Source: a virus (lineage: Duplodnaviria > Heunggongvirae > Uroviricota > Caudoviricetes). From it: a stretch of 48,461 nucleotides of DNA. The notes beneath the pieces are model-generated. The model did no database searches, had not been told where the DNA came from, and saw nothing but the letters and a program-made list of their open reading frames with translations. Position 1 is the first letter of the stretch; every line of letters starts with the position of its first letter. The stretch lies in IMG/VR virus record IMGVR_UViG_2778261094_000010, positions 1 through 48,461 of that record; one strand, written 5' to 3'. This document shows, piece after piece, positions 1 through 48,461 of this stretch. Position numbers and translations under genes: made by a program.

Positions 1-183
1 TCAAGGTTTTTCTGAGCTAACGACCAGTTTCCTGATTGAATGCAAATCCCCCAGACTGCTCAGTTCTTCCTTCATCTCCCTCCGACGGCGATAAATCTCG
101 TCATTGCGATCGACCTGAGTCTGCGCCATCAGTCAGCACACCTGATATCACTACAGACATAATTTTTCTCGCGATAAATTAAA

Positions 184-714
184 TCAGGAAGAGACTTCCG
201 GAGAGACGGGCCATTCAATGGCGTTATATGAGGTTTTATCAGTGATGGGGCTGAAATCCATCGCCTGCAGCGATTTCGCGTAAATGCGCCAGACTGTCAG
301 CTTTTCTTTTTCTTCATCACCGATGATTCCCAAAAGTAAATCCGTCTTCTTATCGGATATTTCCCGTTCGGCAATCGCAGTAAGACGTGCACGCTCCGAC
401 TCTGCCTGCTGCCTGTAGTCAACAGGGACCGGTAGTACTTCACCGTCTTTATAATACCAGCGCGCCTCTATACAAAAGCCATCCGGTAGTTCATCCACTT
501 CCACAATGGTAAAACCAACGGGATAAAGACGGGATACATCTTCCGCCACGGAATAAATAACGCCGGTTTCAGGATGCGTGCACAGCTTGTATTTCTTCGT
601 GAATTTATCCAGTGATTCATAAAAATCCTGCCCGTCTTCACTACGGAAATACTGAATGCCGTCACCATAAGGCATGTCTTCAGGGTAGTAACGCGTAATG
701 TTTGAGAGTTCCAT
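184..714 (-). CDS. Tail fibre assembly protein (Tfa-like chaperone)
   Basis: Translation from MELSNITRYYPEDMPYGDG resembles lambdoid/P2-type tail fibre assembly proteins; ATG at 714 is preceded by an AAGGAG ribosome-binding site; sits directly downstream of the tail fibre gene. The longer ORF start at 750 is rejected. Confidence 0.8.
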   Translation of the reverse strand: MELSNITRYYPEDMPYGDGIQYFRSEDGQDFYESLDKFTKKYKLCTHPETGVIYSVAEDVSRLYPVGFTIVEVDELPDGFCIEARWYYKDGEVLPVPVDYRQQAESERARLTAIAEREISDKKTDLLLGIIGDEEKEKLTVWRIYAKSLQAMDFSPITDKTSYNAIEWPVSPEVSS

Positions 715-728
715 TATTTTCTCCTTAA

Positions 729-1838
729 TTAACCTGATACAGATCGCCATGCACCATTAATATAAATCTGAGCCTGTTTGTAATACACGCCACCGATATT
801 GTCTGCAGAGTTACGGCCAGTATCCTGAACATTAATGCCTGACAAAACACAACCAGAAGGTGCTCGAAACGTCCAGCTGTGCTCGTTCCCGCCCGGGTTG
901 TAAAACACCTCACTGGTATACTGAAAATTCTGTACGCCACCTGTTTTGGTCTGGTAGCGGGTATCAAAGTTTCCGTAGTCTGACGGTATAACCTGATGCC
1001 CACATCGCCAGTTTCCCGCATCATCCATATACGCCTGACCGTCCGTACCATTATCCGTACGGCTATTATTTATCATGTAAATGCCAAACTGCTTATTCCC
1101 AAGACCAGCCAGGAAATACTTTCTGTCTGCATGATCCTGACGCAGAAGCGCCTGAGCAGCATCAGTATTTATCCTGTTTTTCCCGAAAATAACGTTGTTG
1201 TCACGCATCTGAATCCACGTTCCGTTACTGCTGTTAATCGCAAAACGGCCTGCAAATACATCTTCTGTAACATCCAGACCATGTCCCATAGTTATGCGAC
1301 CGGTCCTGAGATTAAGCGTAAAGGGGCGTAGCGGCCCAATATCACCACTCTCGCCCTGATTTTCCCGGGTAGGAATGAGGTACAGACACTCTTCCGAACG
1401 ACGAAAAATCAGACCAAAGGCTTCGTTGAAAATCCTCAGTGCATTAACGCCACGGATTTTCAGCTCCCCGGTCATGGTGTCTCCATCACGCTGAACGGCA
1501 TTTTTTGCCTTATCCACCGTGGGTTTTAATCCGAGGTTTTCAACAGCCTCATCACTGTCTTCGATATCCGAAAGATTATTTTTTATCAGCAATGCCTCTT
1601 CGTTAATCGCACCGCCAACCAGTAATAATATGGCTTTATATAACTGGTCGTGTTCCTCTTTATTCAGTTTTATCCCGGCCTTCTCAATGACACCACAGAT
1701 TTCCTCCTGAAGGGCATCCCACATGGCACTGTTCAGCCAGGTGGCATGACGCCCTGTACGAATATTCCCGTCAGTAAATCCGTTCTTGCCCGGGCCAAAT
1801 TTATCTTTAACTGCTGTCGGAGTGTCAATTCTGTGCAT
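729..1838 (-). CDS. Tail fibre protein (receptor-binding, side tail fibre C-terminal type)
   Basis: 369 aa, Gly/Asn/Thr-rich with a conserved fibre C-terminus (SDYGNFDTRYQ); strong GGGAGG ribosome-binding site before the ATG at 1838; followed by Tfa. Confidence 0.8.
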   Translation of the reverse strand: MHRIDTPTAVKDKFGPGKNGFTDGNIRTGRHATWLNSAMWDALQEEICGVIEKAGIKLNKEEHDQLYKAILLLVGGAINEEALLIKNNLSDIEDSDEAVENLGLKPTVDKAKNAVQRDGDTMTGELKIRGVNALRIFNEAFGLIFRRSEECLYLIPTRENQGESGDIGPLRPFTLNLRTGRITMGHGLDVTEDVFAGRFAINSSNGTWIQMRDNNVIFGKNRINTDAAQALLRQDHADRKYFLAGLGNKQFGIYMINNSRTDNGTDGQAYMDDAGNWRCGHQVIPSDYGNFDTRYQTKTGGVQNFQYTSEVFYNPGGNEHSWTFRAPSGCVLSGINVQDTGRNSADNIGGVYYKQAQIYINGAWRSVSG

Positions 1839-1868
1839 ATTAAACCTCCCGTGAATTAAATATCAGAA

Positions 1869-2918
1869 TTATGTCCTTGCCTGATTAAACAATTCCGCTG
1901 TGAAAGTCAGTTCACCCTTTGTGAAAGGCGTTTCTCCGCCTGGCTGGGCCATAAAACTCTGTGAGACAGTCGTCCAGCTGTTTGTGTCGCTTTGTACGCC
2001 ATTCTCTGTAATCGTTGCGCCTGCATGGCTGCCATTTTTCACTTTCCAGGCCAGGCGGTTATTGGGGGCATCAGCACCGCGGTAAGTGACCGAGGCCATA
2101 ACGGCCACAACATCACTGTTGACGTTATCCACCGCACCAAACGTGGCCTGTGCGGCATTCAGGGACGGCGAGAGCATCAGATATCCGGCCTCGCTGTCAG
2201 AGGTGTTCAGCCCCGTGACAATATCTTTATTCAGTGAGTTTTTGGCGCTTCCACCGGTAAATGCCGTTACCGGGCTGTATCTGACCTCAATGCTTCCGAG
2301 CAGGGCGGGTTCTGCACTATTATTTCTACCGTATGTCACTGTTCCACAGTACATATCACCCAGCATTAACGTGCCGGATGCACCCGATGAAAAAATATTG
2401 TTACCACCACCAATACTCACCTGAATTTTGTCAGTCCGGTCATCTGGTACATAAAACGATGTATTTCCAACTAATGAGCGGTTGCAGTACAGACTGGCTG
2501 AGACATAGCCGTTTTCGTTTCGCGTTGCGAAAATTTCATAGTAATAACTGGCTGCTTCATCAGGATACGGGGTTGTAAATGAATAGCCATTAATCCTGAT
2601 GTGGGATGGCGAAGATGAATATTTCTTTCCCGCACTTAATGTCAGACGAAATCCCAGCTGTACAGCTGAGGCTTTTAAGTCCGGAAGTGTGCTGTACAGT
2701 GTGACATATGAGGGTGTCGTAAAAATCAGCCCCGTTCTTTCTACAGTATTTACGGCCTGAGTGCCACGACAGACGGATGTTACAGAACCGGACATATCAT
2801 TGATAAGCGTGACACCGTTTTCGTTCAGTGCTGAAATAATATTTGTTGAATAATAGTTCTCGCACAATCCCTCATTCGCCGGAATTTGTCGAAAACTTTC
2901 GAGTTTAATAATATTCAA
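1869..2918 (-). CDS. Hypothetical tail fibre-associated protein, probable proximal fibre or adaptor
   Basis: 349 aa Ser/Thr/Gly/Asn-rich ORF between the DUF2313-like baseplate protein and the fibre gene. Apparent TTG start at 2916..2918 preceded by AAGGAGAG. Confidence 0.5.
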   Translation of the reverse strand: MNIIKLESFRQIPANEGLCENYYSTNIISALNENGVTLINDMSGSVTSVCRGTQAVNTVERTGLIFTTPSYVTLYSTLPDLKASAVQLGFRLTLSAGKKYSSSPSHIRINGYSFTTPYPDEAASYYYEIFATRNENGYVSASLYCNRSLVGNTSFYVPDDRTDKIQVSIGGGNNIFSSGASGTLMLGDMYCGTVTYGRNNSAEPALLGSIEVRYSPVTAFTGGSAKNSLNKDIVTGLNTSDSEAGYLMLSPSLNAAQATFGAVDNVNSDVVAVMASVTYRGADAPNNRLAWKVKNGSHAGATITENGVQSDTNSWTTVSQSFMAQPGGETPFTKGELTFTAELFNQART

Positions 2919-2941
2919 AGCGGCTCTCCTTTTATTTTATG

Positions 2942-3901
2942 TCATTCGGACGTGACCACAGCAAAATGCAGTCCCGGGTGATTAATCAATAACGGTTCAC
3001 GGGTTCTGCTGGCTGTCTGCAACTGCATACTGTTAACCGGTACGGGGGAGCGGGTCCTGTATCCCGTCTGCAACTGTGCGCTGTTCATGGTCATGGGGTC
3101 CGTTGTCGGCAGACCTGAGTGCAATTGCGCCCTGCTGAGTACCAGTGGTTCTGCCATCGGACGGGCGGCATAAAAGTTAATCCGGTTAATTGTCAGCGGC
3201 TTACCTGTCAGTGCCGGAACAACCGCAAAATGAACACCTGTATGATTAATCGCTAATGGCTCAGTCGTCTTGTGTCCGGCCTGAAAGGAGAGGCTGTTTA
3301 TAGTCAGGGCGGCTTGTTGCCCTTCACCAGACTCATCCGGATATGCAAAAAGGACAACAGTATGCGACGGACATAATTTATTAATCACGCACTCCGCAAC
3401 CGTATCACCCCACGTCCGGATCGGTGTGTTACAGGTGTCCGAACATGTCTGCCACTGAGCACCGGCATCCACCGGCAACGTCACACGCCAGAAATAACGC
3501 CAGCGATCACCCCATTCCGGATCGGGGCTTGCATCCAGGTGCTGGAACTGTTCGATCGTCACGCCGGTATATCCCAGCGCCTCAAGCTGCTCCAGGAAGA
3601 ACTGCTCATTTATGCCACCAGCCACATTGGCTTTTGCTTCCAGCCGTTGCTGACGCTGGCGTAATGTCTGGGCTCCAACAGGAGAGCAGGTGTCAGGTAA
3701 ACCATACAATTCTTCATAACGTTCAATCAGCTCTGTTGACTGACCAGGATCGATTTCAGCCATCAGTTCATCAGTCCGCTGATGAACACGTACAAGCGAT
3801 GGTGCCAGACCATCAAGCACGCCGTCGGTATCGCTCCATGCAGGCCCCGGCGGCATCAGTCCGTACAGCAGCTTTGTATAATCATCCTGTAACGAATCCA
3901 T
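2942..3901 (-). CDS. Baseplate/tail protein, DUF2313 (Mu gp48 / P2 gpI-like) with an internally repeated C-terminal extension
   Basis: N-terminal MDSLQDDYTKLLYGLMPPGPAW region resembles YmfQ/gp48-type proteins; C-terminus carries repeated PL.INH.G.HFAVV and QLQT/QLHS motifs. Confidence 0.7.
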   Translation of the reverse strand: MDSLQDDYTKLLYGLMPPGPAWSDTDGVLDGLAPSLVRVHQRTDELMAEIDPGQSTELIERYEELYGLPDTCSPVGAQTLRQRQQRLEAKANVAGGINEQFFLEQLEALGYTGVTIEQFQHLDASPDPEWGDRWRYFWRVTLPVDAGAQWQTCSDTCNTPIRTWGDTVAECVINKLCPSHTVVLFAYPDESGEGQQAALTINSLSFQAGHKTTEPLAINHTGVHFAVVPALTGKPLTINRINFYAARPMAEPLVLSRAQLHSGLPTTDPMTMNSAQLQTGYRTRSPVPVNSMQLQTASRTREPLLINHPGLHFAVVTSE

Positions 3902-4983
3902 TATTTACTCCTTGCCGGGTCATAAGCCTGCCAGGTGATCTCGCCGAGCACCGGAAGCTCGGTCTCCCCCAGGTCAATATCCGATGAAGGGACGATTAAC
4001 CGGTGGGCCACTTCACCAGCAGACAAACTGATGGCCTCACTGATTCTGGACAGATACATACGCCCCTCTGGCACACCATCCCGTAACATCAGTGCATTCA
4101 GCTCTGCTTTTATTGCAGTCCTGATCTGCGGTGTGTCTTTCGATAATGCAATCGTCATCGGGATGACTTTTTCTGTGGCACCGAATACATACAATCCACT
4201 TCCGGCAACCGGTGTCAGAGGAAGAATGTGTTCTCTGACTGCATTAATGACGCTTTCATCCGGAGCCGGATGTTCCGGATCGTTTGTCGCCACCATCACG
4301 CCAACCGTTCCAATGCCTTTCCAGTGTCTGAAAGTCCATGCACGGTTAATACCCTGAACTTCTTTCGCCCAGATAACATAATCAGGGTCTGCGCCCCCCT
4401 GTGGAATGTAGTAATAACGTTCCATAACGCGGGCACGCCATATTTCCAGATTTTCAATATCTTCACCGTCTGTAATGGTGTCCGCGTACCCTGTGGACGG
4501 CAGACCACTGACGGGTGTTCCCAGTTGCATGGCAATACCATCATCCGTATTCCCCGCCGCCCCCGGTTCATCTGCCACAACAGGCACCCGGAGAAGACCA
4601 TCGGCTGCGGTCACCGTCGCCGTCGTGGTGAAGGTCACCTGATCATCACGCTGGATCTGCGTTCCCGCTGGCAATACAGGTGTTCCCTCTACGCCATCCC
4701 AGCGCACAAATCCCCGGGCTGTCACCGCATCTTTTCGCAGGCAGCGTTTGATTCTGGCGTGCCGGTACAACCAGTCTTCATCACACATGTCCGGCAACAG
4801 ATTTCTGGCAAGATAATCGATATACCCGTACAACGTGTGTACGGCTGCAGCCTGTACACGGGCATACACTTCCGCATCCATACGACGAAGCAGCGTATCC
4901 TGCTCAAAGCGGGTTAATAAATCGCTCCGGATCATAGAAATAAGTTGCGGAAGGCCGGGGCGATAAAACTGACTGTCAGCCAT
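3901..4983 (-). CDS. Baseplate J-like protein (Mu gp47-like)
   Basis: 360 aa, position and sequence character of baseplate wedge J family, in a gp44-gp45-gp46-gp47-gp48 Mu-like series. Confidence 0.8.
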   Translation of the reverse strand: MADSQFYRPGLPQLISMIRSDLLTRFEQDTLLRRMDAEVYARVQAAAVHTLYGYIDYLARNLLPDMCDEDWLYRHARIKRCLRKDAVTARGFVRWDGVEGTPVLPAGTQIQRDDQVTFTTTATVTAADGLLRVPVVADEPGAAGNTDDGIAMQLGTPVSGLPSTGYADTITDGEDIENLEIWRARVMERYYYIPQGGADPDYVIWAKEVQGINRAWTFRHWKGIGTVGVMVATNDPEHPAPDESVINAVREHILPLTPVAGSGLYVFGATEKVIPMTIALSKDTPQIRTAIKAELNALMLRDGVPEGRMYLSRISEAISLSAGEVAHRLIVPSSDIDLGETELPVLGEITWQAYDPARSK

Positions 4984-5389
4984 TCAGTTCACTCCAGATA
5001 TCATCAAAAATAATGTTGTGAATATTGCCGTCACGCTGGTAAATGGTAATGGCAAGTGCCAGCGAGTCTGTCCCGGTCCGGACAGCGTTAATATCAAGAC
5101 GGGAAGCAACACCATCCTCCACCATCCACGCCAGCGCCTCACGGGCATAATCTCTGGCAAGCTGCGGGGTTTTATTTGTCAGTTTGCTGCGTCGCAGCAG
5201 ATACAGACGCGACCCCGTGCGATCATTCTGAACAGCAGGCCAGGTATCCCCCCACCATCCAAATATCTGCGGTGCATCATCATCCCGCCCGGCACGCCGC
5301 CAGGTAAAAAGCGAAATAATCACAGCACGCGTCAGAAGGTCGAGCAAAGCCCCGGTCGACACGGGTCGCCCGTTAACATTAATCATCAT
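4976..5389 (-). CDS. Baseplate protein (Mu gp46-like)
   Basis: 137 aa ORF between the V-like spike and J-like genes, overlapping the neighbour's start, as in Mu-type baseplate clusters. Confidence 0.65.
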   Translation of the reverse strand: MMINVNGRPVSTGALLDLLTRAVIISLFTWRRAGRDDDAPQIFGWWGDTWPAVQNDRTGSRLYLLRRSKLTNKTPQLARDYAREALAWMVEDGVASRLDINAVRTGTDSLALAITIYQRDGNIHNIIFDDIWSELNG

Positions 5390-5394
5390 GATTT

Positions 5395-5928
5395 TCAGCC
5401 CATCGGTTGATCCGGCGTGTCAGTGATCCCGCCACCATCACCATTTTCGGTGTGTTTGTGGGCATTGTAGGTCTGCCGCATTTGCTGCATGCTGAGTCCG
5501 CCACTGTCGCAATTGTCAGTAATATCGGCGGTGGATTCGACCGGCATTTCAAAGCGCGCTTTAGGCGCGTTTTGAAAAATAATGGGCTTCCCGGCCCCGT
5601 TCACCACAATACCGGAACGGGTCAGGACAACGGACTGTCCCAGATCGTCATAAAGCGCCACTTCCCCACGTTTCAGTCCTTTCAGCCGGTAACGTCTGTC
5701 AGACACGACCACAACCACACCATGAGAACGATCGCCCGCCGGAAATAAAGCAACGCCCTCAGCACCGTTCTGTGCGGCAGATGTAAAACCATAAGGTTCA
5801 AGGTGCTCAACGTGTTGTTTCTGATCTCCGGCTATCATTTTCAACCCTACAGACTGACACTTTCTGGCGGAATCCACCGCCGTGATGACAGCCCGGGAAA
5901 TCAGATTGCGAAGAGAAAACCCGTTCAT
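5395..5928 (-). CDS. Baseplate assembly protein V-like (Mu gp45-like spike)
   Basis: 177 aa with Gly-rich C-terminus; located between the gpD-like hub and gp46-like genes. Confidence 0.75.
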   Translation of the reverse strand: MNGFSLRNLISRAVITAVDSARKCQSVGLKMIAGDQKQHVEHLEPYGFTSAAQNGAEGVALFPAGDRSHGVVVVVSDRRYRLKGLKRGEVALYDDLGQSVVLTRSGIVVNGAGKPIIFQNAPKARFEMPVESTADITDNCDSGGLSMQQMRQTYNAHKHTENGDGGGITDTPDQPMG

Positions 5929-6983
5929 CAGAAATCCTCCTCAACATTTTTTTTCTTCCTGGCGGTAACAGGCTCGGGGAGATAAGCATCTGCCGGGCCA
6001 ACCCGTAATTCAGTCGTCGTGCCCCGGTCGTCCTGGTTATAGGTAACTTCTGCAATCACCAGTTCATCATTATCAAAATTATTCAGCGGGTCGAAAACGA
6101 TGACAGATAACCCCGGACGCCATAACGCGCCACTGCCCTGCCGCCAGCCCTGAACCGTATATGTTGTCTCACGGGTAAGCGCAGCCCGTTGGCGCGCTTC
6201 AAATTCACAACGGGCCTTACAGGTTGCTGTCGTTGCTGTGCCTGACTGCTGAATCAACAAAGGGCGATAACGGGTCACGCCATTGTCCTGAATGGTCTGA
6301 CGTATTGCGGCAATGGTGGCCTCACCAAAATCATCGTCGTTGCCCGGGCGCTGCCCACTGACCTGATATTCAGAAAACCGCTCTCTGATGCTTCTTTCCG
6401 TGTCACAGGAAAGAATATTCTCTCCCAGCACCAGTGCCGTCGCCGCTTTGCCTGTTCCGGGTTTCCCAAGAACCAGTCGCCCACATTCATCGTCATAAGC
6501 CAGCGTCTGAACCTGCCCCAGCAACCGGTTAAGACAATCGGCAACAGTTTCGCCGTGTTCCGGCTGTGCATCAATCACCGCAGTCTGAGGCACGCCAGCA
6601 TCAACAACAGTGATGCCAAATGGCGCAGCCAGTTCAGTGACTATTCTGAGCAGGTTTTTTCCGCTCTGCTGGAGTGGCAAAGCGGAGCAATCAACCAGAT
6701 CGGCTGTTTTGCTTCGCCCGACAATCCCCATACTGACGCTGCTGGCGTCATAACGAAGCGGTAGTGCCTCCACATATCCGGTGAGCACGGGCTCATCCCC
6801 GATAAGCACTTCAACCAGCTCACCATTTTTTATCCGGGGCTGATAATCCCGGCTGCCGGGCCAGCGGGTGGTAATGGCAACATTAAAATCCCGGGCAATA
6901 CGGTTAATGCCCGCACTGATACGGACGGATGTCCAGCCGCCCCATTCGCGACCGGAAACCCGAAGTAAAACGGTATTATTCAT
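5928..6983 (-). CDS. Tail protein gpD-like (Mu gp44-like baseplate hub)
   Basis: 351 aa; conserved position after the DNA circulation protein; P2 gpD / Mu P-like sequence character. Confidence 0.75.
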   Translation of the reverse strand: MNNTVLLRVSGREWGGWTSVRISAGINRIARDFNVAITTRWPGSRDYQPRIKNGELVEVLIGDEPVLTGYVEALPLRYDASSVSMGIVGRSKTADLVDCSALPLQQSGKNLLRIVTELAAPFGITVVDAGVPQTAVIDAQPEHGETVADCLNRLLGQVQTLAYDDECGRLVLGKPGTGKAATALVLGENILSCDTERSIRERFSEYQVSGQRPGNDDDFGEATIAAIRQTIQDNGVTRYRPLLIQQSGTATTATCKARCEFEARQRAALTRETTYTVQGWRQGSGALWRPGLSVIVFDPLNNFDNDELVIAEVTYNQDDRGTTTELRVGPADAYLPEPVTARKKKNVEEDF

Positions 6984-8371
6984 CTGACGGGTACCCTTAA
7001 TGTCCTGACCGGAACAAAGCCCGGGTGGGAGATGGCATTTCGATCCAGGATATCTGTTTCACGGGACGCATCGTCGTACCATGACGCAGCCAGAACAAGT
7101 GCAGGCAGCACCTCCGCTGGCGTTCGCTCTGCGGTTTCCTCCGTCTGAACCAGACGCGCCTGAATATCCCGGTTCAGCTCTGTACGTAATGACGTCAGCT
7201 GAAAAAACAGCCCGTCGTCCATCGTGCGTCTGAGCTCCTGTTCAATCGCCGCATTCAGCGATTCGCGTATGATGGTAAGTTTTTCCCGCGTGGGTGGTTG
7301 CGCTGTTTCATCCTGTTCTGTGCTGGCTGCCACGCTGCCAAGCGCCGGATGAGAAACATGAATAATATCGGACTGACGTTCAGTGGAACCACCAACAGCC
7401 ACAACCGCCTGCTGATTTTTCACCAGACTTCCGGGTTGCGGCAGTGAAGATACCGCCCTTACAGCCTCGCTGATTGCCGTCGTCCGGATGACGGCTGCCA
7501 CCAGATTTGTCTGCTGTTTTTGCCTCACAACCGATGCGGAATCTGTGGGCCACACCGCACGCGGTGCCAGTCCTGGATCCAGCGTAATACCGGACATTGT
7601 TGTTATGGACTGCACCAGATCCTGTGTGTTATCCACCAGTCTGGTTCCGGCCCGCCAGGTATCCTGCAACATATGCACAAAATCACTGGCAACCGACGGA
7701 GGCATCAGAATGACGGATAAATCGCCCTGCAGTAGTCTCGCTCCGGCAGAAACAGCCGAATTAACCATTTTGAAAGCTGTCTGAACGGTTCCCAGCATAT
7801 CGGTCGTCCGGGCAATCACATCGTTCTGAATAAAGTCCGGCATTCCCGCGAGATCAAAATCGCCGAACATGTCTTCAATCAACTCATCCAGGAATACGGA
7901 CGACTCCTCCAGTTTTCTGGCGGTTGCAGCTCCGGCGACCGGAAATGACAGTTCCCCGCTCTCAACAAACTGAAATGAAACCCGGCACATACGGCCTTCA
8001 GTGCCGGAGTGAGAAACGGTCACCTGCCCATCAATACAGCCCTGCATTTCACCGAACTGCGGATGGATCAGCGTCCCCGGCCCGGCGGTTTCAATCGCTG
8101 TAATCAGCCTGTCGCGCTGCTCTGCGTAATCATCACCAACGAGATACGCATTAATCGTCAGCCGTCGCGTGGCACGCCCGAGATCCTCCGTGTACGGTTT
8201 GTCACGGTTTGGATATTCATGAACCTGAACGCGGCGTCCGAACGAACCCTCGTCGCTCTCCACCGAAAACGGAACGCCGCGAAATGAAGCATCGTAAAGA
8301 TTATCGCGCCAGGTCGTTCCGGAAGATGAAAAAAACAAAGAGGACAAAGAAGGTAAGGAAGGAAAATCCAT
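6980..8371 (-). CDS. DNA circulation protein-like tail protein (Mu gp43-like)
   Basis: 463 aa ORF immediately downstream of the tape measure gene with 4-nt overlap to the next gene. Confidence 0.7.
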   Translation of the reverse strand: MDFPSLPSLSSLFFSSSGTTWRDNLYDASFRGVPFSVESDEGSFGRRVQVHEYPNRDKPYTEDLGRATRRLTINAYLVGDDYAEQRDRLITAIETAGPGTLIHPQFGEMQGCIDGQVTVSHSGTEGRMCRVSFQFVESGELSFPVAGAATARKLEESSVFLDELIEDMFGDFDLAGMPDFIQNDVIARTTDMLGTVQTAFKMVNSAVSAGARLLQGDLSVILMPPSVASDFVHMLQDTWRAGTRLVDNTQDLVQSITTMSGITLDPGLAPRAVWPTDSASVVRQKQQTNLVAAVIRTTAISEAVRAVSSLPQPGSLVKNQQAVVAVGGSTERQSDIIHVSHPALGSVAASTEQDETAQPPTREKLTIIRESLNAAIEQELRRTMDDGLFFQLTSLRTELNRDIQARLVQTEETAERTPAEVLPALVLAASWYDDASRETDILDRNAISHPGFVPVRTLRVPVR

Positions 8372-8386
8372 TCTGATACCCCATTA

Positions 8387-10300
8387 TTAACGCCTGAAAG
8401 GTGAATACCCAACGTCATGGGTTATTTTCATAAAGGGATCGCCTGTTTTCGGCAAATCGATAACGCGCATTCCCTGTGGCGCATTGTCAAACGTGACTTT
8501 GATTTCACCACGTGCTGCCACAGACGATATCGCCGGATTAAGCAAAGGAACATTCGGTTTGTACTGACGCGGCTGATTAAGGGATGCCTGGTATTCCTCA
8601 TAATTTTTTCGATTAAAAAACGGGGTCCAGTCAGAGGCCAGATATATGCCATGATCCCTGGCCCAGTTGACATCGCCCTCAGGCAGAATTGATTCAAGTG
8701 CATTTTCGACGGGCTCCCACATCATAGAAGCCAGCACCCCATATACACCGGCTTTTCCGATAACGCCCCCGCCTTTACCAAACAATCCGGTAGCGGCAGT
8801 GACCTTGCCGAGTGTGCGCATATCCTTCGTCACAATGCTGATTGATTTAGTGACATCGGTGACCCACTTTGTCGCCATAAAAATGGCGATTGCTTTAAGG
8901 ATCGTTTCCCATCCCCCCATAGCCTGGGCGGTGCTATCAATGACTTCCCAGACATTTTTAATAACCGGTCCAACGGTTTCCCAGTTATCAATTATGAGAT
9001 ATGCACCACCGACGAGAAGCGCAATTAATCCCTTTGCCGGCGTCATATTCATCACGCTACCCATGATTTTTGTTATGCGTGTCAATGTGCCAATCGCCAC
9101 GCCCATCGTCAGTAATGCCGCACCAGTTTTCGCGATGGTTTTTACGACCTCAGGATTTTCTCTGACAAACGTGCGCACTTCTTCCAGAAAAGGCTTCATC
9201 TCTTTTATGCCTTCATTGATTGAAGGCAGGAAGGTTTCCCCCAGCGTGGAAGAAATCGCATTGATCTGGTTCTGCAGCAGCAACAACTGATTTTCCGTCG
9301 TCGCGGCACGGGCGGCATATTCTTTCTGCATTGAGCCGCCATACTGCTGCGCATCCGCCACACGATTAAAGTTGGTTCGCAACAAATCCAGATTCGTGAG
9401 TAGAGGCGCGATGGATCCAGAAGATTCCTTGCCGAACAGCTCATTAAGCGCGGCGGCCTGTTTTTCTTTCGGCACTTTCGCCAGAGAATCCAGTACGTGC
9501 AGCATGGCCCCACGGGCGTCTTTCTGCATATCCGCCGCCAGTTTTTTCGGGCTAATGCGCAACGAGCGGAGCACTTTTTTCTGCGATTTGGTGGCAGAAT
9601 CCCCCGCTGTCAGCGACAACATAAAATTCTTTATCCCCGTCGCCGCAATTTCTGATTCCACCCCCATTCCGGCAATGGTTGCCCCCATTGCGGCAATCTC
9701 TCCGGAGGCCACACCCGCAACACTGCCTAAAGGGCCAATACGGGTCACAATATCAGAAATCTTTTTCGCACTTGCAGGACCGGTATTACCAAGATAGTTA
9801 ATCTTGTCCGCAAGTCCTGCCACCTCTCCCTGTGTCAGTTTAAAGGCAGTGCGCCACTGTGCCATCATCTGACCGGATTCTTCTGCCGTGGTGTCAAAAG
9901 CCACGCCCATCTTCACGGCGTCGTCAGTAAACTGCATCAGCTCGTCACGGGCGATACCAGCCTGACCACCCGCCGCCACAATTTCGGCGATACCTTCCGC
10001 CGACATGGGCAGCTCTGTTGACAGGTCGCGCACCTGCTCCGTCATTGCCTTAAACGCTTCCGGCGTATCCAGACCATCCACCACTTTCCGGACATCCGCC
10101 ATTTTTGATTCAAGGGCAATGGCAGATTTGACCGGGAGCGCCAGCGCCCCCAGTACTGCGGTTCCGGCACCCGCTGCGCCCAGTGACAGGCTGGCAAACT
10201 CCTTTTTAAAACCTTTCAGCTGGCGCTGCATTCCCTTCAGCGGTGCCGATACCTTATCCACGGCAGTGATGATCGCCTTCAGCTGAAAACTGTCAGCCAT
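8387..10300 (-). CDS. Tail tape measure protein
   Basis: 637 aa, Ala/Gly-rich with hydrophobic segments, located after the sheath/tube/chaperone genes. Confidence 0.85.
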   Translation of the reverse strand: MADSFQLKAIITAVDKVSAPLKGMQRQLKGFKKEFASLSLGAAGAGTAVLGALALPVKSAIALESKMADVRKVVDGLDTPEAFKAMTEQVRDLSTELPMSAEGIAEIVAAGGQAGIARDELMQFTDDAVKMGVAFDTTAEESGQMMAQWRTAFKLTQGEVAGLADKINYLGNTGPASAKKISDIVTRIGPLGSVAGVASGEIAAMGATIAGMGVESEIAATGIKNFMLSLTAGDSATKSQKKVLRSLRISPKKLAADMQKDARGAMLHVLDSLAKVPKEKQAAALNELFGKESSGSIAPLLTNLDLLRTNFNRVADAQQYGGSMQKEYAARAATTENQLLLLQNQINAISSTLGETFLPSINEGIKEMKPFLEEVRTFVRENPEVVKTIAKTGAALLTMGVAIGTLTRITKIMGSVMNMTPAKGLIALLVGGAYLIIDNWETVGPVIKNVWEVIDSTAQAMGGWETILKAIAIFMATKWVTDVTKSISIVTKDMRTLGKVTAATGLFGKGGGVIGKAGVYGVLASMMWEPVENALESILPEGDVNWARDHGIYLASDWTPFFNRKNYEEYQASLNQPRQYKPNVPLLNPAISSVAARGEIKVTFDNAPQGMRVIDLPKTGDPFMKITHDVGYSPFRR

Positions 10301-10384
10301 GCTTCATCTCCTCGTTAATGCGGACGGCCTCGGCTTCCAGTTCTGTAAACTGCGAAATAGCCACCCGTCGCAGCTCCAGTGGAT

Positions 10385-10720
10385 TCAGTTTCCAGAACCA
10401 GGCAACATTGTAGAGTCGTTTCCGGAGGTGCTTCCCGTCTCCGACTGGGTAAAAAAACGCAGGATCTGCATGCTGGTCTTAAAAATATCCAGTTTTGCCA
10501 TCTGCGCCGCCGATGAACGCGGGATCCCCGCCAGCAACGGGATATATTTCAGTGCCACCTGGCTGTCCAGTTTAATACTGCCTTCACCGGAAATAATGAA
10601 AGGAAAACCCAGCGCCTCGATTTCGTCATACGTGGGCTCGCGCAACTCCAGCACATGCAGCATTTCGTTATGCGCTGTCACCGGTTTTTTTAAAACAATT
10701 TCTGTAACGTTCATTGCCAT
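10385..10720 (-). CDS. Tail assembly chaperone (Mu gp41-like)
   Basis: 111 aa ORF between the tail tube and tape measure genes. Confidence 0.6.
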   Translation of the reverse strand: MAMNVTEIVLKKPVTAHNEMLHVLELREPTYDEIEALGFPFIISGEGSIKLDSQVALKYIPLLAGIPRSSAAQMAKLDIFKTSMQILRFFTQSETGSTSGNDSTMLPGSGN

Positions 10721-11076
10721 TACTGATACCCTCCCTCTTCGCCGTGGAATTCAAGATCTGCCGTGCCTTCTTCGGCATTATGGTTAGCCTCTCCGTGCAG
10801 CCATGCAGCCGAAAGCACATACACCATGCCGTTTGCCAGTTCAGCGGTAATCGTCATCTGGTCTGATGTGGTAATTTTGTCGACCGGAAAGTTTTTGGGC
10901 ACTTTAAACGTGCCTTTAACGTAAGGTGACCGCCAGGTCTCCTTGTAATCCACATCCCCTGCCATGCCGACAACATCATCCCGGACATTGGTGTTCATCG
11001 GCACTTCAATGCCACCTGTCAGCGATAACTGCTGACCATCCACTTTAAAAAAACAGGTTCCGGCGATCTTTGCCAT
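10720..11076 (-). CDS. Tail tube protein (contractile tail)
   Basis: 118 aa ORF directly after the sheath gene with start/stop overlap. Confidence 0.8.
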   Translation of the reverse strand: MAKIAGTCFFKVDGQQLSLTGGIEVPMNTNVRDDVVGMAGDVDYKETWRSPYVKGTFKVPKNFPVDKITTSDQMTITAELANGMVYVLSAAWLHGEANHNAEEGTADLEFHGEEGGYQ

Positions 11077-12572
11077 TATGCTGACTCCTCTGAATACTGA
11101 AGACGGAACTGGTTAACCACCGCAAAGACACGTAACTGATTAACATAATCCGGCGGGAACAGCGTATTCAGTCGGTTCGGGTTATCCGCATCACGCTCAA
11201 CTATCAGATACTGTTTAAACAGATCGTAATTTTCCACAATACCGGCACGCTCCATCTGACGATATGTCGCCAGAAGTTCCCCTTTGATAACGGCAGGAGT
11301 GACAATCGCCTGCCCCGGACCAAAACGGGTACCATCATTTGCCAGCTTGTGACGTCCGTACTTGCTTGTGATGACCGATTTCAGTTTGCGAAGAACATAT
11401 GCACTGGTATGCAGAGTTTCACTGTCCAGATAGCTGTTGTCTGCCACGCCATACGCATTCTTTTTGTAGGTGGTTACAGAACGCTGGATCCGCAACGTGC
11501 CGCCTTCCACATAAGCCGTCGCCACGCCGTGAGATAAAAGGGTCTGCTGCTCTGTCATGATGAATCGCTTACCTTTCGGTGCCGGAAGCATCCCCACCAG
11601 CTCCCCCGTCTGTGTCGGACGGGCAGGATCATTCCGGATAAATACCGCTTCACGGGCAAGGCGACTGGCAACCAGTTCATCGACAGGCGACTGGGTTTCT
11701 TTTTCGTAACCGGCAAGCGTGATATGTTGCTGATTATGCATATCTCCGGCACCAACCAGCTCTGACAGCGTTCCCAGTTTTGCGGTATAGACATGCCCGT
11801 ATAACTGGCGCGCATAACTCCAGCGACCGCTGCTGTCATTCATTTCGGTCATCATCATATTGATGGAGGCGGCATCGTTGAACGGCAGACCGATAAAATC
11901 GAATACCTCATCGCCCATAGCGGCAACAGCGGCGGTAAGATCAGGTGCTCCACTACCTGCAGTTCCGGCTTCCGTCACGACCTGAAGTCCCGCAGGCAGA
12001 ATTTCACCACCACCAGAACCATAATAATTCAGGCAGACAGGTAGCTCGTTACCATACAGCCCCTTATGACGGGCAGTCAGTGTCACCACACCTGCATCAG
12101 ATGACGCCGTAAACGGCAGGGTGATAACACCATTTACCGCTTCCTTAATCGCGGTGGCAACCGCAGTGGCATTATCGCCATTCACCACAGGCACCTGTAC
12201 ACGGGAGCGCCCGACATACAGACTCAGGGTGCCGCTTTCCTCTGCTTCTCCGGTAACCGTCACCCTGACCGTTGCCGCCGCCCCTTTGGCTTCCGGTACC
12301 GTAATAACATACAGTTCACCGAAAGGATCTGTCTGACGGTATACTTCGACCATACGCGCCAGCTGGCTCCCCGCTCCACAAATCTGACGGGCATAATCTG
12401 CCGACGGCATCAGCACCAGGCTGTTAACCTCAATGGCAGCATCGTTGCCTGCATGCCCAATCAGTAATGCAGGCGCGCTGGTCACCGCTGTATTTGCCGC
12501 AGAATTGTCCATCTCGGCGTAGAACAACGGCACCAGCGTATTCGACGGAACAGCACTAAAACTTATTGTCAT
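11076..12572 (-). CDS. Tail sheath protein
   Basis: 498 aa; sheath-like sequence and position upstream of the tube gene. Confidence 0.9.
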   Translation of the reverse strand: MTISFSAVPSNTLVPLFYAEMDNSAANTAVTSAPALLIGHAGNDAAIEVNSLVLMPSADYARQICGAGSQLARMVEVYRQTDPFGELYVITVPEAKGAAATVRVTVTGEAEESGTLSLYVGRSRVQVPVVNGDNATAVATAIKEAVNGVITLPFTASSDAGVVTLTARHKGLYGNELPVCLNYYGSGGGEILPAGLQVVTEAGTAGSGAPDLTAAVAAMGDEVFDFIGLPFNDAASINMMMTEMNDSSGRWSYARQLYGHVYTAKLGTLSELVGAGDMHNQQHITLAGYEKETQSPVDELVASRLAREAVFIRNDPARPTQTGELVGMLPAPKGKRFIMTEQQTLLSHGVATAYVEGGTLRIQRSVTTYKKNAYGVADNSYLDSETLHTSAYVLRKLKSVITSKYGRHKLANDGTRFGPGQAIVTPAVIKGELLATYRQMERAGIVENYDLFKQYLIVERDADNPNRLNTLFPPDYVNQLRVFAVVNQFRLQYSEESA

Positions 12573-12730
12573 GATTCTTTAGCCTTATCCTGTTTAACAC
12601 GTACCACATCACCCGCCGCTATACGGCGGAACCAGTAGCTGTTTTCTTCCACATTTCGCCCGTCAGAAGGCAAAAGGTCTCCACGGGCAGGGTCAGGAAC
12701 TGACCGCCCTTTCAGGGGTTTCACAAACAT
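12569..12730 (-). CDS. Small phage protein (DUF2635-like, Mu gp38-like)
   Basis: Unlisted 53-codon ORF (MFVKPLKGRSVPDPARGDLLPSDGRNVEEN...) filling the gap between the neck and sheath genes; its stop overlaps the sheath ATG. Confidence 0.4.
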   Translation of the reverse strand: MFVKPLKGRSVPDPARGDLLPSDGRNVEENSYWFRRIAAGDVVRVKQDKAKES

Positions 12731-12739
12731 GCGGGACTC

Positions 12740-13303
12740 TTATTTCTGAGGGAAACGCATTTCCAGATGGTGCTCAATGTCACCATCCGGGCCAGTACCA
12801 GGATCGATGTAATCCACATCAATACTCAGCAGGGATAAATCCGGCAGGGCATTCACGTCCTCTGCCTGTCGCGTGTCTTCTTCCGTGATTTCATACTTCG
12901 CCGTAAAATCAAACTGGTAATACAGTTCGTAACGGTTCAGATCCAGCAGGGTGCCACCGGCATAAACAATCTCGCCCCCCTGCGGATCCGGCATCCATCC
13001 AAGCAGGGCTTTCCAGAGTTCTCTCCGGACATCATGAACGGCGTCATAGGCTGCCCACTGCCCTTTTTCATCACGCTCATTGCTGAGCACAACAATCACG
13101 GAGAAGCCTTCTGTCAAATCCTGCCAGTAATCGGTCTGTGATTTTTGTTCCCCCGGTGCATCGTCAGAGGGAACCACATAGGCAGCAGGCAGTCGCAGTT
13201 TTCCGGCATCAGGGATCGCCTTAAACTGCGCCGCGCCACCAACACGATCCTCAAAACGCGGGCATCGCTCACGCAACGCCGCAATTATCGTTGTCAGTTT
13301 CAT
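12740..13303 (-). CDS. Putative tail completion / neck protein (Mu gp37-like)
   Basis: 187 aa acidic ORF between the head-tail adaptor genes and the sheath gene. Confidence 0.55.
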   Translation of the reverse strand: MKLTTIIAALRERCPRFEDRVGGAAQFKAIPDAGKLRLPAAYVVPSDDAPGEQKSQTDYWQDLTEGFSVIVVLSNERDEKGQWAAYDAVHDVRRELWKALLGWMPDPQGGEIVYAGGTLLDLNRYELYYQFDFTAKYEITEEDTRQAEDVNALPDLSLLSIDVDYIDPGTGPDGDIEHHLEMRFPQK

Positions 13304-13824
13304 TTATGCTTCCTTTTTACCGGACGTAACGAACGCTGCAGCTCACGGGACAACAGTTCCTGCGTCCAGTGACGCCGCCGCTCAATAACGTCAGCCATAA
13401 AGTTATTACGCGGGGCCAGCCGGAAAGTCGAAGAATGGTGCTTCTTCTGCCGCTTATCCTTTTTGTCCATTCCATACGCTGAATGGCGAACGCCGTAATA
13501 CAGAAATGCCGGATAATAGGATGCGCCTTCATGGAAACGGCGATTCCCCTGCCCGTTTTTCTGGTTAGGAGAAATTTTCACCATCAGTCCGGGGCGACGC
13601 GTCGTTTTTTTGGGAACGTAATAACCGATGGAGCGGGCCAGACGCCCGGTCTGATATCCCGGATTCTCTCCCGGACCGGAACGCCCGCGTTTAATCACCA
13701 GACGTCTGGCGTCGCGCATATAGACGCGCCCGATCTGCACAAATGCCCGCCGCAGACGGGCACGATTAAACTCCAGCTCCTTTGGTTGTTTAAAGTCGAC
13801 GTGTAAAAATGCTGTCTGATTCAT
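13300..13824 (-). CDS. Putative head-tail adaptor protein (HK97 gp10-like / Mu gp36-like)
   Basis: Basic protein following the head-tail joining gene; start assigned to the ATG at 13824 (MNQTAFLHV) rather than 13863 to limit overlap. Confidence 0.5.
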   Translation of the reverse strand: MNQTAFLHVDFKQPKELEFNRARLRRAFVQIGRVYMRDARRLVIKRGRSGPGENPGYQTGRLARSIGYYVPKKTTRRPGLMVKISPNQKNGQGNRRFHEGASYYPAFLYYGVRHSAYGMDKKDKRQKKHHSSTFRLAPRNNFMADVIERRRHWTQELLSRELQRSLRPVKRKHK

Positions 13825-14206
13825 GGCATTCACCCCATCGTCGCGCTGTACGCAGTTCCTCACATTCCAGTAATAAAAAACGTCGCTGACCGTTCAGGTC
13901 GCGTATTCGCCGGATCCGGTACTCCTGACCGTAATAAACCACCTCATGATCTGCCGTGATGCCGTGACGGAAACGGATTGTAAAATAATGCGTAACGACA
14001 TTTTCTGTCTGCACTGAGCCCTGATAAGCGGCAGCGCCTGGCTGAGCCACCTTTGCCCAGACATCAAACGACTCCGGATACGTTGGCTCCGTACCAAAAT
14101 CAGCGGTGGGTTCATCCACCCGAAGGCGGATCTTTATCCGGCGATTCAGCTCTCCGGGATCCGGTAAAAGGTAAGTGGCACTGGTCTGACTTTGCCTGAT
14201 TTTCAT
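13790..14206 (-). CDS. Head-tail joining (head closure) protein
   Basis: Translation from MKIRQSQTSATYLLPDPGELNRRIKI fits the head closure family; ATG at 14206 overlaps the gp6-like stop (ATGA). Confidence 0.7.
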   Translation of the reverse strand: MKIRQSQTSATYLLPDPGELNRRIKIRLRVDEPTADFGTEPTYPESFDVWAKVAQPGAAAYQGSVQTENVVTHYFTIRFRHGITADHEVVYYGQEYRIRRIRDLNGQRRFLLLECEELRTARRWGECHESDSIFTRRL

Positions 14207-14526
14207 AGCGGGACAATCCTGTAAGGGCCAGCAAGCCATCTGAAACTCATTGGCGTTTCCAGTTTCTCCACATCGGTGATCGTTGAGCGATTTTCATAAA
14301 AATGACTGACCAGCATCAGCATTGCCAGACGAACGTCATCAGTCAGATGCATCCCGTCAGGATCGTCTTCCGGAATCGTCTCTTCCGGTGCATACAACTT
14401 CCTGTTCAGGTATGTCTCTGTTCTTTTCTGTACCGCCTGTGCCAGCAATTTCAGAAAATCGCCGTCACTGTACAAACCATCATCGAGCCGGAGGTGAGAT
14501 TTAATTTCCTCTTCTTTCAGGAGCAT
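14203..14526 (-). CDS. Head-tail connector protein (gp6-like)
   Basis: 107 aa, MLLKEEEIKSHLRLDD...; follows the major capsid gene after a stem-loop and an AGGAGG ribosome-binding site. Confidence 0.75.
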   Translation of the reverse strand: MLLKEEEIKSHLRLDDGLYSDGDFLKLLAQAVQKRTETYLNRKLYAPEETIPEDDPDGMHLTDDVRLAMLMLVSHFYENRSTITDVEKLETPMSFRWLAGPYRIVPL

Positions 14527-14571
14527 ATTTTCCTCCTGTGCCCGCCATTACGCGGGCACAAAAAAACCGCA

Positions 14572-15798
14572 TTACGCAGTGGCTTTCTGGCGGGTTGCAG
14601 CCCCAATTTTCATCAGCTTAATCGCCTGAGAATCCACCAGCATACCGCCGGTTCGCTTGGTGGTATAAAAACCCACAAACGGTTTGTTGGTGTACGGATC
14701 GCGCAGGATACGGGTACCGATGCGATCAACGATGGTATAGCCACGTTTGAAGTTACCAAACGCAATGGCTTTTGCATCGGCGGCAATATCCGGCATCTGC
14801 TCATTCTCAACGATGCCATACCCTGCCAGAGAAGAAGGCTGACCCAGCTCAATACCCGGACGCCACAGATAATTTCCGTCGTTATCCTTCAGCAGACGAA
14901 TGGCAAACAGGCTGCTGTTGTTCATCATGAACTTCGCGCCGCTGCGGTGCGCCTTACGCAGGGTGTAAATCAGTTTAATGATCGCATCAGCGGTCACGCC
15001 GGAAGCCGCACCGGAAGCGATATGCTGAAGTTTGCCAAACTTACGGGTTTTGTCATCTTCATCGGTGGACTCATAAGCCAGAAAACCTTTTGGTTTTTTG
15101 CTGCCGTCGCCACTGGTAAAGGCCATTTCTTCCTGTTCGGCAAATTCCAGCGCCAGCTCACTGTTGATCCAGTCTTCCACATTGAAGAAAGCGTCATCGA
15201 GCATTTTCTGGGTGGCCTGCGGGTTGCCGTAGATTTCCCCCATAAAGGGTTCAATCAGCCCCAGTTTTGAGGTGGCGGTTTCCGGACGCGTATCCGTTTC
15301 CCCCACCCATCCGGACTTAGTGCCGCCCAGATTCACCAGTTTTTTATAATCCGAGCCACCGAGGGTGATCACGGTGGCTTCCTGGCGCATCACCACCTCA
15401 TCTTTCAGCAGCGTCAGGATGGTACGATCCAGTTCTTCCGGAATGGCATAACCACCATCTTCATCATTGCCCACCTGAAGCGCCTTACGTTCAAGTTCAC
15501 GCAGACCGTCTTCACGCCCCTTGCGCATAAATCCGATAAACGCTTCTTTGTGTTCACCGGCAACTTTATTTTTCGTGCCGCCTGCCGGACGCTTAACTTC
15601 AGCCAGCTCAGCCTCAAGATCGCTTTTCAGGTTTTCCAGCTCGCTGATTTGCCCGTTCAGGCTTTCCACCTGTTCGGCCAGCTTGCTTTTTTCCTGTTCG
15701 ATCGCGTCAATGCGCTTGTCGTTTTTTGCCTTAAAATCGTCAAACTTCTGCTGCAAATCCTGCGCGACCTGTTCAACGTCTTTAATATCAACAGCCAT
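14572..15798 (-). CDS. Major capsid protein, HK97 fold
   Basis: 408 aa with N-terminal coiled-coil delta-like region then an HK97 capsid core (GGYAIPEE motif); follows the prohead protease. Confidence 0.9.
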   Translation of the reverse strand: MAVDIKDVEQVAQDLQQKFDDFKAKNDKRIDAIEQEKSKLAEQVESLNGQISELENLKSDLEAELAEVKRPAGGTKNKVAGEHKEAFIGFMRKGREDGLRELERKALQVGNDEDGGYAIPEELDRTILTLLKDEVVMRQEATVITLGGSDYKKLVNLGGTKSGWVGETDTRPETATSKLGLIEPFMGEIYGNPQATQKMLDDAFFNVEDWINSELALEFAEQEEMAFTSGDGSKKPKGFLAYESTDEDDKTRKFGKLQHIASGAASGVTADAIIKLIYTLRKAHRSGAKFMMNNSSLFAIRLLKDNDGNYLWRPGIELGQPSSLAGYGIVENEQMPDIAADAKAIAFGNFKRGYTIVDRIGTRILRDPYTNKPFVGFYTTKRTGGMLVDSQAIKLMKIGAATRQKATA

Positions 15799-15811
15799 TA
15801 TTTACTCCTGG

Positions 15812-16462
15812 TTAAAATTTAAGATTTTTCAGTGCATTCAGTGCGACATCCACATCCTCAGCATCACGCAGGGATAAAGCGCCATATCCCCCGGCCATGA
15901 ATGCTTTGGCCTGGGTTCGCGAGAGTCCAACATCGCGCAGGACTCGCTCAATAATTTTCTGATCAGGGATCTCCCCACGCGCCAGCGCATTTTTCACATC
16001 GCTGATGCGTGCTTCATCATTGGAAGGAAACGTCACCAGACTGACCTCCCACAGGTCGATCTCTTTCAGCAGGAATACCCCTTTTTCCCGGTCGTACTCC
16101 CAGTCTTTCAGGATGTAGCCAACAGAAAGGCCGGTTAAAGAACCGGCCTTCATATGGGCGTGTGCACGTTTTGCCAGGGGATCATCATCAACGAGTAATC
16201 GCCCCCTGACATAAAGCCCGACATCATCTTCTTTCATTTCGGTGTACACACCGATGGGCTCATCCATGCGGTGCTGCCAGAGCAACGCAGGCAGCGCCTT
16301 TTTTTCGCTCCATTTCTCGAGTGTTGTGGTAAAGGCACCGGGGACCACCACATCATCGTGGCTGTCCTTTACACCAAAGACGGAGCCATACCCTTCAAAC
16401 TCACCGGAGTCACTGACAGATTTCAGACTCAGCGGTACATCAAGACGTTGTTTCGTCTGCAT
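15812..16462 (-). CDS. Prohead protease (HK97 family)
   Basis: HK97-type prohead protease sequence character; start assigned to the ATG at 16462 (MQTKQRLDVP) with an AAGGA ribosome-binding site rather than 16498. Confidence 0.85.
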   Translation of the reverse strand: MQTKQRLDVPLSLKSVSDSGEFEGYGSVFGVKDSHDDVVVPGAFTTTLEKWSEKKALPALLWQHRMDEPIGVYTEMKEDDVGLYVRGRLLVDDDPLAKRAHAHMKAGSLTGLSVGYILKDWEYDREKGVFLLKEIDLWEVSLVTFPSNDEARISDVKNALARGEIPDQKIIERVLRDVGLSRTQAKAFMAGGYGALSLRDAEDVDVALNALKNLKF

Positions 16463-17681
16463 TGGCGTTATCCTTCTGCTTACCGGCTTTACTGCCATCG
16501 GAGGGTTTCGTGGTCATGTTCATCGGTGTGAGATAGACATCCCCACCGGGACGCGGATTCATATCTTCCAGGTCGCGGCAGTCATTGGGAGAGTAAATTC
16601 CCCAGTTAATCCCGGTGGCGTAGGCTTCAAAACGGGATTTCATATCCCCGCGCAGTAACGCCCCGGCGTTAAATTTGGCGTAAAACTTCCCCTGTTTGCT
16701 CTCCCTGACCAGCCCTGTATTGATCCGTTGTTCAATACGGGTCAGATACGGCACAAGGGAATAGTTGATAAATCCGAGCCCCAGCTCTTCAATATTGTTG
16801 AAAGTGGCGCGATCGGTGTTCTGCACCATGTGCAGCGGCACGCGGAAAAGACGACAGATTTCTTCCAGCTGAAACTTGCGGGTTTCCAGGAACTGGCTGT
16901 CCTCGGCGTTCAGTGCCACCGGCTTCCAGTCCAGCCCCATTTCCAGAATCATCGGACGGTGCGCATTACCCAGCCCAAGATGACGCTCCTCAAAATCCCT
17001 CTTCATGCGCTCATAAGCATCCGGCGTGAGCTTTTGTTCCGTACGCAACACACCGGATGTCACAGCACCGTTACCAAACAGCCTGGCGCCGTGCTCCTCG
17101 GTTGCCGCTGCCAGTGAAATGGCCTCGCGCGCATATGCAATGGGATTCAGACCGACAAGTCCATCCAGCGTCAGGGTGCGCACATGCCAGATTTCATCCT
17201 GGGTCAACACATCCACGGAGCCATCCGGAAACGTCACCTGATAAACCGGCTGCCACTGGCTGTTCAGCTTCGGCTCCACACAGCCCGGATCTATCGGAAG
17301 AAGCTCCACTACTTCCCCCAGCGCCTTCACCTTGTAGGCGTAAAAATTCCCCCGCAGACACAGGCAGACAATAACCAGCTCCCAGAATTCCTGCGGCGTC
17401 ATGTAGCCATTGGGTTTTGCTGAAATCAGCTTATGCAGCCGTTCATCCACCGCCCGTGTTTTAAGGGTGCCGCTGATTTTGTAGAGACTGCAGGGCAGCA
17501 TACCAACAGACTCAGCCAGCACCCTGACGCAGGAATACACCGCCGTCAGCCGCATGGCCCGCTGGCTGCTGATCCGCTTTCCGGTATAGGTGTCGTATGA
17601 CAACCCCAGCTCTTCCGCAAGCATCCCGGGCGTTGTGACGGGGGTGTTATTTTTACGTTGAAAAAGCCCCTGGAAAAACAT
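16440..17681 (-). CDS. Portal protein (HK97 family)
   Basis: 413 aa portal-like sequence immediately downstream of the terminase fragment and upstream of the protease. Confidence 0.9.
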   Translation of the reverse strand: MFFQGLFQRKNNTPVTTPGMLAEELGLSYDTYTGKRISSQRAMRLTAVYSCVRVLAESVGMLPCSLYKISGTLKTRAVDERLHKLISAKPNGYMTPQEFWELVIVCLCLRGNFYAYKVKALGEVVELLPIDPGCVEPKLNSQWQPVYQVTFPDGSVDVLTQDEIWHVRTLTLDGLVGLNPIAYAREAISLAAATEEHGARLFGNGAVTSGVLRTEQKLTPDAYERMKRDFEERHLGLGNAHRPMILEMGLDWKPVALNAEDSQFLETRKFQLEEICRLFRVPLHMVQNTDRATFNNIEELGLGFINYSLVPYLTRIEQRINTGLVRESKQGKFYAKFNAGALLRGDMKSRFEAYATGINWGIYSPNDCRDLEDMNPRPGGDVYLTPMNMTTKPSDGSKAGKQKDNANADETTS

Positions 17682-17863
17682 TACTCACCTCCGGAGGCGA
17701 CCCGGTGACCGCGATCGAGATAACGCGCAACCAGCCACGACCAGCACAGACACAGCACCCCGGCAACAACAAAACCCGCCGGGGGATAAATCAGCCAGGC
17801 GCCATACGCCAGCAAAAGCACACCCAGCACGCCCACCAGAGGCGTGAGAATTATCAGAAACAT
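17681..17863 (-). CDS. Small hydrophobic membrane protein, unknown function
   Basis: 60 aa with two predicted transmembrane stretches between the terL C-terminal fragment and the portal gene. Confidence 0.4.
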
Positions 17864-17874
17864 AATGACCTCGG

Positions 17875-18611
17875 TTAAAGCGAGCGAATACCAACGCTGA
17901 CCAGATGTTCAGACAGATCCGGCTCCGGTTCACCGCCATTGACCAGCATCCGGCTCATTGCTGTAAACATCGCAACAGGGCCGTCGATTTTGGCTTCCGG
18001 CGTGGATTTATTCGGGAAGATATTGTCGTTTTTGTCCGGTTTTACCGTAACGTTAGACATCATCCAGTTCATGACCGGATGATTGCTGTGGTGGAAACGC
18101 CCGGCATAGACCAGTGATTCCGTTTCCTTCATGGCCTCTGACAGATTGCGGACCGTCTGCGGAACTTCCACCAGCGGTATACCTTCTTCAGTCAGCGCCA
18201 GACTGAACTGCATTGCGCTCCACGGGTCAAATCCCAGTTCCCTCAGGTTTTCACCGCCAATCCATTCCAGTAGGTCACTTTTGATCTGAGCATGATCGAT
18301 AACATCACCATCCGTCAGGATGAGCTTACCCATCTCCGCCCACTTCCGGTAAAGTTCTGCCTGCTGCCGTGAGCATCGTTCCAGCCGTCCTTCCGGAAGC
18401 CAGAATTTAAAATCGGCATGAACATGCCCGTTATCCGTTCGCCAGAGTTTTGCCGCCGCACAGATATCAATCTTATGAGCAAGGTCGACGCCGACCCACA
18501 TGGGATATGTTTTCAGCTCATGCTGTGGAGCAATGTATTCGCACTTCTCCCACTTAATCATGTCCATCCAGGCAGACTCTGCTGTTACCCACACATTCAT
18601 GTGTTTGGTAA
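17875..18611 (-). pseudogene. terL: Helper prophage terminase large subunit, C-terminal nuclease-domain fragment (3' half of a terL split by the satellite)
   Basis: Translation NVWVTAESAW...WVGVDLAHKID...KIDGPVAMFTAM aligns with the C-terminal nuclease domain of the intact satellite TerL (NIWCQGATPW...AGLDLSSTSD...KIDPSVAALMAF); the reading frame runs up to the 7-bp core at 18605..18611. Confidence 0.8.
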
Positions 18612-18620
18612 GAATATTTC
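18601..18620. repeat. Left attachment junction (attL-like): exact 7-bp core TTGGTAA at 18605..18611 plus imperfect flanking match
   Basis: TTGGTAAgAAtATT here versus TTGGTAAaAAaATT at 33522..33535; marks the boundary between the terL C-fragment and satellite DNA. Confidence 0.65.
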
Positions 18621-18894
18621 AAGTTTTTTAAAATCACCTGTATATCAATCGTTTAACATGAAAAAACAGTCTTTATAAATCATCAAGCAATACACAGCGC
18701 AATACACGTATCTGTATTGTTTTAATGCTGATACACACCGTTTTTTGATACAGTGATTCGACCTACCATCGCGAAGCATTTTTTATTTCTTGTGTGTAAC
18801 AATCTGACGAGGTGAGCACTCAAAGAGATAAGAGGCAGTAGAAATTTCGATCACCCCCCTGAATGCAATTTTTCGTATATATATACAAAACAGC

Positions 18895-19047
18895 GCGGGT
18901 TATGCGGGTTAGCGGGTTATCTTCGCGTGCTAAGTATTTTTTGCTCTTTAATATCAATGCGTTAAAAAACAACGTATTTAAATATCAGCCAGAATGTAAC
19001 CCGCAAGACATTCAAAATAACCCGCACCCCTCCCTCAAATAACCCGC
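18895..19047. repeat. Iteron cluster B: 3 tandem GCGGGTTA(T/G) repeats, AT-rich spacer, 3 inverted (A)TAACCCGC copies
   Basis: Direct copies at 18895..18920, inverted copies at 18997..19004, 19017..19025 and 19039..19047, preceded by a TATATATATA tract; same repeat unit as the cluster downstream of the replication gene. Confidence 0.7.
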
Positions 19048-19128
19048 AAAAACATCCCTGAAAGTGGGTACCGGTAATACTGAAAATTTATTCCATTAAA
19101 TGAGCATTGTCCTCTCTCATCCATTCCG

Positions 19129-20790
19129 TTACACACCATCAAACGCCGCAAGCCGCTCTTTGTGGCTGTCGCTCATATCGAATGCAAATTCCTCATGCTC
19201 TGCCTGGAATGTGCCAAACGCCATCAGCGCCGCAACGCTCGGGTCTATCTTGTTGGATGATTTTTTCTTGTTCGGCTTGATATTGGCGTTCGCGTCACTC
19301 TGCATCACAACATTACTCATTGACCAGGCCAGCACCGGATCGCCACGATGCACAATCACCTTCCGGTTAACAAAAACTTCGAACGATTTCGCCGCCGGAC
19401 TGAAACGAAGGTATGTTTGCGGGAACGGCTCCACCTCAAATCCTGCCCCCTGTAGCTGCGTCCTCAGGTGCGTGGCGTTCCATGTATCGAAGCCCACCAG
19501 CCTGATATTGAAATTCTCTGCATCCGCCATGATGTCATCACGGATACGGTCATAATCAATGCAGTCACCCGGTGTTGTGCGTATCCAGCCCGCCTTTACC
19601 CACTGGCGATAGATGGCGCGGTTTTTATTGGCGGGGTTCTGTAGCTGAAATTCAGGCAGATAGTGACGGGAAACCAGCATAATCTTTTTACCGACCGGAA
19701 AGGCATAGCACACGCTGGAAATATCGCTGGTTGATGATAAGTCCAGCCCCGCGTAGCACTCCTGCCCGTATAAATCCGCCTCCGCGAACGTTCCGGCGCA
19801 CTCCGCCCATGCACCGTTACCCATCCACGGCGTAGCCCCCTGACACCAGATATTGAATCGCTTGGTGAGCATTTCCACCCACTGCGACGGAATACCCCGC
19901 GCTTTCTGGATGGTTGAGGCCAGTTTTTCACGATCGACGGAAACATCGATATTGGGATTCGCCTTTATCCACATCGCCGGATCGTCAACCTCGCTTTCAT
20001 CATCCAGCTCGTAAATCAGCACGAACATGGATTCGTTCACCTCTTCACCATCCAGTATCTGGCAGCAATAGTCATAGTGTTGTTTACAGGCTGAAACAAC
20101 GTTGCTCCCCGATGTGGTGATGGCAAATAACAGCCCCTCCGGACGCGCCCCCATTCCCAGTTCAAGCGCGGAATAAACCCCGTTGTCAGGGTGCAGGTGA
20201 TATTCATCCACAATGGCAAGGCTCGGGTTTGTACCTTCAATGGTTGCCGCTTTTGCTGCCAGTGGCTTTAACAGGCTGTTGGTTTTCGGGTGTATCACCT
20301 TGTGTGCCTGAATATTTACCCGCTTTCGTAACGGTCGGGATAAAAGGCACATCTGACGCGCATCATCAAACACGATCCGCGCCTGATCACGACTCACGGC
20401 GGCGGTGTAAATATCCTGCTGCCCGTTTTCCATAACCAGAAACCAGTTAGCCAGGATAGCGGCGACCGTGGATTTGGCATTTTTTCGCGGCACTTCAATG
20501 AATGCGCTGGTGTATTTGCGCCGTCCGGTGGCCTTAACCTTAAAGCCCAGGATGCACGCAAAGGCGAACTGCTGCCACGGCTCCAGCTCAATGGGGCTAC
20601 CGCGCATTGCGCCTTTTACGTGCGGACACACCCTGGAAAAGGCAATAAACCGCTCCACGACCTCCGGATCGAACGTGTAAAGGGGGTTTTCAAGGTCAGA
20701 AAAATACCGTTTAACGGCCTGTTTCAGTCGTTTACAGGCCGTAATTTTGCCGTTTTTTACGCCTTCTGCGTACTCATGCCAGGCGGTCAA
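19129..20790 (-). CDS. terL: Satellite terminase large subunit (intact)
   Basis: 553 aa with N-terminal ATPase and C-terminal nuclease domain (AGLDLSSTSD, KIDPSVAALMAF); apparent TTG start at 20788..20790 overlapping the TerS stop, preceded by a GAGGAAGAGGA ribosome-binding site. Confidence 0.9.
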   Translation of the reverse strand: MTAWHEYAEGVKNGKITACKRLKQAVKRYFSDLENPLYTFDPEVVERFIAFSRVCPHVKGAMRGSPIELEPWQQFAFACILGFKVKATGRRKYTSAFIEVPRKNAKSTVAAILANWFLVMENGQQDIYTAAVSRDQARIVFDDARQMCLLSRPLRKRVNIQAHKVIHPKTNSLLKPLAAKAATIEGTNPSLAIVDEYHLHPDNGVYSALELGMGARPEGLLFAITTSGSNVVSACKQHYDYCCQILDGEEVNESMFVLIYELDDESEVDDPAMWIKANPNIDVSVDREKLASTIQKARGIPSQWVEMLTKRFNIWCQGATPWMGNGAWAECAGTFAEADLYGQECYAGLDLSSTSDISSVCYAFPVGKKIMLVSRHYLPEFQLQNPANKNRAIYRQWVKAGWIRTTPGDCIDYDRIRDDIMADAENFNIRLVGFDTWNATHLRTQLQGAGFEVEPFPQTYLRFSPAAKSFEVFVNRKVIVHRGDPVLAWSMSNVVMQSDANANIKPNKKKSSNKIDPSVAALMAFGTFQAEHEEFAFDMSDSHKERLAAFDGV

Positions 20791-21130
20791 GCTCGTCCTC
20801 TTCCTCTGTTTCCGGTGGATTTCTGCGGCGACTTACCGGGTCAAAACCCAGCAAAGAAGCCATTTTGATCATTATTCTTTCAGCGTCAGCCTTTGCGCTC
20901 AGGGCGGGGTTTCTGCTCTCGCTGCCCTGACTGTTAACAATGCTGAACCCGCGCGTGGCAAGGTCTTCGACGGCTTTGCGGTATATGGAGTAGTTAACAC
21001 AATACAGCTCCAGATTGCTCCAGTCGGCGGGGGTAAGGTCTTCCCGTCCGGAAAGCTGGCGCGATTTTTCCTTCCACTGCCTGACCGCGATTTCATCCAG
21101 GTAAGCGGGGGCTTTTGGTGGTCTTGCCAT
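20774..21130 (-). CDS. terS: Satellite terminase small subunit (P27-like family)
   Basis: Translation from MARPPKAPAYLDEIAVRQW resembles P27-family small terminases; start assigned to the ATG at 21130. Confidence 0.8.
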   Translation of the reverse strand: MARPPKAPAYLDEIAVRQWKEKSRQLSGREDLTPADWSNLELYCVNYSIYRKAVEDLATRGFSIVNSQGSESRNPALSAKADAERIMIKMASLLGFDPVSRRRNPPETEEEDELDRLA

Positions 21131-21418
21131 GTTCTTTTTTCGCCCAATTATTTTCAAAAAAATTCCCGTGCACAAAAATTTGAGGAGGCGGTCGGTGTCC
21201 GGCAGGGACGGTTTCGTCCTGAAAACCACCCCCACCCCCTCTGACGGCCTCACCAGCGATTGCGAAAACATTCCATGACCTCGCGGTCACGGTCGGTTAA
21301 TCACTTCGCTGTGGTGCGTTTTGTGCGCCCTGTCCTGTTGGCTTTGTGCCCTGTCTCCTGTGTCTTCCATAAGTCACGCTGCCTTATCAGTCCACGTATC
21401 AGCCTGGTTTGCTCCTGT

Positions 21419-21859
21419 TCAGTCATCATCGCCATACATCCAGTCGTTACGGTGTGCTGCCCGTTCTTCCTGCTCGCGATACATGCCCGCCTTACGGTTC
21501 GCTTTCGTGGCTGGATCTTCCCGTGTCGTCTTACGGTTGTGGCACGTCTGGCACAATGCCTGGTGGTTCCACTCAGGCCAGAAGAGAACATCACCGCCGC
21601 CATTGATGGGGATGATGTGATCCACCACAAGAGCTGGCGTATAAATCCCCTTAGCCAGACAACGCACGCATAACGGGTTTTTGCTCAGGTACAGGGCGCG
21701 GTATTTGTCCCACTGTCGGGAATACCCGCGCGCGCGGCGGTGTCCCCGTCTGGCATCCTCTGCACGCCATGCAGCCCGTCTGTGCTCTTCACACTTGCCG
21801 GACTTCACGCGCTTATTACAGCCCGGCTCAGTGCATCGCCTTAATGGTTGCCACGGCAT
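21419..21859 (-). CDS. HNH endonuclease (terminase-associated)
   Basis: Cys-rich zinc-finger motifs (CNKRVKSGKCEEH, CVRC, CQTCH) and HNH-like His/Asn; located upstream of terS-terL as in HK97-like packaging modules. Confidence 0.85.
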   Translation of the reverse strand: MPWQPLRRCTEPGCNKRVKSGKCEEHRRAAWRAEDARRGHRRARGYSRQWDKYRALYLSKNPLCVRCLAKGIYTPALVVDHIIPINGGGDVLFWPEWNHQALCQTCHNRKTTREDPATKANRKAGMYREQEERAAHRNDWMYGDDD

Positions 21860-22161
21860 CAGTACACCCCCACATCACGATAAACCGACCAGAGCGCAGA
21901 AATAGCCATAGGCAGTTCAGACTGCTCCACTGGTGAAACTGCTTCCCTGTTCTCGTACAGGAAAGCGATGTACATCAGGCAACCAACACGCATTGCCGGG
22001 GTAAATTCCAGCCCGTCTTCAAAACGTTTCCCGATATGCTTCTGGCAGGCTTCCAGCGCCGCATCGGTATACATTTTCAGAAGTTCGCCTTCACCGGATA
22101 AATCATCATCAAGTCGAAGATGTGCCCTGACTTCATCAGGTGTAATTCTGGCTTCACTCAT
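21859..22161 (-). CDS. Satellite head-tail connector protein (gp6-like)
   Basis: Translation from MSEARITPDEVRAHLRLDDDL parallels the helper gp6-like protein (MLLKEEEIKSHLRLDD); GGGAGA ribosome-binding site before the ATG at 22161. Confidence 0.7.
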   Translation of the reverse strand: MSEARITPDEVRAHLRLDDDLSGEGELLKMYTDAALEACQKHIGKRFEDGLEFTPAMRVGCLMYIAFLYENREAVSPVEQSELPMAISALWSVYRDVGVY

Positions 22162-23368
22162 CTTTTCTCCCTTTAATTTCCACAGTCTGTTTCCATGCCT
22201 GGCTGAACTCATCACCACCTTCACGCGGCGGCATACCCTCGCGTTCGCGAGCTTCGTTCGGATTCATGATCCCGCTCTTAATCCCTTTCTCATACGTGGC
22301 ATAACGTTCGGTGGGTGTGGCGCGCAGTAAATCGGCTGAATCAAACTCAACCAGATAACGGGTACCAGGTACGGGAGAAGTCACCAGCAAAGCGGCCTTG
22401 ATTTGCTGTTCGAAGTTCGCCAGCCACGGGCGCATTGTCATGGTCAGAAATGCGCGGCTCGCCTCACTGAAATTGCTGTAGGTGCTGTTGCTGTATTCCT
22501 GAAGAAAAATCGGCGACACGTTGAACATCCTGGCGATGTCTTCAATGGAGAAGCGACGGGAGGCCAGCCATTCCGCATCCTGGTTACTCATCCCCAGCTG
22601 CCTGTAATCCATGCCCCCTTCAAGGATTGGCGTTTTTCCGGCATTTTTCGCCCCCTTGTAGCGTTCCAGTGCGTCTAATGCCTGTTTACCTTTCACGCCG
22701 TCCAGCCATTCACCTGACGTGATAATCCCTGCCGCCATCATGCCATCTTTCATAATGCTGGCTCCGTGACGCTGTTGAGCAAGGCCAAGCCCCAGCGCCT
22801 CACGGCAAATCGTGACGGGGGAACGCCCCAGAAAGCCATCATCCGAGGCATAGCGGAGATGCAGAACTTCTTCCTGTAAATACGTGCGCACCGTTCCTGT
22901 ACAGGGTTCGGTGATGGTATAGCGGTATTTGTGTGTGCCTGTGCGTTCCGGTACAACACACCCCGGCGCATAAGGATGAAGTGATTTTGGCTGCCCGTCC
23001 CGCCCCCACTCAATAACCGCATAGGCGTTACCGTTCAGCAGGCAGTGACGCATCATTGTGCGTTTAAACTGGTAAGGTGTCAGGCACGAATTAGGCTGCT
23101 CATTCAGCAGAATATCTACCGGGTGACTGTCCAGCCATTCCCGCGCCTCTCTGCCCTTATCATTGCGTACCAGATACAGGTAACACGGCATCGTGGCCAC
23201 CGCCTCAGCGATGACAGAAACCGCGTTCATCACAGCAGGCAATGATTCAGCCGTCCCGGCAGAAACATATTCTCCGGATCCGGTATTTGGTACACCAGAC
23301 AACGCCAGAAAATCATCAATGGACAGGTTACGCAGATCGCTTTTTTTACGACTAAAAGGCCACCACAT
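22154..23368 (-). CDS. Satellite portal protein (HK97 family)
   Basis: Portal-like sequence; start assigned to the ATG at 23368 (MWWPFSRKK), one nt after the protease stop. Confidence 0.85.
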   Translation of the reverse strand: MWWPFSRKKSDLRNLSIDDFLALSGVPNTGSGEYVSAGTAESLPAVMNAVSVIAEAVATMPCYLYLVRNDKGREAREWLDSHPVDILLNEQPNSCLTPYQFKRTMMRHCLLNGNAYAVIEWGRDGQPKSLHPYAPGCVVPERTGTHKYRYTITEPCTGTVRTYLQEEVLHLRYASDDGFLGRSPVTICREALGLGLAQQRHGASIMKDGMMAAGIITSGEWLDGVKGKQALDALERYKGAKNAGKTPILEGGMDYRQLGMSNQDAEWLASRRFSIEDIARMFNVSPIFLQEYSNSTYSNFSEASRAFLTMTMRPWLANFEQQIKAALLVTSPVPGTRYLVEFDSADLLRATPTERYATYEKGIKSGIMNPNEAREREGMPPREGGDEFSQAWKQTVEIKGRKDE

Positions 23369-23369
23369 A

Positions 23370-23930
23370 TCACAACCCCGCCAGTTCAGCCCAGCGATGA
23401 CGATTATTTCCTGCCGGGCGTAATTCAGGGTACTGTGCAAACAACGAACGGTGGGCAATCTCCACGCCGGATTCGGGATAAGCAGGCATCGATGTTATCG
23501 TGATTTCACGGAGTTCTGCGGCGGTTACAGTACGCAGATACGGTTTTTGCGCGATATTCCACTCCTCGCATAATGCGCGAAAGCCAAAGCTCATTCCTGT
23601 AATATCGCCACGTTCCACCAGCGTAAGCACATCTTTTCCAAGCTGGGTATTTGGCGGTGTCAGTTCAAAACGTAGCCCGGTGTTATCCTCAGTCAGTACC
23701 AGTGAGCCGGATTTGGTACGCCCCAGCAGTTGGGTATAGTCATGCTCATACAGACAGCGCACATCATTACCCGCCGCCAGATAGTCAGCAAAAGCCCCCG
23801 GCGTGAACTGTTCGCGAAACTCGTCCCAGATAATTTCTGAAAGGCTGTTCCAGCGAACGGCATAACCCACCAGTTTTTTATCGCTGGCGGTCAGTTCAGA
23901 TGTACGGATTTCAAAATCGGTGTTTTTCAT
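23370..23930 (-). CDS. Satellite prohead protease (HK97 family)
   Basis: Translation from MKNTDFEIRTSELTASDKKLVGYAVRWN with conserved His/Ser regions (YEHD, GMSFGF); GGAG ribosome-binding site before the ATG at 23930. Confidence 0.85.
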   Translation of the reverse strand: MKNTDFEIRTSELTASDKKLVGYAVRWNSLSEIIWDEFREQFTPGAFADYLAAGNDVRCLYEHDYTQLLGRTKSGSLVLTEDNTGLRFELTPPNTQLGKDVLTLVERGDITGMSFGFRALCEEWNIAQKPYLRTVTAAELREITITSMPAYPESGVEIAHRSLFAQYPELRPAGNNRHRWAELAGL

Positions 23931-23979
23931 CGGTGTACTCCATAAAGCTGAAAAAGGAGGCCGAAGCCCCCTTTGCTCA

Positions 23980-25125
23980 TTACTTGCCAGCCTGAATTTC
24001 CAGAATCTTGATGGCGTTCGAATCCACCACACCACCGCCCAGATATTTCTGGGTATAGATGTTAATGAATCCAGGCTCGCTGAAATCCGGACGGGTACGC
24101 GTACCGGTTTTATGGTCAACGATGAAATAACCGCGCTTAAAGTCACCGACTGCAATCACACCGTCCGGCATAAATTCCAGATATTCAACCGGAAGCCCCA
24201 GCAGAGAATCAGGATCACCAGCCTGTAAACGATCGCGCCAGATGTAATCACCAGTGGCATTTTTCAGTTTTTGTGCGGAGGCGGCTGTATTTGAGTTCAT
24301 CACCCATACAGCTTTTTTGCGGTACTTATTGCGCAGCGTAAATTTCAGGTCAATCAGCATATCGGCGCTGAGACTGCCAGTCACTTTTTTCGTCTGGAGC
24401 GTACCGAAAGGACGGGTTTTGTCATTATCCGTAGTGCGCGGGAAAGTCAGGAAACCTTTGGCTTTTTTCTCGCCATCACCGGAAACCAGATCCGTTTCTT
24501 CGGTATCAACGAAAGTGTCGCCAATTTCAGAAGATAACCAGCCCATAATATCGACTTCGGAAAAATCGATAATTTCCTGAGTGGTTTTCGGGTAAGCGTA
24601 GATCGGATACAGGCGGATACTGACTTCATTCAGTTTTGGGGTTGCCGTCTGGTTACGTGCCGCACCTTCTTCGCCGTGTCCCACGACCGCACCCCCGGCA
24701 GAAACCAGTTGCTTAAATTCATTACTGTGAATGGTTTTAACAGTACAGATTTTACGCATCACCGACTCATCAGAAAGCTGACGCATAATTTCTCTGTTCA
24801 GTTCCGGGATAACCGTATAACCACCATCAGCCGGAACACTGCCGGACAGGTTGCGGGTTTCCCCGGTCAGAATGTAAGAGCGTAGCTCGTCTTTGGTGAT
24901 TTTATCTTCGACGGGAACACCAGGCTGGTTACGTTCTTCATCAGCCACAGACTCGAGGCGGGAAATTTCTGTGTCGAGGGAATCGGCTTTTGCACGCAGT
25001 TCATCAAACTGTTTGCCCTCGTCATCGGTTAGACTGCGGTTTTCACTGTCGGCTTTTTCCAGCAGGGATCGCATCTGGTTTTTCAGGGCGGTTTTTTGCT
25101 GGCGGAGTTCGATTAATTTCTTCAT
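23980..25125 (-). CDS. Satellite major capsid protein (HK97 fold)
   Basis: 381 aa; N-terminal coiled-coil delta-like domain followed by an HK97 core (ADGGYTVIPEL); homologous in outline to the helper capsid protein but clearly diverged. Confidence 0.9.
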   Translation of the reverse strand: MKKLIELRQQKTALKNQMRSLLEKADSENRSLTDDEGKQFDELRAKADSLDTEISRLESVADEERNQPGVPVEDKITKDELRSYILTGETRNLSGSVPADGGYTVIPELNREIMRQLSDESVMRKICTVKTIHSNEFKQLVSAGGAVVGHGEEGAARNQTATPKLNEVSIRLYPIYAYPKTTQEIIDFSEVDIMGWLSSEIGDTFVDTEETDLVSGDGEKKAKGFLTFPRTTDNDKTRPFGTLQTKKVTGSLSADMLIDLKFTLRNKYRKKAVWVMNSNTAASAQKLKNATGDYIWRDRLQAGDPDSLLGLPVEYLEFMPDGVIAVGDFKRGYFIVDHKTGTRTRPDFSEPGFINIYTQKYLGGGVVDSNAIKILEIQAGK

Positions 25126-25360
25126 GAAGGTTTTCTCGCATTGGTTAAGATTCAGGACGTGAAACCAACACGGGGGGAGCGCCGCCCGACACTCTCGGCA
25201 TCTCGCAGATCAACCCGGCATCGCGCAGGGGGTCAGGCGGCATTGTGGCGGCTCACGTCTGAGTGCCACACGCCAACATATACATAAAAATCAGTATGTA
25301 AACATCAGCCAGAATCACCGAACAACCTGGAACAACCACGAACAAATAATTTACAAAACC

Positions 25361-25396
25361 TGAAAAAAGGCCCGGAAAAAATCCGGGCCTTTATCG
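25361..25396 (-). terminator. Rho-independent terminator (bidirectional hairpin GGCCCGG-N7-CCGGGCC flanked by A and T runs)
   Basis: Perfect 7-bp stem with A6 upstream and T-rich downstream, immediately 3' of the minus-strand gene ending at 25399. Confidence 0.7.
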
Positions 25397-25398
25397 CT

Positions 25399-25647
25399 TT
25401 ATTGTTTCACTGGCTCCCGCATTCTGCGTCTTATTTTCCACAAATATTCGATCATCGCTTCCACCTGCTCACGGTTGGTTGCGAAAATTTCCCCGGTCAG
25501 TGAGCTACGCAGAAAATCATGATGATCCACAAAAAATAACGCATCGGAAGAAAGCAACCGACGATATTTTTTTGCTGTCGTGGTTTCCAGATCATCAAAA
25601 CCATGAAGCTTTTTATGTTGCTGAACTTCTTCAAATGTCACTGGCAT
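25399..25647 (-). CDS. Hypothetical satellite protein
   Basis: 82 aa ORF overlapping the upstream gene end and followed by a terminator; no recognisable motif. Confidence 0.4.
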   Translation of the reverse strand: MPVTFEEVQQHKKLHGFDDLETTTAKKYRRLLSSDALFFVDHHDFLRSSLTGEIFATNREQVEAMIEYLWKIRRRMREPVKQ

Positions 25648-26180
25648 GTATCCCCCTTTGCTGCCCGGCGCTGGCGCTTGTGCTTCTCATTCAGCACCAT
25701 CAGCCGTGTTTCTGCCTCCTGCTGTTCCTGTGGTGTCACTTCCCCACATGGCTGGCCTTTCAGGTCGTAACGTGCGCCACCAGCTATCAGGGCGCGGTAA
25801 TAGCGCGGAGACTGCGCATAGGATGCCAGCGTCGCACGTAATACCCCCGACCCGAATGCCAGCCCCCTGACGGCGATATCCTGCATCAGGTCGTCGAATA
25901 TCCCCACCTTAAGCGGCTTCGGTGCTTTATGGCTGAATAAGTCAGGCCACATCTCAGTGAGGCGGTTAACGCGTCGGCGGTTTTTGCGCTGCCTTTTGGT
26001 CATATGCTGCCACGGTGTCGCCCCTGCGGTCTTCTGTTTGCGGCTCTGCTGTGCGTTCTGATTATCGGGTATCACTTTATGCGCCGATGTGGTTTTATCC
26101 TGCTCTTGCGCCGCCTGCGTCGTTTTCTGCGGCGTGCCGTAAATGCCTTTCGGCTTCCGGTTAATGGTCAGCGTTGTCAT
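25638..26180 (-). CDS. ProQ/FinO-family RNA-binding protein (putative RNA chaperone)
   Basis: Basic N-terminus, then a FinO/ProQ-like core (PLKVGIFDDL...RYDLKG). Confidence 0.55.
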   Translation of the reverse strand: MTTLTINRKPKGIYGTPQKTTQAAQEQDKTTSAHKVIPDNQNAQQSRKQKTAGATPWQHMTKRQRKNRRRVNRLTEMWPDLFSHKAPKPLKVGIFDDLMQDIAVRGLAFGSGVLRATLASYAQSPRYYRALIAGGARYDLKGQPCGEVTPQEQQEAETRLMVLNEKHKRQRRAAKGDTCQ

Positions 26181-26216
26181 GCCTTCCCCCGTAATTACTC
26201 TGTTCGCTGTTGTGAA

Positions 26217-26642
26217 TTAAAACGGTATGTTATCCCCGTACGGGTCATCGTGCTGGCTTGTCTGTTGTTTTGCCCTGTTCAGTGCGTCAGTGGCCTGGCC
26301 CTGTTGACCTTTTTTGCCGCCCGGTCGCGCCGTTCGCGCACTGATTACGCTGTCTGCAATAACCTGCCAGCCCTGCCGCGTTTCCCCGTTCTGGCCTGTC
26401 CACTGGCTCACCTGCATGTTACCCGCCACGCTCACCAGTTCGCCTTTGTGGTGTTTTGCCAGTGCGTCGGCCTGTCTGCCAAACGCCAGGACAGATAACC
26501 ACATCGTCGCCGTTCCGTCATCTGCCTGGCTGCACGGCAGGGGAACCGCCATACTCGCCATCGCCATTTGTGTCCCTTTGCTGGTGGTCTTTAACTGCGG
26601 GTCAGCCACCAGCCGCCCGTAAGCCGCTATCTGTGCTGTCAT
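26217..26642 (-). CDS. ssb: Single-stranded DNA-binding protein (SSB)
   Basis: OB-fold-like N-terminal region, Gly/Gln-rich linker and an acidic C-terminal tail ending DDPYGDNIPF (compare the canonical SSB DDDIPF tail). Confidence 0.7.
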   Translation of the reverse strand: MTAQIAAYGRLVADPQLKTTSKGTQMAMASMAVPLPCSQADDGTATMWLSVLAFGRQADALAKHHKGELVSVAGNMQVSQWTGQNGETRQGWQVIADSVISARTARPGGKKGQQGQATDALNRAKQQTSQHDDPYGDNIPF

Positions 26643-26706
26643 GCTGTCTGTTCTCCGGTTTTAACGTTGATTGTTACGCTTGTTTACACCCTTACGGTGA
26701 AATTCT

Positions 26707-26829
26707 GCGGGTTATAATCGCACTTTTGCGGGTTATAACTGCCGTTTTGCGGGTTACGTGCGGGTTATTGATTTCCTTTTTATTCATACAGTTAATGCAC
26801 TTATACACAGGATAACCCGCATAACCCGC
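26707..26829. repeat. Iteron cluster A (putative satellite replication origin): 4 direct GCGGGTTA(T/C) repeats, AT-rich spacer, 2 inverted ATAACCCGC copies
   Basis: Direct copies at 26707..26715, 26728..26736, 26749..26757 and 26760..26768; inverted copies at 26812..26829; located just downstream of the replication protein gene. Confidence 0.7.
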
Positions 26830-26852
26830 AACTTTTTACATCACACAGGGGG

Positions 26853-28976
26853 TTAATCTTCTGCCTCAGGCTGGAACATCAGCACGTAAAAAACATGCTG
26901 CTTCCCCCCAATTTTGCTGAGCGCCTTTTTCTTGTAACGGCGGTCGTTCCCCTTTTCCAGCATCCCCGCCGCATCAAGCGCTCTTGCAAAATGCGACGGG
27001 TTAAATCCCTGTGCGATCTCACCTTCAAACACATGCGGGAACGTGTAAAAACGGAACTCGTCATCTTCGTTTCTGATACTCCCCTTTCTGTATCCGGCAA
27101 GTTCTTTAATCGGTAAATCACGCTCGTCGGTGTTGGGCCACGGAAGGTATCTGCTGAATCCGAACGACGCTAAAAAAGCCTCTGCCTGTTCAACCATCTG
27201 TTTAAATTCCCTGTTACCCGTGCCGAACTCCTTCACCCAGGCATTAAAATTATGCTGTATGGCATCGCGGCACGCCTGAACATCCCAGCCAGTAATATGA
27301 CCGGACAACACTAACGCCGCCTCAAGCATGGCAAATCGCTCCCCCACACGGTGAACCTGTTCGCCGTAGCTCTCCGGTATCAGGTTGCGCCACCGTTCAC
27401 GGCATGCCCTTACCGTGTCCTTTGCTTCCTGCTGGTGGTTTGCCAGCCATTTAACCCACTCTCGACCCGCCGCCCCGTGATTTTCTGTCCAGGCATCCTT
27501 TAACGCGTCTGCGTGCGCCTTTCCGGTGCTGTATTCGTGAAACTGCGTGGCTTTTTCCATCGGCACGTTAAGCAGGCGGACAAGCTGCCCCGCCTTGACT
27601 TTTATCCCCTCCGTTTTGAGGAATGTTTCAACGTCCATTTCTCCGGTGCTGATTGCCACCGTGCGCCAGTGTTTGATCTCCCTGTTGCCGCCGTCCTTCG
27701 CCCCCTGTAATTTCCCCGAACCGTTAAACAGCGTATAGGCTGACGTGGACACCTCCCGCGCGTTTCCGGCCTGACCTATTTCATCCAGGGGTAACAGCCC
27801 ATCATTATGTGCTTCGGCCTCGTTGGCGATACCTAACGCCGTGCCGTACCAGGTCAGCCGTTGTGCGTCCGGCTCTCCCCATAAACTGGATGCGATGTTC
27901 TGTGTGGTGGTTTTCCCTGCCGATGACTGTTCGAAAAGATGTACCCCGAAGCCGTCAGCCCCCACCAGCCCGATTAATGGTGCGGATAACGATACCGCCA
28001 CACCCAGCATCATGGACGGATTACCACCAGCCAGCCGCGCCACGGTATCGCGCCAACCCTCCGCCGTTCCTGCCACGGAATAGCCATTAACAGCAGCCGT
28101 TTTTCCGGTAAACAGGGCTGGCTTTTCGCAATCACCAATGACCGAACCGTCCGGCATGATGTACGCGCCAAAATGCCAGCCCGTTGTTGTGCTTAACTGC
28201 CATTCCTCATGGCTTCCGCTTAACTGCATCCAGTCAGCCAGGATAGCCCTGTATTTGCCGTTAGTTGTTACGTTCAGTCCGTGGTCTTTCAGCAGCCGCC
28301 AGCCGTCACGGTCGCCAATGCCACCGCACGGAACCGCCATTGTGATGACTTCATGGTTTGCTAATTTTTTCCAGCGCATCACGCGGTAATGCTCTTTACC
28401 GATTGTCCCCGTTCCCAGTAGTTCAAGCGGGGAACATAACCACGTCTCAGGCCGGATAATTTCGCCTGACTGCTTATCCACTTTTGGCGTTACCCAGAAA
28501 ACACCATCGGCGCGACTTTCAACGCGGGGCTTTAATTCATCATCGCCCTGGCTTTCTGTAATTTTTTTCTTTAAAGGCAACACCAGACTTTCCCCGCGCT
28601 CGTATTCGTCTTTGAGGCGAGGCAACTGGTCGGATAAATCCGCCGGGCTGGTGTCAGTTATACCCGCGTATTCGTATACGGTCTTCACGCCAGCCACAGC
28701 CAGCAACGTGACGATCTGTGTAAGGCTACGTTCAGTGATGTGCCCTGCGCGGTAAACACGCACACACTGACGGCTATCATCAATAATTTGATAACCGGTA
28801 ATATCTTTCAGGTGTTCATCTGACAGAACGACAGGTGGCACATTGTCGGCGGCAATATGCTTACCTGCCCATTCCTGCCACTCTTTCGCATGGCTCCACG
28901 CATCACTACCCGCAAAGATGATAACCTCCGTCATTTTGTCGGCTGGCTGGTGCTTTAAGTTTGGTGCGCGCTTCAT
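26853..28976 (-). CDS. Replication protein, DUF927-type primase/helicase (P4 alpha-like or PICI Rep-like) with Walker A motif
   Basis: 707 aa; Walker A-like SSAGKTT within a DUF927-like helicase core; adjacent iteron cluster; ATGA-type overlap with the upstream ORF. Confidence 0.75.
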   Translation of the reverse strand: MKRAPNLKHQPADKMTEVIIFAGSDAWSHAKEWQEWAGKHIAADNVPPVVLSDEHLKDITGYQIIDDSRQCVRVYRAGHITERSLTQIVTLLAVAGVKTVYEYAGITDTSPADLSDQLPRLKDEYERGESLVLPLKKKITESQGDDELKPRVESRADGVFWVTPKVDKQSGEIIRPETWLCSPLELLGTGTIGKEHYRVMRWKKLANHEVITMAVPCGGIGDRDGWRLLKDHGLNVTTNGKYRAILADWMQLSGSHEEWQLSTTTGWHFGAYIMPDGSVIGDCEKPALFTGKTAAVNGYSVAGTAEGWRDTVARLAGGNPSMMLGVAVSLSAPLIGLVGADGFGVHLFEQSSAGKTTTQNIASSLWGEPDAQRLTWYGTALGIANEAEAHNDGLLPLDEIGQAGNAREVSTSAYTLFNGSGKLQGAKDGGNREIKHWRTVAISTGEMDVETFLKTEGIKVKAGQLVRLLNVPMEKATQFHEYSTGKAHADALKDAWTENHGAAGREWVKWLANHQQEAKDTVRACRERWRNLIPESYGEQVHRVGERFAMLEAALVLSGHITGWDVQACRDAIQHNFNAWVKEFGTGNREFKQMVEQAEAFLASFGFSRYLPWPNTDERDLPIKELAGYRKGSIRNEDDEFRFYTFPHVFEGEIAQGFNPSHFARALDAAGMLEKGNDRRYKKKALSKIGGKQHVFYVLMFQPEAED

Positions 28977-29287
28977 TTTGCCTTTCCCCGTTCACGAATA
29001 ATTTCACGTACTGCCTTAATGCGTTCCATTCCTGTAACGCGCATGATTCTGTCGATGTCGCTTAATTCTGCTGGTGGTGCTTTGCTTACCAGGGGGAACT
29101 CCCTTTCAAAGCGCATATGCGACGACACGCAGGGATGCGCATAACCTTCGCGGATATAGGTCACGCGAAAATCATCGACGGTTTTAATCGTTATCGTGCT
29201 GCCGTATTTATCCCGGAAAATATCGCCGGGGCGGATTTCAGGCCGAGCGTGACCGCTGGCAGTAAAGCCAGAATTTTTCTTTTTCAT
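28973..29287 (-). CDS. Hypothetical satellite protein
   Basis: Start assigned to the ATG at 29287 (MKKKNSGF); translationally coupled to the replication gene. Confidence 0.4.
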   Translation of the reverse strand: MKKKNSGFTASGHARPEIRPGDIFRDKYGSTITIKTVDDFRVTYIREGYAHPCVSSHMRFEREFPLVSKAPPAELSDIDRIMRVTGMERIKAVREIIRERGKAK

Positions 29288-29294
29288 GTTTTTT

Positions 29295-29543
29295 TTACTC
29301 CAGAGGCAGCTTTTTAGCGGCGAGCTCAATATCAGATGTCAGAGAAACCTGTGTATTTGCCAGGTCTAACAACAAAGAAATAAGAATTTCTTCTCTGCTA
29401 TCGGATTTATCGGTGCTAAGGCTGTTCATCCACATATTGACGACTTCCCTGATTTTTTTCGCAGAGTGCAGGGCTTCAAATGCCAGGCCTTCAATATCAT
29501 GTTTATTTCGCATAATCGCCCCCGCCATTTTCACAATCAGCAA
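29295..29543 (-). CDS. Hypothetical satellite protein
   Basis: 82 aa ORF in the early operon; no recognisable motif. Confidence 0.35.
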   Translation of the reverse strand: MLIVKMAGAIMRNKHDIEGLAFEALHSAKKIREVVNMWMNSLSTDKSDSREEILISLLLDLANTQVSLTSDIELAAKKLPLE

Positions 29544-29748
29544 TCAGGATGGCTTTTGCCTCATTCAGCGCCATATCAGCACTAAATTGCATAAGAGCCA
29601 GTGAGTGAGGAACGAAAGCCCCGGTATATTCTGTTTCGCTGGTGGCGTGCTTATGCGCCTTGTCTGCGATAACAGAAATATCAATCAGCGCGTGCATCAG
29701 CGTTTTGATGGCTTCGGCGGCTGCGTCCGGTGTGGTTTTATTATGCAT
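29503..29748 (-). CDS. Hypothetical satellite protein
   Basis: 81 aa ORF in the early operon; no recognisable motif. Confidence 0.35.
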   Translation of the reverse strand: MHNKTTPDAAAEAIKTLMHALIDISVIADKAHKHATSETEYTGAFVPHSLALMQFSADMALNEAKAILIADCENGGGDYAK

Positions 29749-29944
29749 AGGTTTCCCCCTGGCGAATACGGGCGGCGAATACCATCACGCAGCCATCAGG
29801 AGATTGCTGACGCGCTTCCTGTTCGCTGGTGGCCTCAATGGTAATCACGCGCGGTTGTGCCGTGCTCAGGGCGATAAAACGCCAGATGTATTTATTCAGG
29901 TTGTACGAGTCCCGCCCTTGCGGGTGTCTGGTATAATTTCTCAT
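29741..29944 (-). CDS. Hypothetical small protein, first gene of the minus-strand early operon
   Basis: 67-codon ORF (MRNYTRHPQGRDSYNL...) with a GAGG ribosome-binding site, transcribed divergently from the operator region. The listed 349-aa ORF is treated as a read-through artefact. Confidence 0.4.
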   Translation of the reverse strand: MRNYTRHPQGRDSYNLNKYIWRFIALSTAQPRVITIEATSEQEARQQSPDGCVMVFAARIRQGETYA

Positions 29945-30041
29945 AGCTACCTCGATACGCTTTCTATCGTTGGTGGTTAGAAGCCCGGTTAGTGTTAGCG
30001 CACTGCCGGGTTTCGTCGTTTCTGCACCTTGCATCAGTAAG

Positions 30042-30093
30042 GTGTTGAACACCAATTTAAGCCCTGGTGTTAAACACGTCAAGTGTTGAACAC
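30042..30093. promoter_or_regulatory. Operator-like triple palindrome GTGTT(G/A)AACAC in a divergent promoter region
   Basis: Near-palindromic 11-mers at 30042..30052, 30067..30077 and 30083..30093, between the minus-strand early operon and the plus-strand small regulator gene. Confidence 0.6.
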
Positions 30094-30143
30094 TTATTTT
30101 TTTTCCTGCATACTGCATTTGTTTTTTGTAAGGGGTACACAAC

Positions 30144-30323
30144 ATGGCAACAAAAGCAGTAAACGCAAAATCACAAACAGTTGCGGCAAGGGTTCCGCAT
30201 GAAGTTATGAACAATGTTGAGGCGGTAAAAATGCCTGGTGAAAGTACAGGGCAGTTTGTAACAGCAGCATTAAAGCGAGAAGTTGAATACCGCCAGCGTC
30301 GCAAGGCCAAAGAGCAGGAATAA
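30144..30323 (+). CDS. Small putative DNA-binding regulator (59 aa)
   Basis: ATG at 30144 preceded by an AAGGGG ribosome-binding site, immediately downstream of the operator palindromes; small basic protein with a KREVEYRQRRKAKEQE tail. Confidence 0.5.
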   Translation: MATKAVNAKSQTVAARVPHEVMNNVEAVKMPGESTGQFVTAALKREVEYRQRRKAKEQE

Positions 30324-30380
30324 CCATCACCAGCGCCGTGGTGTAAGGTATTACGGCGCATTGCTATGCAGGACAACACA

Positions 30381-30554
30381 ATGACCGATAAAGAATTGAC
30401 CAAAACATTATCACCGACACGGAAAAGACGGCGCAGAAAGATAGAGCATGAATCAGAAAGATTCGCACCTTGTTCGTTTGCTCTTGAGAAATTCCTTAAA
30501 GAGCGCAGGAAAAAACTCTCGTTGCAAACCTTGGAACGAACCAAATCTGACTGA
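30381..30554 (+). CDS. Hypothetical small basic protein
   Basis: 57-codon ORF (MTDKELTKTLSPTRKRRRRK...) with an AGGA ribosome-binding site, followed by tandem terminators. Confidence 0.3.
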   Translation: MTDKELTKTLSPTRKRRRRKIEHESERFAPCSFALEKFLKERRKKLSLQTLERTKSD

Positions 30555-30620
30555 TCACATTGCCCACCAGCCGCAAATGTGGCATTGTTGGTGATGCTTT
30601 TGTTTTCCCTTGTTCCCACT

Positions 30621-30650
30621 GGCGACCCTTTTGCGGTCGCCTTTGTTTTG
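30621..30650 (+). terminator. Rho-independent terminator (GGCGACC-CTTTTGC-GGTCGCC followed by TTTGTTTTG)
   Basis: Perfect 7-bp stem followed by a T tract, downstream of the plus-strand small ORFs. Confidence 0.7.
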
Positions 30651-30745
30651 CCTGTTATCCTGCAACTATGGTCATTTCGACCACGGTTGATATAATCCCC
30701 CCGCACAGATTCATTTTTTGCGCAGTAGGTTAATTGTTCGCAAGG

Positions 30746-30780
30746 GCGCTCCGGTAACGGGGCGCTTTTTGTTTTTACCC
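30746..30780 (+). terminator. Rho-independent terminator (8-bp stem with GTAA tetraloop followed by TTTTTGTTTTT)
   Basis: GCGCTCCG-GTAA-CGGGGCGC hairpin (one G-U pair) followed by a T-rich run; second of two tandem terminators. Confidence 0.65.
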
Positions 30781-30934
30781 ACCAGCACAATAAAAATCTT
30801 CATTTTCCATTTTTGTAAAATTTCATGCTTTCCGGACGACTGGTAATATGTCATTTTTTAGCAGAAGATTTTGCCTTGCTGGTGGGTAGCTTCCCGGTCA
30901 ACACGATGTACCGTATAATCAACACCGCGTGTGG

Positions 30935-31531
30935 TTACTGAATACGCTCACCAAAGTAAAACTCAGGCTGGTATTCACGTATCAGCCTTTTTTCTTCTTC
31001 CTCCAGTTCACGCTTTTTGCGCTTACATGCCTGTAGCTCCCTCCCCTTCTCGCTGGCACTTATCTGGTATTGCTCTTTGCGGCGGGAAAAATCCTGTAAT
31101 GCTCCCCACGGGATACCATAAGCCCCCGTTTTTCTGATACCCGGTATCACATTTCTGAATACCCAATTACTGAAACGATGGGCGAACGTGCCAGGATTAA
31201 CAGCTTTGCGACTTCTGGCGATCAACTTGTAAAAACCTGATTCTGATACAACATTCCAACTTCTGGCACCACCACGCTTACCTGAATGACCCTCGGTTAA
31301 AGCTAGGGTCATTACCTCATCGCTATCCAGAACTGAAACAGCATCGGTAACGTTGCTAATTTCCAGCGCCGCACACACATCAGCGCCAACAAACCACGGA
31401 TCGCCGTTCAGATACACCACGCGAACGTTCACACTATCAAAGCGCAGAACGACCAGATCACGAATATCACAGAATTTTTTCACATGACGTGCGTCACCCT
31501 TGCCCGTCGCGGCAATATTTTTATTCATCAC
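30935..31531 (-). CDS. Bro-N domain protein (antirepressor-like)
   Basis: Bro-N signature (FDSVNVRVVYLNGDPWFVGADVCAALEI...SGFYKLIARSRK) with a Lys/Glu-rich coiled C-terminus. Confidence 0.7.
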   Translation of the reverse strand: MMNKNIAATGKGDARHVKKFCDIRDLVVLRFDSVNVRVVYLNGDPWFVGADVCAALEISNVTDAVSVLDSDEVMTLALTEGHSGKRGGARSWNVVSESGFYKLIARSRKAVNPGTFAHRFSNWVFRNVIPGIRKTGAYGIPWGALQDFSRRKEQYQISASEKGRELQACKRKKRELEEEEKRLIREYQPEFYFGERIQ

Positions 31532-31585
31532 TTTCTACCTCACATACAAAAAACCCCGCATTGCGTGGTGCGGGGTTGTCGGTAA

Positions 31586-31864
31586 TTACTTATTGGCGTT
31601 TTTGTATGGGCTGTTTACTTCCTTTACTCCTGGCGGATGCATAACCCACCAGAGCACATCAGAGAGCAACCAGGAAACAGACACTTTCCCTAAATGAGCA
31701 CGAGCAGGAAATGCTCCCTCCTGTTCAAGTACCCAACGTCTGCTTCTTGAAAGCCCGGTACGATTGGCACACTCATGTTCGCGTATACGGCGATCATACG
31801 GTTCGCCATGTTCTTTCAGAATCTGAATGCGTTCTTCGGGTGTAGGATAAATAAATTTTTGCAT
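31586..31864 (-). CDS. AlpA-like helix-turn-helix regulator (second copy)
   Basis: Translation from MQKFIYPTPEERIQILKEHGE with an AlpA-type C-terminal helix-turn-helix (TGLSRSRRWVLEQEGAFPARAHLGKVSVSWLLSDVLWW). Confidence 0.5.
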   Translation of the reverse strand: MQKFIYPTPEERIQILKEHGEPYDRRIREHECANRTGLSRSRRWVLEQEGAFPARAHLGKVSVSWLLSDVLWWVMHPPGVKEVNSPYKNANK

Positions 31865-31927
31865 AAAAATATCACCTATAAAAAAACCCGCCAAAAGACG
31901 GGTTGATTATATCTCATTTAATTTAGT

Positions 31928-32161
31928 TCAGGGTTTCCATTCACCCTTTACCCATTCCAGCACCTCAGATAAGCGCCAGACTTTTGTTTGTGGGCCAATA
32001 CATATTTTCCGTGGAAATTTTCCTTCCTTTTCAAGTAATGCTCTGTGTCTCCTGCCAAGAGCTGTTAACCATGCACATTCATCTTCCTTAATCATCCTGT
32101 CGATTGTTTTATCATTTTCAAGTTCTTCACGCGTAACTATTTCAATCATTACCGTCACCAC
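31928..32161 (-). CDS. alpA: AlpA-family transcriptional regulator / excisionase-like protein
   Basis: 77 aa with AlpA-like helix-turn-helix (LTALGRRHRALLEKEGKFPRKICIGPQTKVWRLSEVLEWV); immediately downstream of and overlapping the integrase gene. Confidence 0.75.
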   Translation of the reverse strand: MVTVMIEIVTREELENDKTIDRMIKEDECAWLTALGRRHRALLEKEGKFPRKICIGPQTKVWRLSEVLEWVKGEWKP

Positions 32162-33350
32162 TAATTAGCTTATTCAGATAGTCGTACCACCAGTTCATAG
32201 CTTCTTTTTTTCTGTCCATATACTGACTTCTGTTATAAACCCCGGCAACACCGCCTAATGTGTGCCCAAGCAACTGTTCAACCACATTATGTTCAAAACC
32301 ATGATCACTTAGCTTTGTGGCAAACACTCTTCGCATATCATGCGCCGTCCATTTTTCCGAGTGTTTCATCCTTTTCCATGTCTTACCGATAGTTACGCTT
32401 GCCGTACACTGACGCATATCAAACCCAATCACATTTTCTTTGTTACCTGTTATTTTTTTTAACGTAACTAACCAGTTAAACATGCCATCAGGAATCGGTC
32501 TGATTATTTCCCTGCCATTTTTGCTATGATCAGCGGGAACGCGCCATAATTTCTTATCAAAATCCCACTCTACCCAGGACGACAGTAATACTTCTGACAG
32601 TCGACAACCAAAAACTACCAGGAAACGTAAAATAATTCGGTTTTCATATGATAATTCGTGATTGTCATAATCAGTATTAATACTTCGCCATAAATCTCTG
32701 ATTTCATCATCTGTTAAAACCCTGCTTCTTCGCGCAGACTTTTTTCCCACATCACAGACCTCAAGATCATCAATTTCATGACTAATCGCGTATTTTCTTA
32801 CCCTACAAAATTTAAGCGCCTGTTTTGATATACGCAACAAAGCTCCGGCCTGTACAGGTGCTACTTTTTTTATTTTGTCAAAACACTTGATCCACATAGA
32901 TATAGAGCAATCACTAAGTGGTACATGACCAATCACCGGATAAATATGTTTACCAAAGCACTGCCTGATATGTTCTGCTCCCCTACGCTTATCCATTGCA
33001 TAATTATCAAGCCAGTATTCAAGTGCCTCACGAACGGTAACAGGTTGCAAGGTGGCTTCCCGTTCAATTTTTATCTGAATCCGTGGATCTCTGCCCTCCG
33101 CAAGCCAGGTTCGACACTGATCGCGCATCTCTCTCGCTGATTTGAGACTCAGATCAGGATATTTTCCAAGTGTCAGCCAGATGGGCGCGGTTCCCCTTCC
33201 CGCCAGTCTGTAAAAGAAAACAAAACTAACACATCCGTATTTACTGACCCGTACCGAAAGCCCGTTACCATCAGCGATGGTTTCCTGCCTCTCACTCCTG
33301 CGCCCAAGCAGGGAACGAAGTTTTTTATCGCTCAGTTTGTTTAGCGCCAT
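32142..33350 (-). CDS. int: Tyrosine integrase (P4-type site-specific recombinase)
   Basis: C-terminal catalytic motifs (HDMRRVFAT, LLGH, GVYNRSQY); start assigned to the ATG at 33350 (MALNKLSDKKL); lies about 170 bp from the right junction core. Confidence 0.9.
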   Translation of the reverse strand: MALNKLSDKKLRSLLGRRSERQETIADGNGLSVRVSKYGCVSFVFFYRLAGRGTAPIWLTLGKYPDLSLKSAREMRDQCRTWLAEGRDPRIQIKIEREATLQPVTVREALEYWLDNYAMDKRRGAEHIRQCFGKHIYPVIGHVPLSDCSISMWIKCFDKIKKVAPVQAGALLRISKQALKFCRVRKYAISHEIDDLEVCDVGKKSARRSRVLTDDEIRDLWRSINTDYDNHELSYENRIILRFLVVFGCRLSEVLLSSWVEWDFDKKLWRVPADHSKNGREIIRPIPDGMFNWLVTLKKITGNKENVIGFDMRQCTASVTIGKTWKRMKHSEKWTAHDMRRVFATKLSDHGFEHNVVEQLLGHTLGGVAGVYNRSQYMDRKKEAMNWWYDYLNKLISGDGND

Positions 33351-33517
33351 GTGATTTATAACCCGTTTTTGCAATACACAGTGCAATACACAAATGATGA
33401 AAACAGCCAGAACCTTCCAGAAAAAACAAAAACGACGAACAAGAAAAAATCTTTTTCTTTCATTTGGTTACTAAAAAAATCAGGACAGGTCGCACTGTTG
33501 TTACGGCGTGATGTTAC

Positions 33518-33537
33518 TTTCTTGGTAAAAAAATTCA
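33518..33537. repeat. Right attachment junction (attR-like): exact 7-bp core TTGGTAA at 33522..33528 plus imperfect flanking match
   Basis: Direct repeat of the 18605..18611 core; boundary between satellite DNA (integrase side) and the helper terL N-terminal fragment. Confidence 0.65.
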
Positions 33538-34549
33538 CCCGCGCAGAGACCTGTTCTTTCGCTTTTTTCGCCAGGCGACGCAGATCATCCCAGCGTTTAC
33601 AGATGCCCAGGCCGGGATTCGCTTTCTGCCAGACCGTTTCATCAAACGGATCATCTCCCTCATCGAGGGTGTAAATAATCGCAAAGTAGGAGTCGTCTTT
33701 TACCGCGCCCTCCACGTCGCTGTTATAGCCTCGCAATACCTTGATGGCGTAATCGCGTTGCTCGTAACAAATCCCTTCCTTGTTAAAGCCAGCCGTGGTG
33801 ATACCAAATAACAGGGACTGCAGACGGGCACCGGTTGCCGTTTCCAGAACGTCCCACACGTCGCGGGTTTTATGTGCATGCAGCTCATCAATAATGGCGC
33901 AGTGGATGTTCAGACCATCCAGGTTGTTTGCATCCGAGGAAAGCGGTTCAAATTTTGATGCGCTCTGCTCCTGGTAAATCGCCAGCTTGTTGAAATCAAA
34001 CAACCGCCCGAGTGTCGATCGGGCTTTTCTGACCATATTTTTGGCGTCTTCAAACACGATTCTGGCCTGGTCACGCGTGGTTGCGGCTGAATACACCTCA
34101 GCCCCGCCTTCACCATCTGCCCCCGTCATATACAGACCGATACCTGATGACAGGGTTGATTTTGCGTTTTTACGGGCGACTTCGTTGTACGCTGTCCGGA
34201 AACGGCGCACCATCACCGGGCGTCCGCTGCCATCGCTGCGCATGACAACTTCCCCGGTCTCTTCATTCACCAGCGGAATGACAAAACCAAAAATATTAAT
34301 GAGGATAAAAACATGCCAGTCCATCAGTTCAATGGGCTGACCTGCCAGCGCCCCTTTTACATGGGGCACAAATTTGTAGAAATTCAGGATGTGCTGCGCA
34401 CGGGGTTCACTGAAATAAATCCCCCGCTCTTCGCCGTACTTCAGATCATCAAGAAAACGCTGGCAGGCCAGACGGACAAATTCACCAGCGACAATTTCTC
34501 CTGCAACAACACGTTCGGCGTAGCGGATCCCGTCAGCCACTTTTGCCAT
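33522..34549 (-). pseudogene. terL: Helper prophage terminase large subunit, N-terminal ATPase-domain fragment (5' part of a terL split by the satellite)
   Basis: Translation through DETVWQKANPGLGI...ARVNFFTKK parallels satellite TerL (DDPAMWIKANPNID...EMLTKRFNIW), then runs into unrelated low-complexity sequence (VTSRRNNSATCPDFF...) after the junction at about 33522; the ORF's true stop is at 33356. Confidence 0.8.
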
Positions 34550-35031
34550 CAGTCTCTCGCTTTTAAAAGTTCTGCCAGCGGATCAACATCATCCGGTCCG
34601 GCGATATTTACTTTCGCCCGGCTTGCCGGTGACATACCAAATTCTGCAAGCATCGCCCGGATCCGCTTCCAGGCATCCGCTTTCATCGCAGCAGCCGGGT
34701 GTGCCTTAATCAGCACATCACCGTTCTGCGTTTCCGTGCGGTAGGTATAACCCTCAACATCGAGTGTTTCGCAGTGATGCCGGTATTCGGTGTAGGCTTC
34801 CACCAGCAACTCGAGTGCACGCGCATCAAGCTGAGAAATGATCCCTTCCGCATTCAGCTCTTCCGCCATTCGCCTGAACCAGTACTTTCCCTGCGCCCCT
34901 AAATGCTGCGGAATTTTAGGGAGACCTTTTTCGTCCTTTTTAGCGGTTTTTTTGGCGTCTTTAACGGGACGCTTTGAGGGATTGCCTCGTATCAAATGCA
35001 GGCGTGGCGGGGTTTTCGGGGGTCCTGACAT
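34549..35031 (-). CDS. terS: Helper terminase small subunit (P27-like family)
   Basis: 160 aa, MSGPPKTPPRLHLIRGNPSKRP...; its stop overlaps the terL ATG; homologous in outline to the satellite TerS but diverged. Confidence 0.8.
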   Translation of the reverse strand: MSGPPKTPPRLHLIRGNPSKRPVKDAKKTAKKDEKGLPKIPQHLGAQGKYWFRRMAEELNAEGIISQLDARALELLVEAYTEYRHHCETLDVEGYTYRTETQNGDVLIKAHPAAAMKADAWKRIRAMLAEFGMSPASRAKVNIAGPDDVDPLAELLKARD

Positions 35032-35178
35032 AATCGATTTTACCTATCAATCGTTTGATCGCATTCCCAAAAAAAAGTTTTCGAACCTGCGGCGATGCGA
35101 GGAAGGGTTGGCGGGCGGTCCCGGACAGCCAGGGCTGCAGGGATTTGCCCCGCCCCTCCCTACAAGTGAGAATAATTA

Positions 35179-35529
35179 TCACCTGATTCGTTCGCGCGCT
35201 GTTTTCGCTTTATGGCAGGGCCAGCACAGACTCTGCAGGTTGCTGTCTGCGTCTGTTCCGCCATGCGCTTTCGGGCTGATGTGGTCGACGGTTTTCGCCT
35301 CGCTCACCACACCGGCACGCAGACACAACTGACACAGACCTTTATCGCGCTTCAGAATACGGGCACGAATCACCGTCCATTTTGAGCCATAGCCACGCTG
35401 GTGGCGGCTCAGTCCGCGCTGGTGCTGCACCCAGCCTTCACCGCGATGCTTATCGCAGTAACCCGAACTGTCTGTTGTTGTGCCTGCACATCCACGCTTA
35501 CGACAGGCGCGGGGTATTCGTGATGGCAT
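35179..35529 (-). CDS. HNH endonuclease (terminase-associated)
   Basis: Cys-rich zinc-finger and HNH motifs (CRKRGC, CDKH, CQLC, CWPCH); start assigned to the ATG at 35529 with an AAGGAGA ribosome-binding site. Confidence 0.85.
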   Translation of the reverse strand: MPSRIPRACRKRGCAGTTTDSSGYCDKHRGEGWVQHQRGLSRHQRGYGSKWTVIRARILKRDKGLCQLCLRAGVVSEAKTVDHISPKAHGGTDADSNLQSLCWPCHKAKTARERIR

Positions 35530-35871
35530 TGGAATCTCCTTAATACCGACATTATCGCAGCCCCTCACTGAAGGGCTGCTGTAATGCCTGTTACTCACGA
35601 ATCAATCGAGCATGTTGACCGCTCATTTCAATGCGTAAGTATTGTGGCTTGCCGTCAATCAACGCGGTGATTAACTTATCACCTGTAGGTTTCCACATAA
35701 TTTTCTCCTGTTTTAATGCCCCTTGCCGCCGGGCAGTTGATCAAAGTTCATCTTGATTCGGCAAGATTTAGAATGAATAAGATAAAATTGGCACACGCAG
35801 CAGAATTTCATGCTTTCCGGACGCTGACGCACCCTTCATTTTTCAGCAAAATATTCTGCTCTTACAGGCGA

Positions 35872-36054
35872 TCAGTTCTGCAGACACTGCCGAACACCGT
35901 CGACAATTTCACAGACCTGAGACGCGGTATCGAAAAGCTGGCGCGCCTTATCCAGGCTGACGCACCCCACCAATAAAAAAGGCACCAGTATCGCTACCAG
36001 TGCCCGTTTCACCGCCGTTCGCGGCATTCTGTGTGTCCAGTGTTTTCGCGCCAT
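35872..36054 (-). CDS. Putative small lipoprotein (possible Rz1-like or Bor-like)
   Basis: 60 aa with signal-peptide-like N-terminus and LVGC lipobox; downstream of the lysis cassette. Confidence 0.35.
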   Translation of the reverse strand: MARKHWTHRMPRTAVKRALVAILVPFLLVGCVSLDKARQLFDTASQVCEIVDGVRQCLQN

Positions 36055-36254
36055 ATCACCACCAACGCACAGCCCAAATCAGAACAGCGACCGCCACAAG
36101 GCGAATTGCAAAGGCCGCAGCCCTTGTCAAATCAAGGCTCGCGGGAGTTTCCATTTCAATACCTTTCATAATGGACAACCTCAAAAAGAATCTTTTATAC
36201 TTTCCCACGAGGATTTTCTCCCTACTCACTAATCACAATTTCCCCTTTGACGTG

Positions 36255-36300
36255 AAAACTAAAAACCCCGGACTGTTCCCCCAGCCGGGGTTTTGTTTTA
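36255..36300 (-). terminator. Rho-independent terminator (bidirectional; CCCCGG...CCGGGG stem flanked by A and T runs) after the endolysin gene
   Basis: GC-rich hairpin at 36266..36290 with T tracts on both strands, immediately 3' of the endolysin stop at 36302. Confidence 0.65.
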
Positions 36301-36301
36301 C

Positions 36302-36685
36302 TTATCGCTTCAGCTGAAAGTGAGGTCCGTCTTTCAGCGTTTTCCAGTCCCCGCCCCATTCGATAGCGATCCCCAGCTCTGCGGCAGCCTGCTTAAATGC
36401 CTGTGCGATTTTCTCGTACAGAGGCCACTCCCATGACACCTGACTGCCAATGTAGGCCACAACATCCACCGCATCACCGGTCAGGTGGCGGCTGTTCATG
36501 GTCTGGCTTTTCCCTTCCGCAACCAGCTGTTTCTGGCGATACTTACTGCGCAGGCCTTCCGTAATACCGAAATCAACCTCCGTCAGCTCCAGCGCACGGC
36601 GAACTACAGCAACCAGCTGTGGTTTGACACCCTCCAGATTTTTTTCACTGCGACGGCTGAATCTGAATTTACCCGGCATATTCAC
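36302..36685 (-). CDS. Endolysin, peptidase M15-type (D-Ala-D-Ala carboxypeptidase-like)
   Basis: 127 aa with M15-family character (SRHLTGDAVDV, WGGDW); follows two membrane-protein genes with ATGA-type coupling. Confidence 0.8.
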   Translation of the reverse strand: MNMPGKFRFSRRSEKNLEGVKPQLVAVVRRALELTEVDFGITEGLRSKYRQKQLVAEGKSQTMNSRHLTGDAVDVVAYIGSQVSWEWPLYEKIAQAFKQAAAELGIAIEWGGDWKTLKDGPHFQLKR

Positions 36686-36957
36686 CTCAACAATGGAAAG
36701 ATTTTTGTGACGTTCCCGCGTGCGCGTATCACCAGCACGCAGAACAGCAGATTAAAAAACACTTCCAGCCAGCCCGTTGCTAACGGGCGACCACACAGAT
36801 AGCTGAGGGGCGCAAAGGCATACAGCAGCATCAGCAGCCAGGCCAGCCATGACACCAGCGGTTTATGTCTGGAATCACGGCGACGATAAAAAAAGAGCGT
36901 CAGCACGATAACCGTGCATAACGCCACATTCAGCAATCCGGGAAGGTTACTTAACAT
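36682..36957 (-). CDS. Lysis-cassette membrane protein (holin or antiholin candidate)
   Basis: Translation from MLSNLPGLLNVALCTVIVLTLFFY shows 2-3 predicted transmembrane segments; lies between the holin candidate and the endolysin. Confidence 0.45.
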   Translation of the reverse strand: MLSNLPGLLNVALCTVIVLTLFFYRRRDSRHKPLVSWLAWLLMLLYAFAPLSYLCGRPLATGWLEVFFNLLFCVLVIRARGNVTKIFPLLR

Positions 36958-37339
36958 TGCCGCCTCCTCCACCCCGCAGGCGGGAGAACACACCGGACAC
37001 CAGCGATGCAATATCCTGCTGGTGGATGAACGAGAGAATCTTCACCGACACCACCGAGACCAGCACCGCGCAAAGCGCATCTGCTGATGTACCGTCATAC
37101 CCTGTTTTTGATGCAATCCAGGCTGACAGCACACGCGCTCCCAGCACACCGACAATAAACGACACCAGAAAATGTGCCACCACGCGCCAGACTGAAAGTG
37201 ACTGCGGCATCGTTGCCACAAATAACGCCCCGGCGAACGCGCCAAACACAATCCCGAAATCCATTCCGGTAAACAGCCCGAATACCGTCGCGCCACCCAG
37301 CGCAGCAGCCGTGCCGGAACCGGATAAGGGTTCAGACAT
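36947..37339 (-). CDS. Putative holin
   Basis: 130 aa with multiple hydrophobic Gly/Ala-rich segments and a charged C-terminus; first gene of the lysis cassette. Confidence 0.5.
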   Translation of the reverse strand: MSEPLSGSGTAAALGGATVFGLFTGMDFGIVFGAFAGALFVATMPQSLSVWRVVAHFLVSFIVGVLGARVLSAWIASKTGYDGTSADALCAVLVSVVSVKILSFIHQQDIASLVSGVFSRLRGGGGGNVK

Positions 37340-37426
37340 ACTTCCTCCTGAAAATAAAAAAGGGCCACCAGCGACCCGTAAAAAAACACCCCGTCAAAGG
37401 CATCCGCAGATGCCTTTTGTGTGATG

Positions 37427-37579
37427 TTATTCAGATTTACGCAGTAAAGGCCGGAGCACGACCAGCGCCATCGCCACCAGCACACCATCTGCCAGCACCG
37501 ACATCAGTCGTCCGGTGAAATCAACCACCACTACCAGAAACAACAGGATGACAGCCAGCACAAGGCGCGCACTTTTCAC
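37427..37579 (-). CDS. Small hydrophobic protein, apparent GTG start overlapping the TerB-like gene stop
   Basis: Unlisted 50-codon ORF (VKSARLVLAVILLFLVVVVDFTGRLMSVL...) between the TerB-like gene and the holin; GTGA overlap with the upstream stop. Confidence 0.3.
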   Translation of the reverse strand: MKSARLVLAVILLFLVVVVDFTGRLMSVLADGVLVAMALVVLRPLLRKSE

Positions 37580-38001
37580 AGGTACTGCTCCAGCGGCAAC
37601 TGCAGCGCCTGCGCAATTTTCTTCAGTTGCGCTTCTTCTTCCTGACCGATACCGTCCTGGTCAGCGATATCCAGACACAGGCACAGCACATTAACTGCAT
37701 CATCAGTACCGGCAACATCAGCCAGCTGACGAAGAGCTTCGGCATTGGCAGAACGCGGCGACGCTTCATAACGGGCGCGGATATTTGCACTCATTTGTGC
37801 AATCTCACCGGAGAACGGCGCAAAGACAGGAAGTGCTGCAATGGTTTTTTCCAGTACCGCGATTTCTTTCGCGTCACAGGTGCCGTCAGCGTATGCAATG
37901 GAGTACGCGCCCCAGACGGTCGCCTCCACTGCGTCACGGTTCTCCATCTTCTTCACTTCGGTAATGGCCTTGCGGGTTTTCTTTTTGAAAATACCAAACA
38001 T
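37576..38001 (-). CDS. TerB-like (tellurite resistance TerB domain) protein
   Basis: 141 aa with TerB-like helical pattern (AYADGTCDAKEIAVLEKTIA ... LCLDIADQDGIGQEEEAQLKKIA); AAAGGAAAAG ribosome-binding site; lies between the tRNA cluster and the lysis genes. Confidence 0.65.
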   Translation of the reverse strand: MFGIFKKKTRKAITEVKKMENRDAVEATVWGAYSIAYADGTCDAKEIAVLEKTIAALPVFAPFSGEIAQMSANIRARYEASPRSANAEALRQLADVAGTDDAVNVLCLCLDIADQDGIGQEEEAQLKKIAQALQLPLEQYL

Positions 38002-38176
38002 CGTGACTTTTCCTTTTAGTGGGTGAGCCTGCGCCCGGGGGTGACCAGCCCACAGAGAAAGTCACACTGACCATCCCGTAAGCTCACCCCTGAAAGGCTC
38101 TGTGGTTTTTTGATGTGCGCCGGGCGTGGCGCGGATATGAAAAAGGCCCGCCGAAGCGAGCCTGGAAAAATAAGCG

Positions 38177-38253
38177 TGGCGCGTTGTACTGGATTCGAAC
38201 CAGTGACCGATTGCTTAGAAGGCAATTGCTCTGTCCGGCTGAGCTAACAACGC
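38177..38253 (-). tRNA. tRNA-Arg (anticodon UCU)
   Basis: Manual cloverleaf: acceptor GCGTTGT/ACAACGC, anticodon stem ATTGC/GCAAT, loop CUUCUAA, T-loop GGTTCGAATCC, 3' CCA. Confidence 0.85.
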
Positions 38254-38266
38254 AGGGTACAGATAA

Positions 38267-38343
38267 TGGACCGCCATCGAGGACTCGAACCCCGCGCAAC
38301 CAGCTCCGAAGGCTGGCGCTCTATCCTGATGAGCTAATGGCGG
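38267..38343 (-). tRNA. tRNA-Arg (anticodon UCG as parsed)
   Basis: Manual cloverleaf: acceptor CCGCCAT/ATGGCGG, anticodon stem CCAGC/GCTGG, loop CUUCGGA, T-loop GGTTCGAGTCC, 3' CCA. Confidence 0.8.
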
Positions 38344-38350
38344 TATGTGA

Positions 38351-38426
38351 TGGTGGCCCTTGCTGGATTTGAACCAGCGACCTGGCGATTATGAGTCGCT
38401 CGCTCTCACCACTGAGCTAAAGGGCC
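38351..38426 (-). tRNA. tRNA with CAU anticodon (tRNA-Ile2 lysidine type or tRNA-Met)
   Basis: Manual cloverleaf: acceptor GGCCCTT/AAGGGCC, anticodon loop CUCAUAA, T-loop GGTTCAAATCC, 3' CCA; first of three tandem tRNAs in an ileZ-argN-argO-like arrangement. Confidence 0.8.
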
Positions 38427-38475
38427 GGGAGCAGAATAATAATGGTGCGTAATTAATTCTGCAATCTCATCCGTT

Positions 38476-39525
38476 TCAAACGATTAAATCCTGAACTTCC
38501 CTGACTGTCTGTTCAAAACGTCCGGTCTCCAGCTCAACACCAATCGCACAACGCCCCAGTGCCATCGCCGCTTTTACCGTTGAACCTGAACCCATAAAAA
38601 AATCTGCAACCAGGTCTCCCGGACGACTGCTCGCGTTGATTATCTGCTGCAGCATTTCTGCCGGTTTTTCGCACGGATGTTTCCCTGGATAGTACTGCAC
38701 CGGTTTATGCGTCCAGACATCGGTGTACGGAACCTGCGCCGTCACACCGAAATACCGCCGCAAATTTTTATATTCACTCAGCAGTTCCGTATACTGCCGG
38801 TTCAGCTCACTGTATGTGCTGACCAGCTGGTGGTGTGGCTTTTCCAGTTCCCCGCGCTGATGTTTTTCTGCCGCAACACGCGCAAACAACGCCTGCAATT
38901 TATTGTAATCACCCTCGTTCGGTAACTGCCACTGACTGGCACCAAACCAGTGCGAAGCCATGTTTTTCTTTCCGGTGGCTTCCGCTATCTGTTTTGACGT
39001 TATTCCCAGTGATTTACGCGCATCACGAAAGTAAGAAATCAGCGGGGCCATGACGTGCTGTTTTAGCTCGCGCCCCTGCTCCACATAGCCATCATCTTTC
39101 GGGCGATACGGTCCCTGATAATGTTCTGCAAACAGAATGCGCTCTGTTGCCGGAAAATACGCCCGCAGACTTTCCTTATTGCACCCGTTCCAGCGTCCGG
39201 ACGGCTTCGCCCAGATAATGTGGTTCAGCACATTAAAGCGCTCACGCATCATGATTTCGGTGTCAGATGCCAGGCGATGACCACAGAACAGGTAAAGACT
39301 TCCGGCAGGCTTCAGTACCCGCCAGAACTGCGCCAGACACTGGTCCAGCCATTTCAGGTAATCATCGTCGCCCTCCCACTGGTTATCCCAGCCCTCGGGC
39401 TTCACTTTAAAGTATGGCGGGTCTGTGACTATCAGATCGACAGAATTTTCCGGTAAGGTCTGGATAAATTCCAGGCAATCAGCGTTGATTAACTCACAAC
39501 TGGATATTTTTACAGTATTAATCAT
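38476..39525 (-). CDS. DNA methyltransferase (N6-adenine/N4-cytosine type, DPPY motif, beta-class order)
   Basis: Catalytic motif LIVTDPPYF near the N-terminus and SAM-binding FFMGSGST near the C-terminus. Confidence 0.85.
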   Translation of the reverse strand: MINTVKISSCELINADCLEFIQTLPENSVDLIVTDPPYFKVKPEGWDNQWEGDDDYLKWLDQCLAQFWRVLKPAGSLYLFCGHRLASDTEIMMRERFNVLNHIIWAKPSGRWNGCNKESLRAYFPATERILFAEHYQGPYRPKDDGYVEQGRELKQHVMAPLISYFRDARKSLGITSKQIAEATGKKNMASHWFGASQWQLPNEGDYNKLQALFARVAAEKHQRGELEKPHHQLVSTYSELNRQYTELLSEYKNLRRYFGVTAQVPYTDVWTHKPVQYYPGKHPCEKPAEMLQQIINASSRPGDLVADFFMGSGSTVKAAMALGRCAIGVELETGRFEQTVREVQDLIV

Positions 39526-39675
39526 AGATCAATAAGCACTTCTCTGATAGGCTCATACCGCTTTTGCGCAAAGCAGATGGGCCTGAGGTTTGCTTGTGAC
39601 CCCAACGCATGAGCAGATGGCTGGCAGGTGCCGCTAACACCCACCAGCCGCCCATTACCACAAATTAAAAAGCCT

Positions 39676-39873
39676 TCACTGCGGAAGGCGTCTGTAACAA
39701 CCGAACTGATAATCTGCCAGACCCGCCATAACAAGCTGGGTCAGGATTAACTGGCAGCGTTCGCGTGAAAGGTAAGTATTCTGCGCAATTTCCCCGACGG
39801 TCGCCGGTTCGGTGACGCTTAATTCATTAAACACCACTCTGGCGGTTTCGGTCATATCCTGCTGTTTTAGCAT
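39676..39873 (-). CDS. Small winged-helix-like DNA-binding protein (hypothetical)
   Basis: 65-codon ORF from MLKQQDMTETARVV with an AAGGGA ribosome-binding site; helix-turn-helix-like segment PATVGEIAQNTYLSRERCQLILTQL. Confidence 0.4.
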   Translation of the reverse strand: MLKQQDMTETARVVFNELSVTEPATVGEIAQNTYLSRERCQLILTQLVMAGLADYQFGCYRRLPQ

Positions 39874-40092
39874 GTCTTTTTCCCTTTTCTGGTTAACGTG
39901 ACATACCAATAACTCTTGTCTAAAAAGCCAGCAAGCTGAAAGACCGGTATTCGCAACCACCAGCGCGTTTAACGTACTGCATCAATTTTCGAGCATAAAA
40001 AGACCGCCTGAGGGCAGCCTTTTTACATTAAAATTAAGTTTTCTTTAACTATGTTGTATGTGAAATTAGCATTCCCTACTGAGTTTATACAA

Positions 40093-40836
40093 CTAATCTG
40101 ACGTCACACGCACCATTATACTTACTAAAGAAAAGTCATCATCAGGTCCGGCTCTCTCTATACGACGCAAAATGCCATTAGAAAACTTCTGACTATTACT
40201 CATCGTATTTGATGTAAATCTGGGGCGTTTTTCCCAAACGTTATGAACCCCATCAGACATGATACACAGATGATATACCCCGTTAATACTAGGTAAATCT
40301 TTCCATGTGATAAAATCACAGTCGTATTCCATATCAACATTTGAGGCTATAGCCGTCGTTAAGATATTTTTGCCCGGTTTATCCTTCAAATCTCTGGGTT
40401 TAAAAATATTCTGATCAATTAGCATCTGATGCCTGGTATCGTCCTTCGTCAATTGGTATGCTTTCTTCTCTCCAATGCAATACAAACGACAATCACCAAT
40501 ATGACCAATAATAATTCCGCTATCACAAACATAACAAAACGTAAGTGTAGTAGCAGCTTTATCGAACTCATCATTAACATCAGCTAACGACATAACCTTT
40601 CGCTTAACTTCATCAAATACATCCGGAACTGTGTCAAAAGATAAGCTTGTCAATGCTGAAAGTTCAGCAATTGCCATTGATGAAGCCTGACTGGCACCAG
40701 TGTATGAACCTACACCATCAGCTACGGCAAATAAGATGCCATCCCCTACAATTTTGGGAGGAAGCAATGAATCTTCGTTGACCCTACCTGGTTCTTTTGG
40801 ATACGAGAATGATGAAGTCGCTATCAGCTGAATCAT
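40093..40836 (-). CDS. PP2C-family Ser/Thr protein phosphatase
   Basis: PP2C metal-binding motifs (NED, FAVADGVGS, GDCR, MSDGV); ATG overlaps the kinase stop (ATGA); AT-rich codon usage. Confidence 0.85.
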   Translation of the reverse strand: MIQLIATSSFSYPKEPGRVNEDSLLPPKIVGDGILFAVADGVGSYTGASQASSMAIAELSALTSLSFDTVPDVFDEVKRKVMSLADVNDEFDKAATTLTFCYVCDSGIIIGHIGDCRLYCIGEKKAYQLTKDDTRHQMLIDQNIFKPRDLKDKPGKNILTTAIASNVDMEYDCDFITWKDLPSINGVYHLCIMSDGVHNVWEKRPRFTSNTMSNSQKFSNGILRRIERAGPDDDFSLVSIMVRVTSD

Positions 40837-41597
40837 GACTCACTCCTTAAAAAAGAATGCACAAAATCAAACGCCACATCATCTATTGTCTGATATCTAT
40901 CATCTTTATCCATCCTGGTACACTTCGCTATGATAGGCTTTATTTTTTTATCATCTAAATTTAAGTCCTCAATTAACCGCCCCACCGCATAAACATCAGT
41001 CTTAACTGAATACTCGGCATTATATAAAATCTCGGGAGCCATATATCTTGTACTTCCCATACGGGTACCGATCTCGGTCAATTTAGTGGTATCCCCTTCG
41101 GGATTTGTATCTTTTACCAGACCAAAATCAGACACCTTGTATGTTCCGTCGCTAAATCGCAAGACATTAAATGGTTTTATATCTCTGTGTAAATAGCCTT
41201 TCGCATGGATGTGAGCTACACCATCTAATACCATTTTCACTATTGAAATTTTTTGATCTGTTGTAAGAAGGTTGTTCGTTATTTCGTGCTCAAGATCACA
41301 TTCTGCTTTATCCATAATGAACCATGGATTCTCGGCAAACAAATCGCACAAATAAATAGGAACAATATTGCTATGTACGCAATGTGATTGATACACGACC
41401 TCCCTTTTAAAACGCCTTCTAAACTGCTCTATTTGCGCCAAAAGCTCTGGTTTTTCGGGGGCTAAAACCTTTCTAGCATAATCCCCACATTCACCCTTGT
41501 TGAGGTTGTAAACCTTAACGTGTTCAACAAAGCCAAATGCACCCCTTCCAATCAACTGAATTCGTTTTATAAAGTAATTACCGTGCTGTTCTTCCAT
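40833..41597 (-). CDS. Hanks-type Ser/Thr protein kinase (kinase domain only)
   Basis: Complete kinase subdomain set: glycine loop GRGAFGFV, catalytic Lys in YARK, HRDIKPFNV, DFG, TRYMAPE, DVYAVG. Start assigned to the ATG at 41597 (MEEQHGNYF). Confidence 0.85.
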   Translation of the reverse strand: MEEQHGNYFIKRIQLIGRGAFGFVEHVKVYNLNKGECGDYARKVLAPEKPELLAQIEQFRRRFKREVVYQSHCVHSNIVPIYLCDLFAENPWFIMDKAECDLEHEITNNLLTTDQKISIVKMVLDGVAHIHAKGYLHRDIKPFNVLRFSDGTYKVSDFGLVKDTNPEGDTTKLTEIGTRMGSTRYMAPEILYNAEYSVKTDVYAVGRLIEDLNLDDKKIKPIIAKCTRMDKDDRYQTIDDVAFDFVHSFLRSES

Positions 41598-41669
41598 TAA
41601 GCTCACCGACCTAAATTGTAAGAATATCCATATCTTACAACTACAGATAAAAAGGTCCACAGAGTTAAG

Positions 41670-41695
41670 CAAAAAACCCGCATTTAAGCGGGTTT
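41670..41695 (-). terminator. Rho-independent terminator downstream of the Q-like gene (possible tR'-like site)
   Basis: Hairpin ACCCGC-ATTTAA-GCGGGT followed on the minus strand by a T6 run, about 50 bp after the Q-like stop. Confidence 0.6.
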
Positions 41696-41741
41696 ACACA
41701 CTATACGGCAAAATATCACATTTACATAAAATGTATGCGAT

Positions 41742-42437
41742 TTAATTGACTTTTGCAATATCTCGTCGTGAAAAGGTCGCTTTTTGTTGCGATCTCATTT
41801 TCACGGTGCAAATCAAGGATTCTGTATCGAGTTTCTTAAAAATGTCGCACATCTCACGCCAGTAGTTCGCATAATTATGGCTCCAGTTGTCAGGCTTAAC
41901 TCCACACAGTCTGGCAAGTTCCTGTCGCTGGTAGACGTCACGCCCAGTAATCCTCCCCCTGACATCCTGCGCCGCCAGCCAGATTAATTTCTTCAGACGC
42001 TCAAGCGTTTTCCCTGTAATTTTTCTGGTGCCAAAATGCACCTGAAACTTATCCCACGCCCATTTCGCAATGACCACCTGATAATCCCAACTCGGATTTT
42101 CACTGTATACCCACAGCACCCACGCCTTCTGATGCTCTTCAAGAGACAGAACGGCGCGTCGCCATGATGATGTCGAAAACTCAACCGGACTGACCAGGGC
42201 AATTGATGAACCTTTCGCCAGCGATTGCTTTCCCGGGATCGGTGGATTATCCAGCGTTACCATTTTTCCAGTGACCTTATCGCGGTACCGGATTTTTTTA
42301 CGTCTGTAACGCCCTGTATCAAACATGGCATTCTCCTGCCAGGCTTCAAGCTGACCTTTTGTTGCCCCACTCAAATCGGCGGTGGCGATAATGAGCTGCT
42401 CACGAACAAACTGTAAATACTGGTTATTCATGCGCAC
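41742..42437 (-). CDS. Putative late-gene antiterminator Q-like protein
   Basis: 231 aa basic protein directly after rusA and directly before an intrinsic terminator and the late-region morons; assignment rests mainly on conserved lambdoid gene order. Confidence 0.45.
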   Translation of the reverse strand: MRMNNQYLQFVREQLIIATADLSGATKGQLEAWQENAMFDTGRYRRKKIRYRDKVTGKMVTLDNPPIPGKQSLAKGSSIALVSPVEFSTSSWRRAVLSLEEHQKAWVLWVYSENPSWDYQVVIAKWAWDKFQVHFGTRKITGKTLERLKKLIWLAAQDVRGRITGRDVYQRQELARLCGVKPDNWSHNYANYWREMCDIFKKLDTESLICTVKMRSQQKATFSRRDIAKVN

Positions 42438-42787
42438 TCCAGCTCTGTGATTTTTATCCCCAACCGACCACCAGGAACAGGCAGTCCGCGCACAATATTG
42501 ATTTCATCAAACTGCTCGTCGTCGATAAGCAACCCCGCATGTGTCAGTGCATCCAGTGGTGCTTTCAGAATATTGTCCAGGTCACGACGGCGCTTATCCG
42601 GTGGCTCTGCAATAATCTTTATCGCCAGCCGTCCGGACAGGTTTAATTTCAGCCGCTGCTCGCGAACAATTAGCGCCACATCCCGGCGATAACGCTCACC
42701 GGCTTTTGATACAAAATATGTGTTGTCACGACGTCGCCAGTAGGTGTTCACCGTTGGCGGATAAGGCAAAACAAACTCTATACGCAT
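42428..42787 (-). CDS. rusA: Holliday junction resolvase RusA
   Basis: 119 aa, MRIEFVLPYPPTVNTYWRRR... with the conserved acidic patch (RRRDLDN) typical of the RusA family. Confidence 0.85.
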   Translation of the reverse strand: MRIEFVLPYPPTVNTYWRRRDNTYFVSKAGERYRRDVALIVREQRLKLNLSGRLAIKIIAEPPDKRRRDLDNILKAPLDALTHAGLLIDDEQFDEINIVRGLPVPGGRLGIKITELECA

Positions 42788-42799
42788 CAGTAACCTCTT

Positions 42800-43774
42800 T
42801 TACCCAAGCACGCCGGTTGCAAAGGCGTGATCAAGAAAATGAAAAATTAAATCAACCTGGGAACCATGCTTTTCTTCGAATGCCAGCGGATCCGCATGAA
42901 GCTCGTTGTGATGCTCCCGACACAGCGGTAGTGTGAAAATATCGTGGGATTTTGTTCCCATTCCACCCTGACCGTGGCCTATCAAGTGGTGGGGATCATC
43001 AGCAGGCTTTCCACAACATGCACACGGCTGTGTCTTAACCCAGCGCGTGTATTTCTCGTTAAGCCAGCGGCGACGTTTAGGTCGTTTCATGAAAGATTCC
43101 GGAGACTCCGGCTCAACGGCAATGCTGACCACCGTCTTTTCCTGTGGCGGGTTTTGCTGGTGGGCGTGAGGCAGCGGCGCAATATTTTTTGTGCGCTGCT
43201 TCAGCATGCTGGTGGCAGTCTGCTCTCCCGGCACGATGTCGCTCTCGCGGTATACTGAGCGAATTTTTTCCGCACGTAACCCCAGAGAACGACGTAACAC
43301 CGTCTCCGGTAGTGCGTCCGCTACGTTATTTATGGTTGCCCACCAGGATAATTCAGCCAGCGATAATTCCCGCTCCTGCGTGCCATTCATTGCGTGGCGG
43401 ATGACATCAATCATCCATGCTGACAGGTTTTGGTGAGCAAGCTGCCCGAGTGATTCGGAAGTCTGGTTACGCAGCTGGTTGTCGCAGTGCCAGCACAACA
43501 CCATCGCGCCGGTACCGTAACGATGTATGACGGTTTCACTGTGATGGTAGTCACCATGAGGCCACTGGCAGGATTTAACGTGGCGTAACAGCCAGTCAGA
43601 CAATGCACCAGCACCACCAGCAGCACGAATCACCCGCTCATCGCTGAAAAATGGCAGTAATGATTTATCCTCCGCCAGCGGCTGGCGAACAGCAGGAACG
43701 ACTCCGGACGGCAGACCGCGCATGCTTTTCGGTTCCGGCTCCACCAGAACTCGAGGGTTATGAAATACCTGCAT
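42800..43774 (-). CDS. DUF968-family protein with C-terminal HNH-like Cys/His motif (YdfU-like, nin region)
   Basis: C-terminal CACCGKPADDPHHLIGHGQGGMGTKSHDIFTLPLCREHH motif; start uncertain (ATG at 43774 chosen; ORF extends to 43918). Confidence 0.55.
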   Translation of the reverse strand: MQVFHNPRVLVEPEPKSMRGLPSGVVPAVRQPLAEDKSLLPFFSDERVIRAAGGAGALSDWLLRHVKSCQWPHGDYHHSETVIHRYGTGAMVLCWHCDNQLRNQTSESLGQLAHQNLSAWMIDVIRHAMNGTQERELSLAELSWWATINNVADALPETVLRRSLGLRAEKIRSVYRESDIVPGEQTATSMLKQRTKNIAPLPHAHQQNPPQEKTVVSIAVEPESPESFMKRPKRRRWLNEKYTRWVKTQPCACCGKPADDPHHLIGHGQGGMGTKSHDIFTLPLCREHHNELHADPLAFEEKHGSQVDLIFHFLDHAFATGVLG

Positions 43775-43847
43775 GGATTCACGGCCCGGTTTTAGCACCA
43801 CCAGCCCAAGTTCCGGTACCGGAACAGGTCGAAGTAATACCCGCACG

Positions 43848-44120
43848 TTACCTCCAGATGCGTTGCTGGAATGTGCGGGACGGACGCGGTGGGCGTTCGG
43901 AATAAGGGAGCCTGACATAGATTATCCAGTGACGATAATCGAGGCTGAGGGCTTTCTTAATCTCGTATCCGCGTCTGCGGTAGTTATGAATTAGCCATTC
44001 GGCCTGTTCTTCAGTACATGGTGGGTGTTGGTACCAGTCGGTTTTAAATGCGTGTGAACGCCGCCCATGCCGGATGGCAAGGGCGGTATCAGAATTGTGA
44101 AATTTGGTTTTGTGCGCCAT
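43848..44120 (-). CDS. Hypothetical small protein (possibly Rem-like)
   Basis: ORF from MAHKTKFHNSDTALAIRHGRR located between hok and the DUF968 gene, as in Qin-type prophage gene order. Confidence 0.35.
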   Translation of the reverse strand: MAHKTKFHNSDTALAIRHGRRSHAFKTDWYQHPPCTEEQAEWLIHNYRRRGYEIKKALSLDYRHWIIYVRLPYSERPPRPSRTFQQRIWR

Positions 44121-44287
44121 CGGTTGTCTCTGCTGGCGCAGCAGGTGCCAGTTGTTCAGGCTGGCGTGCGAATTGTAAACCAGAATGCCAGGAAAAAACA
44201 AAACCCGCCGAAGCGGGTTAAGTGCGGGTGCGTTGAGGATGCCTGACTCATCAGAGGTGGCGAGGGATTTCTCCCTCACCTGGTCTC

Positions 44288-44443
44288 TTACTCCTCAGGT
44301 TCGTAAGCTGTGAAGACAGCGACCTCCGTCTGGCCGGTTCGGATTCGTACCTCGCAGAGGTCTTTCCTCGTTACCAGTGCCGTCACTATGACGGTTAAAC
44401 AGATGACGATCAGGGCGATTAACATCGCCTTTTGCTGCTTCAT
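44288..44443 (-). CDS. hokD: Hok/Gef-family type I toxin (HokD/RelF-like small membrane toxin)
   Basis: 51 aa MKQQKAMLIALIVICLTVIVTALVTRKDLCEVRIRTGQTEVAVFTAYEPEE: single transmembrane helix plus conserved Cys and EVAVF motif of Hok proteins; GGAGA ribosome-binding site before the ATG at 44443; an in-frame N-terminal extension exists in the longer listed ORF. Confidence 0.8.
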   Translation of the reverse strand: MKQQKAMLIALIVICLTVIVTALVTRKDLCEVRIRTGQTEVAVFTAYEPEE

Positions 44444-44734
44444 AGCCTGCTTCTCCTTGCCTTTCGGCACGTAAGAGGCTAACCTACATTTGTGAGACAT
44501 AGATTGGGCCTCAGATTAATGTTAAGCGTCGTGCAGGACGCGTAATGTTAACTGGGGCTTTTCTCTATCTGCCTTTTGGTGTTCATGCCTGAGACAGATA
44601 GCCTCAAGCACCCGCAGTCATTCTACTTAACTAAGATTTCCCCGCAAACCGTTTTTATCCCCAGCTGCAAATCGAATACACAACAAGTGCTGCCGCCATT
44701 GCAATTCCTGTCGTTGTGAATGCCTCCGGCCAGG

Positions 44735-45157
44735 TCATCGTAAAACATCCTCCGCGCTTATCAGCCCATTCCGCTCCAGATACCCCATCGCCATATCCGG
44801 TAATTTGCAATCTGGTTTCGCTTTTTTCAACTGACTTACCAATTGTTTAACCAGCATTGCCAACTCTTCCTCATGTGAAAGTGATGCCGGTTGCGCAGCG
44901 TACAGGGGTTTTGGCGCAATGGCTGAGTGTTTTGCGTATGCCGCAACAGATTCAGCATTGAACAAAACCATATTGTGAGCACAGGACCATGCAACTGGCA
45001 TTGCTTCAAGTGAGGCAAGCGCAATACGGGCAAGCGCAAGATCCATTTCAATGGCAACTCTTGAAGTCTTAAACACGGTCTGTCGCGCAGCAAATTTCAT
45101 GGATTTCACACTTTCATTAGCATGAGCAATCAATTGCTCTCTGGTAAATTTCGTCAT
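44735..45157 (-). CDS. Hypothetical phage protein
   Basis: ORF from MTKFTREQLIAHANESVKSMKF (ATG at 45157); no recognisable motif. Confidence 0.45.
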   Translation of the reverse strand: MTKFTREQLIAHANESVKSMKFAARQTVFKTSRVAIEMDLALARIALASLEAMPVAWSCAHNMVLFNAESVAAYAKHSAIAPKPLYAAQPASLSHEEELAMLVKQLVSQLKKAKPDCKLPDMAMGYLERNGLISAEDVLR

Positions 45158-45328
45158 ATTTTTCTCATCCAGTCCTGTCGCTATGCCTGCGCAACCATTA
45201 CCCCACAATTACATCACAGGGGGTAATGGTTGCAATTCAGTGGCCACCGCGAGATTCACATCATTCACAATAAATCATAAAAATACACGCAATCACAGAC
45301 CATAATAAAAGAACTGTTTCGGCCACAA

Positions 45329-45679
45329 TCACAAGACCTTCCCACATTTCTTTTTCCCACACCTCCTGAAACCAGAGAGTCGGCATATCGCCCCCCTCTG
45401 AAAAACAACCACATGTCCTAGCTTCTCCGCCAGAGCCAGTTCCGCTTTAGCGCCTGCTGACCGTTGCCAGTCTTTCAGCATATAAATCGCATCCACGCTA
45501 CGTATCATTGCCATGCAGATATCCATGTAGTGCGGCTGTGTCAGCCCGTCCGGAAGTACTGCCGGGTTCAAGACTGTATGCCCTTCCCGTTTCAGTTCCT
45601 CTTCCGCCTTGTGGAACGCCTCACGGTTGAAATTTTTATACCCGGTCATTGGACCGGCAATATAAACTCTCACCCTCAC
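45329..45679 (-). CDS. DUF4406-like protein (nucleoside 2-deoxyribosyltransferase-like fold)
   Basis: N-terminal MRVRVYIAGPMTGYKNFNREAF motif typical of the deoxyribosyltransferase-like family; ATGA-type coupling to the upstream gene. Confidence 0.55.
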   Translation of the reverse strand: MRVRVYIAGPMTGYKNFNREAFHKAEEELKREGHTVLNPAVLPDGLTQPHYMDICMAMIRSVDAIYMLKDWQRSAGAKAELALAEKLGHVVVFQRGAICRLSGFRRCGKKKCGKVL

Positions 45680-45957
45680 TCCTGAACTCTCCTGTCGAAA
45701 TAAACGTAGTTATTCACTGTGCGCAACGGCATTCCAAATTTTCTGGCGATTTCTCTCCTGGGTACGCCACGCTGATGCAGCTGTCGCGCCAGTTCAATAT
45801 CACTCTGCGGATATTTTGTTGACTGGTGATAATCACCCCGTAACATCAGGCTGACACCCAGTTCCCGCGCTTTCGTTCTGACAGCACCACCTGTACGACC
45901 GGTCAGCCTCCCAATGCTTTCGACCGTCATCGTTCCCGCACACTGCCGGAGTATCAT
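45676..45957 (-). CDS. Putative helix-turn-helix DNA-binding protein
   Basis: ORF from MILRQCAGTMTVESIGRLTGRTGGAVRTKARELG with a second helix-turn-helix-like segment (PRREIARKFGMPLRTVNNYV); the start at 46080 was rejected because of overlap. Confidence 0.4.
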   Translation of the reverse strand: MILRQCAGTMTVESIGRLTGRTGGAVRTKARELGVSLMLRGDYHQSTKYPQSDIELARQLHQRGVPRREIARKFGMPLRTVNNYVYFDRRVQE

Positions 45958-45989
45958 GATTTCAGCCTCGTACCACTTCTTCCAGCCAC

Positions 45990-46751
45990 TCACCGCTGCA
46001 GCTCTCCGGTCGCGGTAATATCCCGAAGAATATCCCGGTGCTTGTTCAGCTCCCGCAGCGCGGCGCAGACTCGTTCCCACTTCTGGACATGACTTTTCGC
46101 CCGACGCAGTTCGAGGTTTGCCATATGCAGCGATGGTAAAATCAGGTCATCCGCTCGCGTTTCAGTAAACGATGGCAGCGACTGCACAATGCCCGCTACA
46201 GTTTCTGTTTTAATTTCTTCCTGTGTTGCGGCTTCCCGGACTGGTAACGCAACACCTGCTGGCTGAGGAAAGGCCTTACCATCATTTTCCGTTACCGATG
46301 CTGCTTTCGGCTCTGCTGGTAAATTACCGCCCGGCATGCAGTAACGAAATTTACCGCTCTGATTAACGCGTGCCAGCCGCCCCGTTGCGGTTACCACCGC
46401 CAGCGTGGAAGCAACCTTGCGAGTACTGATGCCGAACTTACCCGCCAGTTCCTCACACGTTTTAGCCCCATCCTGACCGATAAACTCAATCATCATGTCT
46501 GCGGTAACTTTTTGTTCGACCTCCCCGGTCAGCATATCCTGTGCTTCAGATTTTACTGGCCGCTCTTCGGTTACCAGGGATTCACCTTCGCCAGCCAGAA
46601 ACCAGGTGTGACCAGTTTTATCAACGACGCCATTTCTTTTGAGTTCCCACAGCTCGTTGAGAACCTCTTCACGACTGATATCAAGTCGCGCGGCCAGTTC
46701 TACCGATGTGGCTTTTCCCATTGCTTTCAGTGCGTCAAAAACGGTTTCCAT
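45990..46751 (-). CDS. Winged-helix domain protein of the replication region (DUF1627-like)
   Basis: N-terminal winged-helix-like segments ([28 protein letters not shown]; [20 protein letters not shown]), Glu/Thr-rich middle. Confidence 0.5.
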
Positions 46752-46772
46752 TAAAATTTCCTCCGGACAAAA

Positions 46773-47519
46773 TTACTTCACAACCCTCAGGTGTCTGACA
46801 TTCGAACGCCAGCTCTCCCAGTTAAAATTCACCCAGCGACCACCGTTCATGACCATGCGGTCCATCACACGCTCGCCAAGAAGCGTACTCATCGCTACGT
46901 GGTTCAGGTTCGTCAGCATTCCGACACTACGCATCGAAGCCGTTCTGCGGTCGACTATCTGGTTCAGTGTGACCTGCTCGTTGCGCGTATCCCGCTGCAT
47001 TCCAATTTCATCCAGGACAAGCAGGTCAACATCACACAACCCCTGTAAAAATTTTTCGCCTGAGTTTTTGTTGTCGTAGCTGTTGTGTAACGCCAGCATC
47101 ACATCAGCCACCGTTATCACAATCACGCTGCGACCTTTCGCCAGAAGATGATTGCCAATGGCGGCTGCAAGGTGGTTCTTTCCGGTACCCGGCTTACCGC
47201 TGAACACAAAATTCGTGCACCCGGTCATCAGTTCGTCAGCGATGGATTTTGCCTGGCTCAGCGCGTGTTTTTGCCCGTCGTTCTGCACCTGATAATTCGC
47301 AAACGAGCATTTGCTGTGCAGAGGCTGGATGCCCGAACGATTCAGGATTTTTTCCACCCGCAACTGGCGATTCTGGCGGTTGATCTCCTCGCTACGTTTT
47401 CGCCCTTCAGCCAGTTGCCACTCGCGCCACTCATCCACTGTCCGGTACGGCGCGATTACATGCTGCGGGGTCAGCTTACGGATACGCTCAAGAACACCAC
47501 CTGCCGCGATATTTTTCAT
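46773..47519 (-). CDS. DnaC-like replicative helicase loader (IstB-like AAA+ ATPase)
   Basis: Walker A GKPGTGKNHLA and Walker B DLLVLDEIG; follows the replication initiator gene. Confidence 0.85.
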   Translation of the reverse strand: MKNIAAGGVLERIRKLTPQHVIAPYRTVDEWREWQLAEGRKRSEEINRQNRQLRVEKILNRSGIQPLHSKCSFANYQVQNDGQKHALSQAKSIADELMTGCTNFVFSGKPGTGKNHLAAAIGNHLLAKGRSVIVITVADVMLALHNSYDNKNSGEKFLQGLCDVDLLVLDEIGMQRDTRNEQVTLNQIVDRRTASMRSVGMLTNLNHVAMSTLLGERVMDRMVMNGGRWVNFNWESWRSNVRHLRVVK

Positions 47520-47525
47520 GGCCCG

Positions 47526-48440
47526 TTACCCCCTGAACCCCGGCGGAATTTCGGTATCCGGCTCAGAAATATGATTCACACAACGCTGTACAGACGAACG
47601 CCCCAGGCGGATAACCAGTTCATCCCATTTTTCGCGAAGCTTTGACGGACTCATGATATTTTTTACCCAGAATGGATCCCGCTGCACCCGACCAAACATT
47701 TCACAAATTTGTCTGTGAGTTCTGCCATCCAGCATCCGCATTGTGCGCACGTCGTTGGCCCATGCGGTCCAGTTGGGTTCTTTCGGTCGCGAAATCTCGC
47801 CATCATCGCTGGCGGCCTGCTCGTAAAGACTCACGATTCGTCCCCAGATCCACTGCGCACACGCCAAATCTTCCTGGTTGCCCCACTGGCGTTTTTTTGC
47901 ACTGAACACAACCGCGTCAGGGTGTCGGGTTAAAAAATCCTGTTCAACCGTCTGCGGGTCCGGTTGCGAAGCTTCCGGACGAGAAGTGTTTTTATTCTCT
48001 GTAGTAATCTCTGTTGTATTCTCTGTAAGATCATCAGGCCATTTTGACCCGATGACATTGAGTCGTTTTGAACCAATGGAGCGTTTCATTTTGATCTCTT
48101 CCATCGTGTCATTTTGACCTGATGGAGCGGCGCATTTTGAACCGATGGATTCGCTCACTTTGCCACCATCTAAAAGCTCGTTCCCGTAGTTGATCGTGTA
48201 GAAATTGGTCATATCGCGCTTTGATTTATTGAGCTTTTCACAACGCAAAAGCCCCAGCGTTTTCAGACTTGCAAACGCGCGCTTTAACGTTGACTCTGAC
48301 CAGAACGGGAACTGTTCCAGCCATTGTTCTGTTGTGTTATAAATCCAGCGAACACCATCACATTCCATGCCGGAACCGGTATCTCTTAACCAGTAATGCA
48401 ACTGCTGCAACACGATGGCTTCGTTCAGACCAATTTTCAT
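47526..48440 (-). CDS. Replication initiation protein (O-like, helix-turn-helix N-terminus, DnaT-like C-terminal region)
   Basis: 304 aa from the first ATG; the frame stays open to the window edge, so the true start may lie outside the window. Confidence 0.6.
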   Translation of the reverse strand: MKIGLNEAIVLQQLHYWLRDTGSGMECDGVRWIYNTTEQWLEQFPFWSESTLKRAFASLKTLGLLRCEKLNKSKRDMTNFYTINYGNELLDGGKVSESIGSKCAAPSGQNDTMEEIKMKRSIGSKRLNVIGSKWPDDLTENTTEITTENKNTSRPEASQPDPQTVEQDFLTRHPDAVVFSAKKRQWGNQEDLACAQWIWGRIVSLYEQAASDDGEISRPKEPNWTAWANDVRTMRMLDGRTHRQICEMFGRVQRDPFWVKNIMSPSKLREKWDELVIRLGRSSVQRCVNHISEPDTEIPPGFRG

Positions 48441-48461
48441 CGCCAGCTGCGTGTTTATAAC

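Follow-up and report, generated by a model that had tools for sequence, protein, structure and literature searches.

A capsid-encoding satellite in the large-terminase gene of an Escherichia coli prophage: a helper-embedded PICI at a published site

We found that the large-terminase gene (terL) of an E. coli prophage carries a real 14.9-kb insertion, a capsid-encoding satellite that occupies 18605..33521 of the 48,461-nt stretch of viral DNA analysed (the window). Judged by its sequence, this arrangement, at exactly the present terL site, is real and not new, having appeared in print in 2023 under the name helper-embedded PICI (HE-PICI). The best overall explanation, to which we assign a probability of about 0.9, is an HE-PICI residing in helper terL with a life cycle coupled to its excision. 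The original prediction knew of no described case; that claim of novelty falls, since the terL site, its 7-bp core and its flanks had all been published (PMC10111431).

Pfam searches matched TerL_ATPase (8e-28) and TerL_nuclease positions 2-68 in the ORF at 33356..34549, and TerL_nuclease positions 64-283 (3e-37) in the ORF at 17875..18600. Hence, the two terL pieces abut within the nuclease domain. Joining 34549..33522 to 18604..17875 in silico gave an uninterrupted, in-frame ORF of 1758 nt (585 aa) that contains RVNFFTKHMNVWVTAESAWM; the halves meet at the 7-bp core TTACCAA, and the repaired junction reads GTGAATTTTTTTACCAAACACATGAATGTG. This repaired TerL is identical at 585/585 residues to the intact annotated TerL of E. 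coli E300082 and is colinear with the satellite TerL at 31.6% identity (residues 10-575 against 7-541). The proposal that the two fragments make up one split helper TerL is thus borne out by the adjacent Pfam halves, the in-frame repair and the E300082 match, and the profile search also placed 19129..20790 in the TerL families. The predicted breakpoints, 33522 and 18611, proved exact to the base: TTACCAA lies at both junctions on the minus strand (33528..33522 and 18611..18605), within a 14-nt imperfect repeat. The split supplies no replacement sequence, and the 5' fragment reads into about 55 non-TerL codons.

Among 5,426 complete E. coli genomes, 36 have the occupied attL junction (from cattle, pigs, poultry, humans and water) and 892 have an empty attB. 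One empty-site prophage is 98-99% identical to the window over most of the helper sequence (60-18618 and 33522-44141), and alignments to empty-site prophages break exactly at the core with a 14-nt overlap. The uninterrupted terL expected in related prophages therefore exists, in about 890 genomes; empty and occupied sites are both present, and att cores and integrase are intact, as opposed to the same arrangement recurring without repeats or integrase. In E300082, the closest empty-site relative, the prophage end adjoins a truncated ydfJ; the window has no host flank. Besides TerL, seven helper packaging, head and sheath proteins are 98.6-100% identical in amino acids to those of the E300082 prophage. 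The host element is a lambdoid prophage that combines an HK97-type head with a Mu-type tail.

Fourteen sites in late genes of prophages have been described for HE-PICIs (Tommasini, Mageeney & Williams 2023, NAR Genom Bioinform 5:lqad036; PMC10111431), one of which is A:Terminase_1:246 with the att identity "ttaccaa". The attL (163 nt) and attR (77 nt) given there for this site are both present in the window, with 0 mismatches. HE-PICIs also bear a doubled motif, tgTGTATTGCantgTGTATTGCa, with one copy about 81 bp upstream of the attP centre and a second, in the same orientation, about 132 bp downstream of it (PMC10111431). The HE-PICI-specific doubled motif TGTATTGCnnTGTGTATTGC has exactly two matches in the window, where none is expected by chance, near the published spacing. 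The att sequences identical to those of published members, together with an integrase that shares 99.3% amino acid identity with the one in the copy that E. coli 042 carries at this site, imply that the integrase belongs to the HE-PICI clade. Where the core would be expected, the satellite terL reads TCACCAA and its flanks diverge, so that self-targeting looks unlikely by sequence comparison.

The satellite gene order is integrase, two AlpA, Bro-N, DUF927 primase with iterons, SSB, capsid, protease, portal, connector, HNH, TerS and TerL (Table 1), in four ordered zones: Integration (Int/AlpA), Bro (Bro-N), Replication (DUF4222/primase/SSB) and Late (capsid through TerL). The key genes are all on the minus strand, co-oriented with the interrupted late gene; int adjoins attL and points inward, and the two AlpA genes follow. 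No ORF in 18605-33521 had a tail or lysis Pfam match. Hence, the original prediction was right wherever its structural claims could be checked: a site-specific insertion of a satellite with integrase, AlpA and primase and a complete head and packaging module but no tail genes. Terminator-like hairpins (sigma-70) follow alpA1 and alpA2 on the minus strand. Rfam gave no P4-type C4 or isrK RNA in the satellite at the gathering threshold, and its sole match at E<=1 was a sub-threshold symR-like one (32.8 bits against a 61-bit cut-off); C4 and isrK RNAs are reported in some HE-PICI Bro zones (PMC10111431). Neither the Icd-like nor the YlcI/YnfO-like ORF had a Pfam match, and a 349-aa TTG ORF at 29741..30790 is almost certainly spurious, overlapping the small annotated genes. 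The slot held by the ProQ/FinO gene is variable, with a PerC-family regulator there in the 042 copy.

Table 1. Positions of satellite, attachment-site and helper features in the window
Feature	Position	Strand	Evidence or remark
attL core TTACCAA (crossover region)	33522..33528	-	Published attL of A_Terminase_1_246 matches 33423..33585, 0 mismatches
attR core TTACCAA	18605..18611	-	Published attR string matches 18587..18663, 0 mismatches
HE-PICI doubled motif TGTATTGCACTGTGTATTGC, proposed integrase arm-type site	33371..33390	-	~133-135 bp downstream of attP centre
HE-PICI doubled motif TGTATTGCGCTGTGTATTGC	18687..18706	-	~79 bp upstream of attP centre
Satellite tyrosine integrase, 400 aa from ATG (listed ORF starts at TTG 33386)	32142..33344	-	Pfam Phage_integrase 1e-18, Arm-DNA-bind_3 1e-17
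AlpA-family regulator/excisionase 1	31928..32161	-	Pfam Phage_AlpA 2.5e-9
AlpA-family regulator 2	31586..31894	-	Pfam Phage_AlpA 7e-10
Bro-N domain protein ("Bro zone")	30935..31531	-	Pfam Bro-N 2e-16
Small-gene region	29741..30323	.	ORF list; names by position from PGAP annotation of E. coli 042 copy
Icd-like ORF	29741..29944	-	Mostly aligned to 042 copy by megablast
YlcI/YnfO-like ORF, 59 aa, divergent	30144..30323	+	Not aligned to 042 copy by megablast
DUF4222 protein	28973..29329	-	Pfam DUF4222 4e-18
Satellite primase/replicase (DUF927)	26853..28976	-	Pfam DUF927 1e-45
Putative satellite origin	26703..26839	.	Four direct TGCGGGTTAT iterons (21-, 21-, 11-bp spacing) plus inverted copies; after primase gene
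Second cluster of iteron motif GCGGGTTA	18895..19048	.	Three direct and three inverted copies; 500-bp non-coding satellite 3' end
SSB	26217..26642	-	Pfam SSB 4e-16
ProQ/FinO-domain accessory protein	25638..26180	-	Pfam ProQ 8.5e-24
Satellite major capsid protein (HK97 fold family)	23980..25125	-	Pfam Phage_capsid 8e-61
Satellite prohead protease, true start probably internal	23370..24155	-	Pfam Peptidase_S78 1e-44
Satellite portal, true start probably internal	22154..23458	-	Pfam Phage_portal 2e-91
Satellite gp6-like head-tail connector	21859..22224	-	Pfam Phage_connect_1 4e-5
Satellite HNH endonuclease	21419..21859	-	Pfam HNH 9e-10
Satellite TerS	20774..21271	-	Pfam Terminase_4 4e-23
Satellite TerL, intact, 553 aa	19129..20790	-	Pfam TerL_ATPase and TerL_nuclease
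Helper terL 5' fragment, ATPase domain and nuclease-domain start	33522..34549	-	Pfam; ORF continues in satellite DNA to stop at 33356
Helper terL 3' fragment, remaining nuclease domain	17875..18604	-	Pfam TerL_nuclease positions 64-283, 3e-37
Helper HNH endonuclease (packaging accessory)	35179..35598	-	Pfam HNH 3e-15; 98.6% aa identity to E300082 prophage HNH
Helper TerS (P27/Terminase_4 type)	34549..35031	-	Pfam Terminase_4 1e-25; 100% aa identity to E300082 TerS
Helper head module: portal, S78 protease, capsid, connector, head-completion and neck proteins	12740..17681	-	Pfam; downstream of terL; seven proteins compared (not the protease) 98.7-100% aa identical to E300082 prophage
Helper contractile Mu-like tail: sheath, tube, tape measure, DNA-circularisation protein, baseplate gpP/J/gp48, fibres	184..12572	-	Pfam Phage_sheath_1, Tail_tube, PhageMin_Tail, DNA_circ_N, GpP-like, Baseplate_J, Phage_Mu_Gp48
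Helper Q antiterminator	41742..42437	-	Pfam Phage_antiter_Q 5e-84; upstream of late operon with split terL

Compared with the published HE-PICIs at A:Terminase_1:246, the window satellite shares the target gene and codon region, the ttaccaa block, the attL and attR flanks, the doubled TGTATTGC motif and its spacing, the 15-16 kb size class, the four zones and the late-operon co-orientation. Nothing of substance differs; the published helpers are at potB where seen, whereas E300082 has ydfJ. The gene order equals the gene profiles published for terL-embedded HE-PICIs (PMC10111431) and the organisation of proteobacterial capsid-forming PICIs (cf-PICIs; prototype EcCIEDL933; Alqurainy et al. 2023, 10.1101/2022.09.08.507074). 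The proposed match to cf-PICIs held in part. The series int, alpA, primase, capsid, protease, portal, connector, hnh, terS, terL, the size (about 15 kb, with a published range of 10-15 kb and 14.9 kb here), the lack of tail and lysis genes and an identity below 40% between satellite and phage head and packaging proteins are all shared. In contrast, the attB sites of described cf-PICIs are chromosomal and "never occupied by prophages", whereas the attB here lies within a prophage gene; a single connector gene is recognisable in the window satellite; and the tails reported for characterised cf-PICIs are non-contractile siphovirus ones (10.1101/2022.09.08.507074), whereas the embedding prophage has a contractile one. 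Satellite P4 and classical Gram-negative PICIs (EcCICFT073) resemble the window satellite in a backbone of related integrase, AlpA and primase, in genes of the Bro zone and in an Icd-like gene, but they occupy chromosomal gene or tRNA sites and use helper capsid proteins, and the C4/isrK RNA was not detected in the window satellite. As in intervening elements and phage regulatory switches (e.g. B. subtilis skin in sigK), a gene is interrupted without a replacement end, and those elements excise precisely at a set point in development, which makes the ORF whole again; here it is a gene of another mobile element that is interrupted, and the satellite, not the cell, is presumably what the regulation serves.

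The late proteins of satellite and helper are 26-38% identical (capsids 35.5%, connectors 30%), which rules against recent capture of the satellite late genes from the present helper. The HNH-to-terS intergenic regions, the expected cos position, gave no meaningful alignment between satellite and helper, which argues against a shared cos site; a shared site would have suggested packaging by the helper terminase. The dissimilar intergenic regions and the low protein identity are consistent with separate packaging specificities. Against the 042 satellite, amino acid identity is 100% for TerL and HNH, 99% for TerS, 98% for portal, 87% for connector and 69% for capsid. In the five sampled helpers, the prophages that host these related satellites differ completely in neck and tail modules: those of 042, OkiPb01701 and VTB97432v are sipho-tailed (lambda-like, non-contractile), and those of the window and ETEC4090 are myo-tailed (Mu-like, contractile). 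Some occupied helpers look degraded, among them that of ETEC4090 with its baseplate pseudogenes.

The satellite integrase recombined TTACCAA of attP with the same heptamer inside prophage terL. We propose that the insertion would leave the helper without functional TerL and unable to package while the satellite is integrated. Upon prophage induction, Q-antiterminated late transcription would run through TerS and 5' terL into satellite int and alpA. Excision of the satellite would thereby be tied in cis to the late phase of the helper, and it would rejoin terL exactly. The excised circle would then replicate from the iteron origin with its own DUF927 primase and SSB, build its own small HK97-type capsids, package itself with its own HNH/TerS/TerL and take phage tails. 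The co-orientation of all relevant genes and the upstream Q antiterminator count for this mechanism, and the hairpins after alpA1 and alpA2 might limit read-through by RNA polymerase that is not Q-modified. Loss of the helper gene during integration and linkage in cis have been argued already, as "regulated gene integrity" (PMC10111431). For 11capE, an HE-PICI at E:Phage_cap_E:80, experiments showed that the composite excises and replicates and that the satellite then excises precisely; virions were not recovered even for this model (PMC10111431). Those experiments concern a different site group, and for the terL group we infer excision, induction order and particle formation by analogy.

The original prediction has the embedding prophage provide the tails that the satellite needs; this role is uncertain because its tail is contractile, a type with no report as a tail source of cf-PICIs, which are reported on siphovirus tails. 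The same contrast favours a reading in which prophage terL is a harmless landing pad, with a sequence that resident lambdoid prophages commonly have, the real helper, which both induces the satellite and gives it tails, is a different, siphovirus-tailed phage, and "helper-embedded" is a misnomer here. Near-identical satellite packaging and portal proteins in prophages with wholly different neck and tail modules also point that way, as do the off-target chromosomal insertions listed for satellites of this type, off-A_246 at yeaN among them (PMC10111431). However, late genes are the recurring target throughout the integrase clade, with 14 sites and insertion in the orientation of the late operon (PMC10111431), which is hard to reconcile with a neutral pad; the window satellite is co-oriented with a Q-dependent operon; and cf-PICI capsids are reported to accept heterologous tails (10.1101/2025.02.11.637232). 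We consider a neutral pad unlikely, albeit worth taking seriously. That the embedding prophage is itself the tail donor, with capsid-forming satellite heads docking onto contractile tails, is likewise unlikely.

Decay is improbable: a fixed mosaic of defective satellite and prophage that no longer excises, with split terL a pseudogene, would fit the PGAP calls of the terL halves as pseudogenes in the 042 copy, the further pseudogenes in some helpers and the many HE-PICI helpers that appear truncated (PMC10111431). In the window, however, the ORFs for integrase, both AlpA, primase and the whole head and packaging set are intact, the two 7-bp cores and the two doubled motifs are without a fault, the repaired TerL is unchanged from the intact allele, and the seven other helper proteins compared nearly match those of the uninterrupted prophage. 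We found nothing in favour of an artefact of assembly or recombination, or of two different terminase genes lying together by chance; the same junction in 36 independent complete genomes and the mapping of both breakpoints to one 14-nt stretch of empty-site genomes already refute such readings. An HE-PICI in helper terL is thus the reading we retain.

The phenomenon, the exact site and the cis-regulatory argument have been known since 2023; the window adds no more than a clean and seemingly intact example, together with a control genome that matches it closely and has the empty site. It could be used in experiments on the terL site group and on whether capsid-forming satellites can use contractile tails. 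A satellite parked in the packaging gene of a virus would couple its activation to the helper late phase and hold helper packaging hostage until its exit. If the embedding prophage truly donates tails, cf-PICI tail piracy would extend beyond the siphovirus tails reported so far.

We found that the terL gene of the surrounding E. coli prophage (the helper) is interrupted by a capsid-encoding satellite of about 14.9 kb; the genes concerned are all on the - strand. Because the first terL ORF matches only the start of the Pfam TerL_nuclease model and the second continues from there, the two ORFs follow on from each other in a single protein whose nuclease domain is split. Read in the terL direction, ...GTGAATTTTTTTACCAA runs directly into GAAAGTAACATC... 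at the upstream junction, and ...GAAATATTCTTACCAA runs directly into ACACATGAATGTGTGG... at the downstream junction. Both share a perfect 7-bp core, TTACCAA, within a 14-nt imperfect repeat. When 34549..33522 and 18604..17875 were joined in silico, the result was a 585-codon ORF without interruption, reading ...RVNFFTKHMNVWVTAESAWM...; the predicted junctions are GTGAATTTTTTTACCAAACACATGAATGTG for the repaired attB and CTTGAAATATTCTTACCAAGAAAGTAACATC for attP. In a colinear alignment, the repaired helper TerL and the intact TerL of the satellite are 31.6% identical. Since the split falls within the RNase-H-like nuclease domain, the fragments are unlikely to complement each other.

Features of the helper prophage and the inserted satellite (window coordinates)
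Feature	Position	Strand	Content or evidence
Helper Mu-like contractile tail	184-12572		sheath, tube, tape measure, DNA-circularisation protein, gpP, baseplate J, gp48
Helper HK97-type head/packaging module			HNH, TerS, split TerL, portal, protease, capsid, connector, head-completion protein
Helper lambdoid early/regulatory module			DnaC-like loader, hok/sok, DUF968, Q antiterminator, Ser/Thr kinase and PP2C phosphatase, DNA methylase, three tRNAs
Helper terL 5' part	33356..34549	-	Pfam TerL_ATPase 8e-28; TerL_nuclease positions 2-68 only
Helper terL 3' part	17875..18600	-	Pfam TerL_nuclease positions 64-283, 3e-37
attL junction	33525		core TTACCAA at 33528..33522
attR junction	18608		core TTACCAA at 18611..18605
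Doubled motif tgTGTATTGCantgTGTATTGCa	33371-33390 and 18687-18706		co-oriented
Inserted element	18605..33521
Satellite integration/Bro genes		-	tyrosine integrase with arm-binding domain, two AlpA proteins, Bro-N protein (Pfam)
Satellite small genes			Icd-like, YlcI/YnfO-like (names from annotation of the E. coli 042 copy)
Satellite replication genes			DUF4222, DUF927 primase (Pfam), then four TGCGGGTTAT iterons and inverted copies
Satellite SSB, then ProQ/FinO-domain protein		-	Pfam; ProQ/FinO-domain protein at 25638-26180
Satellite late genes		-	major capsid, S78 protease, portal, gp6-type connector, HNH, TerS (Terminase_4), complete 553-aa TerL (Pfam)
Iteron clusters	26703-26839 and 18895-19048		motif (T)GCGGGTTA(T)
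Icd-like ORF	29741..29944	-	start at 29944
SymR-like match	29945-30017	+	Rfam, 32.8 bits (cut-off 61 bits), E=0.006
Inverted repeats around GTGTTGAACAC	30042-30077		between divergent small genes
Satellite terL position homologous to helper attB	19840-19870		TCACCAA
Helper tRNA genes	38177-38426	-	ARAGORN: Met(CAT), Arg(TCG), Arg(TCT); upstream of lysis genes
Helper moron pair	40093-41672	-	Pkinase 3e-33, then PP2C 2e-14; GC 38-40%
Helper sok antisense RNA	44438-44613	-	Rfam RF01794, 120 bits, full-length

The same arrangement could also be a stable mosaic, and the distribution of empty and occupied sites decides between the two. Of 5,426 complete E. coli genomes, 892 have the repaired attB (154 nt, in silico) without interruption, and in 176 of these the identity is at least 99%. 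The occupied attL junction is present at full length in 36 genomes, whose sources are cattle, swine, poultry, humans and water. Among the occupied genomes is the enteroaggregative reference strain 042, in which the same element lies between two halves of terL that PGAP calls pseudogenes. A search of public genomes for the same prophage with an uninterrupted terL returned E. coli E300082, in which window positions 60-18618 and 33522-44141 align at 98-99% with breakpoints that overlap by 14 nt at the core. The repaired junction (1,284 nt) matches this strain at 100.0%, and the repaired TerL is identical to its annotated intact TerL at 585/585 residues. Hence, the split terL is the product of an insertion and not of mosaicism. 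The original prediction, that two ORF fragments form one helper TerL interrupted by an inserted satellite, was correct in its structural interpretation and precise in its delineation; the feature is real. Neither of the two outcomes that would have counted against this prediction was observed.

The prediction had also supposed that no such case was described, and here it was wrong, since the att strings, the doubled motif and the argument for linkage in cis are already in the report on helper-embedded PICIs (HE-PICIs; Tommasini, Mageeney & Williams 2023, NAR Genom Bioinform 5:lqad036, PMC10111431). That study describes 491 HE-PICIs, which occupy 14 sites spread over nine late genes of prophages, including the terL sites A:Terminase_1:132 and A:Terminase_1:246 (printed 245 in one passage). 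In its supplement, E. coli elements of 15-16 kb bear names of the form Eco####.15.A_Terminase_1_246 and have the att identity 'ttaccaa'; A_Terminase_1_246 appears as a label 68 times in the published attL file. The attL of Eco1012.15.A_Terminase_1_246 (163 nt) equals window 33423..33585, and a published attR (77 nt) equals 18587..18663, both with 0 mismatches. The doubled motif is reported as unique to HE-PICI attPs, with one copy about 81 bp upstream of the centre and the other about 132 bp downstream (PMC10111431). In the window it has exactly two matches (0 expected by chance), one at 18687-18706, about 79 bp from the centre of its core, and one at 33371-33390, about 133-135 bp from the centre of the other core. 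Hence, both this kind of feature and this site had already been published. The same paper discusses 'regulated gene integrity' serving the satellite, with passive replication and late-transcription read-through, and a satellite that itself holds, as a backup, a gene of the type it interrupts.

Satellite gene content and order along the - strand were assigned from Pfam, and no tail or lysis genes were found in the inserted element. The late-gene order is exactly that of proteobacterial capsid-forming PICIs (cf-PICIs), namely capsid, protease, portal, connector(s), then hnh, terS and terL (10.1101/2022.09.08.507074). The iterons form two separate clusters. One directly follows the primase gene, the expected origin position; the other, with three direct copies and three inverted ones, falls in a 500-bp non-coding stretch between the satellite terL and attR, and could be a second origin, a handcuffing/copy-control site or part of a packaging site. 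A sub-threshold match to the SymR antisense RNA lies directly upstream of, and antisense to, the Icd-like ORF start, and inverted repeats adjoin it. Where the helper attB has TTACCAA, the homologous position of the satellite terL reads TCACCAA and its flanks diverge, differences that probably protect this gene from self-integration; TCACGAA is a natural core variant in E. albertii (PMC10111431). Between the SSB and capsid genes, the ProQ/FinO-domain protein of this satellite is replaced in the 042 copy (L001, 27384-27680) by a PerC-family regulator and another ORF, and the capsid proteins of the two copies are only 69% identical while flanking genes are 96-100% identical. The variable accessory slot and the diverged capsid are both signs of mosaic exchange among members of the satellite family.

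The locus displays site-specific tyrosine-recombinase insertion at the 7-bp core, which disrupts terL without supplying a replacement end. The satellite is co-oriented with the Q-controlled late operon, and its genes for replication, heads and packaging form a self-sufficient set. For 11capE, a different HE-PICI in a capsid gene, experiment showed that the composite excises and replicates, after which the satellite excises precisely, reaching 42-98% at 2-3 h (PMC10111431). In the present element, excision would be triggered by Q-modified late transcription that passes TerS and the 5' fragment of terL and enters int and alpA. Helper packaging would be delayed or reduced, as terL would be restored only upon excision, and the satellite would replicate from its own iterons and be packaged into its own capsids by its own HNH, TerS and TerL. 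Separate packaging specificities for helper and satellite would fit, because their HNH-to-terS intergenic regions (the expected cos position) are unrelated and their packaging proteins are 26-38% identical.

The helper comprises three recognisable modules. Between Q and the late genes, its low-GC moron pair encodes a eukaryotic-type Ser/Thr protein kinase and a PP2C phosphatase, resembling the kinase-based phage exclusion genes of lambdoid prophages. The early region has the full-length sok match at the place where hokD is annotated in related prophages, which indicates a type I toxin-antitoxin locus of the hok/sok kind. Of the three phage-borne tRNAs, the CAT tRNA is labelled tRNA-Ile by PGAP in the E300082 prophage and is probably lysidine-modified Ile2.

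Although the tails that cf-PICIs reportedly use are the non-contractile ones of siphoviruses (10.1101/2022.09.08.507074), the prophage embedding this satellite has a contractile tail. We compared tail types in five occupied helpers (four sampled genomes and the window) and found lambda-like tails in three (042, OkiPb01701 and VTB97432v; L004, L006 and L007) and Mu-like tails in two, the window and ETEC4090 (L005; at potB, with baseplate genes partly pseudogenised). Hence, the terL target and this satellite type occur in both contractile Mu-like and lambda-like siphovirus-tailed prophages. The satellite packaging and portal proteins hardly change with tail type. Between the window and 042, the satellite TerL and HNH are 100% identical, TerS 99% and portal 98%, with the connector (87%) and capsid more diverged; the helper connectors are only 43% identical. 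These comparisons suggest that either satellite capsids can join very different tails or the tails do not always come from the embedding prophage. Which tails these capsid-forming satellites use is the sole part of this locus that goes beyond the published description.

Follow-up and report, generated by a model that had tools for sequence, protein, structure and literature searches.

Integration of a satellite with a capsid-forming gene set into the large-terminase gene of a lambdoid-regulated prophage: a further member of the A:Terminase_1:246 group of HE-PICIs

Introduction

The helper-embedded PICIs (HE-PICIs) were described by Tommasini, Mageeney & Williams (2023, NAR Genom Bioinform 5:lqad036, PMC10111431) as a set of 491 satellites which share one integrase clade and are distributed over 14 sites, all of them in cognates of nine late genes of lambda. 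Their diagnostic attP feature is a doubled motif, tgTGTATTGCantgTGTATTGCa, whose two co-oriented copies flank the attP centre at a distance of 81+/-2 bp on the upstream side and 132+/-2 bp on the downstream side (PMC10111431). Supplementary File 1 of that paper lists an E. coli 15-kb group, A_Terminase_1_246, with the att identity 'ttaccaa', and gives Eco33.15.A_Terminase_1_246 as the element of E. coli 042 (FN554766.1/2250958-2235714).

The founding HE-PICI, Eco567.11capE, resides in the lambda-like capsid gene E of prophage 50icd (PMC10111431). Following mitomycin C treatment, the composite element excises, then replicates, and the satellite subsequently excises precisely; no virions were recovered from this model lysogen (PMC10111431). 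This capsid-site element is the only one for which excision was measured in that work.

The cf-PICIs (Alqurainy et al. 2023 Cell Host Microbe; He et al. 2025 bioRxiv 10.1101/2025.02.11.637232) constitute a second related class, whose operational definition fits the satellite analysed here. The described cf-PICIs are regarded as chromosomally integrated islands, whereas our satellite is located inside the terL gene of its presumed helper. Capsids holding only satellite DNA have been reported in the published work on cf-PICIs.

Further parallels are the 'phage regulatory switches', i.e. the skin element in sigK and phi10403S in comK (Feiner et al. 2015). They resemble the terL case in that an element splits a coding gene and precise site-specific excision rebuilds the ORF at a defined moment. 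They differ from it in the owner of the split gene, which in the terL case is another mobile element (a prophage), and in the party presumed to benefit, which in the terL case is the satellite and not the bacterium.

In the present study we analysed a 48,461-nt stretch of DNA (referred to as the window), in which such a satellite divides the large-terminase gene of a prophage.

Results

The sequence-only reading of this DNA had reported an exact 7-bp core, TTGGTAA, at two positions of the window (18605-18611 and 33522-33528), with imperfectly matching arms, and had proposed that joining the helper sequences across this core would rebuild terL. The core was found at both positions, and these are its only two copies on the + strand of the window. 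The 7-mer by itself is not beyond chance (a 48-kb sequence should contain approximately 3 copies on each strand, and 2 were observed on the + strand and 6 on the - strand), so that its significance rests on the reconstruction of attB (300/300) and of terL (1756/1758 nt), as detailed below. The arms, for their part, do not match: outside the core the attL and attR sites are equal at 10/40 and 9/40 positions, i.e. at chance level, which is to be expected for attL versus attR. The interval singled out in that reading, 18597-18625, does contain a real attL, but attL only, whereas the feature requires both junctions.

The predicted junctions are …AATTTTTTTACCAAACACATG… for the attB of terL and …GATGTTACTTTCTTGGTAAGAATATTTCAAG… for the attP of the satellite. 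Joining of window[..18611] to window[33529..] produced a single 585-aa minus-strand ORF (34549 down to 17875) that reads through the joint in frame (...SARVNFFTKHMNVWVTAESAW...), in agreement with the initial claim. The gapless alignment that had been claimed between this helper segment and the corresponding part of the satellite TerL (VEMLTKRFNIWCQGATPW / (V)EMLTKRFNIWCQGATPW) was also recovered, within a TerL alignment of 32% identity. The rebuilt protein contains a TerL_ATPase domain (residues 112-268) and a TerL_nuclease domain (residues 283-563), and the core spans codons Phe341-Thr342-Lys343 in the N-terminal part of the latter. T342 falls at approximately position 61 of the current TerL_nuclease profile; judging from the agreement with the coordinates of E. 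coli 042, the core most probably corresponds to position 246 of the Terminase_1 profile.

In its interrupted form, terL is represented by a 397-aa ORF (34549 to 33356, minus strand), which contains the 5' part of the gene, and by a 241-aa ORF (18600 to 17875, minus strand), which contains the 3' part. The equivalent of the 5' fragment in E. coli 042 is labelled 'terminase large subunit, missing C-terminus' in RefSeq, and the 3' fragment is annotated in relatives as 'terminase TerL endonuclease subunit, missing N-terminus'. The minus-strand ATG that opens the 3' fragment (18598-18600) is the native Met345 codon, two codons past the core, and for this reason annotation pipelines call a separate 'TerL endonuclease subunit'. 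Independent expression of the 3' fragment from this ATG was considered and rejected, since no Shine-Dalgarno-like sequence was seen in the satellite-derived DNA upstream of it. The coordinates of all these features are listed in Table 1.

Table 1. Features of the interrupted terL locus and of the embedded satellite (positions are those of the window).
Feature	Position	Strand	Remarks
attL core	18605..18611	.	TTGGTAA on +, TTACCAA in gene orientation; same identity block as in the A_Terminase_1_246 group of PMC10111431
attR core	33522..33528	.	TTGGTAA
Embedded satellite	18612..33521	-	14,910 bp; HE-PICI, site group A:Terminase_1:246; capsid-forming PICI gene set
Helper terL, 5' fragment	33522..34549	-	codons 1-343; ATPase domain and first ~60 nuclease-domain residues
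Helper terL, 3' fragment	17875..18611	-	rest of nuclease domain, codons ~342-585
Helper small terminase	34549..35031	-	
attP int-proximal arm	33356..33521	-	read as 56-codon tail of the truncated terL frame; stop 33358-33356
Doubled HE-PICI attP motif, TGTGTATTGCACTGTGTATTGCA	33370..33392	-	0 mismatches; starts 133 bp downstream of core centre
Second doubled attP motif, CGTGTATTGCGCTGTGTATTGCT	18686..18708	-	3 mismatches, at weakly conserved positions; ends 78 bp upstream of core centre
Tyrosine integrase	32142..33350	-	402 aa; Arm-DNA-bind_3 and Phage_integrase; ATG at 33350
AlpA-family regulator / excisionase candidate	31586..31894	-	PF05930
Bro-N / anti-repressor-like protein (Bro zone)	30935..31531	-	
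DUF927 primase-type replication protein	26853..28976	-	
SSB	26217..26642	-	
HK97-type major capsid protein, satellite	23980..25125	-	36% identical to helper capsid
Prohead protease (S78), satellite	23370..24155	-	start probably overcalled
Portal, satellite	22154..23458	-	32% identical to helper portal
gp6-like head-tail connector, satellite	21859..22224	-	30% identical to helper connector
HNH endonuclease, satellite	21419..21859	-	
Small terminase (P27 / Terminase_4), satellite	20774..21271	-	
Large terminase, satellite	19129..20790	-	553 aa; cognate site TCACCAA, one core mismatch

A search for the predicted attB and attP, as proposed in the sequence-only reading, gave different outcomes for the two sites: attB was recovered from genomes and from free phages, but the attP joint was recovered neither from IMG/VR nor from JGI metagenome contigs. 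The 300-bp in-silico attB is 100% identical (300/300) to sequences of six complete E. coli genomes. It is present uninterrupted in ~905 of the 5426 complete E. coli genomes, always within a gene annotated as terminase large subunit, as well as in the free phages vB_EcoM-606R7, vB_EcoS-733R4, phi467 and Evi and, more distantly, in mEp235; empty-site terL genes carrying the predicted junction therefore exist in related phages and genomes, and the refuting outcome named in the sequence-only reading, a lack of any such gene, did not occur. In E. coli UTME-13, the uninterrupted terL is identical to the rebuilt gene at 585/585 aa and 1756/1758 nt positions. Over ~22.5 kb, the window helper and the late half of the UTME-13 prophage share 99.5-99.7% identity, in two alignment blocks that meet at the core, and the two are essentially one prophage late region with and without the insert.

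The helper has the gene order HNH-terS-terL-portal-protease-capsid and carries a contractile tail (sheath, tube, tape measure, baseplate); lambdoid Q-type late regulation was seen in its relatives. Its early/regulatory half (37388-48461) does not match the UTME-13 prophage, except for a 1.9-kb block of 97.7% identity. This is ordinary lambdoid mosaicism, in which one late module, with or without the satellite, is paired with different early regions. Three tRNA genes are located at 38177-38426 (minus strand) and adjoin a DNA methyltransferase gene (38476-39525); they specify Arg-tct, Arg-tcg and a CAT-anticodon tRNA (Met according to ARAGORN; annotated as tRNA-Ile in relatives in RefSeq).

Comparison with the described HE-PICIs revealed close agreement. 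The published identity block 'ttaccaa' is the reverse complement of the window core, and the attL and attR queries match the E. coli 042 chromosome at ~2235717 and ~2250961, i.e. at the coordinates of the published element. The window satellite lies inside a prophage late gene (terL is split at 18611/33522) and is co-oriented with it, all satellite core genes and helper late genes being encoded on the minus strand. Both copies of the doubled attP motif are likewise on this strand, at -78 and +133 bp, close to the published 81+/-2 and 132+/-2 bp; the 1-3 bp difference in the upstream spacing depends on which base of the motif is taken as the reference. The four ordered zones of HE-PICIs, namely integration (int, alpA), Bro, replication and late, were all recognized, and the window integrase, judged by its sequence, would belong to the HE-PICI clade, in a subclade that fits the site group.

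The element of E. coli 042 shares with the window satellite the target gene, the codon, the 7-bp block, the size of ~15 kb, the integrase (99.3% identical at the nucleotide level), the doubled attP motif at the same spacing, and an orientation that follows that of the late operon. Nothing essential differs between the two; the window satellite carries the DUF927 primase and a ProQ/FinO gene, and the truncated terL frame (terL') stops 5 nt before int in the window, whereas it is fused to int in 042. The listing of the A_Terminase_1_246 group, the match to 042 in coordinates and integrase, and the attP motif together indicate that the window holds a member of this described group. The site, the core and the type of element were thus already published in 2023, and the window is a further instance, not a discovery.

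The founding element 11capE also has much in common with the window satellite: both lie within a late gene of the helper and in its orientation, both carry a homologue of the interrupted gene, and they share the integrase clade and the attP motif. 11capE differs in its target (capsid rather than terL), in its 10-bp identity block and in its size of 11 kb. Furthermore, it has no terS and is presumed to use the cos packaging machinery of the helper, whereas the window satellite has its own complete head and packaging module.

The occupied site proved to be recurrent. Among the 5426 complete E. coli genomes searched, attL was found full-length in 34 and attR in 36, with arms 96-100% identical, in strains from pigs, poultry, cattle, humans, produce and water (including E. 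coli 042 and UMNF18). The int gene is present in 36/5426 of these genomes, the same number as attR, and it adjoins the junction wherever coordinates were compared; no integrase copies at off-target sites or elsewhere in the chromosome were seen in the complete E. coli genomes. Likewise, all close relatives of the integrase in IMG/VR (17/17) are situated immediately downstream of a terL 5' fragment, i.e. in the integrated (attR) state, and none was in the attP form.

Two core alleles, TTACCAA and TCACGAA (in gene orientation), were identified at occupied sites, and three, TTACCAA, TCACAAA (phi467, L024) and TCACCAA (mEp235, L025), in unoccupied terL genes; all of them are synonymous for Phe-Thr-Lys. 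Strain 06-00048 (L002) carries the variant TCACGAA (TTCGTGA on the opposite strand) at both attL and attR (~4735-4741 and ~20145-20151), which localizes the crossover to these 7 bp. Such matching cores at both junctions are the product that would be expected of a tyrosine recombinase requiring identity of the overlap. Polymorphism of the core was also noted at loci L004, L005, L014, L015 and L016, and could reflect co-variation, or escape, between the helper attB and the satellite attP. The empty sites, the matched core alleles and a full-length integrase with an intact catalytic signature all speak for the precise insertion by a tyrosine recombinase that had been postulated for this locus.

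Several related loci depart from this pattern. E. coli GF31 (NZ_CP172152.1) and TUM1881 (NZ_CP128979.1) contain attR and int without a full-length attL match, and in Z1324SEC0014 (NZ_CM135183.1) attL and the best attR hit are ~0.9 Mb apart and on opposite strands; these three may carry truncated satellites or rearrangements between prophages. At another locus (L020, 2644-4230), a 71-aa 5' fragment of what resembles a lambda-type portal gene is directly followed by an integrase of 68% identity, which is preceded by the same doubled motif. A gpA-type terminase gene and a gpW-like gene (assignments made by eye on the translations) lie upstream of the portal fragment, and the element looks like an HE-PICI that occupies another late gene.

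The int-proximal arm of attP extends the interrupted terL frame, whose stop codon is placed 5 nt before the ATG of int. Each of the other two frames of this arm contains four stops, and only 2-6% of shuffled attP arms keep the frame open. The terL'-int junction was compared at 20 loci (the window, L001-L002 and 17 IMG/VR loci). In 5 of the 20, i.e. in E. coli 042 and at four IMG/VR loci (taken together, L001, L007, L012, L013 and L018), the terL' frame is fused in frame to int by a 1-nt difference, and at locus L016 the terL' tail contains an early stop. Fusions of this type were regarded as annotation problems in PMC10111431.

The satellite genes are arranged in the order int, alpA, Bro-N, DUF4222, DUF927 primase, SSB, ProQ/FinO, capsid, protease, portal, connector, HNH, terS, terL. 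The traits of the cf-PICIs are evident in this set: (i) the size of the element falls within 10-18 kb, and int, AlpA, Bro-N, a DUF927 primase and SSB are present; (ii) the genes from capsid to terL follow the diagnostic cf-PICI packaging order, with only one gp6-like connector/adaptor gene detected; and (iii) no lysis genes and no complete tail module are present in the scanned ORFs. Pfam or PHROGs scans of the larger ORFs (80 aa or more) revealed no tail or holin families in the satellite, and tail and lysis genes are likewise missing from what RefSeq annotates in the 042 and 06-00048 relatives. As a cf-PICI, the satellite would be predicted to assemble small capsids of its own, which package only satellite DNA and are completed with helper tails.

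The head and packaging proteins of the satellite are only 26-36% identical to those of the helper (TerS 26% over 104 aa), and thus are not recent copies of them. Self-integration into the satellite's own terL would be disfavoured, since its cognate site, TCACCAA, has divergent flanks. Between the SSB and capsid genes lies a gene for a ProQ/FinO-family RNA-binding protein (25638-26180, minus strand); in the relative from E. coli 042 this position is taken by a PerC-family regulator. The replication gene also differs among the satellites of relatives, some of which carry the DUF927 primase and others a RepA helicase. PADLOC gave no hits for defence systems among the satellite accessory genes.

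A 349-aa ORF in the Bro/immunity zone (29741-30790, minus strand, TTG start) was considered as a novel accessory protein and discarded. A match to a phage transcriptional-repressor family is confined to its residues ~259-345, and several small genes (Icd-like, YlcI/YnfO) are annotated in this place in relatives, so that it is probably an overcalled mechanical ORF.

Discussion

The most probable interpretation, to which we assign a probability of roughly 85%, is that a capsid-forming satellite has been inserted by its own tyrosine integrase into terL codons 341-343 of a lambdoid-regulated, contractile-tailed prophage, whose packaging depends on excision of the satellite. The split of terL is precise to 7 bp, the regenerated gene encodes a product identical to that of an uninterrupted allele, the integrase occurs only at this site, the attP carries the doubled motif of the family, and the recombination genes are intact. 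The dependence of packaging on excision follows the model published for HE-PICIs (PMC10111431), which we infer to apply to the terL group as well.

With the satellite in place, the helper would be left with TerL in two pieces, one with the ATPase only and the other a remnant of the nuclease, and would consequently be unable to package its own DNA. After induction, the composite element would excise and replicate, and Q-antiterminated late transcription of the helper would read into the co-oriented int-alpA genes. Int and AlpA would then recombine attL with attR, releasing a circular satellite and restoring terL. As terL would be restored only by excision, packaging of the helper is proposed to be delayed until that moment. 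The satellite would package itself, with its own TerS and TerL, into its own capsids; what it would draw from the helper is chiefly neck and tail parts and lysis. The order of these events and the read-through transcription are extrapolated from a different HE-PICI site group.

A coincidental 7-bp repeat, combined with a terL split by misassembly or by homologous recombination between two terL genes, could in principle produce a similar picture, given that a 7-mer is expected about three times per strand in 48 kb and that two homologous terL genes lie less than 15 kb apart. This explanation is refuted by the exact reconstruction (300/300 for attB in six genomes, 585/585 aa for terL) and by the recurrence of the same junctions in 34-36 independent complete genomes, to which 17 IMG/VR contigs can be added; moreover, the two terL genes have diverged too far to recombine homologously, and that of the satellite is intact. 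It is also improbable, though far less decisively so, that the locus is a relic of a single integration into an ancestral prophage, now inherited vertically with a defective prophage and incapable of excision or switching. Such a history would account for the high similarity of the occupied-site arms, for the decay suggested by the two of 36 genomes (GF31 and TUM1881) without a full attL, and for the model lysogen of PMC10111431 that yielded no virions. It would also agree with the absence of the attP joint from the public contig sets: an exact 28-mer and a degenerate 22-mer gave no match in IMG/VR, and a degenerate 28-mer covering both core alleles gave none in JGI metagenome contigs. These negative results weigh little, since only exact matches could be detected by the scans and an excised form is short-lived. 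Among deposited phage genomes no copy of the satellite was found, but only ~75%-identical capsid/portal segments of other elements. On the other hand, the difference of only 2/1758 nt between the rebuilt terL and the uninterrupted allele, within a late region of 99.5-99.7% identity, points to a recent insertion or excision. The helpers of these satellites differ in their flanks, core alleles and early regions, and the satellites themselves vary in content (DUF927 primase versus RepA helicase), while Int, AlpA and the packaging genes have remained intact and conserved. Excision has, furthermore, been measured in a sister site group (PMC10111431).

Functional replacement, in which the satellite terS and terL would serve as a 'backup copy' that packages helper DNA and the interruption of terL would have no consequence for helper packaging, seems to us even less probable than a relic. 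In its favour, HNH, terS and terL are all present in the satellite and are of the helper's HK97/P27 type. Against it stands the low identity of the satellite proteins to those of the helper (TerL only 32%, TerS only 26% over 104 aa); in established terminase biology, the choice of the DNA to be packaged is made by TerS. Although the backup idea was raised for captured late genes in PMC10111431, it also sits poorly with the published cf-PICI capsids, which hold satellite DNA only. Insertion of a capsid-forming satellite, followed by excision-dependent packaging of the helper, is therefore the reading that we retain.

A more speculative extension, which we consider doubtful, is that the satellite is wired to its helper not only transcriptionally but also translationally, with terL ribosomes being delivered to int through the open terL' frame, and that terL represents a targeted parasitic choice of site. 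Since the arms are nearly identical across loci, the open frame argues only weakly for translational coupling of int to a helper late gene. If such coupling were real, excision would fire only once the helper commits itself to late expression. Given that heads and terminase would be supplied by the satellite itself for its own use, a terL knockout would block packaging of the helper while leaving the tail supply intact, and terL would then be a targeted site rather than an arbitrary late-gene target.

The arrangement could be recovered from the raw sequence alone, without tools. What it comprises is a parasite of a phage parked in that phage's own DNA-packaging gene and, as proposed here, the phage would not be able to package its DNA until the parasite leaves.

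Follow-up and report, generated by a model that had tools for sequence, protein, structure and literature searches.

A candidate second origin unit at the far end of a capsid-forming satellite embedded in a prophage terL gene

Descriptions of PICI origins show one iteron field, located beside pri-rep. The satellite analysed here carries such a field directly after its rep gene and, in addition, a second cluster of the same repeat at its opposite end, behind the terminase gene, which raises the question of what this distant cluster is and what it does. The literature searched, on PICIs as well as capsid-forming PICIs, yielded no account of another iteron cluster far from the first. The comparisons presented below indicate that the far-end cluster (cluster B) is probably a second, complete origin unit recognised by Rep, which has been displaced, is maintained by selection and acts in the replication of the satellite. 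All positions refer to the window, defined here as the whole 48.5-kb stretch of viral DNA that was analysed, unless another locus is named.

The satellite and its far-end iteron cluster

In the window, the prophage's own terL (17875-18618 and 33522-34549) is split by a co-oriented satellite, with the core TTGGTAA[A/G]AA[A/T]AT at both junctions; the att cores were placed where the homology to the intact phage terL (ON470580) ends (Table 1). Pfam analysis revealed that the satellite genes are arranged on the minus strand in the order int, AlpA, Bro-N, DUF4222, Rep, SSB and ProQ/FinO, followed by the late genes for capsid, protease, portal, connector, HNH, terS and terL. The element therefore has the int-alpA-Bro-rep core, the late genes of its own and the location within a prophage late gene that characterize capsid-forming PICIs and helper-embedded satellites. 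The helper-embedded configuration is already described in a preprint (bioRxiv 10.1101/2022.07.18.500453), and the same prophage-satellite composite was found in E. coli 181.1, 042 and O177:H21. The gene of the ProQ/FinO-family RNA-binding protein (25638-26180, minus strand) lies between SSB and the capsid module and is present in several relatives (L002, L089). A weak match to the SymR antitoxin RNA of Rfam (29945-30017, plus strand; 32.8 bits compared to a gathering score of 61, E = 0.006) was located in the Bro/regulatory zone.

Direct reading and repeat finding revealed that cluster B consists of three tandem copies of GCGGGTTA on the plus strand (18895-18919) and three inverted copies on the minus strand (18997-19047), and that it adjoins a TATATATATA near-palindrome, the tract cgTATATATATAc (18874-18886) lying inside the near-palindrome TTTTCGTATATATATACAAAAC. 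The first-pass annotation had described three tandem and three inverted copies of one unit beside a tract, placed between the satellite terL stop and the left junction and about 7.7 kb from the origin; both the description and the coordinates were correct, and the distance from cluster A to cluster B was determined as 7.66 kb. Its position on the excised circle was also borne out, where ~250 bp would separate cluster B from attP, with int beginning ~0.6 kb downstream of the cluster, and where the arcs between A and B would measure 7.66 kb and ~6.97 kb of the 14.9 kb. The exact GCGGGTTA 8-mer occurs 14 times in the window, compared to 1.24 copies (sd 1.19) expected from 100 dinucleotide-preserving shuffles, the maximum of which was 4. 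Six of the 14 copies belong to cluster B, six to cluster A and two are singletons in the prophage, and no third cluster was found in the window when one mismatch was allowed.

The DNA around and between these iterons is easily melted by prediction: within the satellite, only one 20-mer is less stable than the palindrome TTTTCGTATATATATACAAAAC, and the spacers of A and B both rank among the five least stable 40-bp windows. The palindrome precedes the tandem iterons in every B-type module, for both E. coli iteron types and irrespective of whether the module is rep-adjacent or at the far end. No Rfam family was detected in or near cluster B at E <= 0.1, no promoter or terminator was found in it on the relevant strand, and no terminator-like site was found after the satellite terL. 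The small open reading frames at 18820-18972 and 18863-19042 were rejected as coding because the repeats are conserved while the spacers vary and carry indels.

Table 1. Location of the features of the satellite, of its two iteron clusters and, in the last three lines, of far-end modules in other loci whose Rep uses another iteron.
Feature	Position	Strand	Remarks
attL core TTTGGTAAGAATAT	18605-18618		Inside prophage terL gene
Conserved end segment	18762-18866		~100 bp long; left of B; accompanies far-end B
Near-palindrome TTTTCGTATATATATACAAAAC	18870-18891		Flanks tandem iterons; candidate unwinding or protein-binding element
Cluster B tandem iterons GCGGGTTAT / GCGGGTTAG / GCGGGTTAT	Starts 18895, 18904, 18912	+	Spacing 9 and 8
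Cluster B spacer	18921-18996		76 bp, 68% A+T
IHF-consensus site TATCAATGCGTTA	18952-18964		Inside cluster B spacer; fits WATCAANNNNTTR
Cluster B inverted iterons	18997-19004, 19018-19025, 19040-19047	-	Spacing 21 and 22 bp
Satellite terL	19129-20790	-	Pfam TerL_ATPase + TerL_nuclease; last gene before cluster B
Unit A iterons	26707-26767	+	Four; starts 26707, 26728, 26749, 26760; spacing 21, 21, 11
Unit A spacer	26768-26812		71% A+T
Unit A inverted iterons	26813-26829	-	Two tandem; 23 bp from rep stop codon
Rep, 707 aa, DUF927	26853-28976	-	Pfam DUF927, E = 1.4e-45
Tyrosine integrase	32142-33386	-	Pfam Phage_integrase + Arm-DNA-bind_3
attR core TTGGTAAAAAAAT	33522-33535		Satellite ~14.9 kb
Orphan module, L002 (STEC383)	12104-12290		Own Rep iteron TTGTCCCA
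Orphan module, L088 (ECONIH2)	12005-12185		Own Rep iteron GGTAGACA
Orphan module, L126 (CEA106S)	13007-13185		Own Rep iteron TGTTCACC

Other sequence elements were located near the ends of the satellite and in its late region. A doubled motif, GCAATACACAGCGCAATACAC, was found at 18687-18709 (plus strand) with a partner at 33371-33393, both following the pattern GCAATACACAG[C/T]GCAATACAC; these are probably the arm-type sites of the integrase, and they may correspond to the 'doubled motif' noted for integrases of this clade. The conserved end segment to the left of B shares ~83% identity with PICIs that use other integrases and survives in a degraded remnant (L005). No match to lambda cosN within 5 mismatches was found in this segment, either in the window or in most relatives, and a lambda-like cosN site lies elsewhere in L004 and L088. 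The intergenic region between HNH and terS (21100-21290) is conserved as DNA in 62 related loci and is the most likely place of the satellite cos site.

Relation of cluster B to the origin unit beside rep

Cluster A (26707-26829) abuts the rep stop codon and is the only other GCGGGTTA cluster of the window; PICI origins are known to lie just after the rep stop codon (PMC6092414). Alignment revealed that unit A matches the reverse complement of B in register. The two share three iterons at a 21-bp phase, an AT-rich spacer and then the tandem pair TAACCCGCATAACCCGC, the spacer being 45 bp long in A versus about 76-77 bp in B. In addition, L004 and EcCIEDL933 each have a rep-adjacent unit, adjoining A, to which B is 78-84% identical. 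L004 is the classical PICI of AR_0011; here a module 83-84% identical to B adjoins an A-type module after the DUF927 rep, and in EcCIEDL933 (L086), the prototype of the capsid-forming PICIs (Alqurainy et al., bioRxiv 10.1101/2022.09.08.507074), a contiguous A+B field holds 11 copies of GCGGGTTA, with no similar cluster after terL. The contiguous field was matched by 296 E. coli genomes; it is contiguous in 135 of them, whereas in the remaining matches A and B are apart or only B is present. The same double architecture, also contiguous, was found with the iteron GTGGGTTA in Winslowiella (L035), and with other iterons in 11-13 copies in L010, L024, L025 and L045.

On the strength of the comparisons with L004 and EcCIEDL933 and of the alignment of A with B, cluster B is identified at the sequence level as a complete origin-type unit, an inverted paralog of unit A. 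These data suggest that DUF927 origins of E. coli commonly consist of two opposed units set back to back, the second of which is separated from the first by the SSB-to-terL block in the window. Wherever a far-end B is cognate with the resident Rep (10 of 10 loci), only unit A (4 + 2 iterons) is present beside rep, and these elements therefore still have two units and ~12 iterons, as the contiguous origins do. Two side observations concern variation of this arrangement. In L106 (8012-8044), the contiguous origin has four tandem iterons instead of three, a change of copy number in the tandem set. In L089 (12813-20871) and L101, which are PICIs that do not form their own capsids, A and B are ~10.6 kb apart and bracket three large open reading frames of unknown function (~690-920 aa), with no capsid module.

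In the minimal SaPI origin, an AT-rich centre is flanked on either side by two or more iterons, which face in opposite directions (PMC9371898), and B presents 3 + 3 opposed iterons around such a centre. It has the same repeats as the origin beside rep, with six exact GCGGGTTA each in A and B. A lies directly downstream of rep, and B does not, being ~7.8 kb from the rep stop codon. B has every sequence-level property of a PICI/SaPI origin except the position. The resemblance to the PICI/SaPI origins comprises the DUF927 initiator family, the opposed short iterons around an AT-rich centre and the C-terminal iteron specificity (PMC6092414; Qiao et al. 2022, PMC9371898), as well as the location of unit A directly after the rep stop codon, whereas B, 7.7 kb from rep, lies at the opposite end of the island, beyond the capsid/packaging genes. 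EcCIEDL933 shares with the satellite the gene order, the terminase/HNH/capsid module, the Rep type, the GCGGGTTA iteron, units A and B and the TATA-rich flank, but its units are contiguous by rep and it is integrated in the chromosome, in contrast to the element in the prophage terL.

The Rep of the satellite matched the SaPIbov1 Rep (8tch) with a phmmer E-value of 1.8e-14 and the SCCmec helicase Cch (5dgk) with 3.4e-4, and its match to the NCBIfam Cch1 model was weak and far below the cut-off. By these similarities, Rep is a DUF927 initiator-helicase of the SaPI-Rep/Cch type, a family of self-loading helicases. The Reps of E. coli elements with T(T/C)GTCCCA origins (TTGTCCCA-type) are 93-99% identical to it over residues 201-560 and only 33% identical over residues 621-707, while the GCGGGTTA-type Reps keep 90-97% identity over residues 621-707 even when their N-termini are 44-54% identical. 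The iteron type thus correlates with the C-terminal domain of Rep (residues ~621-707), and the domain-level swaps reveal that PICI replication modules are mosaic. In SaPI Reps, a C-terminal winged-helix domain reads the iterons (PMC9371898). The structural model of the C-terminal 180 residues of the window's Rep was of moderate quality (pLDDT 65), and its best Foldseek matches were weak (best E = 0.03; none at E <= 0.001), namely SaPIbov1 Rep 8tch and the winged-helix protein TcpK. The E. coli 042 element has separated units with the same iteron, and the C-terminal domain of its Rep is 97-100% identical to that of the window. The earlier proposal that one initiator reads both clusters is therefore most likely correct, because both contain the same repeat and the iteron type follows the C-terminal domain of Rep.

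Conservation and occurrence of far-end modules

Far-end B modules were gathered from E. coli genomes and from IMG/VR, the scan of the latter being anchored on the flanking palindrome only. In a comparison of 19 distinct far-end modules, variable positions made up 3 of the 48 iteron columns and 53 of the 108 spacer columns (Fisher p = 6e-8), and the mean pairwise difference per site was 0.0085 in iterons and 0.161 in spacers, which makes the iterons ~19 times less variable. The IHF consensus WATCAANNNNTTR was found at the same place in 24 of 24 distinct B modules, with changes only at the N and R positions. Purifying selection, as read from this pattern of variation, keeps the iterons of B.

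Not every far-end module has a matching initiator. Three of 13 are non-cognate, the resident Rep using another iteron (L002, L088 and L126; Table 1), and each of these elements has six intact GCGGGTTA at the far end together with a complete rep-adjacent origin of its own. B can therefore be retained where no Rep matches it, and those elements do not need it; from these comparisons, it moves together with the far-end segment and can remain in place after the replication module has been exchanged. Between the modules of L002 and L088, 9 of 108 spacer columns differ and all 48 iteron columns are the same, a pattern that could be due to recent exchange or to some use independent of the resident Rep. 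The occurrence of B is also patchy: of the roughly 500 E. coli genomes that carry this terL, only ~67 have B directly behind it. EcCIEDL933 transfers efficiently without any cluster at its far end. A single rearrangement may have given rise to all cognate split elements, which for this reason are not independent cases.

A survey of 80 related capsid-forming PICI loci from other genera revealed that most have one rep-adjacent iteron field and no cluster after terL. When 29 other capsid-forming PICIs were scanned for degenerate far-end clusters at up to one mismatch, only L007 and, weakly, L076 were positive, and three Proteus loci add to these 2 of 29. In Rosenbergiella L007, integrated at fis, the Rep is of the AAA_25 type, the iteron is AAGTGCGGCA and the inverted far-end copy of the origin is ~93% identical. 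The Proteus loci L015, L016 and L020 encode a P4-alpha-like Rep (Zn-ribbon, Toprim, D5_N, DUF5906, Pox_D5), and the inverted far-end copy of the origin in L016 is ~79% identical, with its iterons kept. The Rosenbergiella and Proteus cases look independent because their initiators are unrelated. As a separate observation, the repeat TGTTCACC forms a single contiguous rep-adjacent field in the capsid-forming PICIs L014, L063, L080 and L126, which come from Klebsiella, Pectobacterium, Gilliamella and E. coli CEA106S.

An inverted origin copy after terL could even be an adaptive layout with a specific job, arisen independently with DUF927, AAA_25 and P4-alpha-like initiators, an idea that we put forward only tentatively and consider doubtful. 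If it were true, the opposed units, which bracket the capsid and packaging module, might amplify this module or the adjoining late genes of the helper before excision, or else they might serve to make the concatemers needed for cos packaging.

Proposed role of cluster B and competing explanations

The working model that follows from the reading of B as a displaced origin unit is conditional on the behavior of related initiators. Most relatives carry the two units back to back as one roughly 360-bp double origin, and in this lineage the second unit stands at the far end, after terL and ~250 bp from attL, the two units flanking the SSB/ProQ/capsid/packaging module. The DUF927 Rep, if it acts as the SaPI Reps do, would bind the GCGGGTTA iterons by its C-terminal domain on both sides of the spacer; the AT-rich spacer of B is probably bent by IHF, and Rep would melt this spacer and load itself there. 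The role of B in satellite replication would then be exerted in cis: initiation might also take place at B, or B might be a remote partner paired with A by Rep-Rep contacts. Rep binding, melting, firing or pairing at B are all inferred here from such analogies.

Multi-site origins in which an initiator joins distant sites by looping are represented by R6K, with gamma and alpha/beta, and by EBV oriP, with FR plus DS. The window resembles them in having one initiator and distant site clusters, and cis cooperation between A and B is proposed by analogy; their proteins, in contrast, are unrelated to the window's Rep. The P4 satellite offers another comparison. It has ori and crr, repeats of one initiator in both orientations and kilobases apart, crr being defined by its cis requirement for ori, and its alpha protein is a primase-helicase with Zn-ribbon, Toprim and D5-type domains. 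The first-pass annotation had likened the two clusters to this ori plus crr arrangement, and the comparison stands for the layout, that is, two clusters of one initiator's repeats several kilobases apart in a satellite of ~12-15 kb, but fails for the initiator family and the repeat sequence. According to Pfam, the window's Rep shows only the DUF927 domain and none of the alpha architecture, its iteron is GCGGGTTA and not the P4 type-I iteron TGTTCACC, and the distal cluster of the window, unlike that of P4, is a paralog of the origin unit itself. In Proteus, L016 pairs a P4-alpha-like Rep with a distal inverted cluster.

Two other readings of B, a regulatory role and a neutral relic, fit its anatomy and conservation less well than an origin unit does. 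P1 incA and the extra iterons of iteron plasmids limit initiation, and Rep might likewise bind B for regulation, so that B would titrate or handcuff Rep or, on the circle, form a roadblock that depends on Rep and separates the late operon from attP-int. We regard this as unlikely. Initiator sites outside the minimal origin are indeed a known control device in iteron plasmids (PMC4980987), and terL and int, which flank B once the element is circular, are transcribed in the same direction with no terminator-like site after terL; however, a full origin layout, with opposed iterons, a meltable spacer and a conserved IHF-like site, would be superfluous for titration, the same unit belongs to the origin itself in relatives, and a satellite bursting after induction has little obvious need of a copy-number limit. 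It is likewise rather improbable that B is a functionless leftover of PICI recombination, carried along with the far-end segment and still undecayed. The non-cognate modules of L002, L088 and L126 and the mosaic replication modules of PICIs would agree with such an origin, as would the fact that most capsid-forming PICIs have no far-end cluster. Against it stand the low variability of the iterons relative to the spacers in the 19 distinct modules, the spacer-only differences between the orphans L002 and L088, the IHF-like site kept in all 24 distinct modules, the absence of unit B from the rep-adjacent origin of cognate split elements, and the fact that inverted copies which have diverged but kept their iterons recur with two unrelated families of initiators.

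A function in trans, in the non-cognate cases and possibly more widely, would have B replicated by the GCGGGTTA-type Rep of a co-resident satellite or competing for it. Intact orphan modules in elements with other Reps speak in its favor, and so does the abundance of GCGGGTTA-type Reps in E. coli, where 296 genomes match the window's origin. However, STEC383 and ECONIH2, the two orphan genomes checked, each have a single matching place and no GCGGGTTA-type unit A elsewhere, and the window, in which Rep and B are cognate, would be left unexplained, so that we give this reading very little weight. Least probable of all is a site for packaging or integration, in the form of a cosB-like site for the terminase small subunit or of integrase arm sites, to which the position of B just after terL and ~250 bp from attL would point. 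The repeat has exactly the sequence of the rep-adjacent iterons, and its type goes with the C-terminal domain of Rep and not with the terminase or the integrase. Most elements whose terL is 70-93% identical have no such cluster and use unrelated iterons. In addition, B is found with different integrases and at four att sites (prophage terL, hpt, clpS and thiM), the block conserved in 62 loci with this terminase is the HNH-terS region and not the far end, and the probable integrase arm sites consist of a different motif, GCAATACAC. B was rejected as a cos/terminase site because it is Rep, and not the terminase, with which its repeats co-vary; conservation of the far-end region is confined to a subset of E. 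coli.

The reading of B as a displaced origin unit therefore describes an unusual split-origin layout, not a new kind of element. The helper-embedded satellites described by Tommasini, Mageeney and Williams (bioRxiv 10.1101/2022.07.18.500453) have, in the passages of that preprint consulted, the same integration, Bro, replication and late zones, but these passages place the origin in the replication zone and do not mention a second iteron cluster at the end of the late zone. The present comparisons suggest that paired opposed units can be separated by 7.7-10.6 kb with the iterons still under selection, and a natural experimental contrast is provided by EcCIEDL933, where the units are adjacent, and the element of the laboratory strain E. 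coli 042, where they are separated and have the same iteron. If the distal unit is active, these satellites would have either two origins or a long-range Rep-Rep interaction, which would bear on the assembly of self-loading MCM-like Reps and on the way satellites make concatemers for cos packaging. It would also bear on the exchange of late-gene modules, because the two units bracket precisely the late zone, which is variable.

Follow-up and report, generated by a model that had tools for sequence, protein, structure and literature searches.

A probable capsid-forming PICI within terL of a phiP27-like prophage

The window analyzed here is a stretch of 48,461 nucleotides of viral DNA (IMGVR_UViG_2778261094_000010:1-48461). 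Within it lies a satellite that is very probably a capsid-forming PICI (cf-PICI), inserted co-oriented inside terL of a phiP27-like lambdoid prophage and belonging to the HE-PICI site group A_Terminase_1_246. Since the insertion is inside a prophage large-terminase gene, the element is a helper-embedded PICI (HE-PICI) of that published group.

The head and packaging module

Seven genes run on the minus strand from 25125 to 19129 in the order major capsid, prohead protease, portal, gp6-like connector, HNH, TerS and TerL. Each of them has strong Pfam or PHROG matches (Table 1). A preliminary description of this DNA had placed the same genes, in this order and within these limits, in a satellite owning its capsid and packaging functions, and in all of this it was right. 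The 14,917-bp satellite also encodes an integrase, two AlpA proteins, a Bro-N protein, a DUF927 primase, an SSB and a ProQ protein. Its main genes point the same way as the late genes of the helper, and all its ORFs in the window are full length compared with relatives. No tail or lysis genes were found between the att cores. The connector (Ad1) is the sole neck gene: there is no head-completion (Phage_HCP) gene between portal and HNH, where portal, connector and HNH abut without space, as they do in six relatives. Terminator-like hairpins lie 3′ of the first (31904-31885) and the second (31577-31552) AlpA gene, and in-frame TTG codons upstream of the integrase ATG extend to 33386.

The module is homologous to the corresponding helper genes and clearly diverged from them, as had been proposed. 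Pairwise amino acid identity is 36% for capsid, 19% for protease, 32% for portal, 31% for connector, 38% for HNH, 27% for TerS and 32% for TerL; the TerS N-termini indeed read MARPPKAP in the satellite and MSGPPKTPP in the helper. No nucleotide identity above 76% to the module was found in the phage collection, nor any similarity between the HNH-TerS intergenic (cos) regions of satellite and helper. By analogy, the satellite cos would lie between HNH and terS. This is supported by the linear, virion-derived genome of vB_KppS-Ant, which begins 22 nt ahead of terS and finishes beyond HNH, just past the G-rich element GGGGGTGGGGGTGGTTTTCAGGA.

Table 1. Features of the satellite and its helper prophage in the window. 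Start codons of the satellite module genes, including TerS, were checked.
Feature	Position	Strand	Evidence or remarks
Whole satellite	18612..33521	-	14,910 bp, or 14,917 bp with one core copy; bounds by in-silico excision
attL crossover core TTACCAA	33522..33528	-	Between helper terL N-part and satellite int side
Doubled TGTATTGC motif (TGTATTGCacTGTGTATTGC), presumed integrase arm site	33371..33390	-	Half-sites start +135, +147 from attP core center
Tyrosine integrase	32142..33350	-	Phage_integrase 1.4e-18, Arm-DNA-bind_3 1e-17; ATG at 33350
AlpA-family regulator/excisionase	31928..32161	-	Phage_AlpA 2.5e-09
Second AlpA-family HTH protein	31586..31864	-	Phage_AlpA 5.6e-10
Bro-N domain protein (Bro zone)	30935..31531	-	Bro-N 2.1e-16
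DUF927 primase/helicase-type replication protein	26853..28976	-	DUF927 1.4e-45
Single-stranded DNA-binding protein	26217..26642	-	SSB annotation in near-identical relatives, 98% identity
ProQ/FinO-family protein	25638..26180	-	ProQ 8.5e-24
Major capsid, 381 aa, HK97 fold family	23980..25125	-	Phage_capsid 8e-61, PHROG major head 1e-85
Prohead serine protease, 186 aa	23370..23930	-	Peptidase_S78 4.5e-45
Portal, 404 aa	22154..23368	-	Phage_portal 1.6e-91
gp6-like head-tail connector (Ad1), 100 aa	21859..22161	-	Phage_connect_1 4e-05; PHROG head-tail adaptor Ad1 5e-29
HNH endonuclease (packaging accessory)	21419..21859	-	HNH 8.8e-10, PHROG 3.6e-45
HNH-TerS intergenic region, putative cos location	21131..21418	-	Conserved G-rich element GGGGGTGGGGGTGGTTTTCAGGA at 21217-21239
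TerS, P27 family, 118 aa	20774..21130	-	Terminase_4 1.7e-23
TerL, 553 aa	19129..20790	-	TerL_ATPase + TerL_nuclease, PHROG 4.5e-181
Second co-oriented doubled TGTATTGC copy	18687..18706	-	Half-sites start -98, -86 from attP core center
attR crossover core TTACCAA	18605..18611	-	Between satellite terL side and helper terL C-part
Helper Q	41742-42437		Followed by lysis genes, HNH, TerS, terL 5′ part
Helper HNH	35179-35532		
Helper TerS	34549-35031		
Helper terL 5′ part	33522..34549	-	ATPase domain and first ~68 nuclease-profile positions, then 54 satellite codons
Helper terL 3′ part	17875..18604	-	Nuclease-profile positions 64-283
Helper portal	16440-17681		
Helper protease	15812-16498		
Helper capsid	14572-15798		
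Helper neck and proximal tail	11076..14526	-	Phage_connect_1, Phage_HCP, Phage_tail_terminator, Phage_sheath
Helper Ad1	14203-14526	-	Phage_connect_1
Helper head-completion protein	13790-14206	-	Phage_HCP
Helper neck-region gene, unnamed	13300-13824	-	
Helper tail terminator	12740-13303	-	Phage_tail_terminator
Helper sheath	11076-12572	-	Phage_sheath

Insertion in the helper terL

The satellite splits the helper terL in two, a feature absent from the preliminary description. The 5′ part runs into 54 unrelated satellite codons, which end at a stop, and the 3′ part is without the ATPase domain. In-silico removal of the satellite restores an in-frame helper TerL of 585 aa. The restored junction (600 nt) aligns in a single piece and with 100% identity to annotated, uninterrupted terL genes of 6 E. 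coli genomes; in 905 genomes it is at least 80% covered, with terL intact. The occupied attL is present in 36 complete E. coli genomes. The satellite's own TerL has no TTACCAA core at the homologous codon. As attP carries no replacement sequence, the helper terL is disrupted until excision.

The attP core is flanked on both sides by the doubled TGTATTGC motif, the two copies being co-oriented. They match tgTGTATTGCantgTGTATTGCa, the doubled motif given as HE-PICI-specific by Tommasini, Mageeney & Williams (2023, PMC10111431). The same paper names A:Terminase_1:245/246 among HE-PICI sites in prophage late genes, and for A_Terminase_1_246 its supplement has elements of ~15 kb from E. coli, with the identity block 'ttaccaa'; our core and its attL and attR flanks match those supplementary alignments. 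The satellite integrase is 99.5% identical to those of E. coli elements occupying this site, which, together with the att and motif match, would place it in the 11capE-related clade.

The helper prophage

The helper late genes have the usual order HNH, TerS, TerL, portal, protease, capsid and connectors, as reported earlier and now borne out by coordinates. Sheath, tube, gp45, gp46, Baseplate_J and gp48 genes mark the tail as contractile and Mu-like; that the helper has such a tail and the satellite no tail genes was also correctly described. The visible helper genes are intact. The helper resembles the Stx2e phage phiP27 (NC_003356) in its HK97-type head, Mu-type contractile tail and P27-family TerS, with 95.4% nucleotide identity across 90% of the region from head to baseplate. 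The megablast match reaches 17892, barely into the helper terL fragment at its 3′ end, and leaves the rest of the helper terL unmatched. The two differ in the satellite inserted in terL; in the part of the window downstream of the tRNA cluster, stx genes were not seen.

Gene order and origin of the module

The order of the satellite module had been called non-canonical. It is in fact the conserved layout of proteobacterial cf-PICIs, capsid-protease-portal-connectors followed by hnh-terS-terL (Alqurainy et al., 10.1101/2022.09.08.507074), and recurs in vB_KppS-Ant. Much of the apparent rearrangement is permutation caused by the position of attP, which falls between terL and int. On a circular map the satellite reads cos-TerS-TerL-[int...rep]-capsid-protease-portal-connector-HNH-cos, and among the structural genes the one departure from the phage order is the exchange of capsid and portal.

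That the circular map removes most of the order difference, and that both elements have the same seven functions, might suggest that the helper head region was recently duplicated or captured and circularly permuted, leaving a rearranged or tandem prophage remnant rather than an autonomous satellite; PICI late zones have been proposed to capture helper late genes (Tommasini et al., PMC10111431). We find this scarcely credible. The proteins are 19-38% identical to the helper's but 62-86% identical to those of another cf-PICI, and a capsid/portal swap is impossible by permutation. The element has integrase, AlpA, Bro and primase zones of its own and precise att sites, and helpers 99.8% identical to this one over head and neck exist without the satellite and with terL intact. 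Such divergence, the swap, the att sites and the unoccupied helpers contradict a recent helper duplication as the module's origin. The preliminary description had named a circular permutation of a standard head region with recent helper-derived sequences as the result that would tell against it. The order is largely permuted, yet the sequences are not recently helper-derived, and therefore only half of that objection holds.

The source of tails

The satellite's capsids had been expected to need myovirus-type tails. This expectation is unsupported, the insertion target being terL and not a tail gene. In other prophages the same head and terL module (88-98% amino acid identity) comes with a siphovirus tail, and the two helper types part directly after the capsid gene, at a mosaic breakpoint. 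Near-identical satellites (95-100% for portal, Ad1, HNH, TerS and TerL) reside in siphovirus-tailed prophages sharing this terL, and mostly in such prophages; of the 36 complete genomes whose site is occupied, only 2 have a contractile-tailed helper. Occupancy is nonetheless similar in both helper types (2 of ~43 contractile-tailed helpers vs. ~34 of ~900 others), hence no sign of the myovirus context being avoided.

An identical satellite connector (WP_001288063.1) and the same capsid allele are found in both tail contexts, across which satellite Ad1 is 95-98% identical and differs only near the N-terminus. When the head-completion protein of a cf-PICI that carries an HCP gene is compared with those of the helpers, identity is 35% (E 7e-22) for the siphovirus-type helper but only 20% over 71 aa (E 0.005) for the window's helper, and the proteins of the two helper types have no significant similarity to each other (E 0.03). 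The C-terminus of satellite Ad1 aligns without a 5-residue gap seen against the siphovirus-type Ad1, a weak hint from the alignment that it may be slightly nearer the myovirus type.

How far, then, might the satellite be adapted to its contractile-tailed helper, whose phiP27/Mu-type tails and head-completion protein would complete the satellite capsids? The host prophage, which would be co-induced, has a contractile tail only, the satellite is intact in the window, and the Ad1 gap pattern leans the same way. The pairing is found in three independent sequences, the window, ETEC4090 and UMNF18, and the window's helper shares 99.8% identity with unoccupied prophages but only ~96% with the ETEC4090 and UMNF18 helpers, which fits more than one integration event. 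However, connector and capsid do not co-vary with tail type, the two helper head-completion proteins are dissimilar and the usual partner of such an Ad1 resembles the siphovirus type, published cf-PICIs use non-contractile tails, and the other two composites have frameshifted or truncated genes. We consider this adaptation rather unlikely. Because the context is mostly siphoviral, the connector is invariant with tail type and the HCP gene is absent, the use of myovirus tails is possible but unsupported. It is also improbable, in our judgment, that the satellite is stranded, the terL att site having drawn an integration that merely inactivates packaging and cannot be mobilized from this prophage. 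The tail and neck mismatch just described and the missing HCP gene speak for stranding, as do the decay of both partners in ETEC4090 and the many truncated helpers with 'abandoned' HE-PICIs noted by Tommasini et al. (PMC10111431), but the satellite ORFs in the window are full length, the visible helper genes are intact, and tail-less cf-PICI capsids are able to acquire tails from other lysates. Mobilization of a cf-PICI therefore need not depend on the resident helper. HK97/lambda-type siphoviruses appear the more likely donors of neck and tail; if so, the contractile-tailed context would result incidentally from the conservation of the terL target.

A possible life cycle

Induction, excision, capsid formation and transfer are proposed here from the published families. 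In the lysogen the helper would be unable to make TerL. After induction, Q-antiterminated late transcription of the helper would cross the lysis genes, HNH, TerS and the terL 5′ part into int and alpA, and excision of the satellite would then repair the helper terL. The satellite would replicate by its own DUF927 primase, assemble small capsids out of the capsid, protease, portal and Ad1 proteins that it encodes, and, with its own HNH, TerS and TerL, cut a satellite-specific cos (HNH-terS) and package its ~15-kb genome. Having neither tail genes nor a Phage_HCP gene, it would have to borrow both tails and a head-completion protein, so that the view of a satellite that 'only steals tails' may not hold.

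Comparison with known systems

The satellite shares with cf-PICIs (prototype EcCIEDL933; Alqurainy et al., 2022/2023; He et al., 2025) the half made of PICI-type int, AlpA and primase. It likewise has its own capsid, protease, portal, connector, HNH, TerS and TerL in exactly the conserved proteobacterial order, no tail or lysis genes, a length (14,917 bp) within 10-15 kb, and proteins <40% identical to phage homologues. By analogy, satellite-encoded small capsids, self-only packaging and a need for helper tails would be expected of it as well. It differs in the neck: EcCIEDL933, EcCIGN02175 and KpCIDSM30104 carry a head-tail adaptor/head-completion (Phage_HCP) gene, whereas the satellite has Phage_connect_1 only. 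With 10 of 11 core components its SatelliteFinder class would be 'Type B' cfPICI, a category accepted in the SatelliteFinder paper. Another difference is the att site, defined for cf-PICIs as chromosomal and never prophage-occupied but here inside a prophage terL; Alqurainy et al. applied this definition as a criterion in their search, and the mechanism does not require it. Finally, characterized cf-PICIs use siphovirus tails and the resident helper here is contractile-tailed.

With the HE-PICIs at A_Terminase_1_246 (PMC10111431) the satellite has in common the target gene and codon region, the 'ttaccaa' block with its flanks, the doubled TGTATTGC motif in both arms, the four zones (Integration, Bro, Replication, Late), and a co-oriented position inside a prophage late gene with no replacement sequence. 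As for HE-PICIs in general, induction would be expected to release first the composite and then the satellite. Its motif-to-core distances, taken to half-site starts (Table 1), differ from the published 81 and 132 by a few bp, probably owing to the way of measuring. The paper regards the late zone as captured helper genes and does not use the cf-PICI concept, and its sections considered here do not discuss helper tail type; the late zone here is instead a complete and deeply diverged capsid and packaging set.

The Escherichia phage vB_KppS-Ant (LR881103.1), a 16.5-kb virion-derived genome recorded as an 'induced prophage', has the satellite's module order, with 62-86% amino acid identity for capsid, protease, portal, Ad1, HNH, TerS and TerL. 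Unlike in the satellite, a Phage_HCP gene separates its portal from its connector, and a 765-aa ORF without a Pfam match carries a tape-measure annotation; its integrase is only 47% identical, and it is not known as prophage-embedded. In sum, the seven-gene module at the published terL site makes the satellite a further example of an already described class.

Insertion of the satellite into the helper terL

The minus strand carries all substantial ORFs of the window, and transcription runs from high to low coordinates through a helper prophage whose large terminase gene is split by a satellite, a capsid-forming PICI (cf-PICI). The features are collected in the table.

Features of the helper prophage and the embedded satellite (percentages are protein identity to the helper counterpart)
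Feature	Position	Strand	Remarks
Helper lambdoid early/regulatory region	from 48440 downwards	-	DnaC-like loader, DUF968, RusA; also Ser/Thr kinase and PP2C phosphatase, DNA methylase, three tRNAs, TerB-like gene
Helper antiterminator Q	41742-42437	-	
Helper lysis genes			holins and M15 endolysin, after the early/regulatory region
Helper HNH	35179-35532	-	
Helper TerS	34549-35031	-	
Helper TerL, truncated	33522-34549	-	
Satellite block	33521-18612	-	integrase first, complete TerL last
Satellite capsid	23980-25125	-	36%
Satellite protease	23370-23930	-	19%
Satellite portal	22154-23368	-	32%
Satellite gp6-like connector	21859-22161	-	31%
Satellite HNH	21419-21859	-	38%
Satellite TerS	20774-21130	-	27%
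Satellite TerL	19129-20790	-	32%
3' remainder of split helper TerL	17875-18604	-	
Helper genes after the TerL 3' part			portal, protease, capsid, connector, head-completion protein, tail terminator, sheath, tube, tape measure, Mu-type baseplate

The split helper protein is read as a 397-aa ORF (33356-34549), with a Pfam ATPase domain and positions 2-68 of the nuclease profile, and a 241-aa ORF (17875-18600), with positions 64-283 of the Pfam nuclease profile. TTACCAA is present at both junctions, and joining the flanks at this core gives an in-frame TerL of 585 aa. Over its 600 nt, the reconstructed junction matches, in a single piece and at 100% identity, intact genes annotated as 'terminase large subunit' in six E. 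coli genomes. Coverage reaches at least 80% in 905 of 5,426 complete genomes, and 36 genomes have the occupied attL junction. On this anatomy, the helper of the lysogen is without TerL.

The element measures 14,917 bp with one copy of the core. Its early half encodes an integrase with an arm-binding domain, two AlpA-family proteins, Bro-N, DUF4222, a DUF927 primase, an SSB and ProQ/FinO. A terminator-like hairpin follows each of the two AlpA-family genes, and a seven-gene late operon closes the element.

[quoted passage not shown] In attL and attR, the window has the same flanks as these supplementary elements. The doubled motif tgTGTATTGCantgTGTATTGCa, given as HE-PICI-specific in the same paper, occurs in the satellite as two co-oriented copies (18687-18706 and 33371-33390), which flank the reconstructed attP core, one on each side. 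The attP of HE-PICIs generally brings no replacement sequence (PMC10111431); neither does that of the satellite, and the helper gene remains interrupted until excision. Where its own terL corresponds to the att core, around codon 315, the satellite has CTCACCAAG where the helper has TTTACCAAA, and TTACCAA is absent from the gene. The satellite terL is therefore no target for the satellite's own integrase.

A search of the Bro zone with Rfam (E<=0.01) found no P4-like immunity RNAs (C4/isrK); the only match was to symR, below threshold (32.8 bits, E 0.007; gathering score 61), and is treated here as chance. This match and a promoter-like site lie on the strand opposite to the main satellite genes (29945-30017 and 30669-30769, both plus). 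The site is the best of the region (10/12, extended -10), with a strong terminator-like hairpin 45 nt later. These signals could represent a small antisense or immunity RNA, or chance.

The helper prophage

The helper tail is contractile and Mu-like, as the preliminary description stated, and 90% of the head-to-baseplate region matches the Stx2e phage phiP27 at 95.4% identity. The HNH-through-capsid genes are common to siphovirus-tailed lambdoid or HK97-like prophages, with 88-98% amino acid identity for TerS, the C-terminal part of TerL, portal, protease and capsid. At the nucleotide level this block is about 91-92% identical to siphovirus-tailed prophages. The similarity stops near 14604, with a mosaic breakpoint at 14572-14604, at the 3' end of the helper capsid gene; the neck and phiP27/Mu-type contractile tail downstream are unrelated to those prophages.

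Three tRNA genes lie downstream of Q (37576-38426): one with a CAT anticodon, called Met here and annotated as tRNA-Ile in relatives, Arg-TCG and Arg-TCT. In phiP27 and other Stx phages this is the position of the toxin genes. Here a single gene, a TerB-family ORF (37576-38001), separates the tRNAs from the holins, and stx was not seen. Between Q and the methylase, a low-GC island (40093-41672; 38-40% GC against about 52% elsewhere) carries genes for a PP2C phosphatase and for a Ser/Thr protein kinase of eukaryote-like type. The island is possibly a prophage-borne exclusion or defence module of the kind represented by Stk of phage 933W.

The head and packaging module

All seven named genes of the satellite module are present, in the order and within the outer limits that the preliminary description gave, and the TerS N-termini it quoted check out. 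Its reading of satellite against helper was also right: the proteins are homologous but far apart (19-38% identity). The element contains no tail or lysis gene. Neighbouring module genes touch or overlap, apart from HNH and TerS, which a 288-bp spacer separates. When the satellite and helper HNH-TerS spacers are aligned, the score is no better than for shuffled sequence. The idea of a cos common to both was dropped on this result; the dissimilarity of the spacers fits the separate packaging specificity proposed earlier. Among INPHARED phages none exceeds 76% nucleotide identity to the module, and the best matches are satellite-sized records. Several phage-collection records that match cf-PICI modules are of such a size; these are probably satellites that were submitted under the name of phages.

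Satellites that are elsewhere 95-100% identical in protein sequence carry one of two alleles of the major capsid gene, 381 or 389 aa long and only 69% identical to each other (window 23980-25125 compared with 11485-12654 and 19482-20651 of comparison loci L001 and L002). This points to a cassette-like swap of the capsid gene alone.

The order of the module was at first called non-canonical. It is, however, exactly the order published for proteobacterial cf-PICIs (Alqurainy et al., 10.1101/2022.09.08.507074) and is therefore canonical for the class. The relative vB_KppS-Ant (LR881103.1; 16.5 kb), whose sequence comes from induced particles, shares 62-86% identity with the satellite for capsid, protease, portal, connector, HNH, TerS and TerL. 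Its linear record reads TerS, TerL, ..., integrase, ..., primase, capsid, protease, portal, head-completion protein, connector, HNH. If the ends of this record are the physical ends, cos would lie between HNH and terS. In HNH-dependent cos phages, cos likewise lies between these genes. A G-rich element adjoining the vB_KppS-Ant end is also kept in the satellite (21217-21239). With cos so placed, the circular map would therefore be cos-TerS-TerL-[attP, int, regulation, replication]-capsid-protease-portal-connector-HNH-cos, to be compared with cos-TerS-TerL-portal-protease-capsid-connector ... HNH-cos in the helper. The position of attP explains most of the difference in order, and the remaining real change is that capsid and portal are swapped. 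Thus, of the alternative that the module is a circular permutation of a standard head region with recent helper-derived sequences, the permutation mostly stands, apart from the capsid/portal swap, whereas a recent origin from the helper is contradicted by identities of 19-38%.

Directly after terL, vB_KppS-Ant has a 765-aa ORF (2036-4333) annotated as a tape measure protein; it has no Pfam match and no counterpart in the satellite of the window.

Necks and tails

Typical cf-PICIs carry both a head-completion protein (Phage_HCP, the 'adaptor') and a gp6-like connector (He et al., 10.1101/2025.02.11.637232), and vB_KppS-Ant has both. The satellite lineage, in contrast, has the gp6-like connector only, with no space for an extra gene between portal and HNH, and the same arrangement is found in all six relatives examined. 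The lineage would therefore depend on borrowing for both the head-completion protein and the tails.

Which necks it would borrow bears on the earlier claim that the satellite needs myovirus-type tails. The head-completion protein of vB_KppS-Ant, whose partner connector has the same C-terminus as the satellite connector, is 35% identical to that of the sipho-type helper (E 7e-22) but barely related to the phiP27-type protein (20% over 71 aa, E 0.005); the two helper proteins show no significant similarity to each other. By these comparisons, the natural partners would be necks of the siphovirus type. Two weak hints run counter to this: the gap pattern at the C-terminus of the satellite connector is nearer to the myo-helper connector, and occupancy of the terL site is similar in both helper types. 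Near-identical satellites (95-100% amino acid identity for int, primase, protease, portal, connector, HNH, TerS and TerL) reside in terL of sipho-tailed prophages in GPT24-02, OkiPb strains, tcmA_3 and KFu019. With a contractile-tailed helper the satellite is found in only two complete genomes, ETEC4090 and UMNF18, and that helper has an intact terL in about 41. Further, cf-PICIs use non-contractile tails, and their tail-less capsids can take tails from other lysates (He et al., 10.1101/2025.02.11.637232), so that mobilisation need not rely on the resident prophage. On balance, the sequence evidence leans against a specific adaptation to contractile tails. A less likely reading is that this adaptor-less lineage does not steal tails alone: it would depend on the helper for the head-completion protein too, and be able to finish its capsids with two structurally different neck and tail systems, HK97/lambda-type non-contractile and phiP27/Mu-type contractile. 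In that case no cf-PICI before it would have been shown to take the tail of a myovirus, and embedding in the helper terL would guarantee access to any neck and tail set linked to the shared head module.

That the capsid or connector allele tracks tail type was suggested by the 381-aa capsid in two myo-type and the 389-aa capsid in two sipho-type composites. The idea was dropped, since the sipho-type tcmA_3 and KFu019 carry the 381-aa capsid and an identical connector (WP_001288063.1) occurs in KFu019 and the myo-type UMNF18. Connectors differ among contexts in a few N-terminal residues only. Loci L005 and L006 were compared through RefSeq protein accessions and the gene lengths of annotation tables.

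In ETEC4090 (1130-2455, 22126-23413) and UMNF18 (6241-6802, 14269-15353), the annotation marks frameshifts or truncations in several helper and satellite genes (baseplate, tail terminator, primase, TerS, HNH). These composites may be decaying, or the lesions in UMNF18 may be old sequencing errors.

Discussion

The steps that we propose for induction rest on published families. Q-modified late transcription would run through the lysis genes, HNH, TerS and the interrupted terL into int and alpA; cis-activation has been proposed for HE-PICIs (PMC10111431). Excision at TTACCAA would then restore terL. The DUF927 protein would replicate the satellite and the late operon would be expressed, possibly under AlpA control. 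By analogy with cf-PICI work, the satellite HNH, TerS and TerL would cut the satellite's own cos in the HNH-terS spacer, and small capsids made from its capsid, protease, portal and connector would be filled with satellite DNA. A borrowed head-completion protein and tail would finish the particle, the donors being probably sipho-type and possibly the resident contractile type.

The cf-PICI here disables the helper terminase by insertion while bearing its own, unrelated terminase, an arrangement that would put it ahead in packaging from the outset. Regulated gene integrity is here directed at a virus and not at the cell, and the element illustrates this cleanly. As the same satellite resides in contractile- and non-contractile-tailed prophages without a head-completion protein of its own, it offers a natural test case for capsid-tail matching in cf-PICIs.

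Gene order and embedding have each been described before, in two papers that do not mention one another's concept. Among searchable papers, the two terms appear together only in the SatelliteFinder paper, which merely cites the HE-PICI preprint. What the window contributes is an intact case within a phiP27-like helper with a contractile tail, and it draws attention to a cf-PICI lineage that lacks the adaptor. In sum, two separately published concepts, the cf-PICIs of the Penadés and Rocha groups and the HE-PICIs of the Williams group, are embodied here in one element.

What the first reader, a model, noticed from the sequence alone, without database searches (positions are those of the whole stretch)
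21130..21419. Candidate packaging (cos) sites: C-rich tracts at matching positions upstream of both terS genes
The satellite has CCACCCCCACCCCCTC at 21226..21242, about 100 bp upstream of its terS, and the helper has GCCCCGCCCCTCCC at 35147..35160, about 115 bp upstream of its terS. Both lie in the HNH-terS intergenic region, where HK97-like phages place cos. Similar but non-identical motifs would fit related yet distinct terminase specificities.
Basis: inference. Interest (0 to 1): 0.35.

Follow-up and report, generated by a model that had tools for sequence, protein, structure and literature searches.

The report
Upstream G-block of two cos sites
The two C-rich tracts are real and sit inside genuine HK97-type DNA-packaging (cos) sites of a capsid-forming phage satellite and of the prophage it is inserted in, but they are a conserved accessory block about 31 bp upstream of the cut site, not the cohesive ends.

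Summary
CCACCCCCACCCCCTC lies at 21226-21241 and GCCCCGCCCCTCCC at 35147-35160, each between an HNH gene and a P27-family terS gene on the minus strand.

Both intergenic regions are HK97-type cos regions, but the flagged tracts are not the cut sites. On the coding strand they read as a G-block (GGGGNGGGG...). This block lies 30-32 bp upstream of the 10-nt cohesive-end sequence in every lineage examined: HK97, HK022, Pseudomonas phage D3, mEp235, phi467, phiP27, SfV, Klebsiella and Morganella phages, and 76 unique cf-PICI relatives.

The predicted cohesive-end sequences are:
- Satellite: 21185-21194 (sense CGACCGCCTC).
- Flanking prophage: 35108-35117 (sense CGCCCGCCAA).

For the satellite family, a 15.5-kb virome contig in excised gene order supports this. 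It begins and ends exactly either side of that 10-mer and lacks it, as expected for trimmed 3' overhangs.

The G-block travels with HNH and not with TerS. Prophage and phiP27 share 98% HNH identity but only 18% TerS identity. It is therefore unlikely to set TerS specificity, which probably lies in the A/T-tract region downstream of the cut.

This is a new member of a known kind, of modest interest.

The parts
21226..21241 (-). Sense strand reads GAGGGGGTGGGGGTGG. Conserved upstream cos subsite.
   Evidence: Sequence. Conservation is 0.93 across 44 unique cf-PICI sequences. The block sits at a fixed 31-nt distance from the cohesive-end 10-mer in 73 of 76 unique relatives.
21195..21225 (-). 31-nt spacer. 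It comprises the conserved TTTTCAGGAC (21216-21225) and a variable stretch (21195-21215).
   Evidence: Conservation is 0.98 for TTTTCAGGAC. The stretch scored as variable spacer (21197-21215) is 0.73. The length is constant across relatives.
21185..21194 (-). Predicted satellite cohesive-end sequence (cosN), sense CGACCGCCTC. Probably a 10-nt 3' overhang.
   Evidence: It aligns with the HK97, phiP27 and SfV cohesive ends. IMG/VR contig 3300022664_000095 ends ...GGCAC and starts CTCAAATTTTT, lacking exactly this 10-mer.
21148..21184 (-). Post-cut conserved block CTCAAATTTTT followed by GTGCACGGGAATTTTTTTGAAAATAA. Candidate TerS-binding (cosB-like) site, with a T7 tract at +23..+29.
   Evidence: Conservation is 0.996 for CTCAAATTTTT and near 1.0 for ATTTTTTTGAAAATAA. 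HK97 TerS binds +15..+29, which includes an A/T tract (PMC11331095). HK97 has a T7 tract at +24..+30.
20774..21130 (-). Satellite terS (118 aa, Terminase_4 / P27 family).
   Evidence: Pfam E-value 1.6e-23. RefSeq annotation of a 99% identical element.
21419..21859 (-). Satellite HNH endonuclease.
   Evidence: Pfam HNH, E-value 8.8e-10; annotation.
19129..20790 (-). Satellite terL (553 aa).
   Evidence: Pfam TerL_ATPase and TerL_nuclease domains.
35147..35160 (-). Sense strand reads GGGAGGGGCGGGGC.
   Evidence: Sequence. It lines up with the G-blocks of HK97, HK022, D3, mEp235, phi467, phiP27, SfV, and Klebsiella and Morganella phages.
35108..35117 (-). Predicted prophage cohesive-end sequence (cosN), sense CGCCCGCCAA.
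   Evidence: It aligns with the annotated phiP27 cos CGCCCGCCCC, the HK97 right terminus CGCCGCCAAA, and the measured SfI cos TGCCCGCCCC. Megablast similarity to phiP27 stops at window 35110.
35066..35107 (-). Post-cut region with a T8 tract (sense GAAAACTTTTTTTTGGG at 35066-35082). Candidate TerS site, shared with phi467-type phages.
   Evidence: Alignments. The conserved CGCCGCAGGTT(A/C)GAAAACTTTTTT is also present in mEp235, Klebsiella and Morganella phages.
34549..35031 (-). Prophage terS (160 aa, Terminase_4).
   Evidence: Pfam E-value 1.2e-25.
35179..35529 (-). Prophage HNH endonuclease (116 aa), 98% identical to phiP27 HNH.

Best explanation
Both intergenic regions are cos sites of the HK97 / phiP27 type, in which packaging depends on an HNH endonuclease. 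Read on the coding (minus) strand, each has the same layout: HNH gene, G-block, a 30-31 bp spacer, a C-rich 10-nt sequence that becomes the cohesive end, an A/T-tract region, then terS. The terminase cuts 30-31 bp further on, at 21185-21194 in the satellite and 35108-35117 in the prophage. The cut most likely leaves 10-nt 3' overhangs. Shown: the layout, its conservation, the fixed spacing, and the position of the physical ends in relatives. Inferred: TerS recognises the A/T-tract region downstream of the cut, as in HK97, and this region gives the satellite and the prophage separate packaging specificity, because it is unrelated between them. Inferred and less certain: the G-block is a generic upstream cos subsite used by the conserved nuclease part of the machine (TerL nuclease with HNH). 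It would position or license the cut, most plausibly at termination, when the motor arrives from the HNH side. In that role it would resemble lambda cosQ.
For: (1) Gene context. HNH, Terminase_4 terS and HK97-like terL are present in both modules. (2) Physical-end references. The HK97 record ends ...GGGCAGGGGGGGGGATCAAATC-N-GAC CGCCGCCAAA and starts GTTTGAATTT...GATTTTTTT. HK022 and Pseudomonas phage D3 have the same layout. SfI showed a measured 10-nt gap, TGCCCGCCCC (PMC3636060), and that sequence lies on the terS side in SfV. The phiP27 record annotates a 10-nt cos at the homologous position. (3) Line-up of 12 lineages. The G-block 3' edge is 30-32 nt from the 10-mer in all of them. In 76 unique cf-PICI cos regions the spacer is 31 nt in 73 and 30 nt in 3, while the 10-mer has 22 variants. 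(4) A cos-to-cos contig. IMG/VR contig 3300022664_000095 (15,518 nt) has the excised gene order terS-terL-int-primase-capsid-portal-HNH. It starts at CTCAAATTTTT and ends at ...GGCAC, missing exactly the 10-mer. Loss at both ends is what end-repair does to 3' overhangs. (5) The 16.5-kb record of the induced element vB_KppS-Ant lacks a 69-nt stretch centred on the same place. (6) Conservation profile across the family: G-block 0.93, TTTTCAGGAC 0.98, variable spacer 0.73, 10-mer 0.85, CTCAAATTTTT 0.996. (7) The composite motif occurs only at the two sites in the window, against 0.04 expected. (8) HK97 TerS binds +15..+29 downstream of the cut (PMC11331095). The satellite has a T7 tract at +23..+29. 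(9) Satellite and prophage proteins are distant: TerS 27%, HNH 38%, TerL 31% identity.
Against: No virion DNA of this very element or prophage was examined, so both cut sites rest on homology. The cos-to-cos contig is a single metagenomic assembly from a relative about 85% identical in TerS, and no second such contig was found. The phiP27 cos is taken from a GenBank feature; the original paper could not be read. Overhang polarity is inferred, not measured. No experiment known to me tests the G-block in any HK97-like phage, so its role is inference from conservation and position. The prophage spacer is 30 rather than 31 nt, and its T tract lies at +32..+39, further from the cut than in HK97.
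Confidence: 0.78

Rival explanations
1. One reading: the C-rich tract is itself the cohesive-end or cleavage sequence, and its small differences encode terminase specificity.
For: The tract lies in the right intergenic region. It resembles known cos overhangs of this group in composition, for example CCCGCCCC in the phiP27 and SfI cos. The two arms are loosely inverted copies of each other.
Against: The HK97, HK022 and D3 record termini, the SfI gap, the phiP27 annotation and the cf-PICI cos-to-cos contig all put the ends in the other, terS-proximal tract. SfI's TGCCCGCCCC matches the terS-side block of SfV exactly and does not match the reverse complement of its G-block. The tract is shared between phages with 18% identical TerS.
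Confidence: 0.04
2. The G-block has no function of its own. It persists through common descent and hitch-hiking with the adjacent HNH gene at the right genome end.
For: It always lies next to HNH and moves with it in mosaics. No experimental test of it is known.
Against: It is kept from Escherichia to Pseudomonas phage D3, where the flanking sequence is unrelated. Within the cf-PICI family the variable spacer next to it (0.73) and the sequence upstream of it (0.60) drift while the block stays at 0.93-0.98. The spacing to the cut is fixed in 73 of 76 unique sequences.
Confidence: 0.12
3. The G-block and the C-rich cohesive-end block pair with each other as a hairpin or cruciform, or the G-block forms a G-quadruplex. 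On this reading the DNA structure, not a sequence, is what the terminase recognises.
For: Minimum-free-energy folds of the single strand pair the two blocks in the satellite and in the prophage. The G-block has three or more G-runs.
Against: Fold energies are no better than shuffles, with z-scores of -0.94, -0.77 and +0.43 for HK97. Across 44 family members no pair shows a compensatory change, and several pairs are mostly broken, for example 17 of 44 and 7 of 44 paired. The HK97 blocks are poorly complementary. G-quadruplex formation was not tested.
Confidence: 0.06
4. The tract belongs to transcription or translation signals, such as a terminator after HNH or the small ORF, a promoter or leader for terS, or coding sequence of an N-terminally extended terS.
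For: A weak terminator-like hairpin overlaps the satellite tract (5 pairs). An ORF at 20774-21271 reads through the tract in the terS frame.
Against: Terminator-like hits are at the chance level, 2 found against 1.2 expected, and there are none at the prophage site. No promoter-like site lies on the coding strand. There is no Rfam match. The extended ORF is not conserved: relatives carry an in-frame TGA just before the terS ATG (sequence read directly).
Confidence: 0.04

Closest known systems
HK97 / HK022 cos site (HNH gp74-dependent, 10-nt 3' cohesive ends)
   Same: Same gene context, HNH at the right end and terS at the left. Same layout: a G-run, about 31-32 bp, GAC then a C-rich 10-mer, then an A/T tract about 24-30 bp after the cut. 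HK97 TerS binds that A/T-tract region.
   Different: The 10-mer and the post-cut sequences differ. TerS belongs to the P27 (Terminase_4) family rather than the HK97 gp1 type. Nothing was measured for the window's elements.
phiP27 / SfV / SfI cos (CGCCCGCCCC, TGCCCGCCCC)
   Same: The prophage's HNH (98% aa), G-block, spacer and 8 of 10 cohesive-end bases match phiP27. Some satellite relatives, including a fragment recovered on EDL933, carry exactly CGCCCGCCCC.
   Different: Downstream of the cut the prophage switches to a phi467-type cosB region, terS and terL. TerS is 18% identical to phiP27 TerS.
Packaging module of capsid-forming PICIs (EcCIEDL933 type)
   Same: The satellite has the gene set and order described for Proteobacterial cf-PICIs: capsid-protease-portal-connectors-HNH-terS-terL, with int and primase and no tail genes. 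cf-PICI DNA is reported to have cohesive ends.
   Different: The two cf-PICI preprints I could read (2022 and 2025 bioRxiv) give no mapped cos position. Here it is placed to the base by homology and by one virome contig. This copy sits inside a prophage terL gene instead of a chromosomal site.
Lambda cosQ (GGGTCCT, 24-30 bp upstream of the cosN nick)
   Same: A short conserved element about 2.5-3 helical turns upstream of the cut, on the side from which the motor arrives. In lambda it is required for termination and does not determine specificity.
   Different: No sequence similarity. Lambda makes 12-nt 5' overhangs and has no HNH partner. The function of the G-block is untested.
Pseudomonas phage D3 cos
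   Same: GGGGTGGGGCGGG TCAAAACC..., then 30 nt, then CGCGCCCCCA at the physical right end, next to an HNH gene.
   Different: Different host and unrelated flanking sequence. The overhang length is taken from the record terminus only.

Membership tests
HK97-type (HNH-associated) cos site | Lies between an HNH endonuclease gene (right genome end) and terS-terL (left end) | tested here: met
   Pfam HNH, Terminase_4 and TerL domains flank both sites.
HK97-type (HNH-associated) cos site | Defined genome ends at a fixed sequence, with a 10-nt cohesive end | tested here: inconclusive
   Met in a family relative: a cos-to-cos contig lacks exactly 10 nt. Met in reference phages. For the window's own two elements the position rests on alignment only.
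HK97-type (HNH-associated) cos site | 3' polarity of the overhang | not testable with these tools
   Loss of the 10-mer from both contig ends fits trimming of 3' overhangs during end-repair. This is an inference, not a measurement.
HK97-type (HNH-associated) cos site | TerS recognition site with an A/T tract about 15-30 bp downstream of the cut | tested here: met
   The satellite has a T7 tract at +23..+29, against +24..+30 in HK97. The prophage has a T8 tract at +32..+39, which is a looser fit. Binding itself cannot be tested here.
HK97-type (HNH-associated) cos site | Cleavage stimulated by the HNH protein together with TerL | not testable with these tools
   Requires biochemistry or genetics.
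Conserved G-block subsite (defined here) | G-run of the form GGGGNGGGG(N)GG(G) ending 30-32 bp upstream of the cohesive-end 10-mer | tested here: met
   Both window sites, 10 reference lineages and 76 unique cf-PICI sequences.
Lambda cosQ | Conserved 7-bp sequence GGGTCCT | tested here: not met
   The lambda right end was read. There is no such sequence at either window site.
Lambda cosQ | Required for packaging termination (nicking at the downstream cos) | not testable with these tools
   Only the position is analogous.
Capsid-forming PICI (cf-PICI) | 10-18 kb element with int, replication module, capsid, protease, portal, connectors, HNH, terS and terL, and no tail or lysis genes | tested here: met
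   Element at about 18620-33520 (14.9 kb). RefSeq annotation of a 99% identical copy, Pfam, and the criteria quoted from the 2025 preprint.
Capsid-forming PICI (cf-PICI) | Induced by a helper phage and uses helper tails | not testable with these tools
   Nothing here shows that the flanking prophage is the helper.

The most novel reading that the evidence does not exclude
The G-block is a previously undissected third subsite common to HNH-dependent HK97-type cos sites, from enterobacterial phages and cf-PICI satellites to Pseudomonas phage D3. The HNH-TerL nuclease complex would dock on it and measure about three helical turns to the bottom-strand nick. It would be inherited as one module with the HNH gene and exchanged at cosN independently of the terS/cosB specificity module.
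Probability: 0.35. Interest if true: 0.5.

Novelty: new member of a known kind. Interest (0 to 1): 0.35.

Why it matters
The result places the cos cut sites of a cf-PICI satellite and of the prophage around it to the base. The cf-PICI literature I could read does not give this position. It also separates three parts of the site: a generic upstream G-block, a variable 10-nt cohesive end, and a divergent post-cut region that probably binds TerS. This gives a concrete explanation of how a satellite and a related phage in the same cell could package their own DNA exclusively: the cut-site architecture is shared, and the TerS sites differ. It also yields direct targets for mutagenesis. The fixed 31-bp spacing of the G-block across distant phages is a simple, testable regularity in a model packaging system (HK97) whose upstream cos requirements appear not to have been dissected.

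Tried and rejected
- **Contig-end pile-ups.** I scanned JGI/ENA metagenome contigs for the G-block (38 hits) and IMG/VR for the prophage-type post-cut sequence (119 rows, scan truncated). Neither gave cos-ended contigs. Several loci that seemed to end near cos (L106, L154, L186, L325) were storage-chunk boundaries and not contig ends.
- **Start of the cos-ended contig.** Two specific patterns and a terS protein search failed to find it. A degenerate pattern then found it.
- **Record termini as evidence.** mEp235, SfII and SfV records are linearised arbitrarily, at the terS ATG or a few bases from cos, so they do not give physical ends. Klebsiella phage P12620-1 is a 106-kb record that merely ends about 70 nt before the site.
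- **Hairpin or cruciform between the two blocks.** Rejected: fold z-scores are insignificant and there is no covariation.
- **Promoter, terminator or RNA family explanations.** Rejected.
- **Papers not held.** The original phiP27 paper (Recktenwald and Schmidt 2002) and Kala et al. 2014 could not be read. A search for earlier descriptions of the G-run in HK97 or D3 cos found nothing relevant, so I cannot say whether the older literature already noted it.

Full report
**Setting**

Almost all genes in the window are on the minus strand, so the coding (sense) strand is the reverse complement of the window.

The segment at about 18620-33520 is a 14.9-kb element. It carries an integrase (32142-33386), a DUF927 primase, SSB, a ProQ-like gene, major capsid, prohead protease, portal, a head-tail connector, HNH (21419-21859), a small ORF, a P27-family terS (20774-21130) and terL (19129-20790). 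It has no tail genes. A 99% identical copy sits in the yifB gene of E. coli WP8-S18-ESBL-07 and is annotated in this way. Pfam confirms the packaging genes. This is the gene set of a capsid-forming PICI as described by Alqurainy et al. and He et al..

On both sides of it lies a phi467/phiP27-like prophage with its own HNH (35179-35529) and terS (34549-35031). That prophage's terL is split by the element (see "Noticed in passing").

**Check of the observation**

The two tracts exist as described. CCACCCCCACCCCCTC is at 21226-21241, 96-111 nt upstream of the satellite terS start. GCCCCGCCCCTCCC is at 35147-35160, 116-129 nt upstream of the prophage terS start.

C-richness alone is only marginally unusual:
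- The satellite tract is the only 14-mer in the window with at least 12 C, against 0.29 expected.
- At 11 of 14 there are 5 tracts, against 3.0 expected.
- GGGGNGGGG occurs 3 times, against 1.8 expected.

What is far beyond chance is the composite layout. A G-block followed 31 nt later by ACCGNCCGCC, with up to 2 mismatches, occurs exactly twice in the window, at these two places. The expectation is 0.04, and none of 100 shuffles reaches two matches.

**Where the cohesive ends are in relatives**

- **phiP27.** The prophage region matches phage phiP27 from window 35110 rightwards. The phiP27 record annotates a 10-nt cos-site, CGCCCGCCCC on the phage strand, between HNH and terS.
- **SfI and SfV.** For the related phage SfI, sequencing of virion DNA ends revealed a 10-nt gap, TGCCCGCCCC, relative to the prophage (PMC3636060). 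In SfV that sequence is the terS-proximal block, while the HNH-proximal block reads GGGGAGGGGCGGG.
- **HK97, HK022 and D3.** The HK97 record ends with ...GGGCAGGGGGGGGGATCAAATCTTCAAAACCTTTGCCCCAAATGAC CGCCGCCAAA and starts with GTTTGAATTTAACGCTAACCCGATTTTTTT. Its termini are treated here as the physical cohesive ends; consistent with this, the published +15..+29 TerS site falls on the record's T tract when base 1 is taken as +1. HK97 ends carry 10-nt 3' overhangs. HK022 is the same, and Pseudomonas phage D3 ends ...GGGGTGGGGCGGGTCAAAACCTTAGAACCTTTCGTTAGGACAC CGCGCCCCCA.

Lining up HK97, HK022, D3, mEp235, phi467, the window's prophage, phiP27, SfV, a Klebsiella phage, a Morganella phage, E. 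coli phage 733R5 and the satellite gives one architecture. That architecture is a G-block, a 30-32 nt spacer that begins TCAAA(T/A)C in the phages and TTTTCAGGAC in the satellites, (G)AC, a C-rich 10-mer, and then an A/T-rich stretch before terS.

**The satellite family**

I took 80 IMG/VR loci encoding relatives of the satellite TerS, plus pattern hits. From these I extracted 44 unique upstream sequences and computed per-column conservation:

| Segment | Window coordinates | Conservation |
|---|---|---|
| G-block | 21226-21241 | 0.93 |
| TTTTCAGGAC | 21216-21225 | 0.98 |
| Variable spacer | 21197-21215 | 0.73 |
| Predicted cohesive-end 10-mer | 21185-21194 | 0.85 |
| CTCAAATTTTT | 21174-21184 | 0.996 |
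| ATTTTTTTGAAAATAA | within 21145-21173 | about 1.0 |
| Upstream of the G-block | 21242-21262 | 0.60 |

In 76 unique cos regions the distance from the G-block to the 10-mer is 31 nt in 73 and 30 nt in 3. The 10-mer itself has 22 variants, for example CACCCGCCCC, CGACCGCCTC and CGCCCGCCCC. So the flanks and the spacing are constrained, while the cohesive-end sequence is free to vary at several positions.

**Physical ends in the satellite family**

One IMG/VR contig, 3300022664_000095 (15,518 nt), is informative.
- Its gene order is terS, terL, integrase, primase, capsid, protease, portal, then connectors and HNH, all on one strand. This is the excised, circularised-then-cut order, not the integrated one.
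- It begins CTCAAATTTTTACGCACGGTGATTTTTTTGAAAATAAAAC.
- It ends ...GGGGTGGGGGAGGTTTTCAGGACAAAACCCAAGCCGCAAGGCAC. The locus table confirms that these are true contig ends.
- In every relative, exactly 10 nt lie between G(G/A)CAC and CTCAAATTTTT, for example CACCCGCCCC in L113. The contig lacks them at both ends.

A linear DNA with 3' overhangs loses them during end-repair, whereas 5' overhangs would be filled in and so duplicated. The contig therefore fits 10-nt 3' cohesive ends at precisely the position predicted from HK97 and phiP27.

In support, the 16.5-kb GenBank record of the induced element vB_KppS-Ant is linear. It lacks a 69-nt stretch centred on the same place (compared with L065).

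Transferred to the window, the satellite's cohesive-end sequence is sense CGACCGCCTC at 21185-21194.

**What the flagged tract is**

It is the G-block, a conserved part of the cos region upstream of the cut. Three results bear on its role.

1. It does not track TerS. The prophage shares its G-block, spacer and 8 of 10 cohesive-end bases with phiP27, at about 96% DNA identity, and its HNH is 98% identical. Its TerS is only 18% identical and its TerL type 38% identical. The mosaic junction falls at cosN. The block therefore works with very different TerS proteins and is not the TerS specificity determinant.
2. There is no sign that it pairs with the C-rich block. Single-strand folds are no better than shuffles. 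Across 44 sequences no pair changes in a compensatory way, and some pairs are mostly broken.
3. It is not explained by promoters, terminators, known RNA families or coding sequence.

Its position, about three helical turns upstream of the cut on the side from which the packaging motor arrives, recalls lambda cosQ. That element (GGGTCCT) lies 24-30 bp upstream of the nick. It is required for termination and is conserved irrespective of cosB specificity (PMC4669245).

My best inference is therefore a generic upstream subsite used by the TerL-nuclease/HNH part of the machine. This step is not shown by any data.

**Specificity**

HK97 TerS binds positions +15 to +29 after the cut, a segment with an A/T tract (PMC11331095).
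- The satellite has CTCAAATTTTTGTGCACGGGAATTTTTTTGAAAATAA after its predicted cut, with a T7 tract at +23..+29.
- The prophage has CCCTTCCTCGCATCGCCGCAGGTTCGAAAACTTTTTTTTGGG, with its T tract at +32..+39. This stretch is unrelated to the satellite's, and it is shared with phi467, mEp235, Klebsiella and Morganella phages.

The satellite and prophage proteins are distant: TerS 27%, HNH 38% and TerL 31% identical. Separate packaging specificities are therefore plausible. The likely determinant is this post-cut region, not the C-rich tract.

**Verdict**

These are cos regions, but the tracts are an upstream accessory block and the cut sites lie 30-31 bp closer to terS. The system is a new member of a known kind, HK97/phiP27-type cos. 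Two modest additions are a base-level placement of the cf-PICI cos and the fixed spacing of a G-block across distant phages. The remaining uncertainty is that nothing was measured on this element itself, and the function of the G-block is inferred.

**Noticed in passing**

phi467 terL aligns to window 16456-18618 and 33522-35099. Pfam places the break within the TerL nuclease domain. An imperfect 15-17 nt direct repeat, TTGGTAA(G/A)AA(T/A)ATTTC, flanks the insertion. The satellite is therefore integrated inside the prophage's terL gene. The same int|terL junction is present in 36 of 5,426 complete E. coli genomes and in several IMG/VR contigs. I found no description of this in the papers searched.

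Noticed in passing
window 18605-18621 and 33521-33536 (junctions); prophage terL fragments at 17875-18600 and 33356-34549: The cf-PICI-type satellite (about 18620-33520, 14.9 kb) is integrated inside the terL gene of the flanking phi467/phiP27-like prophage. It splits the nuclease domain and is flanked by an imperfect direct repeat, TTGGTAA(G/A)AA(T/A)ATTTC. The prophage cannot make an intact large terminase unless the satellite excises. The same junction occurs in 36 of 5,426 complete E. coli genomes from humans, pigs and poultry. A 99% identical satellite with a different integrase end sits in yifB in other strains.
   Followed up: partly
window 35108-35117: The mosaic boundary of the prophage falls at the cos cut site. 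To the HNH side it is phiP27-like (HNH 98% aa, DNA about 96%). To the terS side it is phi467-like (97% DNA), with TerS only 18% identical to phiP27 TerS. Thus cos separates two exchangeable modules.
   Followed up: partly
window 18895-18920 and 19000-19060: A cluster of short repeats lies just inside the satellite's left end, downstream of terL. GCGGGTTA occurs three times, followed by TAACCCGC three times in the opposite orientation. One copy is embedded in a further C-rich tract, CCCGCACCCCTCCC (19021-19034). This may be an origin or a recombinase/excisionase binding array.
   Followed up: no
window 18687-18707 and 33371-33391: A 21-nt direct repeat, GCAATACACAG(C/T)GCAATACAC, lies about 70-150 bp inside each end of the satellite. 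It could be an integrase arm-type site.
   Followed up: no
window 21301-21435 (minus strand): The small conserved ORF between the satellite HNH and cos is 61 aa in relatives and ends ...RE(V/L)MECFRNRW. In this copy a CGA-to-TGA change at 21301-21303 truncates it to 44 aa. The same variant is seen in at least one IMG/VR relative (L022). The function of this protein is unknown.
   Followed up: partly
L004 (LR881103.1, 'Escherichia phage vB_KppS-Ant'): This GenBank 'phage' record is a cf-PICI-type satellite genome of 16.5 kb, with int, primase, capsid, portal, HNH, terS and terL. It lacks 69 nt around its cos site.
   Followed up: partly
L092/L093 (PQ569648.1, Klebsiella phage P12620-1): The 106-kb record ends within a cf-PICI-type satellite segment, about 70 nt before that segment's cos site. 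Whether this reflects a chimeric assembly was not checked.
   Followed up: no
window 38180-38426 and 44438-44613 (minus strand): The prophage carries three tRNA genes in tandem and a sok antitoxin RNA (Rfam RF01794, 120 bits), implying a hok/sok-type module.
   Followed up: no
window 36349-36357 (minus strand): A third GGGGCGGGG occurs, inside an ORF of the prophage lysis/late region. It has no downstream cohesive-end-like block and is probably a chance match.
   Followed up: no

What the first reader, a model, noticed from the sequence alone, without database searches (positions are those of the whole stretch)
25638..26180. Satellite-encoded ProQ/FinO-family RNA-binding protein
A FinO/ProQ-like domain protein is encoded in the satellite's replication operon next to the SSB gene. 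RNA chaperones of this family control antisense-RNA systems, so it could take part in satellite-helper RNA-level regulation.
Basis: partly seen in the sequence, partly recalled or inferred. Interest (0 to 1): 0.4.

Follow-up and report, generated by a model that had tools for sequence, protein, structure and literature searches.

The report
FinO-type RNA-binding gene on phage satellite
The ORF is a real, intact FinO/ProQ-family RNA-binding protein gene. It is optional cargo in the early (replication) operon of a capsid-forming phage satellite of E. coli. This makes it a new, uncharacterised member of a known protein family, with a testable antisense-RNA partner nearby.

Summary
Window 25638-26180 (-) encodes a 180-aa protein with a ProQ/FinO domain (Pfam PF04352, E 8.5e-24). 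The AlphaFold model superposes on FinO, RocC and NMB1681, and the essential RNA-binding residues are conserved. Its layout is FinO-like: a disordered basic N-terminus, the domain, a C-terminal helix and no ProQ Tudor domain.

The gene lies between ssb and an 82-aa ORF, at the end of the icd-primase-ori-ssb operon of a ~14.9-kb capsid-forming PICI. That island is itself inserted in terL of a phiP27-like prophage.

Homologues occur in 1095 of 5426 complete E. coli genomes, always on the chromosome, and evolve under purifying selection (dN/dS ~0.27). The gene is optional, however. Near-identical islands carry a PerC regulator, or nothing, in the same slot.

The island also encodes a covariation-supported, SymR-like two-hairpin antisense RNA opposite the ribosome-binding site of the first operon gene, plus a second small-RNA unit. 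Both are plausible ligands, but both also occur in islands without the protein.

The best reading is a FinOP-like, optional RNA chaperone that tunes the satellite's early operon. A trans-acting role on host or helper RNAs is nearly as likely. It is a new member of a known kind, of moderate interest.

The parts
25638..26180 (-). Gene for the 180-aa FinO-type (ProQ/FinO family) protein
   Evidence: ORF. Pfam PF04352 at 8.5e-24. PDB sequence hits. Homologues have median dN/dS 0.27 and 89 of 97 copies are intact.
25656..25997 (-). FinO domain plus C-terminal helix (aa 62-175). Pocket residues are G93, R115, Y127 and R137.
   Evidence: AF2 pLDDT is 87-96 over this stretch. Foldseek gives FinO 1dvo at rmsd 1.9 A over 102 columns, plus RocC, NMB1681 and Lpp1663. 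The residues align to Ec ProQ G37/R58/Y70/R80 and are near-invariant in 28 homologues. Their role is described in PMC10168233.
26010..26180 (-). Disordered, basic N-terminal extension (aa 1-57) with a conserved MTxLTINRKPKG motif and a KRQRKNRRR run
   Evidence: pLDDT is below 50. The region is conserved in the family with dN/dS 0.25. The LTxxRK..G..TP motif aligns with the N-terminus of F-plasmid-type FinO.
26217..26642 (-). Single-strand DNA-binding protein gene, 36 nt upstream of the FinO-type gene
   Evidence: Pfam PF00436 at 4e-16.
26703..26831 (.). Satellite origin: iterons TGCGGGTTAT (four direct, two inverted) around an AT-rich core
   Evidence: the repeat finder; sequence.
26853..28976 (-). 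DUF927 primase/helicase (replication initiator of the island)
   Evidence: Pfam PF06048 at 1.4e-45.
25399..25647 (-). 82-aa ORF of unknown function. Its ATG overlaps the stop of the FinO-type gene (ATGCCAGTGA), so the two are probably translationally coupled. It is present in all capsid-forming relatives.
   Evidence: ORF; sequence; PHROG 1957 at 4e-36, function unknown; presence in relatives.
25363..25392 (-). Strong intrinsic terminator (GGCCCGG/CCGGGCC stem plus U6) that ends the early operon
   Evidence: Sequence. Fold -21.9 kcal/mol, z -3.8. Conserved in 19 loci.
29741..29944 (-). First gene of the early operon: 67-aa Icd-like protein (PHROG 'transcriptional repressor')
   Evidence: PHROG 6196 at 2.3e-41. 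RefSeq names the homologue 'Icd-like'.
29945..30026 (+). Candidate antisense RNA 'asRNA1'. It has two stem-loops plus a U-rich tail and is complementary to the Shine-Dalgarno sequence and 5' UTR of the icd-like gene. Its promoter is the extended -10 TGGTATAAT at 29929-37.
   Evidence: MFE -35.1, z -4.84. In 41 distinct homologues 98.6% of cells are paired, with 32 compensatory cells against 8.0+-2.3 in shuffles (0 of 500) and 3 or fewer when slid. Weak SymR match at 32.8 bits, below the cut-off of 61. Length differences of 1-2 nt among homologues show the stretch is not coding.
30703..30779 (+). Candidate small RNA 'sRNA2'. It has an extended -10 TGATATAAT (30688-96), a -35 TGGTCA (30669-74), a conserved single-stranded core GCAGUAGGUUAAUUGUUC and an intrinsic terminator at 30742-69.
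   Evidence: Best promoter match in the island (10 of 12, with TG) and top terminator. The -10, core and hairpin are kept in 46 distinct variants from 94 of 152 loci, with two hairpin types differing on both arms. Fold z -3.2.
18605..33528 (-). The whole ~14.9-kb capsid-forming PICI, bounded by a 7-bp core TTACCAA and inserted in the terL gene of a phiP27-like prophage
   Evidence: Split TerL: ATPase part at 33356-34549, nuclease part at 17875-18600. Junction peptides and core. Flank is 95% identical to phage phiP27.

Best explanation
The gene encodes a functional FinO-type RNA chaperone carried as optional cargo at the 3' end of the early operon of a capsid-forming PICI. The operon order is icd-like, DUF4222, primase, ori, ssb, this gene, orf82, terminator.

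Shown here: the fold, the conserved terminator-binding pocket (G93, R115, Y127, R137), the FinO-like architecture, purifying selection and the operon position.

Inferred: like every studied FinO-domain protein, it grips the base of an intrinsic-terminator hairpin and its 3' U-tail.

My preferred mechanism is a FinOP-like feedback loop inside the satellite. Once the early operon is transcribed, the protein accumulates and binds the island's own two-hairpin antisense RNA (asRNA1, 29945-30026 +), and perhaps sRNA2. It stabilises that RNA and speeds its pairing with the Shine-Dalgarno region and 5' UTR of the icd-like first gene. This damps translation of the icd-primase operon, limiting Icd toxicity and untimely replication. 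Islands without the gene would rely on the RNA alone or on host ProQ, in the same way that finO-defective F plasmids keep FinP.
For: Family, fold and pocket: (PMC10168233 reports that R58, Y70 and R80 are essential in ProQ).

FinO-like architecture: a shared N-terminal motif, 35% identity over the domain and no other Pfam domain.

Selection on both halves: dN/dS 0.25-0.27.

Operon position, overlap with orf82 and terminator.

asRNA1: a conserved extended -10, two hairpins with z -4.84, compensatory changes far above the controls, and complementarity to the icd ribosome-binding site.

sRNA2: promoter and terminator conserved in 94 of 152 loci.

Precedent from the review PMC9977716: the element-encoded FinO and FopA each act on an antisense RNA of their own plasmid, controlling conjugative transfer and replication respectively.

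In Vibrio satellite-plasmids a ProQ/FinO-like gene is likewise listed with the replication and maintenance genes parA and repA (PMC13230959).
Against: No link between protein and RNA was found beyond shared residence. asRNA1 and sRNA2 are equally present in islands that lack the gene. The variant of the asRNA1 terminator hairpin does not track presence of the gene. Related ProQ/FinO genes in CP4-type islands have no asRNA1.

The slot is alternatively filled by PerC, a regulator known for acting on host genes, or left empty in near-identical satellites. So the protein is dispensable for the satellite life cycle.

Host ProQ is available in E. coli (established knowledge). There are no expression or binding data.
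Confidence: 0.38

Rival explanations
1. The protein is cargo that acts in trans. It would be a minimal ProQ mimic or competitor that binds the 3' ends of host or helper-phage RNAs. That would re-programme host physiology or interfere with phages, rather than regulate the satellite itself.
For: The gene sits in a variable accessory slot that alternates with PerC, a regulator family known for acting on chromosomal virulence genes, or is empty. In classical PICIs it borders the accessory region, which there holds large genes without Pfam matches. It occurs without asRNA1 in CP4-type islands. Up to 9 copies occur per genome. FinO-domain proteins can be promiscuous, as ProQ and NMB1681 are (PMC9977716).
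Against: No target can be named. PADLOC gives no match to a known defence system. The FinO-like N-terminus and small size resemble the specialised plasmid proteins more than global ProQ. Nothing resembling asRNA1 exists in the flanking prophage.
Confidence: 0.3
2. The protein protects its own message. It would bind the strong terminator hairpin at the end of the early operon (25363-25392) and shield the primase-ssb mRNA from 3' exonucleases. This would be positive autoregulation, as ProQ does for many mRNA 3' ends.
For: A canonical GC-rich hairpin plus U6 lies 7 nt after the stop of orf82. ProQ is known to protect mRNA 3' ends (PMC12086684 abstract).
Against: The same terminator is kept in islands that lack the gene. 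Classical PICIs with the gene have a different downstream organisation.
Confidence: 0.12
3. The protein is a replication accessory. It would work with SSB on structured single-stranded DNA at the origin, rather than on RNA.
For: Adjacency to ssb and the iteron origin in many islands.
Against: Fourteen sampled classical islands carry the gene; seven of them have no ssb beside it. Thirty-one sampled classical islands, plus ten of the capsid-forming ones with the same primase at 97-99% identity, replicate without it. The RNA 3'-end pocket is conserved. No studied family member has a DNA role.
Confidence: 0.05
4. The gene is a decaying, non-functional hitch-hiker.
For: Copies in CP4-type islands are often frameshifted. 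The gene is dispensable.
Against: Median dN/dS is 0.27 over 1266 pairs, and 89 of 97 PICI copies are intact. The start, Shine-Dalgarno sequence and overlap with orf82 are preserved.
Confidence: 0.04

Closest known systems
FinO of F-like plasmids (FinOP fertility inhibition; PDB 1dvo)
   Same: Best structural match: rmsd 1.9 A over 102 columns. Identity is 35% over the domain. The size is similar (180 against 186 aa) and the layout is the same, including an alignable N-terminal LTxxRK..G..TP motif. The gene is encoded at the distal end of a long operon whose first gene faces a two-hairpin antisense RNA.
   Different: The carrier is a chromosomal phage satellite, not a conjugative plasmid. There were no plasmid hits among 1565 places in E. 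coli genomes, and plasmids carry only FinO itself at about 34% identity. The candidate RNA is unrelated to FinP, and its dependence on the protein is not shown.
FopA (pCol1B9), a plasmid FinO-domain protein that controls replication through an antisense RNA
   Same: A FinO-domain protein encoded by a mobile element and associated with the replication module. [quoted passage not shown]
   Different: No antisense RNA was found next to the primase or origin here; the candidate RNAs lie 3.7-4.5 kb upstream, at the head of the operon.
Chromosomal ProQ of E. coli (PDB 5nb9)
   Same: The best sequence match among solved structures, at 7.7e-12. The pocket residues G37, R58, Y70 and R80 are all kept.
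   Different: There is no linker or C-terminal Tudor-like domain; Pfam finds PF04352 only. A basic N-terminal extension is present instead, and the gene is accessory rather than core.
Minimal ProQ NMB1681 (Neisseria) and RocC (Legionella)
   Same: The same fold at TM 0.6-0.84 when normalised to the target. These are small FinO-domain proteins.
   Different: They are chromosomal, with global or competence regulons. Identity is 24-31%.
ProQ/FinO-like genes already noted in satellites (Enterobacter cloacae PICI AVS0889; Vibrio cf-PISP satellite-plasmids)
   Same: The same kind of observation: a ProQ/FinO-like gene listed among accessory or maintenance genes of PICI-type satellites (PMC13612085; PMC13230959).
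   Different: Those papers only list the gene. They give no structure, distribution, slot analysis or RNA partner. Homology of those genes to this one was not tested.

Membership tests
ProQ/FinO family (Pfam PF04352) | Profile match above the curated threshold | tested here: met
   84.1 bits against a cut-off of 27, E 8.5e-24, nearly the full profile.
ProQ/FinO family (Pfam PF04352) | FinO-domain fold | tested here: met
   AF2 model with pLDDT 87-96 over aa 62-175. Foldseek probability is 1.00 to 1dvo, 7rgt/7rgu, 3mw6 and 6s10.
ProQ/FinO family (Pfam PF04352) | Conserved concave-face pocket (Ec ProQ G37, R58, Y70, R80) that holds the terminator base and 3' end | tested here: met
   G93, R115, Y127 and R137 align to these residues and are at least 90% conserved in 28 homologues. 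Their role is described in PMC10168233.
ProQ/FinO family (Pfam PF04352) | Binds structured RNA or intrinsic terminators | not testable with these tools
   Requires EMSA, CLIP or a bacterial three-hybrid assay.
FinO-type specialised chaperone (FinOP-like system) | N-terminal basic extension plus FinO domain plus C-terminal helix, with no Tudor domain | tested here: met
FinO-type specialised chaperone (FinOP-like system) | A cognate two-hairpin cis-antisense RNA opposite the 5' UTR and ribosome-binding site of a regulatory first gene of the same element | tested here: inconclusive
   Such an RNA is predicted with covariation support. However, it also occurs in islands without the protein, and its variants do not track the protein.
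FinO-type specialised chaperone (FinOP-like system) | Encoded on a conjugative plasmid and controlling transfer genes | tested here: not met
   All 1565 E. coli places are chromosomal. The carrier is a PICI.
Enterobacterial ProQ proper | Linker and C-terminal Tudor-like domain; core chromosomal gene | tested here: not met
   The protein is 180 aa and ends after the FinO-domain helix. No second Pfam domain was found. The gene is accessory and located on an island.
Capsid-forming PICI (the carrier element) | int, alpA, primase/rep plus ori, own capsid, protease, portal, connector, HNH and TerS/TerL; no tail or lysis genes; about 15 kb | tested here: met
   Size is 14.9 kb between the TTACCAA cores. 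A near-identical island lies between allC and allE in strain E200086.
SymR antitoxin RNA (Rfam RF01809), for asRNA1 | Score at or above the gathering threshold | tested here: not met
   32.8 bits against 61. Only the architecture and the loop of the second hairpin resemble SymR.

The most novel reading that the evidence does not exclude
Phage satellites of enterobacteria would carry an optional 'fertility-inhibition' module analogous to FinOP. A satellite-encoded FinO-type chaperone would work with a SymR-like antisense RNA that masks the ribosome-binding site of the first gene of the icd-primase operon. Together they would set how readily the satellite replicates and is mobilised. Presence or absence of the chaperone (ProQ, PerC or empty slot) would then be a natural dial of satellite inducibility.
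Probability: 0.25. Interest if true: 0.6.

Novelty: new member of a known kind. Interest (0 to 1): 0.4.

Why it matters
Regulation of Gram-negative PICIs is described almost wholly at the level of proteins such as AlpA. No RNA-level control or RNA chaperone has been characterised for them in the literature I could search.

This gene family sits in about a fifth of complete E. coli genomes. It is annotated there only by family name and has never been studied.

If the protein partners with the island's antisense RNA, it extends the FinOP logic of plasmids to phage satellites and gives a handle on satellite induction and transfer. If it acts on host or helper RNAs, it is a mobile modulator of the ProQ regulon in pathogenic E. 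coli. Either outcome can be tested with standard CLIP and deletion experiments.

Tried and rejected
1. The genome-contig scan with the single protein returned one locus only, so the species-level survey was lost. IMG/VR loci were used instead.

2. I looked for a P1 C4 / P4 CI-type immunity RNA upstream of icd. There was no Rfam hit, only a sub-threshold SymR match.

3. I tested whether asRNA1 and sRNA2 are tied to the protein. They are not: both occur in ProQ-less islands, and the hairpin type of asRNA1 is independent of the gene.

4. I ran a covariance model of asRNA1 against the window and other loci. The only extra hit, in the prophage at 36237-36306, is a generic bidirectional terminator that matches the second hairpin only. 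There was no hit in the CP4-type islands.

5. I searched the window for trans targets of the conserved sRNA2 core and found none.

6. PADLOC gave no match for the protein, orf82 or SSB.

7. RNAalifold on sRNA2 gave a poor consensus, because the two terminator types align out of register. The hairpins were therefore compared by eye only.

8. An exact-repeat search for att sites failed. The 7-bp core was found by reading the split TerL frame.

9. I considered a longer Icd-like ORF, as RefSeq annotates. I rejected it because homologues differ by 1-2 nt in that stretch.

Full report
OBSERVATION. The finding's coordinates are exact. A 180-aa ATG-to-TGA ORF lies at 25638-26180 on the - strand, with a GGAAGG ribosome-binding site 4 nt upstream. 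It matches Pfam PF04352 (ProQ/FinO) at E 8.5e-24, with 84.1 bits against a cut-off of 27, across nearly the whole profile. No other Pfam domain is found. By sequence it hits all solved FinO-domain proteins: ProQ NTD at 7.7e-12, FinO at 6.4e-11, NMB1681, Lpp1663 and RocC. This is far beyond chance.

THE PROTEIN. An AlphaFold2 model built on 28 homologues is disordered over aa 1-57. It is confident (pLDDT 87-96) over aa 62-175: helices at 62-77, 94-105, 111-122 and 125-133, a beta-hairpin at 136-147 and a long C-terminal helix at 150-175. Foldseek against the PDB returns only FinO-domain structures at the top. FinO 1dvo comes first (rmsd 1.9 A over 102 columns), followed by RocC with and without its terminator RNA, NMB1681 and Lpp1663.

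In E. coli ProQ, R58, Y70 and R80 are essential for binding all tested RNAs and G37 is universally conserved (PMC10168233). These residues align to R115, Y127, R137 and G93 here. All four are at least 90% conserved in the family alignment.

The architecture is FinO-like rather than ProQ-like. There is no linker or Tudor domain. There is a basic N-terminal extension containing KRQRKNRRR. The N-terminal motif MTxLTINRKPKG..GTP aligns with PVLTLKRKTEG..ETP of plasmid FinO. Both halves evolve under purifying selection, with median dN/dS of 0.25 for aa 1-60 and 0.26 for the rest. Of 97 copies in the fetched loci, 89 are intact.

CONTEXT. All genes of the region are on the - strand. From 33.4 to 19.1 kb they run as follows:
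- integrase
- two AlpA-family genes
- a Bro-N gene
- a roughly 1-kb stretch whose + strand carries a YlcI/YnfO-like gene and a 62-aa ORF
- an Icd-like gene
- two small ORFs
- DUF4222
- DUF927 primase/helicase
- an iteron origin
- SSB
- the FinO-type gene
- an 82-aa ORF whose ATG overlaps the FinO-type stop codon
- a strong intrinsic terminator
- capsid, prohead protease, portal, head-tail connector, HNH, TerS and TerL
. There are no tail or lysis genes.

This is the gene set of a capsid-forming PICI. A near-identical island lies between allC and allE in E. coli E200086, where RefSeq already calls the gene 'ProQ/FINO family protein'.

In this window the 14.9-kb island is inserted inside the terL gene of a phiP27-like myovirus prophage. 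The TerL ATPase half is at 33356-34549 and the nuclease half at 17875-18600. The reading frame is interrupted between ...SARVNF and LTKHMNVWV..., at a 7-bp core TTACCAA present at both ends.

DISTRIBUTION. Homologous DNA is present in 1095 of 5426 complete E. coli genomes, at 1565 places with up to 9 per genome. All places are chromosomal and none is on a plasmid. Plasmids carry only FinO itself at about 34% identity, apart from three closer records. Of 50,697 phage records only five have a relative, all below 41% identity. In a library of 1.84 billion representatives only 7 proteins reach E below 1e-30, so the full-length subfamily is narrow.

Sampled contexts were of three kinds: capsid-forming PICIs, classical PICIs (int, alpA, ant/bro, icd, DUF4222, primase, with or without ssb, then ProQ, then PerC or large accessory genes), and CP4-type islands where the copy is often frameshifted.

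THE GENE IS OPTIONAL. I sampled islands by their DUF4222 gene, a choice that does not depend on ProQ, and scored the 76 with enough sequence downstream of the primase (a few are overlapping stretches of one contig).
- Capsid-forming islands: 11 have ssb-ProQ-orf82, 12 have ssb-PerC-orf82 and 2 have ssb-orf82.
- Classical islands: 14 have ProQ-PerC, 6 have PerC only and 31 have neither.

In the ProQ-less capsid-forming islands the flanks are 90-99% identical to the window. The 543-bp gene is precisely replaced by a 97-aa PerC gene (PF06069, 120.8 bits) or by 4-9 bp. The gene is therefore cargo in a variable slot of the early operon, not a core replication function.

CANDIDATE RNA PARTNERS. FinO-domain proteins recognise intrinsic-terminator hairpins with their 3' tails (PMC9977716; PMC10168233). 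The island offers four such elements.

(a) asRNA1, at 29945-30026 on the + strand. A perfect extended -10 (TGGTATAAT, 29929-37) sits inside the first codons of the icd-like gene. The predicted RNA starts one base from the icd ATG and is complementary to its Shine-Dalgarno sequence (CGAGGUAGCU) and 5' UTR. It folds into two stem-loops plus a U-rich tail, with MFE -35.1 kcal/mol and z -4.84. In 41 distinct homologues 98.6% of pair cells are standard pairs. There are 32 compensatory cells, against 8.0+-2.3 in shuffles (0 of 500) and 3 or fewer in slid controls. Four pairs of the second hairpin change on both sides. Length differences of 1-2 nt exclude coding. Rfam gives a full-length but sub-threshold SymR match at 32.8 bits against 61. 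The layout, with a two-hairpin RNA of about 80 nt opposite the ribosome-binding site of the first gene, is that of FinP/traJ and SymR/symE (established knowledge).

(b) sRNA2, at 30703-30779 on the + strand. It has the best promoter match in the island (TGGTCA, 16 nt, TATAAT with TG) and the top-scoring terminator. The -10, a single-stranded core GCAGUAGGUUAAUUGUUC and the hairpin are kept in 46 distinct variants from 94 of 152 loci. The two hairpin types differ on both arms.

(c) The terminator of the + strand ylcI-orf62 unit, at 30621-30650.

(d) The early-operon terminator, at 25363-25392.

TESTS OF THE LINK. These were negative or neutral. asRNA1 and sRNA2 are present in most ProQ-less islands. 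The asRNA1 hairpin variant does not track the gene. CP4-type islands with a ProQ-like gene have no asRNA1. The operon terminator is kept without the gene. A covariance model of asRNA1 found nothing homologous in the flanking prophage, only a generic terminator. No trans site for the sRNA2 core exists in the window. PADLOC has no match.

MECHANISM. RNA binding at terminator hairpins is strongly implied by fold and pocket; I put that at about 0.9. For the biological role I commit, at about 0.38, to a FinOP-like optional feedback loop. The protein, made from the distal end of the early operon, would stabilise asRNA1 (and perhaps sRNA2) and speed its pairing with the icd 5' UTR, damping icd-primase expression. 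Lack of strict co-occurrence is compatible with this, because finO-defective F plasmids keep FinP (established knowledge) and host ProQ could substitute. It removes positive support, however.

The main rival, at about 0.30, is a trans-acting cargo regulator, a minimal ProQ mimic acting on host or helper RNAs. The shared slot with PerC and the gene's dispensability favour it. Minor rivals are protection of its own mRNA 3' end (0.12), a DNA or replication role (0.05) and decay (0.04).

COMPARISON AND NOVELTY. The protein meets every testable criterion of the ProQ/FinO family. It is not ProQ proper, because it has no C-terminal domain. It is not FinO, because it is 35% identical and not plasmid-borne. 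RefSeq already annotates the gene by family name in over a thousand genomes. Two 2026 papers list a ProQ/FinO-like gene among the genes of PICI-type satellites without further analysis (PMC13612085, PMC13230959). The family is known to live on plasmids and phages.

I therefore rate it a new member of a known kind. What is new here is the FinO-type architecture, the scale of its distribution, its status as a swappable slot occupant (ProQ, PerC or empty), and a covariation-supported antisense RNA at the head of the same operon that makes a FinOP-like hypothesis directly testable. Interest is moderate, at 0.4.

Noticed in passing
window 18605-18611 and 33522-33528; split terL at 17875-18600 and 33356-34549: The 14.9-kb capsid-forming PICI is integrated inside the large-terminase gene of a phiP27-like prophage, at a 7-bp core TTACCAA. 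This splits TerL between its ATPase and nuclease domains. The same integrase (100% identical) occurs in IMG/VR contigs of 28-54 kb, so this target seems recurrent. Excision would be needed to restore the prophage's packaging enzyme.
   Followed up: partly
window 29945-30026 (+), promoter 29929-29937: A conserved two-hairpin antisense RNA lies opposite the ribosome-binding site and 5' UTR of the Icd-like first gene of the PICI early operon. It has strong covariation support (32 compensatory cells against 8 expected) and a weak SymR resemblance. The region is present in 1323 of 5426 E. coli genomes. I found no description of it in the searchable literature.
   Followed up: yes
window 30669-30779 (+): A second small transcription unit lies between bro and the ylcI-like gene. 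It has an extended -10 promoter, a conserved single-stranded core GCAGUAGGUUAAUUGUUC and an intrinsic terminator. It is conserved in 94 of 152 related loci. No target was found.
   Followed up: partly
window 30037-30058 and 30078-30099: Two copies of a palindrome GTGTT-G-AACAC flank the divergent promoters of the icd operon (- strand, TTGACG..TAAATT at 30082-30054) and of the ylcI/ynfO-like gene (+ strand). They look like operator sites of the island's master switch.
   Followed up: no
L086 13113-13406; compare window 25638-26216: In near-identical capsid-forming PICIs the slot between ssb and orf82 holds a PerC-family transcriptional activator (PF06069) instead of the ProQ/FinO gene, or is empty. 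Classical PICIs often carry ProQ followed by PerC.
   Followed up: yes
window 44438-44613 (-): A full-length sok antitoxin RNA match (Rfam RF01794, 120 bits), indicating a hok/sok-type type I toxin-antitoxin locus, lies in the prophage part of the window.
   Followed up: no
window 38180-38426 (-): Three tandem tRNA genes lie in the phiP27-like prophage (Rfam tRNA scores 54-72 bits).
   Followed up: no
window 25399-25647 (-): An 82-aa ORF (PHROG 1957, function unknown) is present in every capsid-forming relative, immediately before the early-operon terminator. It is translationally coupled to whatever occupies the slot upstream.
   Followed up: partly
L154 10564-17356; L155 10565-17912: In common classical PICIs the ProQ/FinO gene is followed by three large ORFs (about 840, 600-690 and 820-920 aa) with no Pfam match. 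They may be a defence-type cargo.
   Followed up: no
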